Part shown: positions 1-61,958 of the stretch, piece after piece
Layout of the letters: each line of letters opens with the position of its first letter
Numbering within the stretch: position 1 is the first letter of the stretch
The notes under the pieces: generated by a model
The model's database searches: none
The model's input: the letters and a program-made list of their open reading frames with translations, nothing else
Told to the model about the DNA's origin: nothing
Source of the DNA: an uncultured Bifidobacteriaceae bacterium
GTDB lineage: Bacteria; Acidobacteriota; Vicinamibacteria; Vicinamibacterales; CAVVIG01
Length of the DNA stretch: 61,958 nt
NCBI GenBank assembly: GCA_964579765.1
Contig: CAZOIK010000267.1
Span: 1-61,958 of the forward strand
Reading direction: 5' to 3'
Program-made: the position numbers and the translations under genes

Positions 1-453
1 CGCGATCAGGAAGTCGAGCGTCCCAGACTCCAGATCGTCGCTGGCGCGCTTGCCGACGCGCCGGAGCTCGAACGTGAGGGCCGGCGCCTTGCCGCGGACG
101 TCACGCAGGAAGTCCACCATGAGCACGTTCGTGACGTAGTCGGACACCGCGATGGTGAAATGGCGGGGCGAGACCGCAGGATCGAAGCGCGGCTTGGTCG
201 CGATCGTCGCCTGCACCTGCAGCAGCACGTCTCGCACGGGCTGCGCCAGATCCTCGGCCAGCGGCGTCAACACCATCGTCCGGCCCACCAGCACGAGCAG
301 CTCGTCCTGAAAGAAGTCGCGGAGGCGCGCGAGCGCGGCGCTCGTCGCGGACTGGCTGAGGTTGAGGCGCGCACCGGCTCGCGTGACGTTCTTCTCGGTC
401 AGCAGCGCGTCAAGAGCGACGAGCAGGTTCAGGTCGAAGCGTTGCAGGTCCAT
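1..453 (-). CDS. LysR-family transcriptional regulator (N-terminal part only; C-terminus lies beyond the left edge)
   Basis: Not in the ORF track because it runs off the window. Reverse translation from ATG (cat at 451-453) gives MDLQRFDLNLLVALDALLTEKNVTRAGARLNLSQSATSAALARLRDFFQDELLV..., a canonical LysR/NodD-type N-terminal HTH. Confidence 0.85.
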   Translation of the reverse strand, partial: MDLQRFDLNLLVALDALLTEKNVTRAGARLNLSQSATSAALARLRDFFQDELLVLVGRTMVLTPLAEDLAQPVRDVLLQVQATIATKPRFDPAVSPRHFTIAVSDYVTNVLMVDFLRDVRGKAPALTFELRRVGKRASDDLESGTLDFLIA

Positions 454-538
454 CGGCCGGCGTCCTCCGGCCGTCAATACTAACGATAGGTTTCCACTCT
501 GCGACGGGCTTTTGTGATGCCACATGGGCCTGGCCCGG

Positions 539-2143
539 CTACCGGCCCGTCCCTTCGACGACCGAGGACGGCGCCTTCACGGGACAGCCAGGACCGAACA
601 CGCCGGCCGACTGCATGCGCGCGCACAACTCCTCGGCGGCCTTCGTCTGGCGCGCGATGTCCTGCATGACCTCCGCGATCGGCAGGACACGCCCGTGCAC
701 CGGCACGTCCGTGTCCACCTGGAGATGGCGGTACGCGATGTTGTCCGCGTACGTCTTCTGCCACCAGTAGAGCTCCCAGCCCACGTCGAAGAAATCGCCT
801 TCGACGAGCAGCCGGGCCGCCGGCACGTACGCGAACAGGCCCTCCGCCATGTGGCTGTTCGACACCACGTGATACAGATCGACCTCCATCGCCGCGTCTT
901 TCAGCTGCAGATGGTCGTCCACCGCTCTGAACTTCAACGGCTTCGGGTTCGCGCCGATGGCATCGGGAGCGATGGTCCCCCTGCGCGCCGCGATTTCGCG
1001 GAACAAGCCCTCGGTGCCCTTGTGCGCGATGATCGTCAGCCCCTGGGCCATCGCCTCGCGGATGCCGCCCGTGTGGTCGAAATGGTGGTGCGACACGACG
1101 ACCTCGGTGACCGGCTTGCCGGGGACGGTGGCGCGCGCGCGATCGAGCACGGCTTTCGTCCACGCCTGATTCGACGGCGCCTCGAAGAGCGTGAGGTGAT
1201 CGGCGAACTCGAACAAGATGGAGTTGGCGCCGCCCTGGCCGTGGATCAGCCAGACGCCGCGGCTGACTGGCGTCGCGTCGGCGCCAAGCGTCCGCGGCGG
1301 CGGAGGCGGCGACGACCTGACGCCGGCGGGCGCCGACAGATCGTCGATGGACTCATCGACGGCGTTCCTGTCCACATACAGCTTGTTCTGCACCACGCCG
1401 CGGAAGTCGATGACCGTGGCGTAACCCATCGGCAGCAGGACGCCCTTCACCGGCAGATAGCCGGTGAATGCCGTCTGGAACGTGACATCGCCGAGATTCT
1501 CGTCGTGCGCCATCCAGCGCACCCACGCGGGCAGGCCCGAGGCCGCATCGACCGCCAGCGTCATCCTCTCGCCGGTCGCAAACCTGAGATCGGCCGCCTG
1601 CCGCGCGCCGTCGCGACGAACGTTGCTGACCGCCGGCGACGTGTCGAGCGCCGCGCGCACGAGCGCGACCGGGTTGTTGAACATGTCGATGCGGCGCGCG
1701 CGCCTCGTCTGATCGTTCGCGCGAACGAGCCGGTGGTTCTGTCCCGCGGTCCAGGCGACGTCGCCGTCCAGGTAGGTCACCGCAGCGTTGGGCGCGCCGA
1801 GATAGCCGCCGATGCCCGCGAAGACGAAGTTCTGATGGTTGCGCTGCCGGACGCGCATGCGCCCGTGCTCGAGATCGATCGTCTTCTCGTACTCCGGAAC
1901 GCTGATCCATTTCTGCGGCGCGTCCGGCGACGCCGAGATGTTCCCGCCGCCGTTCATGTAGGCGGTCTCTCCGTAGCCGGCGACCGTGATGTTCTTGACG
2001 GCCCGAATGCGAGCGACGCCTCCGAGCGCTTCGGCGGCGCGCATGAGGAACGCGTCGGGCGACTGCCCAGCCGCGTGCAGGTGCAGCACGGCAACGGCGA
2101 CAAGACTGGCCGCGGCCGCGGCGGGAATCCTTCTCACATGCAT
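539..2143 (-). CDS. exported metallo-beta-lactamase-fold hydrolase
   Basis: ORF 539..2179. The likely start is the internal Met (MHVRRIPAAAAASLVAVAVL, signal-like). It carries the HxHxDH zinc motif SHHHFDHTGG. Confidence 0.8.
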   Translation of the reverse strand: MHVRRIPAAAAASLVAVAVLHLHAAGQSPDAFLMRAAEALGGVARIRAVKNITVAGYGETAYMNGGGNISASPDAPQKWISVPEYEKTIDLEHGRMRVRQRNHQNFVFAGIGGYLGAPNAAVTYLDGDVAWTAGQNHRLVRANDQTRRARRIDMFNNPVALVRAALDTSPAVSNVRRDGARQAADLRFATGERMTLAVDAASGLPAWVRWMAHDENLGDVTFQTAFTGYLPVKGVLLPMGYATVIDFRGVVQNKLYVDRNAVDESIDDLSAPAGVRSSPPPPPRTLGADATPVSRGVWLIHGQGGANSILFEFADHLTLFEAPSNQAWTKAVLDRARATVPGKPVTEVVVSHHHFDHTGGIREAMAQGLTIIAHKGTEGLFREIAARRGTIAPDAIGANPKPLKFRAVDDHLQLKDAAMEVDLYHVVSNSHMAEGLFAYVPAARLLVEGDFFDVGWELYWWQKTYADNIAYRHLQVDTDVPVHGRVLPIAEVMQDIARQTKAAEELCARMQSAGVFGPGCPVKAPSSVVEGTGR

Positions 2144-2175
2144 GGTGGCTCCTGCCTCCGTCGTCCGAGCGCGCC

Positions 2176-2580
2176 TCATCGCGCGGGCACGGGAGCGCCG
2201 AGAAGCTCCTCGCCCTTCTCGTTTTCGATCTTAAGCACCAGCGCCACGTCGCCACCCTTGCGCGACGGCACGACGGTGACGACAATCGGCGTCCCGTACC
2301 GCAGCGCCTCGACCGAGCGCTTCTTCGTCCAGCCGTTTCTGATGAGCTGCGCCGGGTTCGGCAGCAGCTCTCCGCTCCAGTGCGTGACCTTGCCGCTGTC
2401 GTCGGTGACGTCGAAGAACAGCTGCGCGTGCGGGTTGACGTACTTGAATTCCCGCACGACGGCCTTCGCGGTCCACTGCTTCGAGCGGTCGTAGTTGATG
2501 AGCGTGCCGTGGTGCGCGGCGATGCCCGCCGTCGCGAGCCACATACCCGCGAAGAGCGCCGCGAGCATCCGCGCGTTCAT
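2176..2580 (-). CDS. small exported protein, DUF6152-like (family name from memory)
   Basis: Only the last 134 aa of track ORF 2176..3546 look protein-like (MNARMLAALFAGMWLATAGIAAHHGTLINYD...). It is a paralog of 3719..4111. Its ATG (cat 2578-2580) overlaps the upstream gene stop by 4 nt. Confidence 0.7.
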   Translation of the reverse strand: MNARMLAALFAGMWLATAGIAAHHGTLINYDRSKQWTAKAVVREFKYVNPHAQLFFDVTDDSGKVTHWSGELLPNPAQLIRNGWTKKRSVEALRYGTPIVVTVVPSRKGGDVALVLKIENEKGEELLGAPVPAR

Positions 2581-3554
2581 CCTTGCCGTCCTCCCCGGCC
2601 CGGCGCCGGCTGCGCCGGTTTGCCCGTGCCGGCGGGATCGCGAATCACGCGGTTGAACTCGTTCTCGTTCGCCGGCGCGCAGAGGTCCTCGAGCAGCGAC
2701 GCCCAGCCGGACGACTTGATGAAGTCTTTCGGCAGCAGGTGCATGCGCTTCGTCTCGCCCACCCACGGCTTCGCGTAGTACTTCGGATCGGTGACGGTCA
2801 TCTTCAGCTCGAGCGTGTCGAAGTTGATCCGCGTGTACTCCTCGTGCAGCACCATCTGATCGCTGTGGGGATAGCCGAAGTAGTCGATCCACGTCCGCTC
2901 GTCGTACCCGGTGGACTCGACCACGAGGGTGTTCCCCTGCCAGCGACCCGTGGCATAGCCCCACCAACGCGCGAGGTCGATGTCGTCCGGCTTCGGAAGC
3001 GGCCGGCCGTCCATCCACACCGTGCGGAGGCCGTAGCCCCACTCGAAGTGCTGATAGATGCGATCGGGAAGGACGATGAACTCGACGGGATCCGGATACA
3101 GAATCGCGCGGGGCATCCCCATCGGATTGCACGTGCCGTACGTGTCGTTGCCGAGTGCGGGCGGCTGCGCCCGGCGGCGCCCGATATGCTCCTCGGGATG
3201 CGCCTTCGCGTCGGCGCTGTCCTTGGCGCGTCCGTACGACGGGATGTTGCGGTCGAACACCGCCTGACCCGCCGGTGTGAACACCGGCCACTCGAAGCTG
3301 TAGCCGCGATCGCCGCAATCGCGGCAGCGGCCGCCCCCGCCGAAGCCGTTGGCGTTGGGCGACCAGATGCCCGCGAGATCGTGCGGATCGAACGGCAGGT
3401 TCGAGTCGAAGAGCTTCAGGTACCCCGGGCCTGAGCCGCGCCCACGTCCCGGCGGCTGCGCCGCCGCGCCTCGTCCGCGCTCCTGAGCGCGCGGCGTTCC
3501 GGCCAGCATTCCGACGGCCGCGAGCACCACCGCCGTCTTCCGGCACATCGTCAT
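2577..3554 (-). CDS. conserved exported protein of unknown function (GRWxGNTLVV family, paralog 1)
   Basis: ORF 2577..3653; likely start MTMCRKTAVVLAAVGMLAG (signal peptide). It shares ...GRWQGNTLVVESTGYDERTWID...TVTDPKYYAKPW with the genes at 4108..4902 and 52489..53478. Confidence 0.7.
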   Translation of the reverse strand: MTMCRKTAVVLAAVGMLAGTPRAQERGRGAAAQPPGRGRGSGPGYLKLFDSNLPFDPHDLAGIWSPNANGFGGGGRCRDCGDRGYSFEWPVFTPAGQAVFDRNIPSYGRAKDSADAKAHPEEHIGRRRAQPPALGNDTYGTCNPMGMPRAILYPDPVEFIVLPDRIYQHFEWGYGLRTVWMDGRPLPKPDDIDLARWWGYATGRWQGNTLVVESTGYDERTWIDYFGYPHSDQMVLHEEYTRINFDTLELKMTVTDPKYYAKPWVGETKRMHLLPKDFIKSSGWASLLEDLCAPANENEFNRVIRDPAGTGKPAQPAPGRGGRQG

Positions 3555-3630
3555 GAATGGATTCCCACCGGCGGCGGCCATTATGCGGGCGGCGATCACG
3601 AAGCGGTCAACGCACTGTTTGGATGCGAGG

Positions 3631-3647
3631 TATCGGCCCCGCCGATA
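3631..3647. promoter_or_regulatory. perfect 7-3-7 palindrome TATCGGC-CCC-GCCGATA, central in a divergent promoter region
   Basis: Read directly. It lies about 77 bp from the ATG at 3554 (-) and about 72 bp from the ATG at 3719 (+). Candidate operator; function unknown. Confidence 0.3.
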
Positions 3648-3718
3648 GGTCACGACCGATCGAGAATCACTCCGTCGTCGTTGACTCGCGCGGGGCGTTC
3701 GGCAACCATTACGACCCC

Positions 3719-4111
3719 ATGTTCATCCTGCTTCTGGTGGCGCTGCTCCATCACTCGTTCGGCGCCGAGTACGACGTCAACAAGCCGATCACGCTGACCG
3801 GCACGGTCACCGCGATCGAGTGGACCAACCCGCACACGCACGTCTACCTCGACGTGAAGGACGCGCACGGCAACGTCGTCAACTGGAAGTTCGAGGGCTA
3901 CAACCCGAGCGTCCTGCAGCGCACCGGCTGGAAGCGCAACGCGACGATGAAGGTGGGCGATGTGATTACGGTCTCCGGCTGGCGCGCGCGCGACGGCGGC
4001 AACTGGGCGCACTCGCGGGCAATCACGCTGGCCAACGGCCGGAAGATGTTCTTCGGTCCGCCCGCCGGCACCGGCGACGGCGGGAGCCAGCCGGCGGTGG
4101 AGATCAAGTGA
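3719..4111 (+). CDS. small exported protein, DUF6152-like
   Basis: Internal Met of ORF 3557..4111: MFILLLVALLHHSFGAEYDVNKPITLTGTVTAIEWTNPHTHVYLDVKD...GWKRNATMKVGDVITVSGW. Paralog of 2176..2580. Confidence 0.7.
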   Translation: MFILLLVALLHHSFGAEYDVNKPITLTGTVTAIEWTNPHTHVYLDVKDAHGNVVNWKFEGYNPSVLQRTGWKRNATMKVGDVITVSGWRARDGGNWAHSRAITLANGRKMFFGPPAGTGDGGSQPAVEIK

Positions 4112-4902
4112 CGCGCGCCTCGCTTGCCGTCGTCTTCGCCATGATCGCGCAGGCCGCCTTCGCGCAGGTGCCGCGGCTGGCCGGCCATCCGGATCTCACC
4201 GGCGTGTGGCAGGGCGGCAGCACGACGCCCGGCCCGTGGGAAGAGGCCAACGGCGGCACGGGCGTCGGCGGCACGGGGAAGAATCCCAATGCGCCCGTGG
4301 TGCTGTCGTCGAACGATCGCCCCGCGGGCCGCGAGGGCGCGCCGTATCAGGACTGGGCGGCAAAGAAGGTGATCGAAGCGTACAACCGCCGCGGCATCGA
4401 CGATCCCACCGCGCAGTGTCTGCCCGCCGGCATTCCGCGGACGGTGACGCTCGGACTGTTTCCGCAGCAGTTCGTCCAGACGCCGACGCAGATCGTGATG
4501 CTGTACGAATACATGAACACGTTCCGCGTGATTCCGTTCACGTCCGCGCATCCCGACGACCTGCTGCCTTCGTATCTGGGGAACGCCATCGGCCGCTGGG
4601 ACGGCAACACGCTCGTCGTGGACAGCGTCGGGTTCAACGACAAGACGTGGCTGGCCGGCACCGGGACGTTTCATTCGGAGGCGCTGCACACCGTGGAGCG
4701 CTTCACGCGCGTCAGCAAGGAGCGGATCGACTATCAGATTGTCATCGAGGACCCGAAGGCCCTGACGAAGCCGTGGACGCTCACCTCGTCGCTCATGCTG
4801 CGCGAGGGCACGCGCCTCGAGGAATACATCTGCGCCGAGAACAACCTCGACCCGGGACGGTACGAGCATCTGCTCAAGGACGGCGTGAAGTTCACGCGGT
4901 AG
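4108..4902 (+). CDS. conserved exported protein (GRWxGNTLVV family, paralog 2)
   Basis: GTG at 4108 overlaps the upstream stop (GTGA). It starts VTRASLAVVFAMIAQAAFAQ (signal) and contains ...GRWDGNTLVVDSVGFNDKTWL...VIEDPKALTKPW. The N-terminal part of track ORF 3820..4902 is a shadow. Confidence 0.7.
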   Translation: MTRASLAVVFAMIAQAAFAQVPRLAGHPDLTGVWQGGSTTPGPWEEANGGTGVGGTGKNPNAPVVLSSNDRPAGREGAPYQDWAAKKVIEAYNRRGIDDPTAQCLPAGIPRTVTLGLFPQQFVQTPTQIVMLYEYMNTFRVIPFTSAHPDDLLPSYLGNAIGRWDGNTLVVDSVGFNDKTWLAGTGTFHSEALHTVERFTRVSKERIDYQIVIEDPKALTKPWTLTSSLMLREGTRLEEYICAENNLDPGRYEHLLKDGVKFTR

Positions 4903-4917
4903 GGAGAAGAACACCCG

Positions 4918-5694
4918 ATGCACAGGCTGGTTCGCACCTTTCTCGCGCTGACGTTCGCGGGCGGCGTCGCAGTATCTGTCGTGGCCCAGCAACCCTCGCC
5001 GCCGCATCCCAGAGGAGTTCCTAAACCACCGGACCCCGGCCCCCTGTTCTTCAGCGAGCACTGGCGGAATCCCAAGACCTACGCAGCCGACGCGCTCCCC
5101 CTGACCAGCGTGACGCAGGACGTCGTGACGAATCCTGATTTGGTGTTGACCGTCTACGATCCGAACGCGAAGTACATCCCCGAATACAGGAAGACGTTGC
5201 GCCCGGGGTCGTGGCCAGAGGACTGGGCCGGTCCGACCTGCCTGCTGATCTACGGCGTCGAGCGGCCCGAGCTCTGGGCCGGCTCGTGCGGCGCCGTCAC
5301 CGTCACGCTGCGTCACAAGACGAACTTCGTCGATCTCTCGAACCGCGGTCGCGTCATCTGGGGGACGTACGTCTCAGGGCTTCACGTCGCCAGACTTGTG
5401 GTGAAGCTGGCGGACGGGACGTTTCTCGTCGGCGATCCCGGGACCGGCGCACCCAACGTCTCTCATGTCGAGAACGAGGTCGTGTTGTCGTCGCTTCGGT
5501 GGCTGAAGCTCGACGTGCCCCAGACGGTCACGCGCGGCACCTGGGTGGAGCATCCGGATCTCTCGAAGGTGGACGAGATTGGCTGGACTCAACTCATGCC
5601 GGGTTCGGGCCACGGCGTCGGCGGCTTCGTCTCCGTCTCCAAGTTCGAGGTCTGGGGCAAGCCCGTTCCGCGAACCGCTGCGTCGGCGCGTTGA
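4918..5694 (+). CDS. hypothetical exported protein
   Basis: ORF with a signal-like N-terminus MHRLVRTFLALTFAGGVAVSVVAQQ and ordinary amino-acid composition. I recognise no family. Confidence 0.6.
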   Translation: MHRLVRTFLALTFAGGVAVSVVAQQPSPPHPRGVPKPPDPGPLFFSEHWRNPKTYAADALPLTSVTQDVVTNPDLVLTVYDPNAKYIPEYRKTLRPGSWPEDWAGPTCLLIYGVERPELWAGSCGAVTVTLRHKTNFVDLSNRGRVIWGTYVSGLHVARLVVKLADGTFLVGDPGTGAPNVSHVENEVVLSSLRWLKLDVPQTVTRGTWVEHPDLSKVDEIGWTQLMPGSGHGVGGFVSVSKFEVWGKPVPRTAASAR

Positions 5695-5697
5695 GTC

Positions 5698-6156
5698 GTG
5701 CCGCCAGCTCTCGAGTTTGAATTCCGCATGCGCGTGCAGATTGGCGCGCCGCTCGACCAGGGCACCTGGGACGGCCAGCACCGGCGCGTCATGCCTATCG
5801 TCGGCGGGGCGTTCGACGGACCACGATTCTCAGGCACCATTCTGCCCGGCGGCGCAGACTGGCAGTCGGTGCGCGTGACCGACGGCGTCGCGCGGATCGA
5901 CGCGCGCTACACGCTGCGGCACGACGACGGCACGCTGGTCACGATGGTGGATCGCGGCGTACGGCGCGGGCCGCTCGAGGTCATGGCGCGGCTCGCGGCC
6001 GGCGAGGTCGTCGAGCCGTCGCAGTACTACTTCCGCACGACACCCCGATTCGAGGTTCAGGACGGCCCGCATCGGTGGCTCGCCGAGCACGTGTTTGTCT
6101 GCCAGGGACAGCGCCGCCCCGATGCGGTCGAACTCGAGATCTTTCGCGTGCGCTGA
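5698..6156 (+). CDS. DUF3237-family protein
   Basis: GTG start. The stretch ...VMPIVGGAFDGPRFSGTILPGGADWQSVRVTDGVARIDARYTLRHDDGTLV... matches my memory of the DUF3237 pattern. Confidence 0.65.
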   Translation: MPPALEFEFRMRVQIGAPLDQGTWDGQHRRVMPIVGGAFDGPRFSGTILPGGADWQSVRVTDGVARIDARYTLRHDDGTLVTMVDRGVRRGPLEVMARLAAGEVVEPSQYYFRTTPRFEVQDGPHRWLAEHVFVCQGQRRPDAVELEIFRVR

Positions 6157-6175
6157 CGGGCTACCCGCAGTCCAC

Positions 6176-7477
6176 TCACACTGTCGCGACGCCGGCGACG
6201 CGTGCGCCGGGCGCGATCGTGGCCGGCGCTCGGTTGAGCGTCTCCATGGCGAATCCTGCGGCGGCCTTGTAATCGGCCATGTACGCCCTGCGCTCCTCGG
6301 GCGGAATCACCTCGTCGATGTCGTCGAATCGGCCGCTGCAGCGCTCGTCCACCAGATTCAGCAGACCGAAGGGCCCAGCGCCGCGGTTGCGCAGGACGAG
6401 CCGGGAGATCGGCCCGCACACGCGCGCGTCGTAGGCCGCAAACGCCGTGGGCGTCGCGCCGTGCTCGCACATCAGCGCACCCAGCACGCGCGCATCGACG
6501 ATGGCCTGGCTGGCGCCGTTCGAACCCGTCGGGTACATGGCGTGCGCCGCGTCGCCGAGCAGCGCCACCGGGCCATCCACCCACGTCGGCACAGGGTCGC
6601 GGTCAATCATCGGGTTCTCGAACGCGAACTCACCGCCGCCGATGAGCGCCGGCACGTCCAGCCAGTCCCAGGTCCAATCCGCGAAGTGGTGCACGAATGT
6701 CTCGATCGGCACCGGGCGGAACCAGCCGCCGAGCTGCGTCTCGTCGGCGTGGTCCCAGGTCACCTCGGCGATCCAGTTGATCAGGGCGAGCCCGGTCTCC
6801 GGACTCGGGTGGGAGATCGGATAGAAGACGATGCGGTGCTTGTGCGTGCCCAGGCCGACGAACGACGCGCCGGTGCGGATCGGTTTCGCCCATGTCACGC
6901 CGCGCCACATGATGCTGCCGCCCCAGTGGATCGGCGGCTGGTCCGGGTGCATCTGCGCACGCACGGCTGAGTGGATGCCATCGGCGCCGACGAGCAGTGC
7001 GGCCGGAAAATCCGCGCGGGCGCCGTCAGCATACGCGACCAGGACGGACACGCCTCCGTCCGGCAGCCGCCGGTACCCCGCGACGCGCGCGCCGAGTCGC
7101 ACGGCATCTGCGCCAATCCGCTCCACGACCTTGCGGTACAGGAGCATCTGCAGCTGGCCGCGGTGTACGGCGTACTGCGGCCAGCGATAGCCGGCGAGCC
7201 GCCCGCGCGTCTCCGAGTAGATGTCGTTGCCGTTCAGGCCCACCAGCGCCCACTCTTTCGCGGGCACGCCGATCTCGTCGAGCTCTGCTTCCGTGATGCC
7301 GAGGTCGTAGAGTTCGCGCACGGCGTTGGGCTGCAGGTTGATGCCGACACCGAGCGGCTTCATCTCGCGCGCGGACTCGAACACCAGGCACGGCACGCCG
7401 ATCTGGTGAAGCGTGAGGGCCGTCGCCAGCCCGCCGATCCCGCCCCCGGCAACGACGACCAGAGGTGGCGCGATCAT
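6176..7477 (-). CDS. FAD-dependent aromatic-ring monooxygenase (salicylate/3-hydroxybenzoate hydroxylase-like)
   Basis: GxGxxG VVVAGGGIGGLATA, GADGIHSAVR, and GDAAHAMYPTGSNGASQAIVDA. These are the classic class A flavoprotein monooxygenase fingerprints. Confidence 0.85.
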   Translation of the reverse strand: MIAPPLVVVAGGGIGGLATALTLHQIGVPCLVFESAREMKPLGVGINLQPNAVRELYDLGITEAELDEIGVPAKEWALVGLNGNDIYSETRGRLAGYRWPQYAVHRGQLQMLLYRKVVERIGADAVRLGARVAGYRRLPDGGVSVLVAYADGARADFPAALLVGADGIHSAVRAQMHPDQPPIHWGGSIMWRGVTWAKPIRTGASFVGLGTHKHRIVFYPISHPSPETGLALINWIAEVTWDHADETQLGGWFRPVPIETFVHHFADWTWDWLDVPALIGGGEFAFENPMIDRDPVPTWVDGPVALLGDAAHAMYPTGSNGASQAIVDARVLGALMCEHGATPTAFAAYDARVCGPISRLVLRNRGAGPFGLLNLVDERCSGRFDDIDEVIPPEERRAYMADYKAAAGFAMETLNRAPATIAPGARVAGVATV

Positions 7478-8439
7478 CGTGCCGCTGCGGGGAACTGCTT
7501 ACGCTGCAGCGCCCACTGTGCGTCGCGGCAGAGCCCGCAGTTCTCACCCACGAACCGTTCGGCGGCCTTCGGATCGCCGCGAAGTTGCCAGTCGAGCCAG
7601 CTCGCGGCCACCGACGCCGCCGCCCCGCCGTTCGGCTCGAAGTACGTGCCGCCGTGGCCGACCGGCAGGTTCGCCACCGCGACCGGCACGTGATTGATCC
7701 GCGCGAAGTCGTCCATGCCGTTCTCATACGCGATGTCTTTCGGCCCGCCGAGGATGTAAAGCGTCGGCGTGTGCAGCGCCGCCAGCACGTCCTTGCGCAC
7801 GTCCATACCGGGAATGGCGCTCCCGCCGGTGTTGAACACCCCGGTGTTCTGCAACACCATCGTCTTCACGCGCGGATCCTTCGCGACCTGCAATGCCTGC
7901 AGGCCGCCGCAGCTCCAACCGGACAGTGCGACCAGCGCGGGATCGATGCGTCCGAAGAACGGGCTGCCGGGTCGGGTGTTCTCGGCGAGCGCCCAGTCGA
8001 TCGCGTCCGTCAGGTCGGACGCCTTCGTGCGCGGCGGCGGGATCTGGACCGGCTGGCCTGGCTGCGCCGCCGGACGCGGCGCTCGCGGCGGGGCGCCCGG
8101 CCCGCTGAGGATGCGGCCGCTCGCGATCACGAGATAGCCGTGCGATGCGATCTCGAGCAGATGCAGCCGCGTGCTCGCGCCGTCGTCGGAACATCCGCCG
8201 TTGCCCCAGGCCACCACGCCCAGTTTCAGGGCGCCGAGGGCGGCGAGATCCCTCGGACGGTAGACCACGTGTGCCGGCAGCGACACGACTTCCTCTTTGA
8301 TCGCGGGGAAACGGCCGGTGCCCGGCGTGTCTGGCCGGCTGTCGGCGTCGGCCGGCTGTTGTGCGGCCGCGACGGAGACGGACACACACGCGGCGAGGAG
8401 CGAATAACATACAGCGCGGCGGATGTCGTGGCTGTTCAT
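7474..8439 (-). CDS. exported alpha/beta hydrolase, cutinase/PETase/dienelactone-hydrolase-like
   Basis: Internal Met of ORF 7474..8631 (MNSHDIRRAVCYSLLAACVSVSVAAAQQ). Nucleophile elbow GWSCGG, then ASHGYLVI, PTLYILGGPKDIAY (Asp) and VGHGG (His). A 4-nt ATGA overlap links it to the monooxygenase gene. Confidence 0.75.
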   Translation of the reverse strand: MNSHDIRRAVCYSLLAACVSVSVAAAQQPADADSRPDTPGTGRFPAIKEEVVSLPAHVVYRPRDLAALGALKLGVVAWGNGGCSDDGASTRLHLLEIASHGYLVIASGRILSGPGAPPRAPRPAAQPGQPVQIPPPRTKASDLTDAIDWALAENTRPGSPFFGRIDPALVALSGWSCGGLQALQVAKDPRVKTMVLQNTGVFNTGGSAIPGMDVRKDVLAALHTPTLYILGGPKDIAYENGMDDFARINHVPVAVANLPVGHGGTYFEPNGGAAASVAASWLDWQLRGDPKAAERFVGENCGLCRDAQWALQRKQFPAAAR

Positions 8440-8470
8440 GCGCGGCAGTATCGCATGTGAGGAACGAGCG

Positions 8471-10090
8471 ATGAGCATGAAGCTGTCGTTTCTGGTGGCG
8501 GGCGCGGCGGTGCTGGCGGTTGCGGCGGGCACGGGCGATGTGGGCCGCGCCGCGGCCGATGCGGCCCCCGGCGATACCTCCTGCGCCGCGCTCGCCACGA
8601 CGTCATTTCCCGGCGTGACGGCGCTGCGCACGACCTACGAGGCCGGCTCGGCGACCCAGCCGGCCCACTGCGTCGCCCGCGGATCGGCAGCCCCTCGCAC
8701 GGGCGCAGACGGCAAGCCGTACGAGACGCGTTTCGAACTGCGCCTGCCGACGAGGTGGAACGGACGGTTTCTGTATCAGGGCGGCGGTGGGAACGACGGC
8801 ACCGTCGCGCCGGCCGTCGGCCGCGACACCGGATCGTTCCCGGACACGGGCCTCCAGCGCGGCTTCTCCGTCGTCACGACCGATGCCGGTCACCAGGGCG
8901 CCACCGCGGAGTTCGGCGTTGATCCCGTTGCGCGCGTCGATCACGCGTATGCCGCGCACGAGCGCACGTACACGATCGCGATGGCCATCCAGTCGCGCTA
9001 CTACGGCCGCGCGCCGGATCATAAGTACTTCGTCGGATGCTCGGGCGGCGGACGTCAGGGCATGATGTTCGCGCAGCGCTACCCTGCGTACTTCGACGGC
9101 ATCGCCATCTGCGCGCCGGCGATGAGCGTGTCGAGCGGCGCGACGATCGCCGCGGCCTGGGACACGCAGACGTACCTCGCCGCCGCTCCCGTCGATGAGA
9201 CCGGCCAGCGCGTGCTCAGCCGCGCGTTCAACGACGCCGATCTGGCGCTCGTCGCGCGCGGCATCACCAGCGCCTGCGACGCGGCCGACGGCGCGACCGA
9301 CGGCATGGTGCTCCGCCCCGACGCCTGCCGCTTCGATCCGAAGACGCTGCAGTGCCGTGGTGATAAGGATGCGAGCTGCCTGACGTCCGATCAGGTCGCG
9401 GCGCTCCGCCGTGCGTTCGGCGGGCCGCGCACCTCGTCCGGGCGCGCGCTGTATGTCGGACAGGCCTGGGATCCGGGCATCGCCGCGCCCGGGTGGCGGC
9501 AGTGGAAGCTGGGCTCGTCGCAAACCGGGACGCCCAACTCCGCGAACACGACGCTCATGGCGGGCGCGCTCGCGTACGAGTTCGTCACGCCGCCCGATCC
9601 GTCCCTCTCGATCACGCGGTTCGACTTCGATCGCGATCCCGCCCGGATGCAGGCGTTCTCAGAGGTCTACGACACCTATCGCGACGCGACGCTCGCGGCC
9701 TTCCATGCGCGCGGCGGCAAGCTGCTCGTCTTCCACGGCACGGCCGATCCGATCTTCTCGGCGCTCGAGTCGATCGACTACTACCAGCGGCTCACGCGCA
9801 ATAACGGCGGGGCGGACGCCACGGCACGGTGGGCGCGCCTGTTCCTCGTCCCGGGCATGAACCACTGCGCGGGCGGTCCCGCGACCGACAGCTTCGACGG
9901 CCTCGGCGCGATCGTGGACTGGGTGGAAACGGGCGCGGCGCCCGCGCGCATCGAGGCATCGGCGCGGCCGGGCACGGCGTTCGCCGGGCGGACGCGTCCG
10001 CTCTGCCCGTATCCGGCGTACGCGCGCTACTCGGGGACGGGCAGCCTGGACGACAGCGCGAACTTCACGTGCGTCGCGCCGGCCAACTGA
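8471..10090 (+). CDS. tannase/feruloyl-esterase family hydrolase (MHETase family)
   Basis: ATG at 8471 preceded by GAGGA. Signal peptide MSMKLSFLVAGAAVLAVAAG, GCSGGGRQG nucleophile motif, and C-terminal VPGMNHCAGGP. Confidence 0.85.
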   Translation: MSMKLSFLVAGAAVLAVAAGTGDVGRAAADAAPGDTSCAALATTSFPGVTALRTTYEAGSATQPAHCVARGSAAPRTGADGKPYETRFELRLPTRWNGRFLYQGGGGNDGTVAPAVGRDTGSFPDTGLQRGFSVVTTDAGHQGATAEFGVDPVARVDHAYAAHERTYTIAMAIQSRYYGRAPDHKYFVGCSGGGRQGMMFAQRYPAYFDGIAICAPAMSVSSGATIAAAWDTQTYLAAAPVDETGQRVLSRAFNDADLALVARGITSACDAADGATDGMVLRPDACRFDPKTLQCRGDKDASCLTSDQVAALRRAFGGPRTSSGRALYVGQAWDPGIAAPGWRQWKLGSSQTGTPNSANTTLMAGALAYEFVTPPDPSLSITRFDFDRDPARMQAFSEVYDTYRDATLAAFHARGGKLLVFHGTADPIFSALESIDYYQRLTRNNGGADATARWARLFLVPGMNHCAGGPATDSFDGLGAIVDWVETGAAPARIEASARPGTAFAGRTRPLCPYPAYARYSGTGSLDDSANFTCVAPAN

Positions 10091-10114
10091 CCCAGACCTC
10101 CCGCGAGCGCCGGT

Positions 10115-11116
10115 TCATGGCATCGACAGCCGCTGCGCCTCCGCGCAGTCGGCGCCCATCTCGAAGTACCGCTGCACGGTCGCCACGTCGGTTTCGTACG
10201 GATGCTTTTCGCCGGCCGCGCGCGGCAACTGCGCCAGCCGCGCGCGATCGTAGGCGCGGTCGAACTCGCTGTGGTTCGACATCACGACGGTCGCGCCGGC
10301 GGCCGCGGCCGCCTTCGCCATCGCGCGCTGGCTGTCGCGGTAGATCGCGAAGTTCTCCGCCCGGCGCGGGAAGTTGAATGCCGTGCCGCCGGAGTACGCG
10401 ACGACGATCGAGCGTCCCGAGTCCTTCACCGGGAAGATGTACGACAACGTCCCCGGCGTGTGGCCGGGCGTGGCGATCACATCGACGGTCGTGTCGCCGA
10501 GCGTGATCTTCGTGCCTTCGGGCCCGACGACGACGTCGCGCGTCGGGACGCCGCCGGGCGCCGACGCGGGACGCTGGAGCGTGGACGCCCAATCGGCCGC
10601 GCCCATGACAATCTTCGCGTGGTACCGGCTCTGGAGCAGCGCCGCGCCCTGATCGTGATCGCCGTGCGCGTGGCTGATCAGCACGTACTTGATGCTGCGC
10701 GGATCGAGACCGAGCGTCGTCAGGCCCTCGACGATCTCGGGCTCGACGGCGTAGTCGAACAGCGTGTCGATGAGGATGACGCCCTCGCTGGTCGTCAGCG
10801 CCCAGGACGAGTGGATCTTCGTGCCGACGAAGTAGAGGTTGTCGAAAACTTTGTAGGGCTTCGCGTACCAGAGCGCGCGGTCGGGCACGCTGCGCGCAGC
10901 AGGCGGCGCTGCGCCACGAGCTGCGCCTCGCCCTGCACCGCCCCCGAGGTTGTCGGGCGCCACGCAGATGCGCAGGAATGTGCCGGCGAAGTCGAGACCC
11001 GCCGCGCGCTTGGCGGCTCTCACGAGCCCTTCGGCGGTGGCCGGAGCAGGCGTCTGCGCGTGAACCGTCAGCGTTATCGCGCCGGCAACTGCCAGGAACA
11101 GTAGACAGCCCTTCAT
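10115..11116 (-). CDS. exported subclass-B3-like metallo-beta-lactamase-fold protein
   Basis: Internal Met MKGCLLFLAVAGAITLTVHAQ. Contains YFVGTKIHSSWALTTSEGVILIDT, SHAHGDHDQG and TPGHTPGT. Confidence 0.8.
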   Translation of the reverse strand: MKGCLLFLAVAGAITLTVHAQTPAPATAEGLVRAAKRAAGLDFAGTFLRICVAPDNLGGGAGRGAARGAAPPAARSVPDRALWYAKPYKVFDNLYFVGTKIHSSWALTTSEGVILIDTLFDYAVEPEIVEGLTTLGLDPRSIKYVLISHAHGDHDQGAALLQSRYHAKIVMGAADWASTLQRPASAPGGVPTRDVVVGPEGTKITLGDTTVDVIATPGHTPGTLSYIFPVKDSGRSIVVAYSGGTAFNFPRRAENFAIYRDSQRAMAKAAAAAGATVVMSNHSEFDRAYDRARLAQLPRAAGEKHPYETDVATVQRYFEMGADCAEAQRLSMP

Positions 11117-11138
11117 CACGCTCTCCTCTCGCGCCACG

Positions 11139-13205
11139 TCAGTCGCGCGGCCCGTAATGCGGCGGCGCCTGGCCGACTTCGAGCGCACCGAGGTCGGGAG
11201 CCGCGCCGGCGAATCCGTCCGTGACGTTCGGCAGCGCCGTTCCGCGATCGACCGCATCGGATCCCGGCTTCAGCCTGAAGTCGAACGACTCCGCCTTGTA
11301 GACCTTCTGGACGGTCGCAACGTCCTGCGCGTCGAGCCTCGGGACGTTCATGAACACGTCGTAATCGACGAGCACGCTGTGCTGATCCTGATGCGTGGCG
11401 CGGCTGTACTCCTCGAGCGTGCGGTACTGCCGCGTTTCAAGCGACGACGGCACAGCGGCGGGCCGCGCGCCGCGTCCACGCAGCAACGGACTGTAGTCGG
11501 CAGCCGTCTCCCACGGCGGCGAGTTCCAGGCGAACGAATACGGCGCGCCGGCGTTCGGCCTGAAGCCGTTGTAATCCGACGAGGAGTAATTGGTGAACGT
11601 GTTGACGGCGAAAATAGCCGGCGACGAGTTCTCGCCGAGAAACAGGTTGTTCGCCCAGTGGACGTTCGAGGCGCCCTGCGCCTGCGTCTCCGAGAGCACG
11701 GTGTTGTTGTAGAAGATCGCGCCCGCCGAGCCGCCGGTCAGCCTCGTCGATCCGCCAGGCATGTGATACACGATGTTTCGAATCCAGTACACGGGCCCGC
11801 CGATCGCCGGCTGATTGCAGAACGCGTGCGACGCGGAGTTGATCATCATGTTCCGCATCACCCGCACGTTGTGCATGCTGCCGTCCACCTCGAACGGGTT
11901 GTCGTGGAAGTTGGTCATGTAGTTGTTGTAGTAGTCGATCGAGACCGTGCGCCGGTCGAAGTACTCGCGCGTCGGGTAGCTCGGTCCGCCCACTGCCGCC
12001 GAGCCGTCGGGATTGCCGTAGGTTTCCGTGTCGATGCCGTCGTGAAAATTCGCGACGTAGTTGTACGCGATGACGTGTCCCGGCCCGTACACCTTGACCG
12101 CGATGTACGATCCCATCACGGGCGGAAACTTCTGCCCGTCCTTGCCGTCGAACTTCTTCCAGAAATCGCCCGCCCAGCCGATGACGTGATTGGGATCGTG
12201 CCGGCCGATGAAGTAGTTGTCGGCGATGTAGAAGTTGCTCGAGCCCGAGTAGTTCGTGAACACGCCGGCCCCGATGTCCTCGAACCGGCAGTGTTTCACC
12301 GTGATGCCCTTGGCGCCGGCCAGGAACTGCGTGCCGGCGAGAATCGCGTAGTCGGTGTTCCGGAACGTCAGCCCCTCGAAGTACGTGTAGTCCGCGGCGC
12401 GCACGTCGAACAGCGTGAAGTTGCCGGCGCCGTCGAAGATCGCGGGACCGTCGCCCGCGCCCTTGATGACGATCGGCTTCTCGGCCGTGCCCTTCGCGAG
12501 CAGGTAGTACGTGCCGTCGAGCGGCGTCGTGCGGTTGACGGCCGGATTGTTCGTATATTCGTAGCGGTTGTATTTGTAGACGCCGGCATGCACGAGGATC
12601 GTGTCGCCGGCCTTCACGCGCGGCCGGCCGGCCGTCGCCCAGTCGGTACCGGCACACGTGAGGTTGTAGGCGCACATGAGGCCCTCGAACGACGGTTCGG
12701 TCTTCGCGCCCTTATAGCCCGGGGGATACACGTGATAGACGTGTCCGCCCGCGGCCGGCATCGGCTCGGGACGCGTTCTCACCGTGACGGTCTTCGCCGC
12801 CTGGCCGCTCACGCCGTCGGGATCGCGGAGCACGAACCGCGCTTCGTAGGCCGTATTCGGTTCAAGATCGAGGATGCTGCCGGCGAACATGTTCGGCGAG
12901 ACGACGTCGAGCTGATCGCCCTGCTTGATGCGCTCGCCCTGAAGCCGCAGCAGCGGCAGCGCCGACTTCCACTCGGTCGTGCCCTGCTTCCGGTACGACA
13001 CGTCCACCGACGCGTTCCGGTTGTCGTCGCCCTGGACGAACCACTCGAAACCGAGGTTGATCAGCGTCGGCGGATCGACGATGAATTCGCCAGCGGCAAC
13101 CGCCCTGCCCGCTGTGGCGGCAGCGACCCGGTGCCGGAGCCATCCGCCGATGACGACGCTGAACACGAGCGTGAGTGAAAGCGTTCGGAGTGCGGCTGTC
13201 TTCAT
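11139..13205 (-). CDS. exported right-handed parallel beta-helix repeat protein (pectate-lyase-fold; glycosidase/lyase-like)
   Basis: 688-aa ORF with a signal-like N-terminus. It has repeated ...NxxIxxN/G-type beta-helix-like segments (FRNTDYAILAG, ITVKHCRFEDIGAGVF, NFYIADNYFIG, VRVMRNMMINS). Confidence 0.65.
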   Translation of the reverse strand: MKTAALRTLSLTLVFSVVIGGWLRHRVAAATAGRAVAAGEFIVDPPTLINLGFEWFVQGDDNRNASVDVSYRKQGTTEWKSALPLLRLQGERIKQGDQLDVVSPNMFAGSILDLEPNTAYEARFVLRDPDGVSGQAAKTVTVRTRPEPMPAAGGHVYHVYPPGYKGAKTEPSFEGLMCAYNLTCAGTDWATAGRPRVKAGDTILVHAGVYKYNRYEYTNNPAVNRTTPLDGTYYLLAKGTAEKPIVIKGAGDGPAIFDGAGNFTLFDVRAADYTYFEGLTFRNTDYAILAGTQFLAGAKGITVKHCRFEDIGAGVFTNYSGSSNFYIADNYFIGRHDPNHVIGWAGDFWKKFDGKDGQKFPPVMGSYIAVKVYGPGHVIAYNYVANFHDGIDTETYGNPDGSAAVGGPSYPTREYFDRRTVSIDYYNNYMTNFHDNPFEVDGSMHNVRVMRNMMINSASHAFCNQPAIGGPVYWIRNIVYHMPGGSTRLTGGSAGAIFYNNTVLSETQAQGASNVHWANNLFLGENSSPAIFAVNTFTNYSSSDYNGFRPNAGAPYSFAWNSPPWETAADYSPLLRGRGARPAAVPSSLETRQYRTLEEYSRATHQDQHSVLVDYDVFMNVPRLDAQDVATVQKVYKAESFDFRLKPGSDAVDRGTALPNVTDGFAGAAPDLGALEVGQAPPHYGPRD

Positions 13206-13222
13206 CGTGGTCCCTCACCCAG

Positions 13223-14857
13223 TCAACGGCCGCTCGGACGACCGCCGTCCGCGCGGTAGGCGTCCAACGCGCGCCGCTCTTCTCCATACGGGTCGCTGAC
13301 CGCACGACATTCTCTGTCGAACACCATCGTCGAGCGACCGGTAGCGTCGAAGGCGGGCCACTCGGCAAGGCCGGCGTGGTTGGGATTTCCGGTCCGTGCG
13401 AACGACACCCACGCCTCCGCCATCTTCGCGGCGAGCGCGTAGCGGTCGGCGCCGTGCCCGGTCATGAAGCTGCAGTCGTCCACGTGATCGAAGATGAACG
13501 GGATCTCCATGGCATGCATCGATCGCAGCTTGCCGCCGTTGACCGGCGAACGCCACGTGAACAGGTACGTGTACACCGGCGCCTGGCCCTGTGCCGCCTT
13601 GCGCTCGGCGATGGCGTGCGCCGACCGCCGCAGCGGGCCGTTGTCCGAGGCGATGATGAGCGCGAGGTCGCCTCGACTGTCTGCGGGCCGGTGCGACCGG
13701 TACAACGCGATCAGCCGATCGGCGGCGGCATCGTCGATTCGGATCGCGCGCTTGACGGCGTCGCGCAGCGCCGCGTCATCGGCGATCTCGCTCGTCCAGA
13801 ACGGATCGTCCGGGTTCGCGTACGGGACGCTTTCGGTTTCGTTCGAGCCACACATCATCGGCACCGACGCCGACAACGCCGAGGCCGTCGGTTCGAACGG
13901 GTGCACGGTGACCGTTCGACCGTCCTTGACCGGGACGTACCGCGTCGAGATGTCGCCGGGCGCACTCAGAGCCGCGATCAGACGCTCCTGCGGCATCGCC
14001 TGGAGCTGGCCGACCTCGCCGGGCTTCACGCCCACCCTGGCCAGAAACATCTCCGCCGCCGTGGACGCCTCGCCAATCTCCGTCGCGGTGATCGCGGTAT
14101 CCCACAAGGTGCTCTGGATGATCGCGCGATGGAACAGGCCTTTGGCCGCCGGCATTCCGTTGAGCATCGCTGTCTTGCCGCCGCCGCCCGACTGGCCGAA
14201 GATCGTCACAGCGCGGGGGTCGCCGCCAAACGCGTCGATGTTGTCGCGCACCCATTCGAGCGCCAGCACCAGGTCCAGCATGCCGACGTTGCTCGCCTGC
14301 CGAAAGCGCTCTCCGCCGATCTCGGCCAGATGCAGGAAGCCGAACACGTTGAGGCGGTGCGTCACCGTCACGACGACGACGCCGTGCTTCTGGGCGAGAG
14401 ACTTGCCGTCGTAGAAGACCGAGTTGCCGGAGCCGGTACGGAATCCGCCGCCATGGAACCACACCATGACGGGCCGGCGCTGGTTGTGCGCCGGCCCTGG
14501 CGTCCACACGTTGAGGAGCAGGCAGTCCTCACTCACGGGACCCGGACCGACGAATGCGTCGCCGATTTCGGGCACCATGCGTCGGAACGGCTGGGGCGCA
14601 CGGGGGCCGTACGACGTCGCCTCGCGAATCCCGGCCCAGGGCTTCGGCCTCGACGGTGGGAGGAACCGCGCAGATCCTGCCGTGGACGCGCCGTAACGCA
14701 CGCCCTTGAACGCGTGGACGCCGTCGTCCACGTAGCCACGGACTTTTCCCAGAGTCGTCTCGACGGTCGTTTGACGACCCGAGGTCTGCGCGAAGACGTG
14801 GCGTGCCGCGCTGGCAATCGTCGCGCCGCCCACGGCGAGAAACGATCGTCGATTCAT
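13223..14857 (-). CDS. type-B carboxylesterase/lipase (para-nitrobenzyl-esterase-like), Tat/Sec exported
   Basis: MNRRSFLAVGGATIASAA, GVRYGAST, LLLNVWTP, VMVWFHGGGF, and FGQSGGGGK (GxSxG). Textbook COesterase family. Confidence 0.9.
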   Translation of the reverse strand: MNRRSFLAVGGATIASAARHVFAQTSGRQTTVETTLGKVRGYVDDGVHAFKGVRYGASTAGSARFLPPSRPKPWAGIREATSYGPRAPQPFRRMVPEIGDAFVGPGPVSEDCLLLNVWTPGPAHNQRRPVMVWFHGGGFRTGSGNSVFYDGKSLAQKHGVVVVTVTHRLNVFGFLHLAEIGGERFRQASNVGMLDLVLALEWVRDNIDAFGGDPRAVTIFGQSGGGGKTAMLNGMPAAKGLFHRAIIQSTLWDTAITATEIGEASTAAEMFLARVGVKPGEVGQLQAMPQERLIAALSAPGDISTRYVPVKDGRTVTVHPFEPTASALSASVPMMCGSNETESVPYANPDDPFWTSEIADDAALRDAVKRAIRIDDAAADRLIALYRSHRPADSRGDLALIIASDNGPLRRSAHAIAERKAAQGQAPVYTYLFTWRSPVNGGKLRSMHAMEIPFIFDHVDDCSFMTGHGADRYALAAKMAEAWVSFARTGNPNHAGLAEWPAFDATGRSTMVFDRECRAVSDPYGEERRALDAYRADGGRPSGR

Positions 14858-14949
14858 ACGCTATGGTATGCGCCTCGGTCCCCGGACGCGCGCGGAAATC
14901 GCGCCGCGGGTCTTCGTGTCGGACTCGCCTCCTGCCCTTGTGCCTGATT

Positions 14950-14974
14950 TGGTGCCGGGGCGGGAATCGAACTC
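14950..14974 (-). other. tRNA 3'-end-like fragment (T-loop + acceptor 3' strand + CCA), not an intact tRNA
   Basis: The reverse complement reads GAGTTCGATTCCCGCCCCGGCACCA. The upstream sequence does not supply a matching acceptor 5' strand, T-stem 5' strand, D-arm or anticodon arm. Confidence 0.5.
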
Positions 14975-15157
14975 TAAAGAATGCGTTCCTAAGTTGGTGA
15001 TGGCGCGCGACTTTTGGCGATAAATTTTTCAAATCAATAGAGTTACGTTGAGGTTACTCGTACACCGGGGTCCCCTGCTGTCCGCGAGATTCCGCCGTTG
15101 GCGTGGAGACATTCTGGAGAGCTCTTCCGCACGAGGATCGTCTCTTAGCGCTCAGCG

Positions 15158-15625
15158 TCAGTGCGCGCTCGTGTGACTGACATCGTTGCGGATCCCGGAC
15201 GTCCAGCGATCCAGCGCCAGGAGGCTTCCGAGCACCAGCAGAAGACCTCCGATCGCCAGCACCATCAGCGGAGCCGACTCTCGTCCCGTGAGCGTCAATT
15301 GATTCACGGTGGTCACAATTGTGGTCTCCATGACGAGGGCGACGCTGACCCGATGCTCACGAAGATAGAAGATCAGAGTGCGGTAGAGCTCGGTCAGGAT
15401 CAGAATGTACAGAATCTGCGACAGCACGACCGACGGGCTCGCGGTCCTCAGGACCGCCGTGCGAAACAACGTCATCACGGCGGAGATCGCGATGCCGAGC
15501 AGCACGACCATCAGGCCGATAATGACGACGTCCTGGGCATTCTCGAGCACGCGCCTCAGAAGATGATGGACCTGCGTGTGCGGCGGCGGAACCCGCTGTT
15601 CCGCGTTCGTCGAGTCGTGCATCAT
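15158..15625 (-). CDS. psiE: PsiE-family (phosphate-starvation-inducible) membrane protein
   Basis: 155 aa with 4 predicted TM segments. The core ILYILILTELYRTLIFYLREHRVSVALVMETTIVTTV resembles PsiE. Confidence 0.65.
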   Translation of the reverse strand: MMHDSTNAEQRVPPPHTQVHHLLRRVLENAQDVVIIGLMVVLLGIAISAVMTLFRTAVLRTASPSVVLSQILYILILTELYRTLIFYLREHRVSVALVMETTIVTTVNQLTLTGRESAPLMVLAIGGLLLVLGSLLALDRWTSGIRNDVSHTSAH

Positions 15626-15640
15626 GCGCGGGCGTGATGG

Positions 15641-17530
15641 CTAACGATGATCGGCGGTTTCCACGGGTTCCGCGTCAATCACTTCTCCTTCCTTCGGCGC
15701 GCCCGGCCCGGGCTGGGACTGTTGCTGTGACTGCTGCTGATAGAGCGTCTGCGCCAGCGCATGCGCGGCGTGCTGCAACGCCTCGGTGGCCGTCCTCATC
15801 GCCCCCGGATCGTCGCCCTGGGACACCTTTCGCACGTCTTCGATCATCGATTCGATTCGACTGAGTTCTCCGACAGGAATTTTCTGGCGGTTGTCGCTGA
15901 TCGTCTTCTCGACGCTGTAGGCGAGCGCGTCGGACGCGTTGCGCGCCTCAATCAGCTCCCGCCGGCGCTGGTCTTCGCCCGCGTGCTCCTGCGCGTCCTT
16001 GACCAGCCGATCGACGTCCTCTTTCGTCAGGCCGCTCGTGGACGTGATCGTGACCTTCTGCTCCTTCGCGGTGGCGAGATCTTTCGCCGAGACGTTCACG
16101 ATGCCGTTGGCGTCGATGTCGAACGTCACCTGGATTTGCGGCACGCCGCGCGGCGCCGGCGGAATGCCCACGAGCTGGAATCTCCCGAGCGTGCGGTTGT
16201 CCTTCGCCAAAGGCCGCTCCCCCTGAAGGACGTGGACTTCGACGTTGGCCTGGTTGTCGGTGGCCGTGGCGAACGTCTCGCTCTTCTGCGTGGGAATCGT
16301 GGTGTTTCGCGGGATCAGCACGGTCATCACACCGCCGAGCGTTTCGATGCCCAGCGACAGCGGCGTGACGTCGAGCAGAAGGATGTCTTTCACGTCGCCC
16401 GCAAGCACGCCGCCCTGCACCGCCGCGCCCACCGCCACTACTTCGTCGGGGTTCACGCCCCTGTGCGGCTCTTTCCCGAAGAAGTCCTGAACGAGCTGCT
16501 GGATCTTCGGCATGCGCGTCAAGCCGCCGACAAGCACGACCTCGTCGATCTCTTTGGGATCCACGCCGGCGTCGGCGAGGCATTTACGGACGGGCGCCAT
16601 CGAACGCTGCAGCAGGTCGTCGACCAACTGCTCGAGCTTCGCACGCGTCAGCCTGAGCTGCAGATGCTTCGGTCCATTCTGATCGGCGGTGATGAACGGG
16701 AGGTTGATGTCCGTCTCCATCGCCGATGAGAGCTCGATCTTCGCCTTCTCCGCCGCTTCCTTGAGGCGCTGCAGGGCCATGCGGTCGGTGCCGAGATCGA
16801 TGCCCTCACTCCTCTTGAACTCCTCGGTCAGCCACTGCATCACGCGATCATCGATGTCGTCGCCGCCAAGATGCGTGTCGCCGTTCGTGGCCTTGACCTC
16901 CACGACGCCGTCACCGACTTCGAGCACCGAGATATCGAACGTGCCGCCGCCGAAGTCGTACACGGCGATTGTCTCGTCGTTCTTCTTGTCGAAGCCATAG
17001 GCAAGCGCGGCCGCGGTCGGCTCGTTGATGATGCGGCGGACGTTGAGATCGGCGATCTTGCCGGCGTCCTTGGTGGCCTGTCGCTGCGCGTCGTTGAAGT
17101 ACGCCGGAACGGTGATGACCGCGTCGGTGACTTTCTCGCCGAGATGCGCCTCGGCGGCGTCTTTCAACTTTCGGAGGATGAGCGCCGAGATTTCCGGCGG
17201 TGAGTACTGCTTCCCCCGCACCTCCACCCACGCGTCGCCGTTCCTGGCGCGGACGATCTTGTACGGAACGCGTCTGGACTCGTCGGCGACTTCGTCGTAC
17301 TGGCGGCCCATGAACCGCTTGATCGAGAAGATGGTGTTCTCGGAGTTGGTGACCGCCTGGCGCTTGGCGACCTGGCCGACAAGCCGCTGGTTGTCCTTCG
17401 TAAACGCCACGACCGAGGGCGTCGTCCGGGAGCCCTCCTGATTCACGATCACCTCGGGCTGCGCGCCCTCCATGACGGCAACGACCGAGTTGGTCGTGCC
17501 GAGATCGATACCGATGACTCGATTGCCCAT
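15641..17530 (-). CDS. dnaK: molecular chaperone DnaK (Hsp70)
   Basis: [39 protein letters not shown] and a full-length Hsp70 layout. No grpE or dnaJ is adjacent. Confidence 0.95.
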
Positions 17531-17558
17531 GAATGTGTCTCCGCGTGATGCGTGGCCG

Positions 17559-18233
17559 TTAAGGACGCGACGAACTTCGCTGGCGTCCGGTGAACCGGAG
17601 GCCGAAGCTCACCGGCACCAGCGTCGTTGCGGTCGGTGTGGTTCTCGCGTAGTGATAGCGCACCTCGACGAACGCCGATGCACCGCTGTCGCCGAACGGG
17701 AACAGAAGGCCGCCGCCCGCATTTGCCCCGAAGGCGTCCTCGCTGACCGAGCCCAGGACCTGGTTCGCGGGAACAACGACGGGACCGATGTATCCCCACC
17801 ATGGATCGACGACGTCGATGACGCCGACCGTCGGCGCCGTAAATTCGACCGTTCGCCGGTACCAACCGAGGCTGCCGAGAACGTAGCCATGCAGCATTCT
17901 GGCGATCGGGAATCTCCAGATCGGTCCGGCGGTCAGGGAGAAGACCCGTCCGGTGCCGTTCGGCACCTGCAGCTGCTGCAGCACCGAGTCGCGCACGCCG
18001 AGGTGGTTGAAGGTGAACTCGCCGAAAAGGCCGAAGCCATTGTCGAATGCCGGCCCGCCGCGCAGATCGACGTCCCATCCTGTCCTGAGCCTGCTGCTGA
18101 TGTCACCCACCGTCGCCGATGCGCCAACGCCGAGATCGACGCTCCAGTTCGTCTCCGCTCGTGCCTGAGTGATCGAGAGCAGACAAACCAACGACACCGC
18201 AACGACCGAACCGAACAGCCTTTTCCAAGTCAT
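17559..18233 (-). CDS. outer-membrane beta-barrel protein (OmpW/OmpA-barrel-like)
   Basis: Internal Met [26 protein letters not shown] (signal). It has alternating beta-strand patterns and the terminal ...[10 protein letters not shown]-like strand. Confidence 0.6.
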
Positions 18234-18274
18234 GTGCTCGCTCCGCATGATGTGAGATACCTGCAGGCGGTCGT

Positions 18275-18288
18275 GCAACATGGCTGCC
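18275..18288 (-). promoter_or_regulatory. sigma54 -24/-12 promoter for the OMP-dnaK-psiE operon
   Basis: The reverse complement reads cGGCAGC-CATG-TTGCA (consensus TGGCACG-N4-TTGCW) with correct GG-N10-GC spacing. It lies about 42 nt upstream of the ATG at 18233. Confidence 0.55.
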
Positions 18289-18306
18289 GATCCGAGAACA
18301 TCACGC

Positions 18307-18320
18307 GGCAAGCTGCTTGC
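18307..18320 (+). promoter_or_regulatory. sigma54 -24/-12 promoter for hsp20
   Basis: cGGCAAG-CTGC-TTGCC with correct spacing, 62 nt upstream of the ATG at 18382. Confidence 0.6.
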
Positions 18321-18381
18321 CTCCCGTCGAACGTTCACACCACGTCAATCCGCGGACCGTTCGCGTAAGAGGAGGCATGAG

Positions 18382-18972
18382 ATGGCACAAACGGAAGTGA
18401 GACAGCAGGACAGCGCCACCGCACTGCAGCAGCGACAGGGACACAACAACCAGCAAAGACAGGGGGCCAACGATCAGATCGCGCGCCGGCAGGCGTACCG
18501 GTTCATGAGCCCGTTCGCGCTGCTTCAGCGCATGCTCACCGACGACATCGCGAACCTTTTCGATCAGCAAGGCAGCCGCGCCGGCGGTCAGATGGCCGGC
18601 ACGGGTCCGAGCACTGCAAGCGACATGGTGACCTGGTCGCCGAAAGTCGACGTCATGCAACGCGGAAACGATCTCGTGATTCGCGCGGATCTCCCGGGCG
18701 TGAAACCTGAAGACGTGTCTGTCGAAGTGACCGATGATGCGATCGTGATGTCGGGGCAACGCAAGGAAGAGCACGTCGAGGACTGGGGCAACGTCTACCG
18801 TGTGGAGCGGACCTACGGCGCGTTCTTCAGGGAGATTCCCCTGCCGGAAGGCGCGATCGTCGATCAGGCGAAGGCGTCGTTCACCGACGGCGTCCTCGAG
18901 GTGACGGTGCCGGCGCCGTCCGAACAGGCCGCGCGCGGCCGTCGTCTGGAAATCAACAGCAGTAAGCAGTAA
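18382..18972 (+). CDS. Hsp20/alpha-crystallin small heat-shock protein
   Basis: ATG at 18382 preceded by AAGAGGAGG. Alpha-crystallin domain WSPKVDVMQRGNDLVIRADLPGVKPEDVSVEVTDDAIVMSGQRKEE...FTDGVLEVTVP. Confidence 0.9.
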   Translation: MAQTEVRQQDSATALQQRQGHNNQQRQGANDQIARRQAYRFMSPFALLQRMLTDDIANLFDQQGSRAGGQMAGTGPSTASDMVTWSPKVDVMQRGNDLVIRADLPGVKPEDVSVEVTDDAIVMSGQRKEEHVEDWGNVYRVERTYGAFFREIPLPEGAIVDQAKASFTDGVLEVTVPAPSEQAARGRRLEINSSKQ

Positions 18973-19000
18973 CGCGATAAATCGCGAGTTCGCGACGGTT

Positions 19001-19037
19001 CGGCAGCTGCGGCGGTCTTCAACACCCGCGGCTGCCG
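19001..19037 (+). terminator. hairpin downstream of hsp20 (possible terminator)
   Basis: CGGCAGCTGCGG-N13-CCGCGGCTGCCG (12-bp stem, 1 mismatch). There is no clear U-tract. Confidence 0.3.
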
Positions 19038-19048
19038 GCCGCTCCGCG

Positions 19049-19062
19049 GGCACGCCGCTTGC
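19049..19062 (+). promoter_or_regulatory. sigma54 -24/-12 promoter for the HdeD-like gene
   Basis: gGGCACG-CCGC-TTGCC, an almost perfect consensus. It implies a very short leader to the ATG at 19080 or 19089. Confidence 0.65.
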
Positions 19063-19079
19063 CTTGGAGCCTTCCCGGG

Positions 19080-19616
19080 ATGCTATCCATGGATCAATCA
19101 AGTCTCCTGATCATCAGAGGGCTTGTCGGGATTGCCCTCGGCGTGCTGGCGATGTTCTGGCCCGGCATCACGCTCGTGATTCTCGTGGGCATCTTCGGCG
19201 TGTATGCAATTCTCGACGGGCTCGCGAATCTCCTGCTCGGCTTCAGGAGCTCGCACCGCCGCTCGTGGCCGCAGATCATCCAGGGCTTGGTGGGGATCGG
19301 TGCCGGCGTGCTGACGTTCATCTGGCCGACGGTCACCGCATTGGCGCTCGTGCTCTTCATCGGCGCCTGGGCGATCGTGACCGGCGTGCTCGAGATGGTT
19401 GCCGCCGTCCGTCTGCGCAAGATGATCAAGGGCGAGTGGCTGCTCGCGCTGAGCGGCATCATGTCCATGCTGTTTGGCGCGCTCGTCTTCGCCTTCCCGG
19501 CCGCTGGCGCCGTCGGCATCGCCTGGCTACTCGGCATCTATGCCGCTGCCGCGGGCGTCGTATTGGTGACGCTGGCGCTCCGCATCCGTACGCATCAGCC
19601 CATTCCGGCGACCTAA
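19080..19616 (+). CDS. HdeD-family / DUF308 acid-resistance membrane protein (copy 1)
   Basis: Six hydrophobic segments with the DUF308 repeat pattern (LLIIRGLVGIALGVLAMFWPG..., IIQGLVGIGAGVLTFIWP..., LLALSGIMSMLFGALVFAFP). Track ORF 19059 starts at TTG; ATG 19080 is preferred. Confidence 0.8.
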   Translation: MLSMDQSSLLIIRGLVGIALGVLAMFWPGITLVILVGIFGVYAILDGLANLLLGFRSSHRRSWPQIIQGLVGIGAGVLTFIWPTVTALALVLFIGAWAIVTGVLEMVAAVRLRKMIKGEWLLALSGIMSMLFGALVFAFPAAGAVGIAWLLGIYAAAAGVVLVTLALRIRTHQPIPAT

Positions 19617-19792
19617 ACATTGGAGAAGCTGTGGCCCGCGTCCTGACAGCCGGCGCCCTCGCCACGGGTTCGCGCTGGTGGGGAGTCAGGATCTCCTCAC
19701 CTCGACAGGGGTTCAGCTCGACGCCGGAAGGATCATGCCCCTCGGGATCGCCTTCGACCACACGGCTGCTGTGCCCTGCCCCAGCCATTTCG

Positions 19793-19806
19793 GGCACAGC
19801 CAATGC
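19793..19806 (+). promoter_or_regulatory. weaker sigma54-like promoter upstream of the atypical receiver gene
   Basis: GGCACA-GCCA-ATGC with correct spacing, but the -12 is ATGC. It lies 47 nt upstream of the ATG at 19853. Confidence 0.4.
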
Positions 19807-19852
19807 GTCACTCGCACGTGTCTCTCAACGCCGAGTCCCGACCATCCACTCA

Positions 19853-20425
19853 ATGCGTCCGGTCGCACTCCTCGTCGATCGCAGCGCCGACAACCGTCGC
19901 ATGTACGCGGAGTATTTACGATTTGTCTCGTGGCGCAGCGAGGAGGCGACGGACGGACGCGACGGCTTCATAAAGGCGCTCACGCGCCCTCACGATGCCA
20001 TCGTCATGGAGACGCGGCTGGCGTTCATCAGCGGGTTCGAACTGTGCCGCATCCTCAAGCACGATCGGCTCACGGCGGCCGTGCCGATCGTCTTCGTCAC
20101 CGGCGACGGCTTCCGTTCGAACGTCGAACACGCGCGCCGGGCCGGCGCCGACTCCGTGCTCGTCAAGCCCTGTCTGCCTTCGAGCCTGGCCGTCGAACTC
20201 AATCGGTTGCGTGTCCACCAACCGCCGGACAGGGTGGCGAGCGCCGGCCGAAGACGACTCGCGAAATTGACACGCTCACTCGTGCGATGCCCGTCATGCC
20301 ACGGCCGTCTCCTCGATCTCAGTCGCGCTGACGCTCTCGGGCGGTTCGACTACGTCTTCTGTAGCGTAGCCTGCGGCACCTTCGGCTACCGCCGCGAAGC
20401 GACGCGAGAGCGGAAGGCCTTGTGA
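19853..20425 (+). CDS. atypical response-regulator receiver (Glu at phospho-acceptor position) with C-terminal zinc-ribbon
   Basis: Last 190 aa of track ORF 19064..20425. MRPVALLVDRSADNRRMY...AIVMETRLAFISGFEL...VFVTGD...VLVKPC, then RCPSCHG...FCSVACG. Confidence 0.7.
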   Translation: MRPVALLVDRSADNRRMYAEYLRFVSWRSEEATDGRDGFIKALTRPHDAIVMETRLAFISGFELCRILKHDRLTAAVPIVFVTGDGFRSNVEHARRAGADSVLVKPCLPSSLAVELNRLRVHQPPDRVASAGRRRLAKLTRSLVRCPSCHGRLLDLSRADALGRFDYVFCSVACGTFGYRREATRERKAL

Positions 20426-20462
20426 GGCACCGGAGTTGCTCCTGGCGTGCCGGGAGGGACTC

Positions 20463-21206
20463 ATGAAGTTATCGCTTGTATTGGCGACGGCGCTGGCCGT
20501 CGCGGCAACGGCGCCCGAGAAGGCTGACCTGAAAGACGTCACACGCCATGCGGACAAATACATCGGCAAGACAATCGCCGTGGACGGCGAAGTCATGGAT
20601 GTGCTCGGACCGCATCTCTTCGTCGTGGACGCTCCGCGCTGGTTTCATCTCTTTGGCGGCATGGTCGTCGTCGTGCCGGAGCCGTTCGCGGCCATCGTGC
20701 GGCGGGATGCCCCGATTCACGTGACGGGGACCGTCGAGAAGGTCGTGTTGGCGGAAGCAAGGCGGAGGTGGGCGTTCCTGAGTGATCCCGCCATCGAGGT
20801 GGATCTCTTCGAGAAGCCGGTCATCGTCGCGAGCGAAGTGACGACCATCGCGCCGAGCGTCGTCAGCCTCAGGTTTCAACCTGGACAGCCCACGGCAGGT
20901 TCACGTGGCGACACGACGATTAAAGACGCCGGCACGATCGCGAAAGCCGGCGACAGCTCGATGGCCGGACGTCACGTCGACTTGAGCGGCACCGTGTCGC
21001 GTACGGTGGGCGAAGGATTCTGGCTGAAGACGATGTCTGGCGACGAAGTGTTCGTGCTTCCGGCATCGAAGACGTCCGTGCGGCCATCGCAGAGTGTCGC
21101 GGTGCAGGGTACGCTGCTCGAATCGCCGCGACGTTCGTCTGGCCAAGCTGCGCCCGCCACGAAACAGCCGACGTACGTGTATGCCGACAAAGTGACGCCG
21201 AAGTAG
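20463..21206 (+). CDS. hypothetical exported protein with two internally repeated modules
   Basis: MKLSLVLATALAVAATAP signal. The modules GKTIAVDGEVMDVLGPHLFVVD...IHVTGTV and GRHVDLSGTVSRTVGEGFWLKT...VAVQGTL look like a duplication. Confidence 0.6.
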   Translation: MKLSLVLATALAVAATAPEKADLKDVTRHADKYIGKTIAVDGEVMDVLGPHLFVVDAPRWFHLFGGMVVVVPEPFAAIVRRDAPIHVTGTVEKVVLAEARRRWAFLSDPAIEVDLFEKPVIVASEVTTIAPSVVSLRFQPGQPTAGSRGDTTIKDAGTIAKAGDSSMAGRHVDLSGTVSRTVGEGFWLKTMSGDEVFVLPASKTSVRPSQSVAVQGTLLESPRRSSGQAAPATKQPTYVYADKVTPK

Positions 21207-21226
21207 CCCGGCGGCAGCCGAGGACA

Positions 21227-22327
21227 CTACGACCGACCGAAGCGATAACGCTGCTTGTCGATGTTGTAGCGTCTAATCTTCGATTCGAGCGTCGACGGCG
21301 GGAGCCCCAGACGCGCGGCCGCGCCCGACAGACCAGACACGCGTCCTCCCGTTGCCGTCAGGGCGTCTTCAATCAGCCGCTGTTCGTTTTCCTCGAGCAC
21401 GGCGTCGAGGCGCGATCCGGGTTTCCGGACAGGGCGCTCAGCGAGAAGGCCCGCCGGGATTTCGAGCAGCGGCCCGTCACACAGAATGGCGCTCTGTTCG
21501 ACGATGTTTTCGAGTTGGCGGATGTTGCCCGGCCAGCTGAACGCCTCCATCCGTGCGAGCGAGTTCGGCTGGACGCCACTGAACTGTCGGCCAAGCTTCC
21601 GCTCCGCCTGACGTAGAAAATGGTACACGAGCGCCGGAATGTCCTCCGCGCGCTCGCGAAGCGCGGGCAGATGAATCGGGAACACGCTCAAGCGGTAGTA
21701 CAGGTCCACACGAAATCGCTGCTTCGCCACTTCGTCCTCCAGGTCACGGTTCGTCGCCGCGATCAGGCGAATGTCGACACGCTTGGTCTGCGAGCTGCCG
21801 AGGCGTTCGAACTCTCCTTCCTGCAGCACGCGCAGCAGCGCGACCTGCATCTCGTTCGACAACTCGCCGACTTCGTCGAGAAAGAGAGTCGCGCGATCGG
21901 CCTGTTCGAACCGCCCGATCCGGCGCTGCACCGCGCCGGTGAACGCGCCGTGCTCATGACCGAACAGCTCCGAGGAGATCAGCGTCTCGGGAATGGCGCC
22001 GACGTTCACCGCGAAGAACCGATGGCCCGCGCGCTGTGACCTGCGATGAATGGCCCTCGCGGCGAGCTCCTTGCCGGTACCGGTCTCCCCGGTGATCAGC
22101 ACCGTGGCGTTGGTCGGCGCCACGCGCTCGATGCGGTCGGACGCGTCTCGGAACGCTTGCGATCGGCTGGAAATACGATCCATCGACCGCCTGTCGCGCG
22201 CCGATTCATTCCGCTCCAGAGGGTGGGGCGTCGGACGTGGACCTGACCGTGTCGCATCGTCTTCTGACATCGCGTACATGCTTTCCTCCGGACGATCTGA
22301 ATCAGACTCGAACAGTACTGCGTCCAT
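21227..22327 (-). CDS. sigma54-dependent transcriptional activator (bEBP) lacking any N-terminal sensory domain
   Basis: AAA+ core [19 protein letters not shown], the GAFTGA loop in [13 protein letters not shown], and [15 protein letters not shown]-terminal Fis-type [23 protein letters not shown]. Only about 60 acidic residues precede the AAA+ core. Confidence 0.9.
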
Positions 22328-22364
22328 CGATGGCGCTCAAGCTCGTACAACTACGTGGCCTGGC

Positions 22365-24185
22365 TTACAGCAGAACGATGTGATGCTTGATCGCGTACTG
22401 CACAAGCTCGGCGATCGTGTGCAGGTCGAGCGACTTCATCGCCGCGTAGCGATGAAACTCAACGGTCCTAGGGGAGATCCCAAGTGCGGTGCTGATTTGT
22501 TTCGTACTTCGCCCTTCAGCGGCCAGCTGCACGACTTCTCGCTGCCGTCGAGACAGTCTGTCCAAGCCAGTCCGCGCAGCGCCACGACGATGAACGCTGG
22601 TCTCGATTGCCTGCTCGTTCACGGCCGACGACATGAAGCTGCGGCCGGCAAGCACTTCCCGAATGGCCGTCAGGATTTCAGTGCCTGCCGAGCTTTTGAG
22701 GGAGAGGCCATGAATGTCTTTCGCGAGTCCGCCAATCAGCTCGGTCACTTTCAACAGCGGGCCGGCGAGCGCCTGCCCGGACTGCCCCGACGCCTCTGAG
22801 ATCCGCGCGACCTCCATGCCGATCGCCGCGAGGCGCTGACTGAAGACGTCGTGCAGTTCGTGGGCCAGGTGCTTGCTCTGCACTTCCTGGCCTTCGATCA
22901 GCCTCATTGTCAGGTCCTGCAGTACGGCCGAGCTTCGCTTGGACTCGACCATCTCTGCCGCCTGCCTGGCGTACAGGTCGGTCATCCGAAGAACGAGAGC
23001 GTCCGGTCGATAGGGGCGCCGGAAGTACGTCGAGATCACGCCGAGCGGCTGCCGGCTTCCGCTCAACATCGGTGTCGAGTGTACGGCCCGTACCTGCGCG
23101 GCCAGCGCGGCCTGACGGTACGGAGCGAACGCGGGATCAGTTTCGACGTCTTCGACAATGACGTGCGTGTATTCGCGGAGAGCGCGGGCGTACGTGCTCC
23201 CGCCTTCGGCGCCACCATCAAGAAACGAGTCGAGGGACTCCGTCGCGATCCCTCGGTAGGCCAGTACCTCGAACCGCCCGCTTTCAGGGTTGTGGAGCTG
23301 GAGGGTGCCTGCATCGGCGCCCTGCAGAGCCACGATCGCCTCGAGCGCCTCGTCCAGCAGCTGGTCGAGATTCATTTCCGCGTAGAGCCGGGTGCTGAAC
23401 TCGTGAAGGCGCGTCATCGCCGCCAACCCCAGCGACAGGACGTTCTTCAGCGCGATCGTCTCCATTTCGGCGCGCCTCCGCTCGGTGATGTCCTGCACGA
23501 GGCCCACGAAGAAATCGACGCTCCCGTCGGCGCGCCGCTGGCATCGCGCGGCCATGATGCTGTCGATCACCTCTCCGTTCTTGCGGATCCATCGCTTGTC
23601 CATCGAATAGCCGTCGATCTCGCCGGCCATCACGCGAGTAAATTGCGCGAGATCGGCGGCGAGATCGTCGGGGTGGGTCATTTCCGCCCAGGTTTTCTGC
23701 AACAGCTCGCTTCGCTCGTAGCCGAGAATCCGGCACAGCTCGTTGTTGACTTCGAGAATGCCCTTCGATACCGACGTGATCGCCATGCCGACCATGCCGA
23801 TCTCGAAGCAGCGACGGAGGCGATCGTCGCTTTCGCGGAGGGCCAGCTGAGACTGTTTCTGATCGGTAATGTCGATTAGCGTGTTGACGGTGCTCAGAAG
23901 AGCGCCGGACGCGTCCCGCAGCGCTTCGGGATAACAGATGACGCTGCGGCGCGTGCCGTCAGGACGCTCGACGAGCAATTCCTCGCCGCGAACCTCGCGA
24001 TAGAGCTTGAATGACCCGCACCAGCGATCGGTATTCAGCTCGGGCGTGCGTCCCCATAATGCGCGCGCCGCTTCGTTATACAGCGTGATCCGCCCGTCGG
24101 CATCGCAGGTGTAGATCGCGACGGGCAGACTCTGAACAAGTAGAGAGTCTTGCTCGGTGCGCCGCGCGTGCTCTGGGGCGCCCAT
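22365..24185 (-). CDS. PAS-PAS-GAF-HisKA_3 :: LuxR(GerE) HTH chimeric regulator (no HATPase_c, no receiver Asp)
   Basis: Two PAS-like blocks, a GAF-like block, the H-box HLAHELHDVFSQRLAAIG, then directly ...LKSSAGTEILTAIREVLAGRSFMSSAV (tail of a NarL-type receiver). The C-terminus is the GerE HTH LSRRQREVVQLAAEGRSTKQISTALGISPRTVEFHR. Confidence 0.8.
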   Translation of the reverse strand: MGAPEHARRTEQDSLLVQSLPVAIYTCDADGRITLYNEAARALWGRTPELNTDRWCGSFKLYREVRGEELLVERPDGTRRSVICYPEALRDASGALLSTVNTLIDITDQKQSQLALRESDDRLRRCFEIGMVGMAITSVSKGILEVNNELCRILGYERSELLQKTWAEMTHPDDLAADLAQFTRVMAGEIDGYSMDKRWIRKNGEVIDSIMAARCQRRADGSVDFFVGLVQDITERRRAEMETIALKNVLSLGLAAMTRLHEFSTRLYAEMNLDQLLDEALEAIVALQGADAGTLQLHNPESGRFEVLAYRGIATESLDSFLDGGAEGGSTYARALREYTHVIVEDVETDPAFAPYRQAALAAQVRAVHSTPMLSGSRQPLGVISTYFRRPYRPDALVLRMTDLYARQAAEMVESKRSSAVLQDLTMRLIEGQEVQSKHLAHELHDVFSQRLAAIGMEVARISEASGQSGQALAGPLLKVTELIGGLAKDIHGLSLKSSAGTEILTAIREVLAGRSFMSSAVNEQAIETSVHRRGAARTGLDRLSRRQREVVQLAAEGRSTKQISTALGISPRTVEFHRYAAMKSLDLHTIAELVQYAIKHHIVLL

Positions 24186-24218
24186 TCCTTGTTATAGCGC
24201 ACTTACGCACCCGTCGGC

Positions 24219-24770
24219 CTAGCTTGCACGAATCTCTTCAGCGAGTTGGCGCAACCGCAGCGCGAGCGAGAGGACGATTAACGCAAACAACCAGACATAC
24301 GATCCAATGACCCACCCGGGATCAGGCACGCCGACGGGTGACAGCGCCAACACCCCGCACAGGATCGAAAGCAAACCGGCAAGCGGCAGCGGCCACTCAC
24401 CGCTGAGATCCTTGCGAAGCGCAATGGCTACCGCAATCGAGGCGGCGCCGCACAGTAGCGCCCACACGGCAAAGACATTCACCAGCCTGTATGCGGTGGC
24501 CGCGGGTGCGGCAAACACCACCGCCCCGACGACCACGCGGACGATTGCGTCGAAAAGAAAGCTGCCGAAGCCCTCGTGCCCCTTCACGCCGATCGCGATG
24601 ATCAACGCGATGACGCCGTCGGTCAGCGCGTATGCGCCGAACAGCCACGCCAATTGCGTCATGGTCAGATTGGGCCACCACGTCATCACGCCACCGAACG
24701 AGGCGGCGATCACGACGCGCAGCAGCACGAATCCCCAGTTGGCAGCAAGCGCAGCGAGCATTGCCAGCAT
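24219..24770 (-). CDS. HdeD-family / DUF308 membrane protein (copy 2)
   Basis: Last 183 aa of track ORF 24219..25112 (MLAMLAALAANWGFVLLRVVIAASFGG...). A GGAGGA lies just upstream; the alternative start is 24761. Confidence 0.8.
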   Translation of the reverse strand: MLAMLAALAANWGFVLLRVVIAASFGGVMTWWPNLTMTQLAWLFGAYALTDGVIALIIAIGVKGHEGFGSFLFDAIVRVVVGAVVFAAPAATAYRLVNVFAVWALLCGAASIAVAIALRKDLSGEWPLPLAGLLSILCGVLALSPVGVPDPGWVIGSYVWLFALIVLSLALRLRQLAEEIRAS

Positions 24771-24781
24771 TCCTCCGTCGG

Positions 24782-25462
24782 TTAGAACCCGATCGTGATG
24801 CGGTTGTCCACCTCGATTACGCCCGGCGCGGCCCACGCCTGACGAGCGGCTTCCTCCTTCTCCGCCCATGAGCGCACGGTCCCTCTCAGAGTCACCTTGC
24901 CACCGTCGACGTCCACGGTGATCTTCTGCGCGTCGCTCTGGGCCGTTCGCACCAGCGCGTCCTCGATCTTCTTCTTCAGGTCCGCAGGCGCCGGCCGGGC
25001 CTTCACTGTGATGAGGTTCGACACGCCTTTCACGCCGGTGAGACGGCGGACGACGCGCTCGGCGTCGTCGCGCTGGAACTGCCAGTCGACCTCGCCCTTC
25101 AGCGTCACCCACGCGTTCGAGACAGTGACGTCGAGCCGGTCAATCGGAAGGAACGCGTCCCACTCCAACGCGCGCACCGCGGCGGCCGCGATGTCCGCGT
25201 CCGTGCGTTTATCATCCTTCGACAGCCTGACCTCGACGTCGTTGGCCACGGCCGTGACGCCGCGCACGCGATGGGCCGCGTCTTCGGCCGCCCAGCGCTT
25301 GGTGTAGGAGTCCACCCATCCGGTCAACGTGACGACGCCGTCCTTGACGGAGACGCCAATCTCGCTTGCGTTGACCCGCGGCTCCCACTTCAGTTCGGCG
25401 AGCACGTCCTGCTGAATCTGCGTATCCGTTCGTGTCTCAGTTGCAAGTGCCATCGTAGTCAT
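24782..25462 (-). CDS. BON-domain protein (three BON repeats, OsmY-like)
   Basis: [20 protein letters not shown]..., with three repeats of ...[12 protein letters not shown]...K..AE.AA..V.GV..V.N.I.V. The start is 25462 or 25453. Confidence 0.85.
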
Positions 25463-25509
25463 TCCTTTCGGTTGTCGGTTGTGTCCGACGTCGTGAACAC
25501 GCTCGGAAC

Positions 25510-25523
25510 GCAATGCCCGTTCC
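25510..25523 (-). promoter_or_regulatory. sigma54-like promoter for the BON/HdeD operon
   Basis: The reverse complement reads cGGAACG-GGCA-TTGCG with correct spacing. It lies about 48 nt upstream of the ATG at 25462. Confidence 0.45.
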
Positions 25524-25587
25524 GTCATGCCCTCACGAATCTGCGAGGGGCGGGGCTTCATCACGGACCGGCCACGGCGTGCGAATG

Positions 25588-25605
25588 CTCGCGACCAATC
25601 GCGAG
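25588..25605. promoter_or_regulatory. perfect palindrome CTCGCGA-CCAA-TCGCGAG midway between divergent sigma54 promoters (candidate bEBP UAS)
   Basis: Read directly. It is 65 bp from the minus-strand -24 and 68 bp from the plus-strand -24. A related CGCGA-TAAA-TCGCG lies at 18973-18986, upstream of the promoter at 19049. Confidence 0.4.
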
Positions 25606-25672
25606 CGCGCGAATTTTCATGATCAGGGATCCCCAGCCGTGCGCGCGCGGCGCTGAATCGTCGGGACGCGGC

Positions 25673-25687
25673 TGGCACCGCAGTTGC
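25673..25687 (+). promoter_or_regulatory. sigma54 -24/-12 promoter for the second BON gene
   Basis: TGGCAC-CGCAG-TTGCC, a perfect consensus, 59 nt upstream of the ATG at 25746 (SD AAGGAG). Confidence 0.7.
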
Positions 25688-25745
25688 CCTTCCGTCGCGG
25701 CGCCGCGCGATAGGGCGCGGCGGTTCTCTTCCAAGGAGTTGCGAG

Positions 25746-26363
25746 ATGAAAAGCCGACTGGCGATTCTATTCGGCGGGCTAGGCCTGATCCTGTCAGCCG
25801 CGGCTGCGACGACACGCGCGCAGAATTCGGCAGTGGAGGCGATCCGCAAGGAGCTGTTACAGCTTCCGTACTATGGCGTCTTCGATTTTCTGGCGTTCAG
25901 TTACGACAGGGGGACCGTCACGCTCAAGGGCTATGCGTACGCCCCCGGGCTGAAGAAGGACGCCGAACACGCGGTCAAGCGCGCCGCAGGCGTCGATCAG
26001 GTCGTCGACATGATCGAGCAACTCCCTCCGTCCCAGGCCGACGACGAGCTCCGCTGGAAGACCTACTACGCGATTTACCGCGATCCGTTTCTCGCGAGGT
26101 ACGCGCCGGGCGGAGGCATGTTGTGGGGACACCGCCACGCGTTTTCCGGCCCGTTCTCTCCTATGGGAGCGGGGCCATTCCTCGCCTACGAGGCCGCGGG
26201 CGACTACCCGATCCACATCATCGTGAAGAACCTGCGTATCCTGCTGTTGGGCGTCGTGGACAACGGGAGCGACAAAATGCTGGCCGGTGTCCGCGCGCGT
26301 GACGTGCCTGGATCGCTCGGCGTCGACAACCAGCTGGTCGTCGAAGCCTCGCACACCAACTAG
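25746..26363 (+). CDS. exported BON-domain protein
   Basis: Signal [29 protein letters not shown]-like [35 protein letters not shown] and [42 protein letters not shown]. Confidence 0.8.
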
Positions 26364-26415
26364 ACGGCCCGAGCCATCGACACACGGGGTTCGTCCGTGT
26401 GCCGATGACACCTCG

Positions 26416-26799
26416 CTACTTGGTGCTCGGCTCGATGCGCGTCACGCTCTCGCAGTCGGTGAGCACCACGGGAACGCCGGCCGTCGGATGCACTGTCGGC
26501 TTGACCGCGCATGTGACATCCACTTTCTGACCGACCTTGACGTCACCAAGCTTCTCGCCGGTGGCCGCCGGCACCGGCAACGTGATCTCGACGGGCTTGC
26601 CCGGCGCCACGGGCACCGCGGCGACGTCGCGAACGGTAATCGTCTTCGCTTGCGGATCGACCGCGACGACCTCGACGGCGACCGGCGCGATGTCCGAGGC
26701 CGAGCTGCTTCTCTGCTGCTGCTGTCGCTGTTGGGCCGCGACGCCCTGCGCCAGGAATACCGCGACGCCGACGGTGATTGCGAAACCGAATGGCTTCAT
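26416..26799 (-). CDS. small exported protein, unknown function
   Basis: Signal MKPFGFAITVGVAVFLAQGVAA followed by a Gln-rich linker and a beta-rich C-terminus with two Cys. Confidence 0.55.
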   Translation of the reverse strand: MKPFGFAITVGVAVFLAQGVAAQQRQQQQRSSSASDIAPVAVEVVAVDPQAKTITVRDVAAVPVAPGKPVEITLPVPAATGEKLGDVKVGQKVDVTCAVKPTVHPTAGVPVVLTDCESVTRIEPSTK

Positions 26800-26889
26800 G
26801 CTGTCTCCTTGGGGAGCGATGCGGAGGCTCCCGAAAGGCGCGACTGTTCACAAACAACGCCAATCGCCTCGGAGATCGACCCCTTCTCG

Positions 26890-27357
26890 ATGCAGGCGTT
26901 TCGTGCAGAACCGCTCGTGATCGTTCGCGAATCCTCGGATTCTCGTGTTCGTCCGACGGTCCGATTCGTGCACTTTTCCGGCACTGAGATACTCGTGAAT
27001 CTCGAATATTTCAGACGGCGACTCGAGGACATCGAAGCCGAGCTTCTTCGGAAGCGCGAACGCGCTGTCGCGCAGGCCCCTCGCACGAGCGAAGGCGACG
27101 TCGCCGACTCCGGCGATCGCGCGGTCGTCGACGAGCTGAAGGACGAGTACTTCGCGTTCACGGAAGCAGACCTCGAAATCCTCGTGCAGGTCCGCGCCGC
27201 GCTCAGGCGCATCGACGATGGGACGTTCGGGTTATGTGCCGTCGATGGCCGGCCCATCGACGAGAAGCGCCTCGAGGCCCAGCCATGGACGCCCTATTGC
27301 CTGCAGCACCAGCGGGAACTCGAAGAGCGGCAGCGAGTGCGGACGCCGACGCTGTAG
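26890..27357 (+). CDS. DksA/TraR-family protein with degenerate zinc finger
   Basis: C-terminal part of track ORF 26287..27357. Coiled-coil region ...EYFRRRLEDIEAELLRK...EADLEILVQVRAALRRIDDGTFGLCAVDGRPIDEKRLEAQPWTPYCLQHQ. The start is uncertain (ATG 26890 or GTG 26995). Confidence 0.6.
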   Translation: MQAFRAEPLVIVRESSDSRVRPTVRFVHFSGTEILVNLEYFRRRLEDIEAELLRKRERAVAQAPRTSEGDVADSGDRAVVDELKDEYFAFTEADLEILVQVRAALRRIDDGTFGLCAVDGRPIDEKRLEAQPWTPYCLQHQRELEERQRVRTPTL

Positions 27358-27358
27358 T

Positions 27359-27621
27359 TCAGTACTCGGCAAAGACCTCGTCGTTGTAGCAGTACAGCAG
27401 CGCTCACCCGGCTCCGCCGACGCGATCACCGGATGATGGCTCGAGCGGGCGTGCTTGCTCGCGCGTTTATTGGGCGAGGAGTCACAGCACAGCGTCACGC
27501 CGCATGCCTGGCAAGTCCGCAGATGAACCCACGGATCGCCGGTCCTCATACACGCTTCGCAGACGTGGACGCGCGGCGGCTTAACCGTCGAGAGGTTTTC
27601 GATGTCGGCACACGCAGCCAT
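27359..27621 (-). pseudogene. UBP-type zinc-finger protein with a 1-nt frameshift near the 3' end
   Basis: CEACMRTGDPWVHLRTCQACGVTLCCDSSPNKRASKHARSSHHPVIASAEPGER, then the frame is lost. The -1 frame continues LYCYNDEVFAEY*, the expected family ending, stopping at 27359-27361. The present ORF instead reads on to 27232. Confidence 0.65.
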
Positions 27622-27657
27622 GCTGCGGGCCTGTGCATAAAAGCGCACCTGCGCAGC

Positions 27658-27671
27658 GGCTCACTGATTGC
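27658..27671 (+). promoter_or_regulatory. weak sigma54-like element upstream of the TrxR-like relic
   Basis: GGCTCA-CTGA-TTGCG with correct spacing, but only 15 nt from the ATG at 27686. Confidence 0.3.
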
Positions 27672-27685
27672 GCCACGCGAGCGTT

Positions 27686-28480
27686 ATGGCCGACGAGTCT
27701 CCGCCCACGCCGCCGAACGTCGTCAAGGTGCTCGGCAGGACCGCCTCGCCGCCGTGCTACGCGATACGCGACTTCCTCTACCGCAACGACGCGCCCTTCG
27801 AATGGATCGAAGTGAACAACCCCGACGCGCCGATGCCCGTGTGCGTGTTTGCGGACGGAACCCGGCTCGAGCGGGCCGACGTTCAGCGCATCAGCGACAA
27901 GCTGGGATGGTTTCACGACGTATCCCGGTCGGAATACGACGTCGCGATTTACGGCGCGGGACCGGCCGGGCTGAGCGTCGCCGTCTACGCTGCCTCCGAG
28001 GGATTGAAGACCGTCGTCGTCGAACGATGGGCGATCGGTGGACAGGCCGGCAGCAGTCCAAAGATAGAGAACTACCTGGGGTTTCCCCAAGGCATCAGCG
28101 GCGCGGAGCTGGCGGAGCGGGCGCGGGAACAGGCGTGCGCGTTTGGCGCAGAGACTCTGATCGCGCGCGAAGGAGTTCGAGGCGAGTTCACGGCGGGCAA
28201 GCGTGTCGGCTATCTCGCCGACGGCACGAAGGTCGTCGCACGGGCGGCGATTTGCGCGACCGGCATCGACTACCACCGGCTGAGCGTGCCGAACGAGGAG
28301 AACCTCCGGGGCGCGGGCGTCTACTACGGCGCAGGTGCGAGCGAAGCGCAGCTGTGCATCGGCCTCCCGTCGTCATCGCCGGCGGCGGCAATTCCGCGGC
28401 GCAGGCCACGCTGCACTTCTCGAAGTACTCACCACATGTCACGCTCGTGGTTCGCGGCAGCGGACTCAAGGATATGGTCG
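27686..28480 (+). pseudogene. glutaredoxin-like + thioredoxin-reductase-like flavoprotein, frameshifted (~28362) and 3'-truncated (~28480)
   Basis: Frame 1: VKVLGRTASPPCYAIRDFLYRNDAPFEWIEV...YDVAIYGAGPAGLSVAVYAA...GAGASEAQLCIG. Frame 2 continues PPVVIAGGGNSAAQATLHFSKYSPHVTLVVRGSGLKD. After that the similarity ends; the NADPH domain and C-terminus are missing. Confidence 0.7.
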
Positions 28481-28569
28481 ACAATCAGATCGTAGCCATC
28501 CGGATTCAGAAACCGCTGAAGCAGCTGAACCTGATCAACCGAATCGTCGATGACGAGGGCGCGAGGCAT
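28426..28569 (-). pseudogene. relic of a second response-regulator gene (first ~27 codons only)
   Basis: The ATG overlaps the upstream TAA by 1 nt (TAATG). MPRALVIDDSVDQVQLLQRFLNPDGYDLIV is a typical receiver N-terminus. It then runs into antisense TrxR-like sequence and stops. Confidence 0.55.
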
Positions 28570-29048
28570 TACGCGCGTCCTTCTACACATGCGGTGTCGT
28601 GATTGCGGCTGATGCGTCCGGTGGTCGCCAGCGACACCGCTTCAAGCAGTCCGTTGATCGTGCAGGGCTTGTCGAGGAAGGCTTCGTCCTCCCACAGCAT
28701 GGCGCGGTCTGCAAACAAACGATCGCTGAAGCCAGTCAGGTACAGCACCTTCAAGGCTGGATCGTCCCGCCGAAGCAGCCGCGCAAGTTCGTCGCCGTTC
28801 ATGTGCGGCATCTGCAGGTCCGTCAGCAGCAAATCGATTCCGTCGATTTCGTGGACCAGTCGAAGCGCCTCCTCGGCGCCAGCCGCGCTCCATGTGGTGA
28901 CACCTGCCCCATTCAGCACTTGTTGCACAAACTTACGCACAGGCTCCTCGTCGTCGACAACGAGCACTCTGAGCGGGTGCCGCTCGAATGCCTGCGAATG
29001 TCGAGTCGACGCGACGACCATCGACAGGGTCCGCGACAGTGACATCAT
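28569..29048 (-). CDS. single-domain CheY-like response regulator
   Basis: LRVLVVDDEEPVRKFV...IDLLLTDLQMPHMNGDEL...KVLYLTGF...FLDKP. Start at MMSLSR (29048/29045). Confidence 0.85.
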   Translation of the reverse strand: MMSLSRTLSMVVASTRHSQAFERHPLRVLVVDDEEPVRKFVQQVLNGAGVTTWSAAGAEEALRLVHEIDGIDLLLTDLQMPHMNGDELARLLRRDDPALKVLYLTGFSDRLFADRAMLWEDEAFLDKPCTINGLLEAVSLATTGRISRNHDTACVEGRA

Positions 29049-29292
29049 GTGAGTCTCTCGATCAGCGTTCCACAATCGAGGCACTCGCGAACGCTGGCCA
29101 CAAGTGCTTCCTTTCGTACGGGGCTTCCGCCCGACACAGCAGGATGTGTGCCACGTCGGTTGCCGCCGGCAGGAAGACATTTCATGAAAGGAAGCGGACT
29201 CCTCCGGGTTGTTTTCCCCAAGGCGCGGGAATTATTCGCGGCGCATCCAGGCCGCGCCATGCGCTCAAGGCCCAAAATCGGCCTTTCGGCGA

Positions 29293-29307
29293 TGGCACCG
29301 CGGTTGC
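29293..29307 (+). promoter_or_regulatory. sigma54 -24/-12 promoter for the hybrid kinase gene
   Basis: TGGCAC-CGCGG-TTGCC. It is identical at 17 of 18 positions to the promoter at 25673-25690. Confidence 0.7.
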
Positions 29308-29320
29308 CCTGCACGGGCCC

Positions 29321-32155
29321 ATGACCGTGTCGTTCCCACCTGCTCGCAGTCTTATGCGCGAACCCGTGTTCGGCGAATCGGCTGCCGGCGGCGGCCCGAC
29401 TGGCGATCGAGAGGCAAGCGCTCGTCGCCAGCGGGTGCGTGAGATGGCTCCTGACGATCCGCTGGACGTTCTGCTCGTCGATGACGGCTTGACCGCAGTC
29501 CTGCTCACCGAGGCGGCCCTGGCGCAGCAGGGCCGGTTCCGGTTGCGGCGTAGCAAGAGACTTGGCGAGGCGCTGGAGCTGCTCTCGAAGGCGCATTTTG
29601 ACGTGGTGCTTCTCGCCCTGGGTTTGCCGGACAGCCAGGGACTACGCACTCTGCAAACACTGCGGCACAAGAATCCGAAAGTTGCTGTCGTCGTGCTCAC
29701 CGAGAAGGACGACGAGGAGTTGTCGCTGCGGGCGCTTCAGGAAGGAGCGAACGACTATCTGGTGAAAGGGCCGGCAGCCACCGAGCAACTGAACCGGGCG
29801 ATCCGCTACGCCGTCGAGCGCGCCAAGAGCGACGAGGCGCTTCGGCAGAGCGAGGAAGTGTTCCGCGGAGCCTTCGAGAACACCAAGGTATCAATGGCCC
29901 TCGCGGGGCTGGACAATCGGTTCCTCCGCGTGAACGAGGCCTTTTCGCTTATGTTCGGCCATTCCAAGGAGGAAATGCTGCGGTTGTCCGTCGCCGACAT
30001 CACGTACCCCGATGACCTGGCCGAGAGCTACGCCTACAGGGAGCGGCTGCTTACCGGAGAGGGCCAGTTCTTCCAGATGGAAAAGCGGTTTCTCCACAGT
30101 GAAGGCCATGTCGTTTGGGGCTTGACGAACATTTCCCTGGTGCGGGGAACGTCCGACGAGCCGATCTACTACGTCGTGCAAGTGCAGGATGTGACGCAGC
30201 GGAAACTGGCCGAGGAGTCCCTGCGGAAGCGAGAGGAGCAAATCCGACTTCTGCTGGACTCGACGGCCGAGGCGATTTATGGAATCGACATGCACGGCAA
30301 CTGCACGCTTTCCAACCGGGCCTGCGCCCAGTTGCTCGGGTACGAGAGCGCTGACGACCTGCTCGGCAAGCACATGCACAACCTCATGCATCATACGAAG
30401 CCGGACGGCACGCCGAACCCCGAAGAGGGATGCCGCATCTATCAAGCGTTCCGGCGGGGAGAAGGGACGCATGTGGACGACGAACTCTTTTGGCGATCGG
30501 ACGGGACCAGCTTCCCCGCCGAATATTTCTCGTACCCGATCAAGCAGGGGGACAACCTCATCGGTTCGGTGGTGACGTTCCTGGACATCAGTGAGCGAAA
30601 GCACGCGGAAGAGAGTGCGCGCACGTTGGCTGCGGAGCGCAACCATCTCCTGGGACAACTCCGTTTGCAGATTGAACGGATGCCCCTTGTCTATCTCCTC
30701 TTCGACGCCGACTTTCGGATCACTGACTGGAATCCGGCGGCGCAACGGACCTTTGGATACACCAGAGAGGAGGCCCGCGGTAAGCAGCCCAACGAGCTGA
30801 TTCCGCCGTCGTTCCATCAGGATGCGGCGAGGATCCTCGAGCGCATTCGGGCGGGGGACATGGCGGCCCACTCCGTCAATGAGAACCTGACGAAAGACGG
30901 TCGAACGATCACCTGCGAGTGGTTCAACACGCCACTCTTGGCGGATGACGGGCGATTTGGCGGGTTGCTTTGCCTCGGGAGGGATGTCACAGACCAAAAG
31001 ACATTGCAGGCGCAGTTTCAGCAGGCGCAGAAGATGGAGGCGATCGGCCAACTGGCGGGTGGCGTGGCCCATGACTTCAACAACCTGCTCACGATCATTT
31101 CCGGCTACAGTGAGATGCTGCTCGCCACGCTGGGGGCGAGCGACCCGATGCGGGAGTCTGTCAAGGAAATCAGCGAAGCCGGTCATCGAGCCGCCTCGCT
31201 CACCCGCCAATTGCTCGCCTTCAGCCGGAAGACGGTCCTGGAGCCGAAGGTTCTTGACCTGAACGAGACCGTCCGTGAAACCGAGAAGTTTCTGCGGCGG
31301 CTGATCGGCGAGGACGTGTTGCTCACTGGCGTGCTCGATCCGAACATCAGTCGAGTGAAGGTCGACCCTGGCCAGTTGGGACAGGTGTTGATGAATCTGG
31401 CCGTCAACGCCCGTGACGCCATGCCCAGGGGCGGGACGCTTACGGTGGAAACCCGTAACGTCGAACTGGATCACGAATACTCACGCCTTCGCCCCGAACT
31501 CAAGCCGGGCCGCTACGTCCTGCTGTCGATCACCGACACCGGTAGCGGCATGACCGCGGACGTGAAGGCCAAGATTTTTGAGCCGTTCTTCACGACGAAG
31601 GGGGTCGGCAAGGGGACCGGGCTGGGGCTCGCGGTCGTCCTCGGCATCGTCAGGCAAAGCGGAGGGCACGTCGAAGTCGACAGCGAGCCTGAAGTTGGCA
31701 CCACGTTCAAAATCTACTTCCCAGCCGTGGAAGAACAGGTTTCCCCAACCAGAGGACTTGACGGCGGCAGGGATCCGCGGGGCACCGAGACGGTCCTGCT
31801 GGTCGAGGACGAGAACGGCGTGCGTGGACTGGCGGCGCTCGTGCTGCAAAGCTACGGCTACAAGGTGTTGACGGCGGGCAACGGCGTGGAAGCCGTCGAG
31901 GCCGTCGAGAAGCACCGGGGCGGGATCGACCTGGTGGTGACCGACGTCGTGATGCCCGGCATGGGCGGGCCGGACTTAGCGGAAGGCGTGCAGTCCCGTT
32001 TCCCCCAGGTGCGAGTGCTGTTCACAAGCGGGTACACGGACGACGCCGTAGTGCGGCACGGCCTCCTGTCCGAGAAGGTTGCCTTCCTTCAGAAGCCGTA
32101 CTCGCCCCTTGCGCTCGTCAGGAAAGTGCGGCACGTGTTGGACGAGCGTCGATAG
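29321..32155 (+). CDS. hybrid sensor histidine kinase/response regulator (REC-PAS-PAS-PAS-HisKA-HATPase_c-REC)
   Basis: DVLLVDDGLTAV... receiver, three PAS-like blocks, H-box GGVAHDFNNLLTII, N/G boxes NLAVNARDAM and GTGLGLAVV, and the C-terminal receiver TVLLVEDENGVRGL...VVTDVVMPGMGG. The start is uncertain: given the promoter at 29293, ATG 29354 or 29444 may be the real start. Confidence 0.9.
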   Translation: MTVSFPPARSLMREPVFGESAAGGGPTGDREASARRQRVREMAPDDPLDVLLVDDGLTAVLLTEAALAQQGRFRLRRSKRLGEALELLSKAHFDVVLLALGLPDSQGLRTLQTLRHKNPKVAVVVLTEKDDEELSLRALQEGANDYLVKGPAATEQLNRAIRYAVERAKSDEALRQSEEVFRGAFENTKVSMALAGLDNRFLRVNEAFSLMFGHSKEEMLRLSVADITYPDDLAESYAYRERLLTGEGQFFQMEKRFLHSEGHVVWGLTNISLVRGTSDEPIYYVVQVQDVTQRKLAEESLRKREEQIRLLLDSTAEAIYGIDMHGNCTLSNRACAQLLGYESADDLLGKHMHNLMHHTKPDGTPNPEEGCRIYQAFRRGEGTHVDDELFWRSDGTSFPAEYFSYPIKQGDNLIGSVVTFLDISERKHAEESARTLAAERNHLLGQLRLQIERMPLVYLLFDADFRITDWNPAAQRTFGYTREEARGKQPNELIPPSFHQDAARILERIRAGDMAAHSVNENLTKDGRTITCEWFNTPLLADDGRFGGLLCLGRDVTDQKTLQAQFQQAQKMEAIGQLAGGVAHDFNNLLTIISGYSEMLLATLGASDPMRESVKEISEAGHRAASLTRQLLAFSRKTVLEPKVLDLNETVRETEKFLRRLIGEDVLLTGVLDPNISRVKVDPGQLGQVLMNLAVNARDAMPRGGTLTVETRNVELDHEYSRLRPELKPGRYVLLSITDTGSGMTADVKAKIFEPFFTTKGVGKGTGLGLAVVLGIVRQSGGHVEVDSEPEVGTTFKIYFPAVEEQVSPTRGLDGGRDPRGTETVLLVEDENGVRGLAALVLQSYGYKVLTAGNGVEAVEAVEKHRGGIDLVVTDVVMPGMGGPDLAEGVQSRFPQVRVLFTSGYTDDAVVRHGLLSEKVAFLQKPYSPLALVRKVRHVLDERR

Positions 32156-32654
32156 TTGGAGAAGGCGCGCGTTTTGGGGGTGGTTTGCCCGCGAAGAATT
32201 GGGTCGGAGCCGTCAGTGACTGTAGCGTGGTTGGAGAACGACAATTCCTACACCTGACTATCGAACGATCATTTGGGCATCGAGTGAAATGTCGCTGCTC
32301 GAAGCGCAGAATGTGGCGGGGTTACACGCACTTCCGACACTCAGCTCGTGGTTGCCGCGCGATTATCGATCACTCGAGTTGTGACAGCTTCGGCCCTTCG
32401 TCGCGTGTGAGCTCAACGTTAGTATCGGGTCAGATTGGAAATGGACTGTGCAGGTTACTACTCGAAAACGCCGATACGTTTAGGAATCGTACGCACCGCG
32501 ATTCTCGGTGGGACCAGTCCCCCAGTCCGTTTTTGCGCGTTTTTCAGCGCATGTCACCTCGCGCCAGCCCATTCGAAAACCCGTGTGAATGTTGATAGTT
32601 TTCGCGCTCTGGCTGTTTCACGCGCGTTCACGACCATCCACCCTACACCGCGAT

Positions 32655-32676
32655 TGTGTTACCACTGTGTTACCAC
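32655..32676. repeat. perfect tandem duplication of the 11-mer TGTGTTACCAC
   Basis: Read directly: tgtgttaccac tgtgttaccac. Confidence 0.85.
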
Positions 32677-32687
32677 AGAACAGCCGG

Positions 32688-32752
32688 TCAAAGGGTCGGA
32701 TCGGCGCACCTGAGTGTCATTCAGAGGGTCGTGAGGCACAGTCAGAGGGTCG
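32688..32752. repeat. three direct iteron-like repeats TCARAGGGTCG
   Basis: Copies at 32688 (tcaaagggtcgg), 32721 (tcagagggtcgt) and 32742 (tcagagggtcgg), spaced 33 and 21 bp. Confidence 0.75.
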
Positions 32753-32878
32753 GGACATCGCCGCGGTGGGCGCCGGCGAAACGGACCGCGAGATCGGCGG
32801 ACGCCGCGGACCTTCATCAGTTCCTCGATCTTATTTTTGAGGATGATCGGCTCAATGTTTATGCGGGTAAACTCGAAG

Positions 32879-32929
32879 TGCGCCCACCAGCTGCGCCCAC
32901 CACTATGGGCCGATCTAGGAGATCGGGCC
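32879..32929. repeat. direct repeat TGCGCCCACCA x2 followed by the palindrome GGCCGATCT-AGG-AGATCGGGCC
   Basis: Read directly: repeats at 32879-32889 and 32892-32902, palindrome at 32908-32929. Confidence 0.65.
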
Positions 32930-33110
32930 AACGTGGAAGGCCCTTGGCGGCGTCTGGGTCGTGGCCCGCAATACGCTGGGGCGCCGGCACCCTTAGGTCC
33001 TGTTGGCGAGCAGCCCGAGTCGTGCGAGGAAGGCGAGACGATCTCCAGTGGCGAGCGGTAGACTGGCGGGCATCTACCGCCACCGTGAACCCTGAGTCTT
33101 CGAAGGACCT

Positions 33111-35708
33111 ATGGCGACAGCCAGTGCAGGAGAAGTCTATCGGGACATTCTGGAGTGGGGAGCCACGCTTCCTCTGTGGCAGCAAGAGCTTCTGCGTCGC
33201 GTCCTCCCCGAACGTGACCTAACCGTTGCCCAAATCGAAGAACTCGCGGCGGCTGCCGTGTCGGAAAGCGAGCAGCAGCCGTCTGCGTACGCGCCTCTTT
33301 CCCTTGCGGATCTCCCCGCTACGGCTTCAGTTCTTGACGCACGAGTACTCCTCGGCATAAGCAAGGTCCGGAGCGTCAACGCGCTGCGCTCTGATCAGCA
33401 CCTGACATTTGGACCGCAGCTGACGATCGTCTACGGCGACAACGGTTCCGGTAAATCGGGATACGCCCGGGTGCTGAAGAAGGTGTATCGCGCTCGAGTG
33501 GTTGACGACATCCTGGGCAATCTCGGCTCCGAGCAGCCTTCGCTTGACCCGTGCGCGGCGACATTCAGTACTAAAGGTGCTGATGGCGCCGCGGTTCTCG
33601 CCGAATGGCTGGACGGCAAGCCGCTCGAGAACGTCGGGCGCTTTGCTGTACTCGACACGGCCTGTGCGGGCACGTACCTCCGCGGAGGCGCCCTCGCGGT
33701 TGGTCCGTCCGGAATCGACGTCCCTCGGCGGTTCACCGAGGAACTTGACCGCGTCAAGAACCACATCGTGCGCCTGATGGCAGCGTCCGCTCCGAACAAG
33801 ACAGCACTCCAGCGTTTCGAGAATGACACTGAGGCCGGCCGGTTCGTCAAGGGCCTCTCGTCTGCCACAGCCGACGCAACCGTTGCGGCCTTCGAGACCT
33901 GGACCGAGGACGACGCGCAAAAGCTGCGTGAGTCCGAGCGTGCTATCGCCGAGGGGAAGGCGCAGGCGCCATCCGCGCGGCGTGCACAGATGAGGGCTCG
34001 GCTCAGGGCATTGGAGTCAATTCATTCGCGCTTAACCATGTGGCGCGACGCGGTCAACGACACCGCCATCGCCGCGGACCTTACAGCCGTGAAGGCTCTC
34101 GACGAAGCCGATGCAGTTCTGCGGGCGGTCCAGACGGTCGAAGATAAAGCGGTGCGAGGTGAGTTCGTGCAAGGAGCGCCATGGCTTCAGCTCCTCGCTG
34201 CCGCCGCCCAGTTCGTTAGCGCCCTGCCCGCGCACACGCAGGTAATGGCGCCGCTGTCGCTAGATGGCCGCTGCGTTTTGTGCTGGCAACCGCTCGACGA
34301 CGCAGCGCAGAAGCGCATGCAACGCTTTCAAGGGCACCTCGAAGGAACGGCCGTTAAGGCGCAGATGAGCGCGGCGGCGACAGTAACGGCGGCGATCTCA
34401 CGTGTCAACGGCATCCCCGATGCCCTGACGCCGGAGGATGAAGCTGTCCTAAACACAGCCCCTGGTGTCCTGTCGACCGTAAACGAGTCGCTGGCCGCCA
34501 TTCGTGGACGCCGGGACGCGGCTCGGACTCTCCTCAATACGCGAACGCCGCCCGTGAGCCTTCCCGCCCTAGACGACGCCGCGCTCGAATCGCTCCGGCA
34601 CGCGACCGACGCCGTGAAGACCGACCTCGCGGCGTTGCCAGCGACCGACGCTGATGCGCAGGGTCAACTGCAGGCGCTTGAGCGGATAGTGCTCGAACTG
34701 ACGACCCGGCGGTCGGTGGCTGAGTCGATCGCTTCCGTGCGCACCTTCATCGCGATGACACGGGAGCGTCAGCGGCTTGCCCAGGCGGAGCGTGCCATAA
34801 ACACGCGGGCCGCCTCCGTGAAGGCGTCGGACCTGCACAAGAAGCACATGACCACGCGCTACGCGGAACTCGTCAACGACGAACTCCGTGATCTGCGGTT
34901 CAGGCGCCGTCGGCCCATCCTCGCACAGGCAACTAACAAGGGCACCGTGCAGGTGACTCCTCTGGTCAGCGCCGAACTCTCACACATTCCGGCGGAAAAG
35001 GTATTCAGTGAGGGCGAGCGCACAGCGATTGCACTCGCCTGCTTCTTGGCGGAGCTGAGCGTCGGTGATGATCCGTCGGGACTCATTTTCGATGACCCGG
35101 TTTCTTCCCTGGACCATAACGTTCGCGAGCACCTCGCTCGCAGGCTGGTCGCGGCGGCGAAGACTCGCCAAGTGATCGTCTTCACTCACGACCTGGCCTT
35201 CCTGGCGGACCTGCGCGAGCAGGCCAAGAAAATCCAAGTCGTTGAATGCGCATTCCGTACGCTGACTGCGACCGACTACGATGCCGGGTTCGTTGAGGAC
35301 GAAGAGCCGTTCGGCGCTCGCGCCGGCGCAAAGCGTATAAAAGCGCGCCGGCCGCTGCTGGCCGAGATCGAGCGCGCCGCGAAGGCAGGCGAAATGGTCG
35401 CGTTCCGGCTCAACAGTAAGGATTTCTACGAACGGCTGCGCAGCACCTGGGAACGCTTCATCGAGGAGCGTCTCTTCGCTACCGTCGTCCAGCGCCTCGA
35501 GCGGAACGTCACCGCTGGCGCGCTGTCGAAGGTGGCTTATACCCCAGAGCTCGGCGAAAAGGTTCACGAGGGTTGGCGGCGCTGCTCAAACGCCCTCGAA
35601 GCCCACGACCACGCACCGGGGGCGGGCGGGCAAAGCTATTCGGTCGAGGATATGAAGGCGGATTTCCAGTGGCTCCTCGATGTCGAAGCGGCAACCCCCA
35701 AGACCTGA
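33111..35708 (+). CDS. RloC-like AAA_13-family ATPase (Rad50/SMC-like head, long coiled coil with CxxC hook, candidate anticodon-nuclease C-terminal domain)
   Basis: SD AAGGA plus ATG at 33111. Walker A YGDNGSGKSG (aa 108-117). About 500 aa of Ala/Leu/Arg/Glu-rich helical insert with GRCVLCWQPL (C388/C391) near its midpoint. Signature-like FSEGERTAI, Walker B/D-loop GLIFDDPVSSLD, H-loop VIVFTHD. The C-terminal ~160 aa carry RSTWERFIEERL ... WRRCSNALEAHDH. Confidence 0.75.
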   Translation: MATASAGEVYRDILEWGATLPLWQQELLRRVLPERDLTVAQIEELAAAAVSESEQQPSAYAPLSLADLPATASVLDARVLLGISKVRSVNALRSDQHLTFGPQLTIVYGDNGSGKSGYARVLKKVYRARVVDDILGNLGSEQPSLDPCAATFSTKGADGAAVLAEWLDGKPLENVGRFAVLDTACAGTYLRGGALAVGPSGIDVPRRFTEELDRVKNHIVRLMAASAPNKTALQRFENDTEAGRFVKGLSSATADATVAAFETWTEDDAQKLRESERAIAEGKAQAPSARRAQMRARLRALESIHSRLTMWRDAVNDTAIAADLTAVKALDEADAVLRAVQTVEDKAVRGEFVQGAPWLQLLAAAAQFVSALPAHTQVMAPLSLDGRCVLCWQPLDDAAQKRMQRFQGHLEGTAVKAQMSAAATVTAAISRVNGIPDALTPEDEAVLNTAPGVLSTVNESLAAIRGRRDAARTLLNTRTPPVSLPALDDAALESLRHATDAVKTDLAALPATDADAQGQLQALERIVLELTTRRSVAESIASVRTFIAMTRERQRLAQAERAINTRAASVKASDLHKKHMTTRYAELVNDELRDLRFRRRRPILAQATNKGTVQVTPLVSAELSHIPAEKVFSEGERTAIALACFLAELSVGDDPSGLIFDDPVSSLDHNVREHLARRLVAAAKTRQVIVFTHDLAFLADLREQAKKIQVVECAFRTLTATDYDAGFVEDEEPFGARAGAKRIKARRPLLAEIERAAKAGEMVAFRLNSKDFYERLRSTWERFIEERLFATVVQRLERNVTAGALSKVAYTPELGEKVHEGWRRCSNALEAHDHAPGAGGQSYSVEDMKADFQWLLDVEAATPKT

Positions 35709-35747
35709 CGCGGGCAAGCGCTTGCTTCCACAGAAACGGAGTTGCTG

Positions 35748-36200
35748 ATGCCCGTTGAGATTCCGACCTTCGACGCCCCCGAAAAGTACGAGCAGTACGC
35801 GCTGAACGTGGAGGCTCGAGCGCCAGAGAAGGCGCAAGAGGCTCGGCGACTGGCAGTCAAACTCCGTGCGACACGAGACGGTGCGAAGAGCGATGTCGAA
35901 CGCGAATGCCTTGAGGCCATCTACGCATACGAGTGGACGCTGTTCAAGAAGCACGGCAAGCGGCAACGGGCGTCATACACATGGCGAATGGTGGATGAGC
36001 GCGGGATCATTCCCGCTGTTGAGCACGCCGTAACGCGACCGAAGGAGACGGCGGGTTACCGTGGTCTGGAGGCCGAGGGAATGCTCGACATGGCCTTCGA
36101 GGCGGTCGTGCTGAGGCACAAAGACGTGTTCAGCGCCGCGGCCGTGAAGAAGTCGCAGGAGCGGCTCGCCGAGTGGCGCTCCAGCGGCGGCGGGGGTTGA
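35748..36200 (+). CDS. hypothetical 150-aa protein co-oriented with the RloC-like gene
   Basis: GGAG 6 nt upstream of ATG 35748. MPVEIPTFDAPEKYEQYAL...RASYTWRMVDERGIIPAVEHAVTRPKETAGYRGLEAEGMLDMAFEAVVLRH. I recognise no family. Confidence 0.6.
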   Translation: MPVEIPTFDAPEKYEQYALNVEARAPEKAQEARRLAVKLRATRDGAKSDVERECLEAIYAYEWTLFKKHGKRQRASYTWRMVDERGIIPAVEHAVTRPKETAGYRGLEAEGMLDMAFEAVVLRHKDVFSAAAVKKSQERLAEWRSSGGGG

Positions 36201-36212
36201 GATTGTCGCGTG

Positions 36213-36734
36213 TCACGTGAGGGTGAACGCTGAGCGGATCGGGTCCCACTCGGCGGTTACAACTGGTATTGGTCGCTCCCTTCTGCTCGCCATCTCTCTG
36301 ACGCGTTGTGCGTTCTCTTTCGTCATGTCCTCGCCCAGGATCACGCGCGTCAACAAGTCTGGGCCTACGTCAAAGGCAGGACCGCCCTGCCGCCGCGCAA
36401 GGACCAAGCGGAGTTCTTCCTCGTTGCTCCACTCTGGATATTTGTAGAAAAACCACGACGAAGATGTCGCGTTCGAGAGGTCGGTGAGATCATAGGCCGG
36501 TGGTCGTTCGTAAACGACGTCACGAACGTCTACGAACAATCCTGTCCTGGCGAATTCGAGGCAATAGCCCGTCTGCCGTGCGGCGTACCACTCCCACATT
36601 GACAGATTGTCCCAGCGTTTAGACAGGCAGTAGATATGGTGATTCTGTGTCTTCTCGTGCCAGCCTATCGTCGCCATCTCGTAAATCTTCGGCGCGCCGA
36701 TATCAGCAACTATTTCGTCCAAGTCGAACGACAT
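36213..36734 (-). CDS. DUF2971-like protein (short, lacks the usual N-terminal region)
   Basis: Last 173 aa of track ORF 36213..37187. IYCLSKRWDNLSMWEWYAARQTGYCLEF ... FFYKYPEWSNEEELRLV matches my memory of the DUF2971 core. Its ATG overlaps the upstream TGA (TGATG). Confidence 0.65.
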   Translation of the reverse strand: MSFDLDEIVADIGAPKIYEMATIGWHEKTQNHHIYCLSKRWDNLSMWEWYAARQTGYCLEFARTGLFVDVRDVVYERPPAYDLTDLSNATSSSWFFYKYPEWSNEEELRLVLARRQGGPAFDVGPDLLTRVILGEDMTKENAQRVREMASRRERPIPVVTAEWDPIRSAFTLT

Positions 36735-38725
36735 CACAACGCTCCGGCCGCGACCTGGTCGAAGTACGACACCTGCGGCCCGAGGTAGTACGGTTTGAGA
36801 TAGCACCGCGTCGGCGGCAGCGGATTGAAGCCATCGTACGGCAGGACAATCGCCTGCGCGTTCTGCAGTTCGGTGAACGCCTTCGGCTGGAACACGTAGT
36901 CGAGCGACAGGCTGTACGTCTTGGCAGCACTGACGGTGGTCCGGTGCGCCGCCGGGCGGCCGGTCAGCATGCTCACGCGCGCATCCTGCCCCGCCTCGGT
37001 CAGGGCATAGCTCGGTTTGAGACGCTCCGCCTTCCCGCACAGCTCCGCGGCGATGTGCGCGCTGAAGTCGTCGGAGAGGGCCAGGAAGATCTTCGTCCGG
37101 AGTCCTTGGAGGAGCGTCCGCCACGCCTCGCCTGGCAGCGTTGACCGCAACGAGCTGAGGCTCTGGGTCGCGACGATCGGAATGCATCGCGCCTGCCGCG
37201 CCAGCGAGAAGAACTTCTCATCCCCAGAGGGCTCGTTCTCGCCCGTCGTCGCGAACGCCTGATACTCGTCGCAGACAAAGAAGACCGGGCGCCGGCTGGC
37301 CTCGCTCTGATCGAGCTTTTGGATCCGATTGAGCACCGCGCGCTGAAAGTCCTGCTTCAGCATCGTACCCAGCGCGCGGGCCAGGCCGGGATTCATGGCG
37401 ATCGGAAAATTGAGCGCGATGACCTTGCCCTGTTCGATCAGGTCGGCGATCGGCGGCAGCGACACGCCGTGCCGGCCGTCGTGATTCGCCGTGGCGTCGT
37501 ACGTGTCTTTCGGGGGGCAGAACGTGTGCTTCACGCGTGGGTTGTCGTCGAACAGCGAGAGAAACACGCTGATGCCCTCGACGATGGACGTGCGGAGCTT
37601 CGGCTCCATGCGCATCCAGTCGTCCTCGAACCAGCGCTTCACGGCCTCGAACTGGGCGGTCTTCTCGCGGTCGCGGGCATCAAGGTGCCCGCCCTCCACA
37701 TGGTACGGAATGGTGGCCTCTCTGAGGGACTCCTCGACGTCCCGATCCCAGTGCGTCCACGTGTGCAGCGTATCGTTCGTGACGTGCCAGTCCCAGGCCT
37801 TCAGTACATCGCTGAGCAGGTGCTCCCGTTTGTCCACGACAATGCGCCGGTTGTGCGCGGTGAAGCGCCGCTCCCCGTCCGCGATCTTCGCGCGCAGCTT
37901 GTCCGGGTTGATGACGTGCTCGTACACTTGGAACAAGGTGACGTAGTCGTCGAGCACCTGGTGCAGCAGGATCACGAACGTGACAAGATTCGTGCTCGCC
38001 TGCTGCCAGAACGGTTCCTTGCCGCGGCCAAAGAGATTCGTCATCAACATGGCAATGCCGTACGCCAGGGCGTAGGCATCGAGGTCATTGTGCAGCGGGT
38101 TGTACCGGTACGGGGAGGTAAGGCTAACCTCGATGTAGTCGTCGCCGCGGCCGTACCGCTCGAGCAGCTGCCGGACGTGCGCGCAGAAGTCGCCTTTCAC
38201 TTCGAGCACCAGGCCACCGATCTTCCGCGCAGGCTCGCTCGCGCGATAGCCCACCAGCTGCTCGACATAGGGATACATGCACGCCGAGGTCTTGCCCGTG
38301 CCGATGGCGCCCACGATGATCGTGCCCGTGTAGAGCCCGCGCTCAGGGATCGCCAGCCACCGCGGCTCCGCCGCGGGCAGCGGCGAGATCTGACGGTGCT
38401 GTTCGCCGAGGATCACAAAGAGCGCGTCTCGATCCTGGGGCCGCGGATACGGCGGGAGCGCCGCCTTGGGCACGCGACGATCCGTGCGGGCCACGAAGAT
38501 GTACACGAACGCGCTCACCATCGTGAGTAGCAAGAACGGCGTGCTGAACCACAGGGTCGCGTAGGCGTACACGAACCCGGCGTACACCGTCGGCTGGCTC
38601 GCGTGGATCAACCCGAGGAGCGGCTGCTCGGTGGGGAACGGCCACGCCTGCAGCCCGGCGACGCCAATGACCTCGGCCAGCGCGAGGCTGATGACGAACC
38701 GGTACTCGATCAGGACGCGTGCCAT
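36734..38725 (-). CDS. membrane-anchored type IV coupling protein-like ATPase (TraG/TraD/VirD4 family, FtsK/HerA superfamily)
   Basis: 663 aa. N-terminal TM helices (VISLALAEVIGVAGL, YAGFVYAYATLWFSTPFLLLTMVSAFVYIFV), Walker A IIVGAIGTGKTSACMYPY, Walker B-like RRPVFFVCDEYQAF, and IPIVATQSLSSL. Confidence 0.8.
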   Translation of the reverse strand: MARVLIEYRFVISLALAEVIGVAGLQAWPFPTEQPLLGLIHASQPTVYAGFVYAYATLWFSTPFLLLTMVSAFVYIFVARTDRRVPKAALPPYPRPQDRDALFVILGEQHRQISPLPAAEPRWLAIPERGLYTGTIIVGAIGTGKTSACMYPYVEQLVGYRASEPARKIGGLVLEVKGDFCAHVRQLLERYGRGDDYIEVSLTSPYRYNPLHNDLDAYALAYGIAMLMTNLFGRGKEPFWQQASTNLVTFVILLHQVLDDYVTLFQVYEHVINPDKLRAKIADGERRFTAHNRRIVVDKREHLLSDVLKAWDWHVTNDTLHTWTHWDRDVEESLREATIPYHVEGGHLDARDREKTAQFEAVKRWFEDDWMRMEPKLRTSIVEGISVFLSLFDDNPRVKHTFCPPKDTYDATANHDGRHGVSLPPIADLIEQGKVIALNFPIAMNPGLARALGTMLKQDFQRAVLNRIQKLDQSEASRRPVFFVCDEYQAFATTGENEPSGDEKFFSLARQARCIPIVATQSLSSLRSTLPGEAWRTLLQGLRTKIFLALSDDFSAHIAAELCGKAERLKPSYALTEAGQDARVSMLTGRPAAHRTTVSAAKTYSLSLDYVFQPKAFTELQNAQAIVLPYDGFNPLPPTRCYLKPYYLGPQVSYFDQVAAGAL

Positions 38726-38732
38726 GGGCGCA

Positions 38733-39002
38733 CTACCGCCGGCTCTCGCTCGAGACCGCAGCCGTGGAGGTGGCGTCGCGCCGAGGCGACTTCAGCGCGG
38801 GTTCGTCCGGATGCTCGGCGCGCCACGCGAGGAACTCGCGATCCTTCGCGATCGTGGAGTCGATCAGTTGATTGAGGACGTAATCCGGCGTGTCGCCGAT
38901 GAAGCGCGCATAGAGCATGAGCGCATCACGATCGGGCTCCTGCAGACGAGAAATGTGGCGCACCGATTTGACGCGGTTCGTGCGCGGTTTGATCAGCGGC
39001 AT
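38733..39002 (-). CDS. small 89-aa protein, DUF2274-like (conjugative-element accessory protein pattern)
   Basis: Only the last 89 aa of track ORF 38733..39935. MPLIKPRTNRVKSVRHISRLQEPDRDALMLYARFIGDTPDYVLNQLIDSTIAKDREFLAWR. It ends 7 nt upstream of the T4CP-like start. Confidence 0.5.
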   Translation of the reverse strand: MPLIKPRTNRVKSVRHISRLQEPDRDALMLYARFIGDTPDYVLNQLIDSTIAKDREFLAWRAEHPDEPALKSPRRDATSTAAVSSESRR

Positions 39003-39051
39003 GGGTTCTCTCCTGTCGTCATCTGTGTCTCCTTCGTGCTGTGCAGCCGGG

Positions 39052-39100
39052 CGAGGGGGAAGCCACTCCCACGATGGGGGTGGGGGTCGCTCCCCCCTCG
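39052..39100. promoter_or_regulatory. extended GC-rich stem-loop in the leader/promoter region of the small-protein/T4CP-like operon
   Basis: CGAGGGGGA ag CCACTCCC acgat GGGGGTGG gggtcgc TCCCCCCTCG: nested inverted repeats (outer 9 bp, inner 8 bp with one G-U). Confidence 0.5.
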
Positions 39101-39142
39101 CTTCTGACCCGGCTGCGGGACGAGTGTGACGCTGGCCCCGGC

Positions 39143-39803
39143 TCATGCTACCCCGGGCAACGAGCCGAATTGCTCGTAGGCGAACGGCAACGTCTCCAAC
39201 AGGAGCGTGCTGGTCGAGTCGCCCGTGGGCGACGCGGGGGTCGCCGCGCCGATGCGACCGGTCCGGCACCACTCCGTGTACAGCGCCTGGTGCGCCGGCG
39301 AGTCGAAGCGCTGCCGCAGTTCGCGGTAGCGGCGCAGGTCGACCGGAGACCTGCCCGAGGTCGCCTCGGTCGACGTGCTGCGTCGCTCGAAGTACCACTG
39401 GAGGTCGCGTGCCCTGCTCGGAGCGTCGACGCCACGGACGCGAGGAACCGGTCAAGCACCGCCGGGCCACCGCCGGCGCGACGCTGACGGCGACGATCGT
39501 CCACGTCGGCACGCACCGGAGCAGCGTCGCGTGATCGTGCAGAAACGCCGTGAAGGGATCGGGACTGCCCGTCGGTCGCCAGGTAGACGAAATGCGGCGT
39601 CGGCCGATCCAGCGGCAGAAAGATCGGGAGCTTGTGGACGAAGTGGCGGGCGGTGCTGTCACCGCCATCGGCGGACGCGAACGTCCGCGTCGGCAGCACG
39701 TGCGGCGACACGCTGCACTGCGCGACGAAGAGTTGGACCTTGTCGTGCTCGGTGGCGACCCTGCTTGGCAGCCTACCGTGAGGAGAGCCGACGGCTCGAC
39801 GCG
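39143..39803 (-). pseudogene. multiply frameshifted relic of an unidentified gene
   Basis: Protein-like segments sit in three different minus frames. They are ...HDKVQLFVAQCSVSPHVLPTRTFASADGGDSTARHFVHKLPIFLPLDRPTPHFVYLATDGQ, then PDPFTAFLHDHATLLRCVPTWTIVAVSVAPAV, then VLDRFLASVASTLRAGHA, then LQWYFERR...DLRRYRELRQRFDSPAHQALYTEWCRTGRIG...LLLETLPFAYEQFGSLPGVA*. Confidence 0.5.
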
Positions 39804-39804
39804 A

Positions 39805-40758
39805 TCAACGCACGTAGTGGCCCGAGCGGTAGATTTCGTCGTAGACGAGCGAGACGTTCTCCTGCGCCTTCGAGAGCACGATCGCGTAGCCCGGATACTT
39901 CGCCGTGAGCATCTTCGTGATCTCAGCCGCCACATCGTCCGCCTTCCTGCGCGCTCGAAGGCCTTCCTGCGCGGCCATCACGAAATCGTGGTTCATGCGG
40001 ACGAACTCCTCCAGGTCGGCCCAGGACATCAGCGAGGTGCTATGGCCGGTGATCACCGTGTCGACGCCTTTGATGGTCGCGACGGCCTGCTCCAGCGTAT
40101 GCAAATGTCCGAGAATCGTGCCGCCGTCCGTCGTCATGATGTTCGGGAGCGTCTTGCGCGCGAAGAGATCGGCAAAGTGCGCCGTCCTCGCGGCGGGAAA
40201 CACGACAATCGCGTCACCGCTCGTGTGCGCCGGCCCGAAGTTGTAGAGCTCGACGCGATCCTTGCCGTCGCCGAGCCGCATGCGATCGGTGAAGGTCGTC
40301 TTCGGCAGATAGCGCGTCTTTTCGCCAGACAGGAAGCCGCAGTTGGCGATCGGCTCGCAGACGTCCTTCGACAGGTTCGCGCGCGTGTTCTCCTGCACGA
40401 TGAACCGGACGCCGGCGGAGAATTCCTGATTGCTGCCGGTGTGATCGCGGTGCGTGTGCGTGTTGATGATCGTCGTGACCGGTTTGTCGGTCACAGTTCC
40501 GATCAGTCGCTGGATCTCCGCCCCCCACCCAGGATTCTTCGTGTCGACGAGTACGACGCCATCGCCCGTCACGAAGACGGCAAGATTGCTCGCGCCTGCG
40601 GCGCCGGTCCCCTCGGTGATCCAGTACAGGTTGTCACGCACGCGCTCGATCCGCGCGATCTTTGGCCGTTCCGCGCCTCCGCGTCCCTGCCCGGCCGGAC
40701 GGACGGACAGCACGCCGGCGACGGCGATCACCGCACCCACCACGACTCGTTTGTTCAT
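39805..40758 (-). CDS. exported metallo-beta-lactamase-fold hydrolase
   Basis: Internal Met MNKRVVVGAVIAVAGVLSV with GGAGGC upstream. INTHTHRDHTGSN motif. Confidence 0.8.
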   Translation of the reverse strand: MNKRVVVGAVIAVAGVLSVRPAGQGRGGAERPKIARIERVRDNLYWITEGTGAAGASNLAVFVTGDGVVLVDTKNPGWGAEIQRLIGTVTDKPVTTIINTHTHRDHTGSNQEFSAGVRFIVQENTRANLSKDVCEPIANCGFLSGEKTRYLPKTTFTDRMRLGDGKDRVELYNFGPAHTSGDAIVVFPAARTAHFADLFARKTLPNIMTTDGGTILGHLHTLEQAVATIKGVDTVITGHSTSLMSWADLEEFVRMNHDFVMAAQEGLRARRKADDVAAEITKMLTAKYPGYAIVLSKAQENVSLVYDEIYRSGHYVR

Positions 40759-40838
40759 GCGTGCCTCCGCATTGTCCGGAGCCACCGATTCTAAGACAGA
40801 CGTTCGCAATCTGGGCTGCGGCGATCGTAATCGTCGAA

Positions 40839-40858
40839 GAATACTCAAAATTGGGTAT
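40839..40858. promoter_or_regulatory. AT-rich 7-2-7 inverted repeat GAATACTCAA-AA-TTGGGTAT (site A)
   Basis: Half-sites TACTCAA / TACCCAA. The centre is 32.5 nt upstream of a GATAAT -10 box (40882-40887) for the PQQ dehydrogenase gene. Confidence 0.55.
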
Positions 40859-40900
40859 GCGGCCTCGATGGTTGTCGGTTAGATAATTCGCGCCATCCCT

Positions 40901-42631
40901 ATGACCAAGTACCTCGCACTCGCCCTTGCATTGTCGGCCGCGATCGCGGCCACCGCGCAGAACAAGAGCAGCAACGGTGTGACGACCGACAACCTCGAAC
41001 GTCCGGCGCCCGAGGACTGGCTGATGTACAGCCGGACGTACGACGCGCAGCGCTACAGCCCCCTCGAATTCATCAATCGCCGGAACGTCCCGACGCTGAA
41101 GACGGCGTGGACCAAGCCGCTGCCCAACGGCGCCCAGGAAAGCATTCCGATCGTGCACAACGGCGTGATGTACCTCGTCGAGCCCGGCGCCGCCGTCATG
41201 GCGCTGAACGCGGCGACCGGCGACACGATCTGGGAGTACAAGCGGGACACGTCCCTCGCGTCGCGCACGAAGACGCTCGCCATCTACCGCGACCTCATCT
41301 ACTACGCCGCGCCCGACGGATTCATCGTCGCGCTCGATGCGGCAACCGGCAAAGTCCGCTGGGAGACGAAGACCGACGGCGGCATGACTTCCGGTCCCGT
41401 CGTCATCGAAGGCAAGGTGCTGACCGGGCGTACCTGCGCGCGGTCGCGGAAGAACTGCTACATCTCGGCACAGGACGCGCTCACCGGTGCGGAGGCATGG
41501 AAGTTCTACACGGCCGCCGGCGACGACGATCCCGGCGGCGCGAGCTGGGCCGGAGCGCCGGAAGACAAACGGTTCGCGTCGACCTGGGGACTGCCGGGCA
41601 ACTACGACCCCGTGCTGAAGTTGATCTACTGGGGAGTCGCCAACCCGACGCCGAACACCCGGATGGAGCGGCACGGCGGCAACGCCGAAGCCATTCCGTT
41701 CACGGCGCCCGCCGATCTGTACAGCAACTCGACGCTCGCGCTGAATCCCACGACGGGCAAGCTGGCGTGGTACTACCAGCACCTTCCCGGCGACGACTGG
41801 GACGAAGACTACACGCACGAGCGGACGCTGCTGCACACGCGCGTGCGGCCCGATCCGAAGTTCGTCAAGTGGATCAACCCGGACATCCGCCGCGGCGAAC
41901 AGCGCGATGTCGCGGTGATGGTGGGCGAAGGCGGCGGCATCTTCACGCTCGACCGACGTTCGGGCCAGTTCCTCTGGGCGAGCCCCTTCCCCTTCGACGC
42001 GCCGAACTTCCTGATCTCGAACGTCGACGGCAAGACCGGACGCGTCACCATCAACAAAGATCTGGTCTTCACCGGCCCGGGCCAGCATCACGTCATCTGC
42101 TACTGGAACACGCGCAGCTACTGGCCGACGGCCTATCACCCCGGGCAGAACGCGCTGTTCGTGCCCTGGGTCGACAACTGCCTCGACAACACGTCGGCAA
42201 TCCCCGCCGCCGACGGCAAGCCCGCGGTACCCGCGAAGCGCGCCGGCATTCAGCGTGAGGGCGGCAAACCCGAGGAGTTCGGCGGCCTCGCGAAAATCAA
42301 CATGGAGACCGGCCAAATTCAGCACATCTACAAAGGCAGGGCGCCGGGCAACGGCGCGGTGCTGACGACGGCCGGCGATCTGGTGTTCTGGGGCGATCTG
42401 GACGGCAAATTCCGCGCGTTCGATGCCGCGAGCGGCAAGATGCTCTGGGAAACGACCCTCGGAGGCGCGGTGGACAACAGCACGATCTCCTACGCCGTCA
42501 ACGGCAAGCAGTACATCGCCGTGCTGAGCGGCGAAGGCCTGTTGACCGGCGGGCTGATTACGCAGGCCGGCATCTCGCCGCCTCGCCGCCACAACGAGCT
42601 GTACGTCTTCGCGCTTCCCGATCAGCGCTGA
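40901..42631 (+). CDS. PQQ-dependent dehydrogenase (methanol/ethanol family beta-propeller), exported
   Basis: Signal MTKYLALALALSAAIAATAQ. DWLMYSRTYDAQRYSPLEFINRRNVPTLKTAW, then repeated propeller W-motifs (ALNAATGDTIWEY, ALDAATGKVRWE, AFDAASGKMLWE). Confidence 0.85.
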   Translation: MTKYLALALALSAAIAATAQNKSSNGVTTDNLERPAPEDWLMYSRTYDAQRYSPLEFINRRNVPTLKTAWTKPLPNGAQESIPIVHNGVMYLVEPGAAVMALNAATGDTIWEYKRDTSLASRTKTLAIYRDLIYYAAPDGFIVALDAATGKVRWETKTDGGMTSGPVVIEGKVLTGRTCARSRKNCYISAQDALTGAEAWKFYTAAGDDDPGGASWAGAPEDKRFASTWGLPGNYDPVLKLIYWGVANPTPNTRMERHGGNAEAIPFTAPADLYSNSTLALNPTTGKLAWYYQHLPGDDWDEDYTHERTLLHTRVRPDPKFVKWINPDIRRGEQRDVAVMVGEGGGIFTLDRRSGQFLWASPFPFDAPNFLISNVDGKTGRVTINKDLVFTGPGQHHVICYWNTRSYWPTAYHPGQNALFVPWVDNCLDNTSAIPAADGKPAVPAKRAGIQREGGKPEEFGGLAKINMETGQIQHIYKGRAPGNGAVLTTAGDLVFWGDLDGKFRAFDAASGKMLWETTLGGAVDNSTISYAVNGKQYIAVLSGEGLLTGGLITQAGISPPRRHNELYVFALPDQR

Positions 42632-44529
42632 GCGGCGGCCAGCGCCGCGTCCAGTTCGCGACGCACCGCCGGCCAGTCGGGTCGAAGCCGCAGCGCCCGC
42701 CGATACTCGGCAATCGCGTCGGTCAGGCGCCCCTGCTGCTTCAGGACGAGCGCGAGGCCGTAGTGCGCGTCCGGCAGCGCCGGGTTCAGGCGAACGGCCT
42801 CGCGATATTCCTCGAGCGCCTGGTCGCTCCGTCCCGTCGACTGGAGAAACACCGCGAGGTTGTGATGGCTCATCGCGTCCCGCGGCGCGAGCGCGATCGC
42901 CTTGCGGTATTCGCTGAACGCCTCGTCGAGGCGGCCGGTCTGCTGCGCGATCACGCCAAGACTCCGATAGGCGTTGGCGTAGGTCGGATCGAGCGCGACG
43001 GCCTTCTCGAACCAGTGCCGCGCCTCGTCGAGATTCGATTGCCGCAGCCGTACCGTGCCGAGGTTGTACGCCGCCGCGGCGGAGTCGGGAGCGAGCCGCA
43101 CGACTTCGGCGAAGTGGCGCGCGGCGCCATCCACGTGCCCGGCCTGCGCGTACAGTTCCGCGGCATCGTTGCGCAGCGACACGTCGTCAGGATTCGCCGC
43201 AATCATCGCCTCGTACCCGGCAAGATTCTGATCCTGGATGCTCGCGGCGAGGCTCCTCACCAGCCGGTCGCGATCCGCGGCGTTACGCGGATACACCTGG
43301 AACCACAACTCGGACATCTCGTCAGACGTCCGCTGCCCGAACGTCACCCGCCGCGGCGGCCGTGTCGGATTGACGGGGTTGTCTTCCGAGTTGTCGTAGG
43401 TCCACTTCATCGTGACCGTCGTGCCGGCCGGCAGCGCCACGGGCGTGCGGTATCGATAGACGTCCTGCCAGTTGAAATCCCAGTGGGCGATCGCGATGAG
43501 CGTGCGCTTCGTGCCGTTCGGCAGCGTCGCCACGGCTTCGACGGCGCGCGCCAGGTAGTGCGCGTGGGGCTGCACGGTGTACACGTCGACGCCGACCGGC
43601 AGCCTGTACGAACTGGTCACGACATGCTGGCGCTCGCCTGCCTCGATGACGAAGTCCTGGCGCGTGAGCCGCAGCATCGCCGGCACTCGAGTCGGCGGCG
43701 TCTCGGAGAAGTACAGGCCGACGCTCACCTGCACCGTTTCCGGCTTCCCGCTGGGCCGCAGGTGCAGCATGAGCACGAGATCGCTGCCCTTGTCGATGGG
43801 AAACGACATGTTCTCCGGCGCGACGTACGGCGTGTGGCCGGGGGCCCAATCGAGGAAGAACCCGTCGAGCCTGGTCACCGTGTGGGCGATCAGTCCTTCG
43901 TAGCCAGGCTCGGGGTCCTGCGCGTCGAGCGCGCGCGACGTGCCCGTCGGATCGATCTCCATCGTCGCGTGATGCACGACCCTCGTGTTGCTGACGCGCA
44001 ACTCCCACGCCTTGACGTAGCGCGTGCGCGAGATCGGCACGGGCAGCACGAAATGGCGATACATGTCCTCGCCCGCGGCGCGCAGCGTGTACGGCGCGTC
44101 CATCGCGAGCACGAGATCGGGCTCGCCGAGCGTCCAGGTGCTACTCCACGTCGGCAGGCGCGGCAGCGCCGAGGGGTCGCCTTCGACGGCGCCGCCGTCG
44201 ACCCATCGCTGAATGAGATCGATTTGCGCATCCGTCAGCCGGCGCACGCCTTCGAAATCGCCCGCGCCGGGGTCAGGCTTCCACGGCGGCATGTACCGCC
44301 GCCTGGTGGTGTCCACGATTGCCCGCGCGTGGCGCTTGACCTCGCGATATGTCAGGAGATCGAACGGCGCAGAGCCGCCAGGCCGGTGACAGTCCGCGCA
44401 TTGCGAGAACACAATCGGGGCGATGTCCGCCGTAAAGGTCGGCGGCGCGGGGGGCGCCGCCGCGGCGGACGCAACGGCGCCCCACGCACACGACAGGGCG
44501 GCAAGAAGAATCGCGAACGGTCTGATCAT
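42622..44529 (-). CDS. exported multidomain protein: CxxCH haem-binding N-domain, copper monooxygenase (PHM/DBH)-like middle, C-terminal TPR repeats
   Basis: Internal Met MIRPFAILLAALSCAWG. SQCADCHRPGGSAPF...RYMPPW. His/Met pattern VVHHATM ... LHL ... VQPHAHYLA ... VTMKWTYDN. At least 5 TPR-like repeats (AELYAQAGHVDGAARHFAEVVRLAPD...). Confidence 0.6.
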   Translation of the reverse strand: MIRPFAILLAALSCAWGAVASAAAAPPAPPTFTADIAPIVFSQCADCHRPGGSAPFDLLTYREVKRHARAIVDTTRRRYMPPWKPDPGAGDFEGVRRLTDAQIDLIQRWVDGGAVEGDPSALPRLPTWSSTWTLGEPDLVLAMDAPYTLRAAGEDMYRHFVLPVPISRTRYVKAWELRVSNTRVVHHATMEIDPTGTSRALDAQDPEPGYEGLIAHTVTRLDGFFLDWAPGHTPYVAPENMSFPIDKGSDLVLMLHLRPSGKPETVQVSVGLYFSETPPTRVPAMLRLTRQDFVIEAGERQHVVTSSYRLPVGVDVYTVQPHAHYLARAVEAVATLPNGTKRTLIAIAHWDFNWQDVYRYRTPVALPAGTTVTMKWTYDNSEDNPVNPTRPPRRVTFGQRTSDEMSELWFQVYPRNAADRDRLVRSLAASIQDQNLAGYEAMIAANPDDVSLRNDAAELYAQAGHVDGAARHFAEVVRLAPDSAAAAYNLGTVRLRQSNLDEARHWFEKAVALDPTYANAYRSLGVIAQQTGRLDEAFSEYRKAIALAPRDAMSHHNLAVFLQSTGRSDQALEEYREAVRLNPALPDAHYGLALVLKQQGRLTDAIAEYRRALRLRPDWPAVRRELDAALAAAQR

Positions 44530-44533
44530 CTCC

Positions 44534-45616
44534 TCAGTGCGTCGCTCGCTCGTCGAGCCAGGCGTACAGCCGGCGCACGCCGCGGATATCCGCGCCCGGG
44601 CGCCGGATCGACGGGAAGTCCTTCGCATGCGACGTCAGGTCCATGCGCTCGGCCGCCTGATCGGCTGACACACCCTGCTTCTTCAACTCGGTTCCCTGCC
44701 GGACGACGTCGGTGAGATACGCTTGAAAGGCGGTGATCAGCGCCTTGTCATGGAACGGCGTGCCATGGCCGGGCAGGTCGGTCTGCCAGTCGAGCTTCTT
44801 CAACTCGTCGAGCGTCTTCACCCACTCGTCGAATTGCGCATCGCCCATGTAGGCAATGCCCGATTCCATCAGATCGCCGGTGCAGACGATCTTCTCTTTC
44901 GGCAGATAGACGACGGTGTCGCCGTTCGTGTGGCCGCGGCCGAGGAACAGCAGCCGCACGTCGTGCGGGCCGACCTTCAGATCGAGCCGTTTGGCGTAGG
45001 TCCGCGTCGGCGGCGTCGGTCTGACTTCCTTCAGCGCCTCCCAGCCCTGCTCGGCAGACGCGAGCTGCCGCTCGAGCGTGGCTTTCCTCGCCGGGTCCTG
45101 CGTCTCGCCGATCTGCGTCTTGAGCGCGGCGATTCGGTTCGGCACGTTCGTGAGCTGTGACGTCACGTACGGTTCGCGATGGAGCACGTCGAGCTTCTCG
45201 ATCGCGTACTTGACGTACTCGTGCCCGATGATCTCCGCCGTGCCCGCATACACCTGGTTGCCGTTGGTGTGATCGTAGTGGAAATGCGTGTTCACGACGT
45301 AGCGGACCGGCTTCGGGCTGATGAGCTTCACGTCCTCCACCATGGCGCGCGCCGCCGCCGGCGAGGTTCCCGTGTCCACCACCAGCAGTGAATCGTCGCC
45401 GACGATGACGACGTTGTTGCTGCCGGTCGCCATCGTGCCCCCCGACGTCGCGTAGAACACGCCGTCGGCAATCTTCTCGAACTTGTACGCGTGCCCGGTG
45501 ATGACCGGGCCGGACGGCGGCGCGGCTGACTGGCCGCGCTGGGCCGTCGCGACGTGCCCGAGCGACAGCGTCGCGGCCAACCCGACGAGTGCGGCGATCT
45601 TGCGTGTGGTTGTCAT
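44534..45616 (-). CDS. exported metallo-beta-lactamase-fold hydrolase
   Basis: Internal Met MTTTRKIAALVGLAATLSLG. VNTHFHYDHTNGN motif and GRGHTNGD. Confidence 0.8.
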   Translation of the reverse strand: MTTTRKIAALVGLAATLSLGHVATAQRGQSAAPPSGPVITGHAYKFEKIADGVFYATSGGTMATGSNNVVIVGDDSLLVVDTGTSPAAARAMVEDVKLISPKPVRYVVNTHFHYDHTNGNQVYAGTAEIIGHEYVKYAIEKLDVLHREPYVTSQLTNVPNRIAALKTQIGETQDPARKATLERQLASAEQGWEALKEVRPTPPTRTYAKRLDLKVGPHDVRLLFLGRGHTNGDTVVYLPKEKIVCTGDLMESGIAYMGDAQFDEWVKTLDELKKLDWQTDLPGHGTPFHDKALITAFQAYLTDVVRQGTELKKQGVSADQAAERMDLTSHAKDFPSIRRPGADIRGVRRLYAWLDERATH

Positions 45617-45642
45617 AGGTGCACTCCAGAGATGCAGACACG

Positions 45643-45664
45643 AAAGGCGGCCGCAGCCGCCCTT
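45643..45664 (-). terminator. possible hairpin terminator after the TonB receptor gene
   Basis: AAAGGCGGC-CGCA-GCCGCCCTT (bulged 8-9 bp stem) with only a weak T-tract on the minus strand. Confidence 0.3.
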
Positions 45665-45698
45665 CGTGTGCAAACGTGACAGGACTCCGCGCCCCGCG

Positions 45699-48545
45699 TC
45701 AATACGTGATCGTCACCCCGATGCGGACGAGGCGGCCCGGCAGGATGGCCGTGACGCGGTCGAGCGTCGGCCCGTAGGAATTGATCTGCGCGGTGACTGG
45801 GCTCGCGTTGAGCGCGTTGAAGATCCCGAGCTCGGGTCGAACGTTGATCCCATGGGCGCGAACGGTCTTCGAGAAATTGAGATCGACCTGATTCACCCTG
45901 TCGAGAAACACGGTGTTCGGCGGCACGAGCGGCGTCGTGACCGATGCCTGCGTCAGCCCGGGCACCTGGGCGCGCGTCACCACGTACGTGATCGACCGCG
46001 CGTTGCCGGGAATGCTCTGAATCACCGCGCTGGCGCGGATGTCGTACGGCAGCACGAACGTGCCGGACAGCCGCGCGAGCGTTCTGAAGGGCACGTCGTA
46101 CGTGGTCTGGTCGCAGAAGCGCTGGCTGTTCGGATCCTGGACGTCGCAGATTGTGGCGATGGTCCGCCCTGTGGACGTCCCGCCGTTCAACGTCACGCTG
46201 CGCCACCGGACGTTGAGGGTGACGTCGACTCCAGAGTAGTGCTGGCGGTTGTTCGACGAGTTGGAGTCGAGCAGGTTGACGCCGCCGAGCGCAGACGGCA
46301 GCAAGTTGTAGATCGGGATCGTCTCTCCGGCGACCAGCGGGTTCGCCACGGACGCGAGCGTGTACGACGAGAACGGCGCCGCCAGGTTCTGCGTGTAGAT
46401 CAGATCGTAGAAGTTCCGACGGTTGTAGCTGACCGACACGCCGACGCCGTTGCGGATCTCGTGCTGCACCGCGATGTCGAACACCCACTGATGCGGCCGG
46501 TTGATGTTCGGATCGAAGGTCTGATTCTGCTTGATGCCGAAGTTCCGGTTGCTCGTCGGACCGAGTTCGTTCTCTTCCGCGATGTCGTCGTGATTCAGGT
46601 CGTTCCAGGTGCGGACGTCGGTTGAGATGAAGACCGGGTTGTACGTCGCGGCGAACCCGGTGCCCTGCGACTGCACGTAGGAACCGAGCGTCCCCTTGAT
46701 CGCCGTCTTCCCGGTGCCGAACAGATCCCACGACACGCCGAGGCGCGGCGACACGTTCTTCCAACTGACCAGATCCGGAATGGCCGCGAACTGGCGCTCG
46801 GGCACGAAGCGCCCGGCGAGCACTGTCTGCGCCGGAATCGACGTGCGGAAGTAGTCGAAGCGAACGCCAGGACTCAGCGTCACGCGGCTCTTCGTCCACA
46901 CGTCCTGCACGTACAGGCCGAGATCGGCGTCGACGTTGTTCTGGAACGTCGTCGGCGTGTTGAAGACCGTCACCTGCGTCGCGACGCCGTTGCGGTACTG
47001 CTGGTTCAGGTCGCCGTTGATGCCGGAGCGCGTGTCGCGTTGCCAGCCGAACCGATCCTGCACGCCCACTTTGAGCGCGTGCGAACCGGTCACGTACGAC
47101 AGCGAGGAGACCACGTAGTGGCTCATCGTCGGCATCAGCTCGGGTCCGGTCTGGACGCCGGTGCCGGTGACGGCGGCGACGGTCTGGGTGCCGAGGACGA
47201 GGTCCTGGTGCGCGATGCTTCCGTAGCCGGTGCCGGACGGGCACAGGTTGTACGCCGTATGACAGAGGCCGATGATCACCTGCGGCTCGTACTGATACTT
47301 CGCGTTGTTGAAGGTCTGGTTGTAGCCGGCTTCGAACAGCAGGTGGCTGGTGATCGTCGAGGTCCATCGCCCCTGCGCGATGTGCTGCGCCGGCTGCGAC
47401 TGCGTGAGGCTCGCCTCGGGCGCGATGGTGCCGGACAGGTTGGCGTGCCCGCGGACCTTGTCGGACCAGTCGAACATGGCGGTGAACTTGTTCTTCGGGG
47501 TGACCTGCGTCGTCACGCGCCCGATGAACGCTTTGATGTTGTTGTCGTCGACCGCCTGCGTGCCGTCGGCATTCACGGCGCCGCCCACGTAGTTGTTGTA
47601 CGCCCAGTTGCGCCCGGAGAGGAAGAACCAGAGGCGATCCTTCTTGAGAGGCCCGCTCACGGTGTAGTTGATGTCGTACTGCCGGTACAGCTTCGCCGGC
47701 AGCGTGAAGCCGCGCGCCGCGAGATCGGCGTTGGTGTTCTGGCTCGACAGATTCGTGTTCGCGAAGTTGCTGAGGAACTCCACGTCGTACTTGTTGCCGC
47801 CGGTCTTCGGAATCCGGTTCACCAGCACGCCGGACAGCTGGTTCTCCGCCGCGCCGCCGCTCACCTGCACCGCGATTTCCTGCGTCTGCGCCTCGTTGTC
47901 GTACACGCACGAGCACTGGCCGCCCGAGAACATCGCGTCGGCGACCATGCCGTCGATGAGCGTGCGCGAATCGCCGTTGAGCGAGCCGTGCACCGTCAGG
48001 CTGCCACCGACCCACATCGTCGTCGAGCCGCCGACGTCGTACTGGCCGGTCAGCACGGCGGGCACCGTGCCGGCCATGGTCACGAAGTTGCGTCCCGTCG
48101 GCAGCGACTGGAGCAGCTCGTTGTTGACCACCTCGCGCCGCTGGCTCGACTGCACGTCGACGATCGGCGTCTCGCCGGTGACGGTGATGCTCTGCTCGAT
48201 GTTCCCGACCGCCATCTCGACGTTCAGCGGCGCGACGAAGTTCGACTCGAGCACGATGCCCTGGCGGACGACCGTGTTGAAGCCCGCGAGCGTGAACGTC
48301 ACGCTGTACGTGCCCGGACGCAGATCGACGAGGCGATACTGCCCCGTTTCGTTCGTGACGCCCGTGCGGGTCTTTTCAATCAGCGCCGGACTGCTGGCTT
48401 CGACCGTGACACCGGGAAGCACGGCGCCGCTGGAATCGCGCACCACGCCCGCGATGGCGCTCTGGCCGGTCGTTTGCGCGAACAGCGCCGCCGGCGCCCA
48501 GAGGGCGAACACGAGACCCAAACTTCCCCTCAGTAGTCTTGGCAT
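45699..48545 (-). CDS. TonB-dependent receptor with N-terminal carboxypeptidase-regulatory-like domain
   Basis: Signal plus GVVRDSSGAVLPGVTVEASSPALIEKTRTGVTNETGQYRLVDLRPGTYSVTFTLAGF. It is a long beta-barrel with the terminal ...RLVRIGVTITY. Confidence 0.9.
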   Translation of the reverse strand: MPRLLRGSLGLVFALWAPAALFAQTTGQSAIAGVVRDSSGAVLPGVTVEASSPALIEKTRTGVTNETGQYRLVDLRPGTYSVTFTLAGFNTVVRQGIVLESNFVAPLNVEMAVGNIEQSITVTGETPIVDVQSSQRREVVNNELLQSLPTGRNFVTMAGTVPAVLTGQYDVGGSTTMWVGGSLTVHGSLNGDSRTLIDGMVADAMFSGGQCSCVYDNEAQTQEIAVQVSGGAAENQLSGVLVNRIPKTGGNKYDVEFLSNFANTNLSSQNTNADLAARGFTLPAKLYRQYDINYTVSGPLKKDRLWFFLSGRNWAYNNYVGGAVNADGTQAVDDNNIKAFIGRVTTQVTPKNKFTAMFDWSDKVRGHANLSGTIAPEASLTQSQPAQHIAQGRWTSTITSHLLFEAGYNQTFNNAKYQYEPQVIIGLCHTAYNLCPSGTGYGSIAHQDLVLGTQTVAAVTGTGVQTGPELMPTMSHYVVSSLSYVTGSHALKVGVQDRFGWQRDTRSGINGDLNQQYRNGVATQVTVFNTPTTFQNNVDADLGLYVQDVWTKSRVTLSPGVRFDYFRTSIPAQTVLAGRFVPERQFAAIPDLVSWKNVSPRLGVSWDLFGTGKTAIKGTLGSYVQSQGTGFAATYNPVFISTDVRTWNDLNHDDIAEENELGPTSNRNFGIKQNQTFDPNINRPHQWVFDIAVQHEIRNGVGVSVSYNRRNFYDLIYTQNLAAPFSSYTLASVANPLVAGETIPIYNLLPSALGGVNLLDSNSSNNRQHYSGVDVTLNVRWRSVTLNGGTSTGRTIATICDVQDPNSQRFCDQTTYDVPFRTLARLSGTFVLPYDIRASAVIQSIPGNARSITYVVTRAQVPGLTQASVTTPLVPPNTVFLDRVNQVDLNFSKTVRAHGINVRPELGIFNALNASPVTAQINSYGPTLDRVTAILPGRLVRIGVTITY

Positions 48546-48573
48546 TCTCCAATCCCTTCTATAGGTAAACGAA

Positions 48574-50085
48574 CTAGCTCCTGGTGTTCAGCGTCAAGTG
48601 CACGAGCGCGTCCGCGCGCTGCTCGCCCTCGAGCGCGCGGCAGGCGCCAATCAACTGCTCGAACTGCGCGGGCGCCATCGACAGCCCGGGCACAATCGCC
48701 CGAATGCGCCGGGCCTCTTCCTCGAAATCCCAGATGAACTCGCGTCCCGTCGCCTGCTTCGTGAAGCTCCGGCCGTCTTTGAGCACGATGGTGATCCGCG
48801 GTCCGAAGAGCGTCATCCGGTGTGACGGGATGATGCGAACGCGTTTCATCAGCTCGAGCACCGCCGGCGGATCCGGCGTGCCGGGGAGCATGGGGTAGCC
48901 GCGCGTCACGACGGCGTACGCGCTGTAATAGCGCGTGCTCCCGCGCCGCGGGGCGTCGGTGGTGTCTTCGCGCTGCGTGGGAAACGCCGGGCTGGGATAC
49001 TGCGTCTCGAGCCAGTTCACGACGGCTTCGACGTAGTCGACGTCCTCGTACCGGATGTCGTGCTCCTCGCACAGCTTCGCGGTCACGTCGATGTGGGCGA
49101 TGTTGTATCCGGGAATCGAGTAGATCCGGTACAGCGTCTCGAGCAGCATCCAGTCGGCGCCGAGATGGTCGGTGAGCTTCTGCAGCGACGTGTGCGTGTC
49201 GCCGGTGAAGCTGTACGTCAGCTCGCCGGTGTTGTTGCCCGCGTAGGCGCGATAGAACCCTGCCGGGCCCTCCAGCACCGCGTCGCCGCCGCCGATCGTG
49301 CCGTGGCGCGCAAGGCCGACCGCGAGCATCGCGTTCCGCGCCGCCGCGCCCTCGCGCAGCGCCCGGCTCTCGAGATTGCTGCCCGCCAGGTTCGTGCAGA
49401 GCGAGATCACCGCGTGCAGTTGATCGGCGGTGAAGCCCATGATCTTCGCCGCCGCGACCGCGGCGCCAAACAGGCTGAACACGGGACCCGCATGAAAGCC
49501 CCGCGCCATGACCGTCGGAATCCAGTCGCCGCCCATGCGTTCCATCACCTCGTAGCCCGCGGCAACGCCCGTGATGAAGTCGCGCCCGGATGCGCCCTCA
49601 GTCTCCGCGGCGGCCAGCGCGGCGGGGATGATCACCGTGCCCGGATGCGTCAGCATCCGGAAGGTGTCCCATTTGCCGCCCGCATACATCATTTCGGAGT
49701 TGGCGAAGGCCGCGCCGCCGGTCGTGACGCGCTGCCCCGACGCGATCAGCGTGGCGCCCCGCGCGACGCCGCTCTCTTCGTCGAGGATGAACTGCGCCGC
49801 CTGCTGCCCCGACGCGGTCCGCGATCCGAGCAGCGCAGAAGAGATGTTCTGGAGCGTGAGGCCCTTCACGCGATCGACGACGCCGGCCGGCAGATCGTCA
49901 TAGCGGAGGCCGGCCACCCAGCGGGCGAACTGCCGGCTGAGCGACGGCGAGGAGGACGGGGCCGGTCGCGTCCGCTGCTGCGGCACGCCCGCCAGCGCCG
50001 ACACCGGCGCCGCAAGCAGCCCGGCCGCTGCCGACGCCGAGGTCCGAAGGAAGCGCCTGCGATCGCAGTGGAACACGGCTGCCAT
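48574..50085 (-). CDS. MmgE/PrpD-family protein with twin-arginine signal peptide
   Basis: MAAVFHCDRRRFLRTSASAAAGLLAAPVSALAG, then FARWVAGLRYDDLPAGVVDRVKGLTLQNISSAL..., a typical MmgE/PrpD N-domain. Confidence 0.8.
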   Translation of the reverse strand: MAAVFHCDRRRFLRTSASAAAGLLAAPVSALAGVPQQRTRPAPSSSPSLSRQFARWVAGLRYDDLPAGVVDRVKGLTLQNISSALLGSRTASGQQAAQFILDEESGVARGATLIASGQRVTTGGAAFANSEMMYAGGKWDTFRMLTHPGTVIIPAALAAAETEGASGRDFITGVAAGYEVMERMGGDWIPTVMARGFHAGPVFSLFGAAVAAAKIMGFTADQLHAVISLCTNLAGSNLESRALREGAAARNAMLAVGLARHGTIGGGDAVLEGPAGFYRAYAGNNTGELTYSFTGDTHTSLQKLTDHLGADWMLLETLYRIYSIPGYNIAHIDVTAKLCEEHDIRYEDVDYVEAVVNWLETQYPSPAFPTQREDTTDAPRRGSTRYYSAYAVVTRGYPMLPGTPDPPAVLELMKRVRIIPSHRMTLFGPRITIVLKDGRSFTKQATGREFIWDFEEEARRIRAIVPGLSMAPAQFEQLIGACRALEGEQRADALVHLTLNTRS

Positions 50086-50088
50086 CGT

Positions 50089-51729
50089 CTACGGCCGAAG
50101 CGCGAATGCGTACAGCGAGCTGCCTGCACACACCGCGATGAATTGACGTCCGTCGACCGAGTAGGACACCGGACTCGATTGCACCGGCCCGCCGGCGGTA
50201 AAAGTCCACAACAGCGCGCCGCTGCGCGCATCGAGCGCGTAGACGTACCCTTCGCGTCCGCCGCTGAACAGGAGATCCGTCGCGGTCGTCAGGACGCCGG
50301 CTTCGGTGAAGTCGGTCATCTTGAACTCCCACTTGCGCCGTCCCGTGAGTGGATCGATCGCGAGGACGGCGCCGTACCCTTCTTCGTCCATGCGGAGGTT
50401 GTTCGTGGCCGTCCGCAGTCCCTGTGCGTCGGTCGCGCGGCCCTCGCCGCCGCCGAAATACTGGCCTTCGATGTACGTCTGCGGTCGCTTGATGAAGATC
50501 GATCCGTAGTTCACCCACGCCGGGACGTAGAACAGACCCGTACGGGGGCTATAGGAAGGGCTGTACCAGTTGGTCGCCCCCTGATTCCCCGGGAACACGA
50601 GCGTGCCGAGCGGCGTGGCCTCCTGACCCGGCACTCGCTTCGGCCGCCCCTTCTCGTCGAACCCGTCGGCCCATGTCACGCGCACGAACGGGGTGCCCGA
50701 CAGGAACTCGCCGCTCAGGCGATCGAGCACGTAGAAGAAGCCATTTCGATTGGCCCAGAGCATCACCTTGCGCGGCTGTCCGCGCCAGCGAACCTCCGCC
50801 AGCACCGGCACCTGCACCGCATCCTGATCGAACTCGTCGTGCGGGGAAAACTGATAGTGCCACTTCAACTGCCCCGTGTCCGGGTCGAGCGCGACGACCG
50901 ACGCCGTGTACAGGTTGTCGCCGGGCCGCGACTCTCCATTCCGATCCGGCCCCGCGTTGCCGATGCCCCAGTACGTCAGGTTCGCATCGGGATCGTACGA
51001 GCCCGTCACCCAAATCGAGCCGCCGCCGGTCTTCCACGAGTCGCCGCCCCAGCTCTCGCGTCCGGGCTCGCCGGGCCCCGCGACGGTCGAGAACCGCCAG
51101 ACTTCCTTGCCGGTCTTCGCGTCGAAGGCGGCCAGAAACCCGCGAATGCCGTACTCGCCGCCCGCCGGCCCGACGATCACTTTGTCTTTGACAACGAGCG
51201 GCGCGAGCGTCAGCGAGTAGCCGGCCTCGGGCCGTGAAAGCTTCACGTCCCACACGAGTCGTCCGGTTTTGTCGTCGACGGCGATCAGATGTCCGTCGAT
51301 GGTGCCCATGAACAGCGTGTCGCCGAGGATGGCGAGTCCGCGATTCACGCGCCCGCAGCACAATCTCGAGAGTGGCGATGGGCGATGCGAGTAGCTCCAG
51401 TAGACGCGGCCCGTCGCCGCATCGAGCGCCACGATGTCGTTGGGCGCCTGGACCGTATACATGACGCCGTCGACGACCAGCGGGCTGGCCTCGAACTTCT
51501 CGAGCGACCGTGCCTGGAACACCCACTCGGGTCCGAGCCGCCGCACGTTATCCGGCGTGATCTGGGACAGCGTGGTGTACCGCTCGCTGCGGAAACTGCC
51601 GGAATACGTCAGCCAGTTCTGCGGCTCGCGGTCCGCGTGCAGCAGACGGTCGAACGACACCTGCGCGTGCAGGGATGCGCCGGCGAGCAGCGCGGCGAAG
51701 ACGGATGCCGCCGTGCGCGTGCTCCTCAC
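50089..51729 (-). CDS. PQQ-dependent alcohol dehydrogenase (type I quinoprotein-like), exported
   Basis: GTG at 51729 overlaps the upstream TGA (GTGA). NWLTYSGSFRSERYTTLSQI..., vicinal Cys LCCGRVNRGLA, and propeller repeats (ALDAATGRVYWSY, AVDDKTGRLVWDV, ALDPDTGQLKWHY, ALDARSGALLWTF). Confidence 0.85.
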   Translation of the reverse strand: MRSTRTAASVFAALLAGASLHAQVSFDRLLHADREPQNWLTYSGSFRSERYTTLSQITPDNVRRLGPEWVFQARSLEKFEASPLVVDGVMYTVQAPNDIVALDAATGRVYWSYSHRPSPLSRLCCGRVNRGLAILGDTLFMGTIDGHLIAVDDKTGRLVWDVKLSRPEAGYSLTLAPLVVKDKVIVGPAGGEYGIRGFLAAFDAKTGKEVWRFSTVAGPGEPGRESWGGDSWKTGGGSIWVTGSYDPDANLTYWGIGNAGPDRNGESRPGDNLYTASVVALDPDTGQLKWHYQFSPHDEFDQDAVQVPVLAEVRWRGQPRKVMLWANRNGFFYVLDRLSGEFLSGTPFVRVTWADGFDEKGRPKRVPGQEATPLGTLVFPGNQGATNWYSPSYSPRTGLFYVPAWVNYGSIFIKRPQTYIEGQYFGGGEGRATDAQGLRTATNNLRMDEEGYGAVLAIDPLTGRRKWEFKMTDFTEAGVLTTATDLLFSGGREGYVYALDARSGALLWTFTAGGPVQSSPVSYSVDGRQFIAVCAGSSLYAFALRP

Positions 51730-52508
51730 CGTGCCGCTCCCGTCCCCTTGAGCGTCGCCAGGTAGCCGACGAGATCGGCGATCTCGTCGGGCGTCAACTT
51801 CCCCCGGTACGAGGTCTTTGGTGACGCCTCGACAATCGTCAGCTCGCGCAGACTGCGCGTCGCGAACGTCCGGAGCTGCTCGCGCGTATCGAGCACCTGC
51901 ACGGTCAGCATGTCGTGATTGAGCAGCCGTCCCGTCACCGTCTGCCCGTCGCGGGTGACGAGCCGCACGCCGCGATTCTGCGGACGCACGGTCGGCGCCG
52001 GATCCAGCAGCGCCTTTTCGAGTTCGGCCGTCCGGCGGATGCGCCCGACCTCGCTGATGTCGATGCCGAGCCGCGGCCCCTCGCCGTTCACGCTGTGGCA
52101 CGTCAGGCACTGCCCCTTGCCCTCGAACAACGCCCGGCCGCGCCGCGCGTCGCCGCGCGCGACGGTTGCCTGCCTCGATGCGGCCTGCGTGCGAAGGAAG
52201 GCGACAATCTGCGTCGCCGCCGTATTCGAGTAGTTCCCCGGCGGCATCGCCGTGCCCGGAATGCCGCGGCGGATGATGTCGATCAGCTCGCCGTCCGACG
52301 ACGCGCGCCTGAACTGCCCGTGTTCGAGATCGACCCCGGGCACGACGTCACCGTCGGGCCCGTGGCAGTTCGCGCACGAGTTCATGAAGAGACGCTCCCC
52401 GTCCTGCGCGTCGGCCGGCGAGTAGGCCGGCGCCTGCGCGGCGGCCACGCCCGCGAGACACAACGTCGCGACGACGGCGAACGCCCACTCAGCGCACGTC
52501 GTGGTCAT
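51726..52508 (-). CDS. dihaem c-type cytochrome
   Basis: Signal MTTTCAEWAFAVVATLCLAGVAAAQA and two CxxCH motifs (CANCHG, CLTCHS). Confidence 0.85.
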   Translation of the reverse strand: MTTTCAEWAFAVVATLCLAGVAAAQAPAYSPADAQDGERLFMNSCANCHGPDGDVVPGVDLEHGQFRRASSDGELIDIIRRGIPGTAMPPGNYSNTAATQIVAFLRTQAASRQATVARGDARRGRALFEGKGQCLTCHSVNGEGPRLGIDISEVGRIRRTAELEKALLDPAPTVRPQNRGVRLVTRDGQTVTGRLLNHDMLTVQVLDTREQLRTFATRSLRELTIVEASPKTSYRGKLTPDEIADLVGYLATLKGTGAAR

Positions 52509-53478
52509 GCGCGCGCGCAACCTCGAGCATGTCCTTGAGACCGATATTTCCTTCGTGGCACTCGTACGGCATGATCGCTTCGCTGTTCATGATCGTGAGC
52601 GGCATGCCGAACGTCCACGGCGACACCCACGTCTTCGGATCGTCGACCGTTACCGTCCACAGAATCTTGTCCGGCGCCGTGCGCGTGAAGCGCTCGACGA
52701 GCGTCAGCGCCGACGCGTCGGCGTTTCTGTAGGCGCTCCGCTGCGTGAAGTTCGTCGTCTCGACGACGAGGGTATTGCCCTCCCAGTGGCCTCTCGCGTC
52801 TCCCATGTCCAGACGAATACCCGCGCCGACGTGCGGCCGCCCGTCGAGCGGAACGAGACGCGTTTCGTGAATCATCTCGTACCGGATCGCGACCATCCCC
52901 GGCGCCTGGGAAATCTGGTACGAGTTGCCGTAGATCGCCGGCATCAGCGAGCCCGGGCCGCCGCGTGTGATGCAGCGGTCGTACAGCGTGAAGTCTTCAG
53001 GACCGCGCCAGCTCGAGTCTTCGGCATAGCTGCCGCGCACGGTCCCGGCGGCGGCGCGGCGGCGCCCCGCATCGGTCAGCACCGGGATCTTTCCATCCGG
53101 CGGGTCGATCACGAACCACGCGGCGCCGCCCTTCCTCAAGTCGTACACGTCCTGCCACCAGTGATCAGGACCATGGAGCGGGCCCTCGAAGTTGTCGCGC
53201 GTGCGTTGCTGCAGCGACGCGCGGAATCGCGCGAGTTCCTCGCCCTTGACGTCGTCGCGCCGGCGCCCCGCGAACTGCTCGGGCCGCTCGAACGGAGTGC
53301 TCGCCTCGAAGACGTTCGTGAGGTTGCCGGAAATGTCGGGATCGCCCCATGGTGTCTTCGGCGCCGTCCATCGCGTCTGCGCCGACACGCCCGTCATGGC
53401 CACACACGCGGCGACGAGCGCCCGCACCAGCCTTCGAGACGCTGAGATTGCAGAATCGCTCTGGGTTCGCACGCCCAT
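52489..53478 (-). CDS. conserved exported protein (GRWxGNTLVV family, paralog 3)
   Basis: Internal Met MGVRTQSDS...LVAACVAMTGVSAQ. ...GHWEGNTLVVETTNFTQRSAY...TVDDPKTWVSPW. Confidence 0.7.
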   Translation of the reverse strand: MGVRTQSDSAISASRRLVRALVAACVAMTGVSAQTRWTAPKTPWGDPDISGNLTNVFEASTPFERPEQFAGRRRDDVKGEELARFRASLQQRTRDNFEGPLHGPDHWWQDVYDLRKGGAAWFVIDPPDGKIPVLTDAGRRRAAAGTVRGSYAEDSSWRGPEDFTLYDRCITRGGPGSLMPAIYGNSYQISQAPGMVAIRYEMIHETRLVPLDGRPHVGAGIRLDMGDARGHWEGNTLVVETTNFTQRSAYRNADASALTLVERFTRTAPDKILWTVTVDDPKTWVSPWTFGMPLTIMNSEAIMPYECHEGNIGLKDMLEVARAHDHDVR

Positions 53479-53581
53479 CGTCCACCTCGAACAGCGGCAC
53501 ACGTCACCGCGAGACACCTTTCCGATGGACTCGGACCGACGGCAACGGTGGCGCATCCTAGCCCGATGCGCTCCGACGTGT

Positions 53582-53600
53582 GAATACTCAATATTGAGTA
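53582..53600. promoter_or_regulatory. AT-rich 7-2-7 inverted repeat GAATACTCAA-TA-TTGAGTA (site C, perfect 16-bp palindrome)
   Basis: The centre is 32.5 nt from a minus-strand TAGGAT -10-like hexamer (53560-53555), upstream of the operon starting at 53478. Confidence 0.55.
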
Positions 53601-53613
53601 GAACGCGCGCGCG

Positions 53614-54264
53614 TTACTCGATGTGTACGATGCCCCGGCGAATCGCCACGTGCACGGCCGCCGTACGCTCGTTCACCTTGAGTTTGGCGAAGATGTTCTT
53701 GATGTGGACGGCGACGGTCGTCTCGGTGATCCCGAGCTCGGTCGCGATCACTTTGTTCCGCATGCCTCTCGAGATCAACTCGAGCACCTCGACTTCGCGC
53801 GGCGTCAGCGCCGGCTGGCCCGCCCGCTCGTCGAGCTTCGCCCTGACGTCGTCCTGCAGAGGGTGCTCGCCCGCATACACGTCGCGGACCGTGCGAACGA
53901 GTTCGTCGGGCAGCGCTTCTTTCAGCAGATAGGTCGTCGCTCCGGCTGCCAGCGCCTGGTGGATATCCTCGTCGCCGACGTACATCGTCAGCACGATGAT
54001 CCGGGCGTTTGGATCGTGCTTGCGAATCTCGCAGATCGCGTCGAGGCCGCTCATCGCCTTGAGGCGAAGGTCCATCAGCGTGATGTCCGGGCGGTGCCGC
54101 GCGAACATCGCGACGGCTTCTTCGCCGCTCGCCGCGCGCGCGACCACTTCGAAGTCGGGCTCGCGCGAGAGGATGAGCGCAATGCCTTCGCGGACGATTC
54201 GATGATCGTCGACGCACAGCACACGGATTCGCGGTGTGACAGGCGCGGACACGGCTGCGCTCAC
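53614..54264 (-). CDS. NarL/FixJ-family response regulator (REC + GerE HTH)
   Basis: RVLCVDDHRIVREG...DITLMDLRLKAMSGLD...IIVLTMY...YLLKEA, then LTPREVEVLELISRGMRNKVIATELGITETTVAVHIKNIFAKL. Confidence 0.9.
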   Translation of the reverse strand: MSAAVSAPVTPRIRVLCVDDHRIVREGIALILSREPDFEVVARAASGEEAVAMFARHRPDITLMDLRLKAMSGLDAICEIRKHDPNARIIVLTMYVGDEDIHQALAAGATTYLLKEALPDELVRTVRDVYAGEHPLQDDVRAKLDERAGQPALTPREVEVLELISRGMRNKVIATELGITETTVAVHIKNIFAKLKVNERTAAVHVAIRRGIVHIE

Positions 54265-57200
54265 GCGGGTATCGCCCGGCGAAACGGCGGCTCTGTCGGC
54301 ACGCTCACCTCGACGACCGTACCGCGGCCGACGGCGGTCGTGATGCGCAGCACGCCGTGAAGCTCTTCGGTGCGCTCCCGCATGGTGATCAGGCCATAGT
54401 GATCGTCGGGCACGGCCCGCGGATCGTACACGAACCCTGCCCCGTCGTCCGTCACGCGCATGATCACGATCTCGCCCGTAAGATCCAGCGAGAGATCGAT
54501 GTGACTGGCGCCCGCATGCCGTACCGCGTTGGTGATGGCTTCCTGGCCGATCCGGAAGAGCTCGCTCTCGATGTCGTGCGGCAGCACGGCGGTCCCCGTC
54601 ACGGCCACGGCGAACGTGGCCGACGTGTGGCCCACGGCTTCGCGACCGAATTCCTGGAGCGCCGTGGCGAGGCTGCGGGCCTTCAGCAGGGGCGACCGCA
54701 GGTTCTTGATCGACTCGCGCGCTTCGCGGACGTAGGCTTCGACCTGCCGCCTGACGCGGTTGATCTGATTGCGCGCGACGATCGGCTCGGCGGCGACGGT
54801 CTTCGCGATCGGCTCGAGCTGCAGCACGACGCCGACCAGGCTCTGAAGCAGCGTGTCGTGCAGTTCGCGGCTCAGCCGCACGCGTTCGGCGAGCACGAGG
54901 GAGAACTCACGTTTGACGAGCCCGATGCGGAACCGCCAGATGCCCCAGATGACGCCCAGCGCGGCCGCCACGCACAACGCGTAGAACCAGGCGGTCTGGT
55001 AGAACGCGGGCTCGATCGTCACGCCGAGCTCCGCCTTCGACGTGTTCCACACGCCCTCTTCCGCGCTCGCTTCGACGTGGAATCGATAGGTGCCCGGCGA
55101 GAGATTCGTGTACACGGCCGCACGTTGCGTGTCGGCCTCGATCCAGGTCGAATCGACGCCGGCCAGCCAGTATCGGAAGCGAATCTTGTTCGGCGCACTC
55201 AACATCACCGCCGTGTAGTTGATCTGCACGCGGCCGATGCCGTGCGGCAGCGACAGCGTCCGGACCGGCGACAGCACGCGCGTACTCGACGTGAGGACTG
55301 ATTCGATGTACACGGGCGCGACAAGCGACGTGAAGTCTTCCCGGATGTCGGCGGGGTCGACTCGCGTCAATCCCCCGCCTTGAATGAACCACAGGCTTCC
55401 GTCGTCGCCGCGCGCGGAGCTGACGTGACCGAAGGCGCCGCCGGCGAGGCCGTCAAGCGCGTCGTACATCCGGTACTGCACCCGGTAGCCCGGCGCGGCG
55501 AGGGCGTTGTCGAACTCGCGGCGATCGAGACAAATCAAGCCTCGATCGACGCTGAGCCAGAGCCGATCCTGCCCGTCCATCACGACGGACGAGATCGCGC
55601 CGCCCTGCAATCCGTGCTCGCGACCGATGGCCGCATAGCGGCCGTCCTTGATTCGGCCCAGCCCGTTGCCGGCGCCGACCCAGACGTCGCCGGCGGGATC
55701 CTCGAACACCGCATGAACGGCGCCGCGTGCATCGACGTGGAATCCCTCGTCGCGTCCAAGGAGATGCACCGCGCCGGCTTCGTCGACGAACCCCAACCCG
55801 CCGGACTCCGACGCGATCCACAGGCGGCCCGACCGATCGAGTTGCATGTACGTGATGCGGCCGAACGACGAGACGCCGACGTCCAGGGGAACGAGACGCC
55901 GGCCGTCCCAATGGAACACCCACGCCCCGTCGGAGAGCCACAGCGATCCTCCGGGCGCCGGTGCGATCGACGTGATCTGCGGCCGGCTGCGCCGCGGCAA
56001 CGCGACCTGCATCAGCGTGCTGCCGGCGAGTCGGAACAGACCTTCGGTCGCGCCGATCCACAGCGTCCCGCGGCGATCGTCGTACAGACTCCTGACGTCC
56101 GGACGCGTCGACGCGACTTCGGCGGGGCCCCAGCGATGTGGATAACGCGCAAAGTGGATGACGCCCGTCGTGGTGCCGACCCACATGCCGCCGTCCGCAT
56201 GCGTCGACGCCGCGATCGCGTACCCCAGATCCTCGAGCGGGGTGACGCGGCGGCGGGTCAGCCGATGCAGCCCGCCGGAGGAGCCCACCCAGACGTTGCC
56301 GTCGTGATCTTCGAAGATCGCCTGAATCAGATCGCTCGACAGGCCGGTGCGAAGGCCGGCGCGGTAGACCGTCCGGCGGTCGGCCGGGCCGTCGACGCTC
56401 ACCTGCCAGAGGCCGGCTCCGTACGTGCCGATCCACAGGTGGCGCTCGTGATCGAACATCACGCGGTACCCGGCGCCCGAATGGGCGGTCGACGCCGGCT
56501 GGTCGATGCGCCGGAATCCGTGGGCGATGTCGGTCGTCCAGATTCTGCCGTCGGCGTCTTCGGCGACGCCCCACGCGACGTTCGACGCGATGCGATCGAA
56601 GCCGGTCCCCTGCGCGCCGCGTTCGAACGTACCGAGCCAGGTGCCCGCGAGAATGTGTCCGTTGCGGCGCACGACGACCTGGCGCACGCGCGCGTCGCGG
56701 CCGCCGCCGACCAGCCTGACCCGGTGCCAGCCTCCGTCGTCGAACTGATAGAGAACGCCGTCCCCGACCGCCCAAACCGCCCCGCGCGGATCCTGGGCCA
56801 AGTCGCTCACCGACGCCGGCGCCCCCGCGCGAGGCAGCGCCTCGACGTGTCCGTCACGAATACGCCGCACGGGCGAATCGTCCGCGAACCCGACCCACAG
56901 CGTGCCGTCCGCGCTCAGGCACAGCGCCGTGACCCCGGTCTTCGGCAGCGGTGTGTCGTTGATGTCGTCGGAGGTCGTGAAACGTGAGCCGTCGAATCTG
57001 AACAAGCCGGCATCGGCGCCGATCCAGAGATACCCGCGGCGATCCTGAACGATCGCGTAGACCGCGCCGAACGGACGGCCGTCGCCCTCGTTCCAAGTCG
57101 TGACGGAATACCCGCTGAGGAGATCTTCCTGCTCGGCGCCGTGCGCGAATGCGGCGGCGACGAGCAGGGCACAGACACACTGCGCGGCGAGCTGCGCGCA

Positions 57201-57284
57201 GCGTCGGATCGGACCACACTGGCGGAAACTGCAGTGACGCACGGGCGGGTGTCCGCCGGTATTATGGCGCAGGTGCCGAGGCAC
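54261..57284 (-). CDS. sensor histidine kinase with periplasmic two-component-regulator-propeller / Y_Y_Y domains, HisKA_3 + HATPase_c
   Basis: GTG start. Many repeats of the ...G.LW[IV]G[TA]..GL..[FL]... type, then a TM segment FYALCVAAALGVIWGIW. H-box LSRELHDTLLQSL and ATPase IGQEAITNAVRHA...DDGAGF. A 4-nt overlap links it to the regulator gene. Confidence 0.85.
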   Translation of the reverse strand: MPRHLRHNTGGHPPVRHCSFRQCGPIRRCAQLAAQCVCALLVAAAFAHGAEQEDLLSGYSVTTWNEGDGRPFGAVYAIVQDRRGYLWIGADAGLFRFDGSRFTTSDDINDTPLPKTGVTALCLSADGTLWVGFADDSPVRRIRDGHVEALPRAGAPASVSDLAQDPRGAVWAVGDGVLYQFDDGGWHRVRLVGGGRDARVRQVVVRRNGHILAGTWLGTFERGAQGTGFDRIASNVAWGVAEDADGRIWTTDIAHGFRRIDQPASTAHSGAGYRVMFDHERHLWIGTYGAGLWQVSVDGPADRRTVYRAGLRTGLSSDLIQAIFEDHDGNVWVGSSGGLHRLTRRRVTPLEDLGYAIAASTHADGGMWVGTTTGVIHFARYPHRWGPAEVASTRPDVRSLYDDRRGTLWIGATEGLFRLAGSTLMQVALPRRSRPQITSIAPAPGGSLWLSDGAWVFHWDGRRLVPLDVGVSSFGRITYMQLDRSGRLWIASESGGLGFVDEAGAVHLLGRDEGFHVDARGAVHAVFEDPAGDVWVGAGNGLGRIKDGRYAAIGREHGLQGGAISSVVMDGQDRLWLSVDRGLICLDRREFDNALAAPGYRVQYRMYDALDGLAGGAFGHVSSARGDDGSLWFIQGGGLTRVDPADIREDFTSLVAPVYIESVLTSSTRVLSPVRTLSLPHGIGRVQINYTAVMLSAPNKIRFRYWLAGVDSTWIEADTQRAAVYTNLSPGTYRFHVEASAEEGVWNTSKAELGVTIEPAFYQTAWFYALCVAAALGVIWGIWRFRIGLVKREFSLVLAERVRLSRELHDTLLQSLVGVVLQLEPIAKTVAAEPIVARNQINRVRRQVEAYVREARESIKNLRSPLLKARSLATALQEFGREAVGHTSATFAVAVTGTAVLPHDIESELFRIGQEAITNAVRHAGASHIDLSLDLTGEIVIMRVTDDGAGFVYDPRAVPDDHYGLITMRERTEELHGVLRITTAVGRGTVVEVSVPTEPPFRRAIPA

Positions 57285-57292
57285 CCGCGCCG

Positions 57293-58633
57293 CTACAGCG
57301 TCTCGATGTTCAGCTTGCCCGTACTATCGCCGAGCTTGTCCAGCGGGACGCCGACCTTGTCGAGCACCGACAGCAGCAGGTTCGTCATCGGCACATCCTG
57401 CCGGCGGATGTGCCGGCCCGTCTTCAACGCGCCGCCGCCTTTGCCGAACAGCAGCGTGGGTATGTCGACGAAGTTGTGCTGGTTGCCGTCGCCCATCGCG
57501 GACCCATACACGATGATCGAGTGGTCGAGGAGCGTGCCGTCGCCGTCGGGCGTCGACTTCAGCTTGTCGAGGAAGTACTTCAGCACCATCATGTGATAGA
57601 TGTCGATCTGAACCTTCTGCTCGATCAAGCCCGGGTCGTGGCGGTTGTGCGTGATGATGTGGTGCTGTTCCGACTGCCCGAGGTTCTTGAACACGTGGCT
57701 GCTGAGCTCGCGCCCCATCATCAAACTGAACACGCGCGTGACGTCGCCCTGATACGCGAGCGTCTGCAGATCGAACATGATCCGGGCGCGATCTTCCCAC
57801 TCGGCGGGCACGTCCACGGGCCGCTCCGGCAGGTCGAGCGTCGTCGCGGTCTGCTCTTCGGCGAGGCTGATGCGGCGCTCGACGTCGCGGACCGATTCCA
57901 GATATTCGTTGAGACGCTGCCGGTCGCTCGGACCGAGCTGGCTCTGCAGACGCGCGGCGTCTTCGGCGACCGAGTCGAGGATGCTGGCCCGCCATCTGGC
58001 GTCTTCCCGGCGCTGGTCGGCGCTGCCGCCCTCGCCGAACAGGCGCTCGAACACGGCGCGCGGCTGCGCCTCCATCGGCACGGGCGTCGTCGCGTTCTTC
58101 CACGACAGCGTGTTCGAGAAGATGCAGGTGCCGCCTTCGCAGTTGAAGACTGAGGGCGGCTCGAGCTCCATGCCAAGCGAGCCAACGGCCGTGTCCCTGC
58201 CGAGTCTTTCGGCGGCGATTTGATCCGCCGTCGGGCCGAGCCGCACTTCGGCGCCGACCTGCGTCACGGCCGCGGCGTGCAGGCCGCTCAACCACACGGC
58301 GCTGGCGCGGGGATGCGGGTAGCTGCCGTCGCCCTTGGACCCGCCTTCGTTGTGGCACAGTCCCGTGACGACCATCATGTGCTCGCGCAGCGGCTCGAGC
58401 GGCGCGAGAATCCGCGACATCTCGAAGTTCGTGCCCTCGGCTTTGGGCGTCCACTGGTCGTAGATCGTTCCCATCGGGTGGTACATGAACCCGATGCGCG
58501 GCACCGGCCGTGCGGCGGTCTTGACGATGGGCGTCAGCGCCGGCACCATCGCGTCGAGGAGCGGCAGGGCGAGCGTCGCTCCGACTCCGCGAAGGAACGT
58601 CCGGCGCTCGATGGCCATTTTCGAAATAAACAT
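57293..58633 (-). CDS. DUF1552-family protein (Tat-exported), partner of DUF1592 proteins
   Basis: Internal Met with GGAGGA upstream. MFISKMAIERRTFLRGVGATLALPLLDAMVPA... The upstream part of track ORF 57293..59539 overlaps the DUF1592 gene and is a shadow. Confidence 0.8.
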   Translation of the reverse strand: MFISKMAIERRTFLRGVGATLALPLLDAMVPALTPIVKTAARPVPRIGFMYHPMGTIYDQWTPKAEGTNFEMSRILAPLEPLREHMMVVTGLCHNEGGSKGDGSYPHPRASAVWLSGLHAAAVTQVGAEVRLGPTADQIAAERLGRDTAVGSLGMELEPPSVFNCEGGTCIFSNTLSWKNATTPVPMEAQPRAVFERLFGEGGSADQRREDARWRASILDSVAEDAARLQSQLGPSDRQRLNEYLESVRDVERRISLAEEQTATTLDLPERPVDVPAEWEDRARIMFDLQTLAYQGDVTRVFSLMMGRELSSHVFKNLGQSEQHHIITHNRHDPGLIEQKVQIDIYHMMVLKYFLDKLKSTPDGDGTLLDHSIIVYGSAMGDGNQHNFVDIPTLLFGKGGGALKTGRHIRRQDVPMTNLLLSVLDKVGVPLDKLGDSTGKLNIETL

Positions 58634-58662
58634 CGGTCCTCCTCTGCCCCCACTCTTCCCGA

Positions 58663-61101
58663 TCAGCGACGCGCCTCGGCGACGGTTGCGGCCGGCGGCG
58701 CCTGTTTCATGCGGAACGACGGGCTGTTCACGATGCCGAGCAGCACCGCGTCGAACGAGTAGTCTTTCGGCGCCGCGTCGCGCATGATCGCGCGGATGAC
58801 GGGCTGATCGACCGCGTCGAGCGGCCGTCCGAGCGCATACGCCATGAGCTTCGAGACCACCGTATACACCAATTCCGTGTCGAAGGGGTGTCGAAGCAGC
58901 ACGGCGCGCAGCCCGGTGACGCCGTTGAACGTCGCGCCGTTGGCGAGCGTGCCCGAGTTGTCGATCGGCTGGTTCGATTCGCCGGTCGTGCGCCATCGGC
59001 CGACGGCGTCGAAATTCTCGAGCGCGAAGCCGAGCGGATCCATCTGCTTGTGGCAACTCGCGCACGCGGGGCTCTTGCGGTGCTGCTCCATGCGCGCGCG
59101 CATCGACAGCACCGTTCCCTTCGCATCGGTGTCTTTGAGCGACGGCACGTTCGCCGGCGGCGGCGGCGGGGGCATCGAGAGAAGCGTTTCGAGGATGAAC
59201 TTGCCCCGATTCACCGGCGACGTGCGGTTCGCGTACGACGTGATCGTCAGCACGCTGCCCTGGCCGAGCAGGCCGCGGCGCGGGCTGTCGTTCGGCAGCG
59301 TGACGCGGCGGAACTGCGTGCCGTGCACGTTCGGAATGCCGTAGTGCTGCGCGAGCCGTTCGTTGAGGAACGTGTAATCGGCCCGCAGCAGGTCGAGCAC
59401 GCTGCGATGCTCGCGCACGAGGCTCTCGAAGAACAGCTCCGTCTCGCGCCGCATCGACGCCTGCAGACCCTCGTCGAAATCCGGGAACAGCCGATCGTCG
59501 GGATGCTTCACGCCCGTCAGGTCGCGCAGGTACAGCCACTGGCCGACGAAGTTGTCGGTGAGCGCGCGCGATCGCCCATCGGCCAGCATGCGATGCACCT
59601 GCTGGGCGAAGACCGCGGGCGTGTGCAGCCGGCCCGCGCTGGCGACGTCGAGCAGTTCGTCGTCGGGAATGCTACTCCACAGGAAGAACGAGAGGCGCGA
59701 GGCCAGCTCCAGATCGGTCAGCGCGACGGGACCCGAGATCCCCGCCTGCGGCGGCGCTTCCACTCGGAACAGGAACTCGGGGCTGACGAGCAGGCGTTCG
59801 AGCGAGCGCCGGATGCCGAATTCGAAGCCGGCTTCGGCGCGTCCCTTCCGGTAGAACGTCAGCAGCGGCTCGACGTCGCGGGGCGTCACCGGACGTCGAT
59901 ACGCGCGCCTGGCGAGCGCCGTCATGATCTTCGTCGCGCACGGGAGCTCGTCGGCCTCGGCGCGCGGACGGCAGATGAAGATCCGGCGCCTCGAGGGAGT
60001 GTCGCCGACGCTGACAGCCTTGCTCGGCCCGCTGATGGTCAGCGCCGCGATCGCGGCGCGCTCGACGCCGAGACTTCGACGATACGGCACGACCAGCGAT
60101 TCGACGGGCGCGGCGGCATCGGCGATGAAGGCAATCCCGACGTCGTGCGGGCCGGCCGACATGGCGACGGTCGCCTGAAGCGGCGACGCCGCACCGCGCC
60201 CGCGCCGTCCGCCGCCCCCGGCCTGCTGCGTGAAGACCTTGACGCGTTCGCCGTCGATCGTCAGCTCGATCCGATACGGCGGCGCGTCCTTGTTCGGCTC
60301 GAACGCGCCGCCCTGGGCGACCTGCACGGCGAACGTGTACTCGCCGTCGAGCGGGAACGTGCGCGCGATCAACATGCCGCCGCGCGTGCCGAAGGGCAAC
60401 CCCTCGACGTGTATGTCCTGCGGCATCTGTCCGGACGCACGGTACGTGTCGACGATCGACGGCGCCGACACATCGCCCACCGCGAGACGGCTGATCTTGT
60501 CGGCGGCGCCCACGAACCGCTCGATCAGCGTCGGCGACACGTACAGCGCGTCCGCCATGTTGTCGAACCCGCCGCCGCTGTCGTCGGGCGGCAGCAGCAC
60601 CGAGATGTCGAGTTCCTTCGGGAAGCTCTCGATGCCCAGCAGATCGCGGATCGCGTTGCTGTACTCCGTCCGATTCAGCCGGTGGACCGCCGGCACGTGT
60701 CCGATGCTCGGATGCGCCTGCGCCGCCCGGTCGAGCACCGTTTGCAGGTCGGCCACGAACGCGTCGGCCGCCGGGCGGTCGGGCTGCCGCGCTCCCGAGG
60801 GCGGCATCACGCCGACGCGGACCTTGCGAATGACCTTCTCCCAGGTCGGCGCGTCGTGATCCGCGTGCGCCGGGTCGAGGCCCTCGAGCACGAGATCCGC
60901 CGTGTGCAGGCGTTTGCTGTGGCAGGTGACGCAGTACCGATCGACGAAGCCCGGGCCGCCCGCGGGGGGCGCGGGCGGGCCGGACGACTGCCCGGGAGCG
61001 GCCATGCACAGTGCCGGCGCGACCAGGAGCGCCGCGGTCAAAATGCCGTGTCGAGCCACCCGTCGGCGGGGATACCGGTCGCTCGAACGCGCGCGGTGCA
61101 T
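58663..61101 (-). CDS. DUF1592/DUF1595/DUF1588/DUF1585-type multidomain protein with CxxCH motifs
   Basis: Internal Met MHRARSSD... RYCVTCHSKRLHTADLVLEGLD, VMPPSGARQPD, and the C-terminal CASCHKQMDPLGFALENFDAVGRWR. Confidence 0.8.
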   Translation of the reverse strand: MHRARSSDRYPRRRVARHGILTAALLVAPALCMAAPGQSSGPPAPPAGGPGFVDRYCVTCHSKRLHTADLVLEGLDPAHADHDAPTWEKVIRKVRVGVMPPSGARQPDRPAADAFVADLQTVLDRAAQAHPSIGHVPAVHRLNRTEYSNAIRDLLGIESFPKELDISVLLPPDDSGGGFDNMADALYVSPTLIERFVGAADKISRLAVGDVSAPSIVDTYRASGQMPQDIHVEGLPFGTRGGMLIARTFPLDGEYTFAVQVAQGGAFEPNKDAPPYRIELTIDGERVKVFTQQAGGGGRRGRGAASPLQATVAMSAGPHDVGIAFIADAAAPVESLVVPYRRSLGVERAAIAALTISGPSKAVSVGDTPSRRRIFICRPRAEADELPCATKIMTALARRAYRRPVTPRDVEPLLTFYRKGRAEAGFEFGIRRSLERLLVSPEFLFRVEAPPQAGISGPVALTDLELASRLSFFLWSSIPDDELLDVASAGRLHTPAVFAQQVHRMLADGRSRALTDNFVGQWLYLRDLTGVKHPDDRLFPDFDEGLQASMRRETELFFESLVREHRSVLDLLRADYTFLNERLAQHYGIPNVHGTQFRRVTLPNDSPRRGLLGQGSVLTITSYANRTSPVNRGKFILETLLSMPPPPPPANVPSLKDTDAKGTVLSMRARMEQHRKSPACASCHKQMDPLGFALENFDAVGRWRTTGESNQPIDNSGTLANGATFNGVTGLRAVLLRHPFDTELVYTVVSKLMAYALGRPLDAVDQPVIRAIMRDAAPKDYSFDAVLLGIVNSPSFRMKQAPPAATVAEARR

Positions 61102-61138
61102 GCTGCAGTGGATGCTAACTCGATAGCGCGCACGCCGT

Positions 61139-61158
61139 GAATACTCAAAATTTGGTAT
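61139..61158. promoter_or_regulatory. AT-rich 7-2-7 inverted repeat GAATACTCAA-AA-TTTGGTAT (site B)
   Basis: 19 of 20 positions identical to site A. The centre is 32.5 nt upstream of GATAAT (61182-61187) on the + strand and 32.5 nt from TAGCAT (61117-61112) on the - strand. Confidence 0.55.
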
Positions 61159-61194
61159 CTCCAACATTCTATTGATCTTGTGATAATCACCGCC

Positions 61195-61958
61195 ATGTCC
61201 TTACGCGCTTCGGCCGTTTCTCTGGCGCTCGCGCTGTTCGCCCTTCCGGTGGCTGCTGCGCCGCCCGAACAACCGCTGATCGAGGCGATCAAGACCAACG
61301 ACACCGCCGCGGTCCGCACCTTGGTGCAGCAGAAGCATGTGAACGTCGACGCCGCCGATGCGGACGGGACGACGGCGCTGCACTGGGCCGCGCGTCAGGA
61401 CCGGCCCGACATCGCCGACATCCTGATCGCGCACGGCGCCAACGCGAACGCGCGCAATCGGTACGGCGTCACGCCCCTTCACCTCGCCGCGCTCAACGGC
61501 AGCAGCGCGATGGTCACGCGTCTGCTCGACGCGGGCGCCGACCCGAATTCGGCGATGGACAACAGCCAGACGGTGCTCATGACGGCGGCCCGCGCCGGGA
61601 ATGCCGAGGTGGTGAGAAAGCTGCTCGTCTACGGCGCGGACATCGACGCGAAAGAGACCCGCCGCGGCACGACCGCGCTCATGTGGGCCGCGGAAGACAA
61701 CCGGGCGGACGTCGTGCGGCTCCTGCTCGAAGCGGGCGCGCAGGTGAAGACGCGTTCGAAAGGCGACTACAGCGCGCTGCTGATCGCCGCCCGCGCCGGC
61801 AGTCTCGACGCCGCACGCGCGCTCGTGGCCGCCGGCGCCGAGGTCAACGACACCGCGCCGCCTGGCGATCCGCGGGAGTCGAACAGCCTCGGCGTGGGCC
61901 GCCCCCCCCCAAAAATAAAGGCGTACGGGCCCCACGACCCCCGCCCGGGCCGGACCAC
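61195..61958 (+). CDS. exported ankyrin-repeat protein (3' end beyond the window or in degraded sequence)
   Basis: Not in the track (no stop in the window). ATG at 61195: MSLRASAVSLALALFALPVAAAPP..., then at least 5 ankyrin repeats (DGTTALHWAARQDRPDIADILIAHGANANA, YGVTPLHLAALNGSSAMVTRLLDAGADPN, ...). Confidence 0.8.
   Translation, partial: MSLRASAVSLALALFALPVAAAPPEQPLIEAIKTNDTAAVRTLVQQKHVNVDAADADGTTALHWAARQDRPDIADILIAHGANANARNRYGVTPLHLAALNGSSAMVTRLLDAGADPNSAMDNSQTVLMTAARAGNAEVVRKLLVYGADIDAKETRRGTTALMWAAEDNRADVVRLLLEAGAQVKTRSKGDYSALLIAARAGSLDAARALVAAGAEVNDTAPPGDPRESNSLGVGRPPPKIKAYGPHDPRPGRT

Follow-up and report, generated by a model that had tools for sequence, protein, structure and literature searches.

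The three minus-strand genes packed together in the window, by which we mean the whole stretch of 61,958 nucleotides that was analyzed (62 kb), are best explained, with a probability of about 0.87, as the 3′ end of a decayed VirB/Trb-type T4SS cluster that is specific to Acidobacteriota and was probably ICE-borne. The locus is a decayed T4SS remnant, probably of an ICE, beside a small defence islet, and it reflects ordinary gene decay, not a new three-gene system. The first-pass annotation had favored an undescribed module of an 89-aa protein, a T4CP-like ATPase and a DUF2971 protein, and had offered as the alternative a conjugative element that has decayed down to its last intact operon; it is essentially the alternative that the evidence shows. 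Its description of the locus was accurate: all three ORFs were confirmed in position (Table 1), with a 7-nt gap between the 89-aa and 663-aa ORFs, a 1-nt overlap (TGATG) shared by the 663-aa stop and the 173-aa start, and the Walker motifs and N-terminal hydrophobic segments of the 663-aa protein as claimed.

Table 1. Features of the decayed locus, in window coordinates.
Feature	Position	Strand	Basis
orf335 pseudogene remnant, 5′-truncated (~116 codons missing)	39146..39792	minus	tblastn
Degenerate hairpin (inverted repeat)	39056..39096	minus	comparison with intact loci
89-aa ORF, intact conserved T4CP partner (small protein)	38733..39002	minus	position in relatives, homologues
663-aa ORF, intact VirD4/TraG-type T4CP with two-segment N-terminal membrane anchor	36734..38725	minus	Pfam, homologues
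173-aa ORF	36213..36734	minus	
First four virB11 codons, ATG TCG TTC GAC (M-S-F-D), including TGATG overlap	36723..36734	minus	junction comparison, blastn
DUF2971 / PADLOC PDC-S31-type gene, 3′ two-thirds (~codon 80 to stop), predicted ADP-ribosyltransferase	36213..36722	minus	DNA homology, profiles

A neighborhood survey of T4CP homologues, set beforehand as the test of the three-gene proposal, covered 57 loci related to the 663-aa protein and revealed that its relatives (50-85% identity) share a single fixed position within a T4SS operon that is conserved in Acidobacteriota. The order virB2-virB3-virB4-virB9-virB10-orf262-virB6-orf45-virB8-orf98-orf297-orf335-[conserved hairpin]-small protein-T4CP-virB11 was found in every acidobacterial locus with enough flanking sequence among the 57, and where identity reaches 71-85% the T4CP gene belongs to a complete T4SS operon and precedes the gene for a T2SSE/VirB11 ATPase. 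Pairs of the small protein and the T4CP recur only within complete T4SS clusters, with virB11 as the next gene and never DUF2971, which was found downstream of the T4CP in 0 of the 57 loci. Integrases flank some of the intact loci, and a single MAG (SMAG_U8798) carries three T4SS copies (L008-L010), both in keeping with a mobile cluster. No relaxase was recognized in the intact clusters, either with Pfam on orf262, orf98, orf297 and orf335 or in a PDB profile search. Other copies have decayed with different breakpoints, three of them (L042, L043 and L044) to a 5′-truncated T4CP plus virB11 and two (L040 and L054) to a damaged T4CP with no virB11.

The 663-aa protein is T4CP-like, as first proposed, with scores above the Pfam cut-offs for both TraG-D_C (32.6 bits, cut-off 22) and TrwB_AAD_bind (30.1 bits, cut-off 20.5). 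Walker A (GAIGTGKTS) begins at residue 139 and FFVCDEYQ at residue 482, and G139, G142, G144, K145, T146, D486 and E487 are invariant in an alignment of 14 diverse homologues. By hydropathy alone (Kyte-Doolittle 19-residue windows ≥1.6), hydrophobic segments are confined to residues 4-28 and 56-82. Homologues number 5820, the best being of equal length and 70-85% identical. The protein deviates at 3 of the 274 columns conserved at ≥98% (rank 20 of 116). No sign of a faster rate was seen in either this protein or the small protein, relative-rate tests with valid outgroups being flat. In the PDB, phmmer and a profile search found no match to TrwB/VirD4 or any other T4CP at E≤0.1; the best match is a P-loop match to DptH (E=0.014).

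The small protein lies immediately 5′ of the T4CP in 36 loci from all clades; it has 921 homologues and belongs to no Pfam family. Its initial description as DUF2274-like had to be dropped, with no Pfam match at E≤0.1 for the 89-aa protein and none even at E≤5 for 15 family members, namely this protein and 14 homologues. The top PDB profile match is the PutA RHH domain 2jxg (E=0.0055), covered in its whole length, which weakly suggests that the small protein may be a ribbon-helix-helix DNA-binding accessory protein. The AF2 monomer has helices at residues 25-35 and 39-63 and no strand (pLDDT 67), and Foldseek with this model returned nothing significant.

The downstream breakpoint lies four codons into the 173-aa ORF. 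In all seven intact loci examined virB11 starts with ATG AGC TTC GA(C/T/G), encoding M-S-F-D in six and M-S-F-E in the seventh (L037). Its ATG overlaps the T4CP stop as TGATG in three of the seven (L007, L009 and L011), and the T4CP-virB11 junction of the other four is TGACATG or TGATCATG. The window reads TGATG TCG TTC GAC | TTG GAC GAA ATA: homology to the T4SS loci stops at 36723 by blastn, and homology at the DNA level to full-length DUF2971 genes from three independent loci (L061, L062 and L063) starts exactly at 36722. On this comparison, the 173-aa ORF is a chimera of virB11 codons 1-4 and a 5′-truncated DUF2971 gene, fused in frame. Because this third ORF carries the virB11 start, the TGATG overlap, previously read as translational coupling of the ATPase to DUF2971, is best taken as inherited from the ancestral T4CP-virB11 junction, not as a designed ATPase-effector link.

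The DUF2971 assignment itself holds, although the 173-aa ORF barely passes the Pfam cut-off (22.6 vs 22 bits); the match to PDC-S31 in PADLOC is at E=1.5e-19. The ORF covers positions 103-244 of 259 and 116-260 of 273 in the PDC-S31 profiles, compared with 7-254 and 20-262 for full-length homologues. These homologues, of 252-268 aa, have a conserved N-terminus, the third of the protein that the 173-aa ORF lacks and that a 90%-identical relative (P0127) keeps. Alignment placed the loss at ~80 N-terminal residues, including conserved Y, H, N-D and P positions, and in the AF2 model of a full-length homologue (P0122, pLDDT 88) the missing part holds strands 9-14 and 30-32 and helices to ~88. Within the part that remains, every residue invariant across the DUF2971 family is kept, a point that weighs against the remnant explanation. 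DUF2971 proteins include the validated single-gene antiphage system Aristaios (PMC11381338) and are predicted to be DarT-like ADP-ribosyltransferases (PMC12522546), and the putative ART assignment made here rests on these two papers. Foldseek with the full-length P0122 model gave no match at E≤0.001, and the best full-length alignment, DarT 7omw, was not significant (TMt 0.44, E=1.4). A literature search on 'PDC-S31' found no paper. A gene suspected of travelling with DUF2971, orf152, was rejected, no homologue of it being found beside DUF2971 in four loci (L061-L064).

These data bear directly on the proposal that the three genes were repurposed as a module for defence or exclusion, with a T4CP-like ATPase, a DUF2971 effector and a small regulator acting together. 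The membership of Aristaios and of the PADLOC candidate PDC-S31 in DUF2971, the PDC-S06 gene next door and the tightly packed, in-frame fusion all speak for such a module. It is nevertheless very improbable, since the triplet occurs in 0 of the 57 related loci, the start codon of the 173-aa ORF and its overlap with the T4CP stop belong to virB11, and the DUF2971 part lacks the conserved N-terminal ~80 residues with core strands. Moreover, the full-length DUF2971 homologues stand alone in unrelated mobile contexts, each gene having an upstream region of its own, and the only PADLOC match of the T4CP is weak (mad8, E=1.3e-5).

The upstream side of the locus carries independent lesions. In intact T4SS clusters orf335 lies directly 5′ of the small-protein gene, and tblastn with orf335 from eight loci recovered its counterpart in pieces: residues ~117-186 in frame -3 (39792-39571), 191-211 in frame -1 (39554-39495) and ~239-336 in frame -2 (39424-39146). 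The remnant is therefore distributed over three frames by at least two frameshifts. Everything 5′ of ~codon 117 is deleted, and the truncated end lies beside an unrelated gene. An MBL-fold gene ends at 39805, and the orf335 break is just 3′ of it. The earlier statement that no other conjugation genes occur in the 62 kb stands in that none was found by Pfam or tblastn as an intact gene, and fails in that it missed this frameshifted remnant of a T4SS-cluster gene. Pfam searches over the window's remaining large ORFs yielded neither a relaxase nor VirB4/VirB11, a mating-pair gene or an integrase, and T4SS channel genes were absent from the 62 kb in tblastn with the T4CP family's own T4SS proteins as well as in Pfam.

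Between orf335 and the small-protein gene, 26 intact loci conserve a long hairpin whose stem is backed by covariation. The 5′ arm GGGGGAGCGACCCC is exact in the window (39096-39083), and the 3′ arm (39069-39056) has three mismatches in a core that does not vary across the 26 loci. The spacer has shrunk to ~13 nt from the 40-55 nt of intact loci, the fold z-score is -2.6 compared with -8 to -9, and the upstream direct repeats are gone. In Rfam, the hairpin region gave only sub-threshold miRNA-like matches. A Shine-Dalgarno-like AGGAG is kept 5′ of the small protein.

The intact state of the T4CP and the small protein raises the possibility that they are a working pair, kept by selection while the rest of the copy decayed and docking in trans on a T4SS copy elsewhere in the genome for mobilization or substrate recruitment. 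Both proteins have their full length and their conserved sites and show no faster rate, the AGGAG is retained, and related genomes can hold several copies, as SMAG_U8798 does with three. We consider this unlikely: a recent deletion would leave intact ORFs just as well, the conserved hairpin beside them has degenerated, the direct repeats further upstream are lost, no relaxase or oriT partner is visible, and no second T4SS was seen within the 62 kb. This proposal is compatible with the remnant explanation and adds a retained function to it. A further and quite improbable variant is that the orphan pair, possibly together with the virB11′-′DUF2971 chimera expressed from the virB11 start, has been selected as a channel-less 'adaptor' module that exploits T4SSs elsewhere, or that delivers or regulates a truncated ART-like protein; if so, the locus would record a stage at which a coupling protein is being exapted for use apart from its own secretion system.

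Frameshifts and junctions were read from the metagenome-assembled contig sequence, and it is conceivable that the joins at 36722/36723 and ~39800 are chimeric and that the real genome holds an intact T4SS, given that the contig comes from a MAG and that multi-copy elements invite misassembly. Such an artefact is extremely unlikely, however: no repeat able to mislead an assembler is common to the two sides of 36722/36723, the orf335 remnant and the hairpin bear independent lesions that the joins would not create, and the genes flanking the locus on either side are ordinary chromosomal genes of continuous composition. Within the locus, base composition favors the remnant explanation: the T4CP and the small protein have GC3 values of 0.88 and 0.81, the DUF2971 ORF has 0.68, and the PDC-S06 gene (PADLOC) that adjoins the three ORFs has 0.73. 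A non-coding stretch at 32.1-33.15 kb had no match in any fetched locus by tblastx, and no sigma-70 promoter site was found in 35.6-39.9 kb, a scan that is uninformative for Acidobacteriota.

Taken as a decayed T4SS cluster, the locus would have arisen as follows. In the intact relatives, the T4CP would form a membrane-anchored hexamer that passes substrate on to the VirB channel, and the small protein probably acts as a DNA-binding accessory factor. One deletion would have taken everything 5′ of ~codon 117 of orf335, the rest of which is frameshifted; in the hairpin, the inner part and the invariant core of the 3′ arm are lost. Another rearrangement would have removed virB11 from codon 5 on and joined its start in frame to ~codon 80 of a DUF2971 gene for cargo or defence. 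What is left are the small protein and the T4CP as intact ORFs with no secretion channel in cis, and the 173-aa ORF is a junction artefact using the start codon and T4CP-stop overlap of virB11, presumably without function. The losses look recent, since neither the T4CP nor the small protein is damaged or shows an accelerated rate. By the same token, two undamaged genes may still be under selection. The ancestral element was presumably conjugative, a wording we choose because no relaxase was recognized in the intact clusters.

The locus is a caution for the reading of gene neighborhoods: tight packing and a stop/start overlap resembled designed coupling, yet they are leftovers of deletion, and the start codon of a lost virB11 now drives a fragment of a foreign gene. 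The comparison also brought to light a T4SS family with wide distribution and strong conservation in Acidobacteriota (Vicinamibacterales, Acidiferrales and Terriglobales), which has a fixed gene order, no recognizable relaxase and a covariation-supported hairpin 5′ of the small protein-T4CP pair. To our knowledge, very little is known about gene transfer in soil Acidobacteria, and this family is a reasonable target for such studies, to which the window locus adds nothing mechanistic.

With the T4CPs VirD4, TraG and TrwB the 663-aa protein shares an N-terminal anchor, a P-loop NTPase with Walker A and B, TraG-D_C and TrwB_AAD_bind, but its sequence is too divergent for the PDB profile search to reach TrwB or VirD4. 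The small DUF2274 proteins of proteobacterial ICEs are likewise encoded beside a T4CP; the 89-aa protein differs from them in having no Pfam DUF2274 match. Compared with full-length DUF2971, PDC-S31 and Aristaios proteins, the C-terminal 169 residues of the 173-aa ORF align at 70-79% identity and share the SNEEE and GYCLEF motifs, whereas ~80 N-terminal residues with two core strands are missing and four virB11 codons stand at the start. As in VirB/Trb (MPF-T-like) clusters, relatives of the 663-aa protein lie in an operon with VirB4, VirB6, VirB8, VirB9, VirB10 and VirB11 homologues; unlike conjugative clusters of this type, even the intact relatives have no recognizable relaxase, and in the window the channel genes are deleted. 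An acidobacterial MPF-T system has been noted as basal in the MPF-T tree (PMC3548315). Conjugative elements often lose transfer genes by deletion, and the window locus resembles pdCONJ-type decay (Coluzzi et al. 2022, PMC9185392), differing in that it is chromosomal, not on a plasmid, and that the pdCONJ definition needs a relaxase, of which none is recognizable in the window. The likeness lies in the partial set of transfer genes left after deletions, and in the close relatives that are complete while differently decayed copies occur in other genomes.

The three-ORF locus is a remnant of a probably conjugative element, the fallback reading of the first-pass annotation, and in the ~62-kb window of MAG sequence this reading now has base-pair precision. 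The three minus-strand ORFs, the 7-nt gap between the small-protein and T4CP genes, and the 1-nt overlap (TGATG) between the T4CP gene and the third ORF all lie where that annotation had placed them, and the T4CP has the motifs it named (Walker A GAIGTGKTS at residue 139, FFVCDEYQ at residue 482). Pfam searches bore out two of its assignments: the T4CP, whose hydrophobic segments span residues 4-28 and 56-82, matches TraG-D_C and TrwB_AAD_bind above their gathering scores, and the third ORF barely passes DUF2971 (22.6 bits vs a gathering score of 22). The label "DUF2274-like" for the small protein is unsupported because the 89-aa protein has no Pfam match; it is conserved over its first ~65 residues with a variable tail, its profile has a weak match in the PutA ribbon-helix-helix domain (E=0.0055), and its AF2 model, two helices of moderate confidence, returned nothing significant in Foldseek.

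Table. Features of the remnant and the adjoining islet in the window, and hairpins of intact loci
Feature	Position	Strand or frame	Remarks
Small-protein ORF	38733-39002	-	89 aa; first of the locus
T4CP ORF	36734-38725	-	663 aa; second of the locus
Third ORF	36213-36734	-	173 aa; DUF2971/PDC-S31 fragment
orf335 residues ~117-186	39792-39571	frame -3	tblastn, orf335 from eight loci
orf335 residues 191-211	39554-39495	frame -1	tblastn, orf335 from eight loci
orf335 residues ~239-336	39424-39146	frame -2	tblastn, orf335 from eight loci
Degenerate hairpin copy	39056-39096		5' arm exact; 3' arm with three mismatches in the conserved core
PDC-S06 gene	33111-35708	+	865 aa; AAA_13/SMC-like ATPase; PADLOC E=7e-150, end-to-end match
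orf152	35742-36200	+	152 aa; no family; 33 nt after PDC-S06 gene
Stretch between hybrid kinase gene and PDC-S06	32156-33110		955 bp; GC 0.59
Hairpins, intact loci	L004:9507-9595, L009:9523-9607, L018:9616-9687		and 23 further loci

Three T4CP homologues (85%, 73% and 71% identity) from other genomes have identical neighborhoods, each a VirB/Trb-type operon in the order VirB4, CagX/VirB9, TrbI/VirB10, orf262, TrbL/VirB6, orf45, VirB8, orf98, orf297, orf335, a protein of 89-93 aa, T4CP and T2SSE/VirB11, and beyond VirB11 the cargo varies (either integrases or a DUF4365 gene and a helicase); in locus L064, VirB2 and VirB3 precede VirB4. A survey of 57 loci (one genome per species, order mapped by tblastn with each cluster protein) gave the same gene order in every acidobacterial locus with enough flank, with virB11 directly 3' of the T4CP gene and the small protein detected directly 5' in most. 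Neither DUF2971 nor PDC-S06 nor orf152 was found near any of the 57. A single MAG carries three copies (L008-L010), evidence that the element is mobile, and from the T4CP, the nearby integrases and the multiple copies per genome we infer that the intact family is conjugative. Pfam and PDB searches of its unannotated genes turned up no relaxase family; orf297 and orf335 (297 and 335 aa; L001:5486-7374 and equivalents) are conserved cluster genes with no Pfam or PDB match, the latter with a strongly conserved N-terminus (…LTPRQxRFxAxxALHSGYCLRRQY…), and are obvious candidates for an unrecognized relaxase or relaxosome component. Within MPF-T, a system from Acidobacteria has been reported that branches basal to those of Proteobacteria (PMC3548315).

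With the proteins of the intact cluster as queries, tblastn finds in the window just the small protein and the T4CP, together with fragments of orf335. These pieces lie in three frames and begin at residue ~117, and orf335 is therefore 5'-truncated with at least two frameshifts, as read, like the breakpoints, from the MAG assembly; the truncation lies right beside an MBL-fold gene that stops at 39805. At the other end, virB11 starts with ATG AGC TTC GA(C/T/G) in all seven intact loci examined, encoding M-S-F-D in six and M-S-F-E in L037, and in three of the seven the T4CP stop and this ATG share a base, giving TGATG. The window junction reads TGATG TCG TTC GAC / TTG GAC GAA ATA GTT GCT GAT. 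Judged by their sequence, the first four codons of the third ORF are those of virB11, and from 36722 on, the sequence corresponds to an internal part of full-length DUF2971 genes (…V G Q L D E I V A D…) from three independent loci. Transfer regions commonly decay by deletion (PMC9185392), and decayed copies of this family have other breakpoints elsewhere: L042, L043 and L044 retain a 5'-truncated T4CP gene and virB11, while in L040 and L054 the T4CP gene is damaged and virB11 absent.

The third ORF is thus a virB11'-'DUF2971 chimera. DUF2971 homologues are 252-268 aa long, and the N-terminus is retained in a relative of 90% identity; the third ORF lacks ~80 residues with conserved positions, corresponding in full-length P0122 to strands 9-14 and 30-32 and helices up to ~88 (AF2 model, pLDDT 88). 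The PDC-S31 profiles are matched over their whole length by full-length homologues, whereas the match of the third ORF (PADLOC, E=1.5e-19) is confined to their C-terminal part. The full-length genes occur singly, each behind an upstream region of its own, in a variety of mobile contexts, and GC3 is 0.68 in the DUF2971 fragment vs 0.88 in the T4CP gene. The proposed novel three-gene module is accordingly not real, its third ORF being a chimera and DUF2971 lying near 0/57 surveyed loci, and the overlap taken for translational coupling of T4CP to DUF2971 is the ancestral T4CP-virB11 junction. DUF2971 has been predicted to be a DarT-like ADP-ribosyltransferase (PMC12522546), a fold for which our fold search gave no significant support, and Aristaios, a DUF2971 member, protects Lactococcus from phage (PMC11381338). 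Four database homologues (P0124, P0129, P0137, P0144) are fragments or have unrelated N-termini, and decayed DUF2971 copies appear common in metagenomes. In L064 (1-8768, JBDTVS010000120.1) about 5 kb separates a full-length DUF2971 gene from the virB2-virB3-virB4 end of a T4SS cluster of this family, and DUF2971 thus seems to recur as cargo near such elements; L054 (JBDTVS010000185.1), from the same MAG, has a T4CP gene with an internal deletion.

In 26 intact loci, representing three clades, a long hairpin follows orf335 and precedes the small-protein gene by 52-156 nt; it has near-invariant core arms (AGCGACCCC/GGGGTCGCT) and an inner hairpin. In the core, (A/G)(A/G)CGACCC…GGGTCG(C/T)(T/C), one compensated base pair varies, plus one further base in L030, and the outer stem is clade-specific with compensating changes. 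Pairing holds in 98.5% of cells (17 arm pairs), with eight pairs changing on both sides, vs 50% at most in slid controls; as single-stranded DNA the hairpins fold at -48 to -52 kcal/mol (z -8 to -9), and none matches an Rfam family. The degenerate window copy has a spacer of ~13 nt vs 40-55 nt in intact loci and a z of -2.6. The hairpin is a candidate oriT-type repeat, or else a candidate operator bound by the small protein, and covariation does not decide its role because a symmetric protein-binding site would covary likewise. An iteron-like 12-nt direct repeat, GGCCCCCCTGTC, of ~3.5 copies lies between orf335 and the hairpin (L004:9324-9365; also L005, L007 and L011) and is absent from the window.

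The adjoining 33.1-36.7 kb is a small islet of defense-type genes with lower GC3 (0.73 in the PDC-S06 gene and 0.76 in orf152, both below surrounding genes). The PDC-S06 gene is convergent with the three-ORF locus, as described for a tail-to-tail "RloC-like" neighbor; that name gives way to the PADLOC candidate PDC-S06 (E=7e-150), its sole backing being a weak PrrC-model match (E=2.9e-4). The stretch beyond contains no convincing ORF and resembles none of the fetched loci; it may mark where the inserted islet ends on the far side. In the remaining large ORFs of the window, Pfam detected no integrase, relaxase or T4SS gene, in agreement with the first inspection, and no tRNA gene is present. 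These ORFs are ordinary chromosomal genes (among them Hsp70, Hsp20, sigma-54 activator, PAS/GAF regulators, BON, hybrid kinase, MBL-fold hydrolases, PQQ dehydrogenases, TPR proteins and an outer-membrane receptor-like protein with a CarboxypepD_reg domain). GC content is 0.61-0.65 over ~14-37 kb vs 0.67-0.72 on both sides, and this stretch (14000-37000) holds ordinary stress and regulatory genes (Hsp70, Hsp20, sigma-54 activator, BON, PAS kinases) rather than those of a mobile element.

Homologues of the T4CP number in the thousands; the 120 best share 70-85% identity, nearly all are 660-668 aa, and those named to taxon are Vicinamibacterales or other Acidobacteria. GC3 of the T4CP gene is typical of the window, the protein deviates at 3 of 274 columns conserved at ≥98% (rank 20 of 116), and relative-rate tests with valid outgroups are flat. 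The losses around the small protein and T4CP may be recent, or the pair may still be in use. Solved T4CPs are too divergent to be reached from it by sequence. Although it lacks at its own locus the T4SS partnership that defines VirD4/TraG-type coupling proteins, the window T4CP has their domains, motifs and predicted membrane anchor.

Follow-up and report, generated by a model that had tools for sequence, protein, structure and literature searches.

The window, by which we mean the whole 62-kb stretch of DNA that was analyzed, derives from a genome of the Vicinamibacterales (Acidobacteriota). The host is a soil acidobacterium. A PQQ-dependent dehydrogenase of 576 aa is encoded on the plus strand at 40901..42631 (Pfam PF01011, E = 1.6e-52), beside a minus-strand gene for a metallo-beta-lactamase-fold protein at 39805-40758. 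The minus strand from 53478 down to 42622 carries tightly packed genes that are predicted to form one operon, in the order uncharacterized secreted protein (52489-53478), cytochrome c, PQQ alcohol dehydrogenase, MmgE/PrpD, TonB-dependent receptor, metallo-beta-lactamase-fold protein and TPR protein. A second minus-strand unit is headed by a DUF1592/PSD-family gene (58663-61101), with a DUF1552 (HXXSHH) gene second (57293 to about 58633), both assigned by Pfam, and runs into a sensor kinase and a response regulator. Divergent from it, an ankyrin-repeat gene (61195..61958, plus strand; Pfam Ank_2, E = 7.8e-61) runs off the end of the window. Neither of the two PQQ enzymes matched D-[YFW]-[DASTG]-G, a tentative motif for lanthanide dependence, and we draw no conclusion from this.

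The response regulator (53614..54264, minus strand) belongs to the NarL/FixJ family, as judged by Pfam and by its alignment to NarL (1A04, E = 3.9e-35). Its N-terminal receiver domain (PF00072, E = 2.4e-27) aligns the segment tlMDLrl with liLDLnm around the phospho-acceptor Asp of NarL, D59, and its C-terminal GerE helix-turn-helix (PF00196, E = 1.8e-20) can be aligned with the DNA-binding domain of NarL (1JE8) from residue 152 to residue 204. The recognition helix, ITETTVAVHIKN, keeps the NarL base-contact residues V189 and K192 and has Ala at the position of K188 (TVAVHIK versus TVKVHVK in NarL). Of the two NarL residues that touch the alpha C-terminal domain of RNA polymerase, K174 and R178, only K174 is conserved. 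VraR was the best structural match by sequence (E = 1.8e-39). An exact database look-up of the 216-aa ORF gave no match. Database entries begin at a later codon; entry P0001, annotated at 202 aa, is 100% identical to the regulator.

The ORF of the sensor histidine kinase (54261..57284, minus strand) overlaps the start codon of the regulator. Pfam recognizes Reg_prop beta-propeller repeats (PF07494, E = 2.9e-37) and a Y_Y_Y domain (PF07495, E = 5.2e-16) in its sensor region, followed by the kinase domains HisKA_3 and HATPase_c (PF07730 and PF02518), and finds neither a REC nor an HTH domain in this ORF. With its beta-propeller/Y_Y_Y sensor the kinase is not NarX-like, and neither a NarX/NarQ-type nitrate sensor nor nitrate-respiration genes were found in the kinase or among the predicted targets described below. 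The label "NarL-family" is thus right for the regulator, and a nitrate regulon is not implied by it.

Three intergenic palindromes

Three short AT-rich palindromes, which as sites have no strand, lie in this region: site A at 40842..40857 (TACTCAAAATTGGGTA), site C at 53585..53600 (TACTCAATATTGAGTA, a perfect palindrome) and site B at 61142..61157 (TACTCAAAATTTGGTA). Their sequences and coordinates, quoted in a preliminary description of this DNA, all proved correct on re-checking, and the Pfam gene map bears out that the sites are intergenic. Site A falls between the start of the metallo-beta-lactamase-fold gene (40758, minus) and that of the PQQ dehydrogenase (40901, plus), its TTC flank facing the strand of the former; site C between the regulator stop codon (53614) and the next minus-strand gene; and site B between the starts of the DUF1592 gene (61101, minus) and the ankyrin gene (61195, plus). 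Each consists of two inverted heptamers exactly 2 bp apart, as do 9 orthologous sites, a layout that supports the description of the motif as a NarL-like 7-2-7 inverted repeat. The half-sites TACTCAA, TACCCAA, TACCAAA, and TACTAAA fit the NarL consensus TACYYMT at 5 to 6 of 7 positions, with position 7 always A rather than T.

Within the window, TACYCAANNTTGRGTA with up to 2 mismatches has exactly 3 matches, sites A, B, and C, against an average of 0.05 in dinucleotide shuffles of the same DNA, none of 100 of which reached 3. The looser family pattern TACY-N8-RGTA likewise matches only these sites within the 62 kb. The likeness between A and B is confined to a 20-mer and the -10 hexamer, and their flanks do not align, which rules out a duplication or mobile repeat.

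Such palindromes could also be something other than regulatory DNA: chance AT-rich sequences, copies of a small dispersed repeat, or hairpins or terminators that act as RNA. Site C does lie 14 nt past the regulator stop codon, and site A folds slightly better than its shuffles (z = -2.8). The RNA of site C, however, is no more stable than shuffled sequence (z = -0.54) and has no T-run, a terminator scan at site C found none, and Rfam returned no match, so that folding, terminator scan, and Rfam together reject a hairpin or terminator. The number of matches, the abrupt end of the likeness at the flanks, a conserved spacing to -10 elements on the DNA, and the placement of sites A and B upstream of the transcripts in the promoter model all speak against a non-regulatory origin as well. 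With the statistics and the cross-species footprints described below, this possibility looks refuted, and we give it next to no weight.

Predicted promoter elements beside the palindromes

Four hexamers that resemble a -10 are each separated by exactly 32.5 nt from a palindrome center: GATAAT at 40882 and at 61182, TAGGAT at 53560 (minus strand), and TAGCAT at 61117 (minus strand). The frequency of such hexamers in the window is 0.003 per position and strand, and a match on 4 of the 6 palindrome sides at one offset has p ~1e-9, or ~3e-8 when 25 offsets are allowed for, so the spacing claimed at the outset stands. The promoter assignments are hexamer matches and the transcription starts derived from them are predicted. 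At site A, GATAAT (40882..40887, plus strand) would serve the PQQ dehydrogenase gene, with a predicted leader of ~6-7 nt and no good -35 (TGCGGC). At site C, TTCACA-18 nt-TAGGAT (53555..53584, minus strand) abuts the palindrome and was recovered by a generic promoter scan (9/12 matches); a conserved TAGGATGCGCCACC covers its -10 and the start of the leader. An ATG at 53556 overlaps this proposed -10 and therefore cannot be the start codon; the downstream gene begins at the ATG at 53478, with a leader of ~70 nt.

Site B is common to two divergent promoters. On the minus strand, hexamer matches give TTCACG-18 nt-TAGCAT (61112..61141) for the DUF1592 gene, with the ATG 10 nt past the -10 and a predicted near-leaderless mRNA. 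On the plus strand an extended -10, TTGATCTTGTGATAAT (61172..61187, with GATAAT at 61182-61187), precedes the ankyrin gene, whose ATG lies 7 nt past it and whose mRNA is predicted to be leaderless; 15 of the 16 positions of this -10 block are invariant in orthologs. The near-leaderless starts proposed earlier are kept across orthologs for two genes: TAGCAT followed by ATG 9-10 nt on is invariant in 4 orthologs of the DUF1592 locus, and the 7-nt interval before the ankyrin ATG is kept in most; for 40901 the short leader is a prediction.

The element TTCAC(A/G), which resembles a -35 and directly abuts the palindrome on the minus-strand side (TTG(A/C)NN in paralogs), had been missed in the earlier picture of these promoters. 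The operator, too, is placed differently here: the site had been drawn over the -35 region, as for a class II activator, and while the spacing to the -10 holds, the palindrome abuts the -35 and spans about -52 to -37. With the -10 set at -12 to -7, its predicted center is -44.5. For sites A and B the promoters on the plus strand have no recognizable -35. On the minus strand at site A, the direction of the TTC flank, there is no -10 at standard spacing, with a TAGAAT found 24 nt further on, so that the metallo-beta-lactamase-fold gene at 39805-40758 is an uncertain target. Matches to the -10 and -35 are weak, at 8-9 of 12 positions, and a generic sigma-70 scan with a threshold of 9/12 hexamer positions misses the promoters at A and B and recovers that at site C only.

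These positions bear on the direction of control. A regulator bound at the same sites might act mainly as a repressor, blocking access to the UP-element region or to the upstream side of the -35, or might activate one divergent promoter and repress the other. Repression from a 7-2-7 layout is known for NarL too, as at frdA (PMC4549865), and on the minus strand the promoters of sites B and C carry a fair TTCAC(A/G) -35 and could fire unaided. Repressors, though, mostly bind across the -35, the -10, or the start of transcription, whereas a center at -44.5 abutting the -35 is a known activation position of NarL; weak hexamers, passed over by a generic scan at A and B, are what activator-dependent promoters typically show, and on the plus strand any -35 is lacking. 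We therefore consider repression unlikely, though it is the most serious competitor to activation from just upstream of the -35.

Orthologous and paralogous loci

In syntenic orthologous loci, whose regulators are 85-91% identical, the sites occur at the same places and the spacers have diverged. Site B is identical at 16/16 positions in loci L081, L083, and L086, and orthologs of site C occupy the same place in L081, L083, L086, and L175. What stays invariant is the palindrome, the TT of the -35-like element, and the -10, and in the site C promoter TTCACA and TAG[GC]AT do not change. Gene order is kept too: the ankyrin gene is divergent from DUF1592 in all orthologs examined, DUF1592-DUF1552 are in unchanged order, and cytochrome c-PQQ-PrpD-receptor(-MBL) is syntenic. 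Site A recurs as an identical 16-mer in front of the PQQ dehydrogenase ortholog of syntenic L172, where CATAAT is 33.5 nt from the center, and with 15/16 positions identical in front of PGA_cap-PQQ in L169; this conservation of site A was visible only on syntenic contigs reached through protein look-up. Conservation at orthologous promoters, proposed as a check on the motif, was thus found for B, C, and A while their flanks diverged.

No site was present upstream of PQQ dehydrogenase homologs (62-91% identity) at 80 metagenome loci. The closest of these homologs with upstream sequence retained sit in tandem behind another PQQ gene, and such tandem homologs, at 79-89% identity, are without the site; regulon membership of the PQQ dehydrogenase at 40901 is therefore lineage- and context-specific. 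The pattern of this orthogroup, TACYMAANNTTKRGTA, has 12 matches in 163 kb (the window with its orthologous and syntenic loci). The 1.43 Mb of paralog loci yield 1 match, and the 463 kb of unrelated PQQ loci yield none.

Around 70 paralogous kinase-regulator loci show a recurring TACC-N8-GGTA that abuts a TTG/TTC -35-like element, with a -10 after 17-18 nt, clustered just 5' of the kinase gene and just 3' of the regulator gene. Over the family TACY-N8-RGTA occurs 89 times against 36 expected from shuffles, and by our tally roughly 40 of the 89 lie in the short regions upstream of a kinase gene or downstream of a regulator gene. Among 42 unique oriented sites with a TTG/TTC flank, an AT-rich -10 block appears at offsets 31.5-37.5, with A in 76% at 32.5. 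Nearly all related loci keep the kinase in front of the regulator, and the neighboring genes differ while the motif accompanies the pair over dozens of loci. A related layout of operator plus promoter thus goes with paralogous kinase-regulator pairs throughout the Vicinamibacterales.

The inner half-site bases vary with one recognition-helix residue, that at the position of NarL K188, in a covariation that is descriptive and confounded by phylogeny. Where this residue is Ala, position 4 is T in 7/10 half-sites; where it is Pro, Gln (both classes), His, Arg, or Lys, position 4 is C in 69/72; and with Arg, position 6 is C in 6/6. These patterns bear on a further possibility, that the palindromes are operators of another transcription factor encoded elsewhere and lie close to the two-component genes incidentally. 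Many dimeric helix-turn-helix proteins do recognize 16-bp AT-rich palindromes. Such a factor would nonetheless have to account for a motif that tracks the kinase-regulator pair through changing neighborhoods, for outer TACC...GGTA bases and a 7-2-7 layout that fit the NarL family, for inner bases that change with the regulator's recognition helix, and for an orthogroup-specific variant essentially absent from paralog loci. We regard it as very improbable. The adjacent regulator put forward in the preliminary description, a REC+GerE protein encoded beside a HisKA_3 kinase, remains the candidate binder.

A predicted circuit and its relatives

Taken together, the three palindromes are, with good probability, operators of the adjacent NarL/FixJ-family regulator that control four units by activation from just upstream of the -35. 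A dimer of the regulator would bind each operator; phosphorylation of the regulator presumably comes from the propeller-sensor HisKA_3 kinase whose gene lies just upstream. Each operator adjoins, on the upstream side, the -35 position of a sigma-70-type promoter (predicted center near -44.5), and the bound dimer may, by analogy to NarL at yeaR, ogt, and napF, recruit RNA polymerase. Site B would serve two back-to-back promoters, one for DUF1592-DUF1552-kinase-regulator, the other for the divergent ankyrin gene. The former would amount to positive autoregulation; the autoregulation predicted earlier is supported by the tightly packed unit downstream of site B. Site C would control the secreted protein and cytochrome c through PQQ alcohol dehydrogenase, PrpD, TonB-dependent receptor, MBL-fold, and TPR proteins, and site A the second PQQ dehydrogenase at 40901. 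The inducing signal would be a periplasmic ligand of the propeller domain. Palindromes and kinase-regulator pair together would form a clean but conventional regulatory circuit.

In Escherichia coli, NarL activates from 7-2-7 sites just upstream of the -35 at yeaR (-43.5, TAACCAATAAATGGTA) and ogt (-44.5), and NarL/NarP operators also occur at -77.5 in ogt and at -44.5 in napF (PMC10853779, PMC4549865). The likeness extends to two inverted heptamers 2 bp apart, outer TAC...GTA, and AT-rich center (yeaR TAACCAATAAATGGTA and the engineered TACCCCTAAAGGGGTA compared with TACCAAATTTTGAGTA here), to an operator immediately upstream of the -35 (here by predicted starts), and to a REC+GerE regulator, here the predicted binder, paired with a HisKA_3 kinase. 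The differences are an A at heptamer position 7 (TACYMAA versus TACYYMT), Ala in place of K188, a beta-propeller/Y_Y_Y sensor in place of the NarX nitrate sensor, an acidobacterial host, and one site for two divergent, partly leaderless promoters (as predicted). The predicted targets are PQQ dehydrogenases, cytochrome c, PrpD, a TonB-dependent receptor, and DUF1592/DUF1552 instead of nitrate respiration. DosR, with its 20-bp palindrome, RcsB with its box, EvgA with its 18-bp inverted repeat, and VraR/LiaR with their sites share with this system a dimeric GerE-type HTH on inverted repeats. Their half-site sequences and spacings differ from those found here. Among the NarL/FixJ-family operators compared, NarL/NarP 7-2-7 alone fits in spacing as well as in outer bases.

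Bacteroidetes hybrid two-component systems (HTCS) control polysaccharide utilization loci and combine kinase, receiver, and AraC-type HTH in one polypeptide. They resemble the present system in their periplasmic Reg_prop beta-propeller and Y_Y_Y sensor, in having many paralogous systems per genome, and in adjoining, and here probably controlling, genes for TonB-dependent receptors and substrate-processing enzymes. They differ in that kinase and regulator are separate here, with HisKA_3 and a GerE/LuxR HTH in place of a fused REC and AraC HTH, and, unlike at HTCS loci, no SusD-like gene was seen.

A broader reading is more tentative, and we put it at slightly short of an even chance. The Vicinamibacterales may possess a large paralogous family of propeller-sensor HisKA_3 kinase and NarL-type regulator pairs, several per genome and the present pair one instance, which act as substrate-responsive switches for modules of TonB-dependent receptors, PQQ dehydrogenases, and DUF1592-DUF1552-ankyrin genes, analogous to the regulators of polysaccharide utilization loci. 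They would share one layout, TACC-N8-GGTA abutting a TTG -35, and be insulated by a specificity code between the residue at NarL K188 and half-site positions 4-7. The literature searched contained no account of this larger system, no promoter or operator work on the Vicinamibacterales, and nothing relevant on Vicinamibacter two-component systems, DUF1592/DUF1552, or Reg_prop regulators in Acidobacteria.

In E. coli, a 7-2-7 operator lying immediately ahead of the -35 is already an established mechanism. What the locus adds is a cis-regulatory motif and a predicted regulon for the Vicinamibacterales, an uncultured but abundant soil lineage. Through this predicted control, two widespread DUF domains, DUF1592/PSD and DUF1552/HXXSHH, and an ankyrin protein are linked to one two-component circuit that would also govern PQQ dehydrogenases and a TonB-dependent receptor. 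Across the family, operator variants come paired with recognition-helix variants, a natural series that could serve to ask how cross-talk is avoided among paralogous NarL-family regulators.

Proposed operators in the block and their promoter geometry

The organism is a member of the Vicinamibacterales (Acidobacteriota). Gene calls from third-position G+C plus Pfam place a metallo-beta-lactamase (MBL)-fold gene (39805-40758, minus) and a PQQ dehydrogenase (40901-42631, plus) before a minus-strand series: a TPR protein (42622-44628), an MBL-fold protein (44534-45673), a TonB-dependent receptor (45699-48545), MmgE/PrpD (48574-50085), a PQQ alcohol dehydrogenase (50089 to ~51730), a cytochrome c (51726-52520), a secreted protein without assigned function (52489-53478) and a REC+GerE response regulator (53614-54264). 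Next come its paired kinase (Reg_prop, Y_Y_Y, HisKA_3 and HATPase_c; 54261-57284), a DUF1552/HXXSHH gene (57293 to ~58633), a DUF1592/PSD-family gene (58663-61101) and a plus-strand ankyrin-repeat gene from 61195. The left flank of the block (28988-38725) carries a hybrid histidine kinase rich in PAS domains (28988-32155), an AAA_13/SMC-like ATPase (33111-35708), an ORF with a weak, sub-threshold DUF2971 match (36213-37187) that overlaps the next same-strand gene, and, at 36734-38725, a TraG/TraD-like type IV coupling protein; these genes may be what is left of a mobile element or defence island at the block's edge.

Site A (40842-40857) lies between the leftmost MBL-fold gene and the PQQ dehydrogenase, site B (61142-61157) between the DUF1592 and ankyrin genes, and site C (53585-53600) between the regulator and the secreted-protein gene. 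The three sequences quoted in the preliminary description were found where it had placed them, and all three are intergenic, as it had stated. With up to two mismatches allowed, the 61,958-bp window (66% G+C) contains exactly three matches to TACYCAANNTTGRGTA, against a mean of 0.05 matches per dinucleotide shuffle and 0/100 shuffles with three. The looser family pattern TACY-N8-RGTA likewise matches only these sites in the window. They are alike over a ~20-mer and a -10 hexamer, not beyond, and so are not duplicates of some longer repeat. A reading of site C as an RNA hairpin or terminator was rejected (z = -0.54 versus shuffles, no T-run); a terminator scan reported none there, and Rfam gave no match.

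A distance of 32.5 nt from a palindrome centre to the start of a -10 hexamer, also claimed previously, was confirmed for four hexamers: GATAAT at 40882 and 61182 (plus), TAGCAT at 61117 (minus) and TAGGAT at 53560 (minus). The window has 0.003 hexamers of comparable quality per position per strand, and one offset matched on 4 of 6 palindrome sides has p ~1e-9 (~3e-8 allowing 25 offsets). TTC directly follows the palindrome on the minus-strand side of all three sites, reading TTCACG at site B and TTCACA at site C, with the -10 after 18 nt; TTCACA-18-TAGGAT at site C was reported independently by a generic promoter scan, which missed the promoters at sites A and B. Taking the -10 as -12 to -7, the palindrome is predicted to occupy ~-52 to -37, centred on -44.5. 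It would abut the -35 and not cover it, whereas the preliminary description had set the site over the -35 region. On the minus-strand side of site A there is no -10 at standard spacing (TAGAAT lies 24 nt further), which makes control of the MBL-fold gene 39805-40758 by this site doubtful.

The secreted protein was called as a 355-aa ORF with its true start at Met27. ATG 53556 was rejected as its start codon because it overlaps the TAGGAT hexamer; the signal peptide begins at Met27 and GAGGTG precedes ATG 53478, giving a site C leader of ~70 nt.

A proposed NarL-family circuit

The regulator aligns with Escherichia coli NarL (1A04, E 3.9e-35) and keeps the phospho-acceptor Asp and the equivalents of V189 and K192, while K188 is replaced by Ala; all three of these numbered residues contact bases in NarL (PMC10853779). 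NarL prefers inverted heptamers 2 bp apart (PMC4549865), and the sites from which it activates are located immediately before the -35, as at yeaR (TAACCAATAAATGGTA at -43.5) and ogt (-44.5 and -77.5) (PMC10853779), and at -40 to -49 at napF (PMC4549865). At yeaR, the part of RNA polymerase touched by NarL is the alpha C-terminal domain rather than sigma region 4, a mode termed non-canonical class II (PMC10853779). The window sites share the layout, outer bases, AT-rich centre and predicted position of NarL sites, but carry A at heptamer position 7 where NarL's have T, and the kinase's sensor is not NarX-like. Judged from sequence, the system is a NarL-family circuit and not a nitrate regulon. 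The original observation was real, and its interpretation essentially right with small corrections.

In the proposed mechanism, a periplasmic signal would reach the propeller/Y_Y_Y kinase, which would phosphorylate the regulator, and a regulator dimer would occupy sites A, B and C. At site B it would activate the divergent ankyrin gene and, as positive feedback, the DUF1592-DUF1552-kinase-regulator unit, at site C the long oxidation/uptake operon, and at site A the second PQQ dehydrogenase. Repression by the regulator at these sites is less probable; activation is favoured by where the sites lie and by the weakness of the -35 and -10 elements.

Conservation at orthologous loci

A protein search returned 25 regulators at 83-100% identity; in each, the recognition helix is ITETTVAVHIKN or differs from it conservatively. 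Contigs of four ortholog regulators (database loci L081, L083, L086-88 and L175) are syntenic with the block, in the order ankyrin (minus), DUF1592-DUF1552-kinase-regulator (plus), cytochrome c-PQQ-PrpD-receptor (plus). Conservation, a check proposed in the preliminary description, was found at syntenic loci for sites A, B and C. Site B is identical at 16/16 positions in the three loci that extend far enough. On its DUF1592 side, TAGCAT with an ATG 9-10 nt later is kept without change; the opposite strand bears the ankyrin -10 block ATTATCACAAGATCAA, in which 15/16 positions are invariant in four orthologs. The spacers between site B, TAGCAT and this block diverge. The corresponding window segment 61172-61187 (TTGATCTTGTGATAAT) comprises the ankyrin -10 and 10 nt upstream, with a TG extended -10; its conservation exceeds the need of a -10 hexamer and might mark a second protein-binding site.

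Site C lies 13-131 nt past the regulator stop codon in orthologs, as TACYMAATATTGRGTA, TTCACA, 17-18 nt and TAG[GC]AT. Within 53547-53560 (minus strand TAGGATGCGCCACC), the opening bases of the transcript predicted from site C, GCGCCACC, are conserved in orthologs, which have a ~300-nt leader or small ORF ahead of cytochrome c. The secreted-protein gene is absent between regulator and cytochrome c in syntenic orthologs; in L175 the leader holds an apparent relic of its C-terminus (~4950-5010; PYECHKDTIGLEA versus PYECHEGNIGLKD). Complete homologs at 30-51% identity turn up repeatedly close to other PQQ genes and to two-component loci.

For site A, syntenic loci were reached via the PQQ dehydrogenase ortholog. 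L172 has the identical 16-mer, with -10-like hexamers at 33.5 nt on both sides, and an additional site upstream of a TonB-dependent receptor gene; in L169 a PGA_cap-PQQ pair is preceded by TACTCAAGATTGAGTA. In metagenomes, the nearest homologs of the 40901 PQQ dehydrogenase (L089-L105, 79-89% identity) are in most cases encoded immediately after another, distantly related PQQ dehydrogenase gene. The operator is absent at these tandem homologs, so this target is context-specific and the gene has moved between regulatory contexts.

The orthogroup pattern TACYMAANNTTKRGTA has 12 matches in 163 kb of window and orthologous loci; paralog loci (1.43 Mb) contain 1 match and other PQQ loci (463 kb) none. 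A GC-centred palindrome, TACCATCCGATGGGTA, occurs within the DUF1552 coding region of one ortholog (L081 5811-5826, L082 1203-1218) and is absent from the window; it is probably chance.

Paralogous kinase-regulator loci

Scanning genomes with the regulator gave 80 loci, ~70 of them from Acidobacteriota (many labelled Vicinamibacterales), where the regulators have 42-73% identity and often occur several per genome. In nearly all scanned paralog loci the same propeller-sensor kinase lies upstream of the regulator, and the neighbours are TonB-dependent receptors, DUF1592-DUF1552-ankyrin triads, PQQ dehydrogenases and TPR proteins. TACY-N8-RGTA occurs 89 times in these loci versus 36 in shuffles; by tally, ~40 of the 89 fall within short regions immediately before the kinase gene or immediately after the regulator gene, which make up ~5% of the DNA. 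The layout shared by the loci (L001-L068) is TACC-N8-GGTA, an abutting TTG(A/C)NN and an AT-rich -10 17-18 nt on (for example L009 6884-6899, L045 ~7046-7061 and L015 10659-10674). Among 42 unique oriented sites with a TTG(A/C)NN-type flank, A makes up 76% at offset 32.5.

The triad of DUF1592/PSD, DUF1552 (HXXSHH) and ankyrin-repeat genes recurs beside paralogous kinase-regulator pairs (window 57293-61958; L003, L008-L013, L035, L040, L046, L047, L049, L066, L067), where the three genes mostly form a single unit, either next to the pair or divergently oriented from it. In the window's orthogroup, DUF1592 and DUF1552 have been joined to the kinase-regulator operon, and the ankyrin gene runs divergently. 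A literature search on DUF1592/DUF1552 found nothing.

Inner half-site bases vary by paralog group, tracking the residue aligned with NarL K188. In descriptive counts uncorrected for phylogeny, Ala (the window's orthogroup) goes with T at position 4 in 7/10 half-sites and AA at positions 6-7 in 10/10; Pro, Gln (both classes), His, Arg or Lys with C at position 4 in 69/72; and Arg with TACCGCA or TACCTCA, position 6 being C in 6/6. Residue-operator pairings include Arg/TACCGCA, Ala-Gln/TACCTG and Ala/TACTCAA. Such covariation would be expected if the regulator reads the motif. It is unlikely that the sites instead serve some other, unlinked transcription factor, in view of this covariation with the recognition helix and the co-occurrence of motif and kinase-regulator pair. 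The window circuit itself belongs to a well-understood class, and the wider family pattern across the Vicinamibacterales is the more interesting lead.
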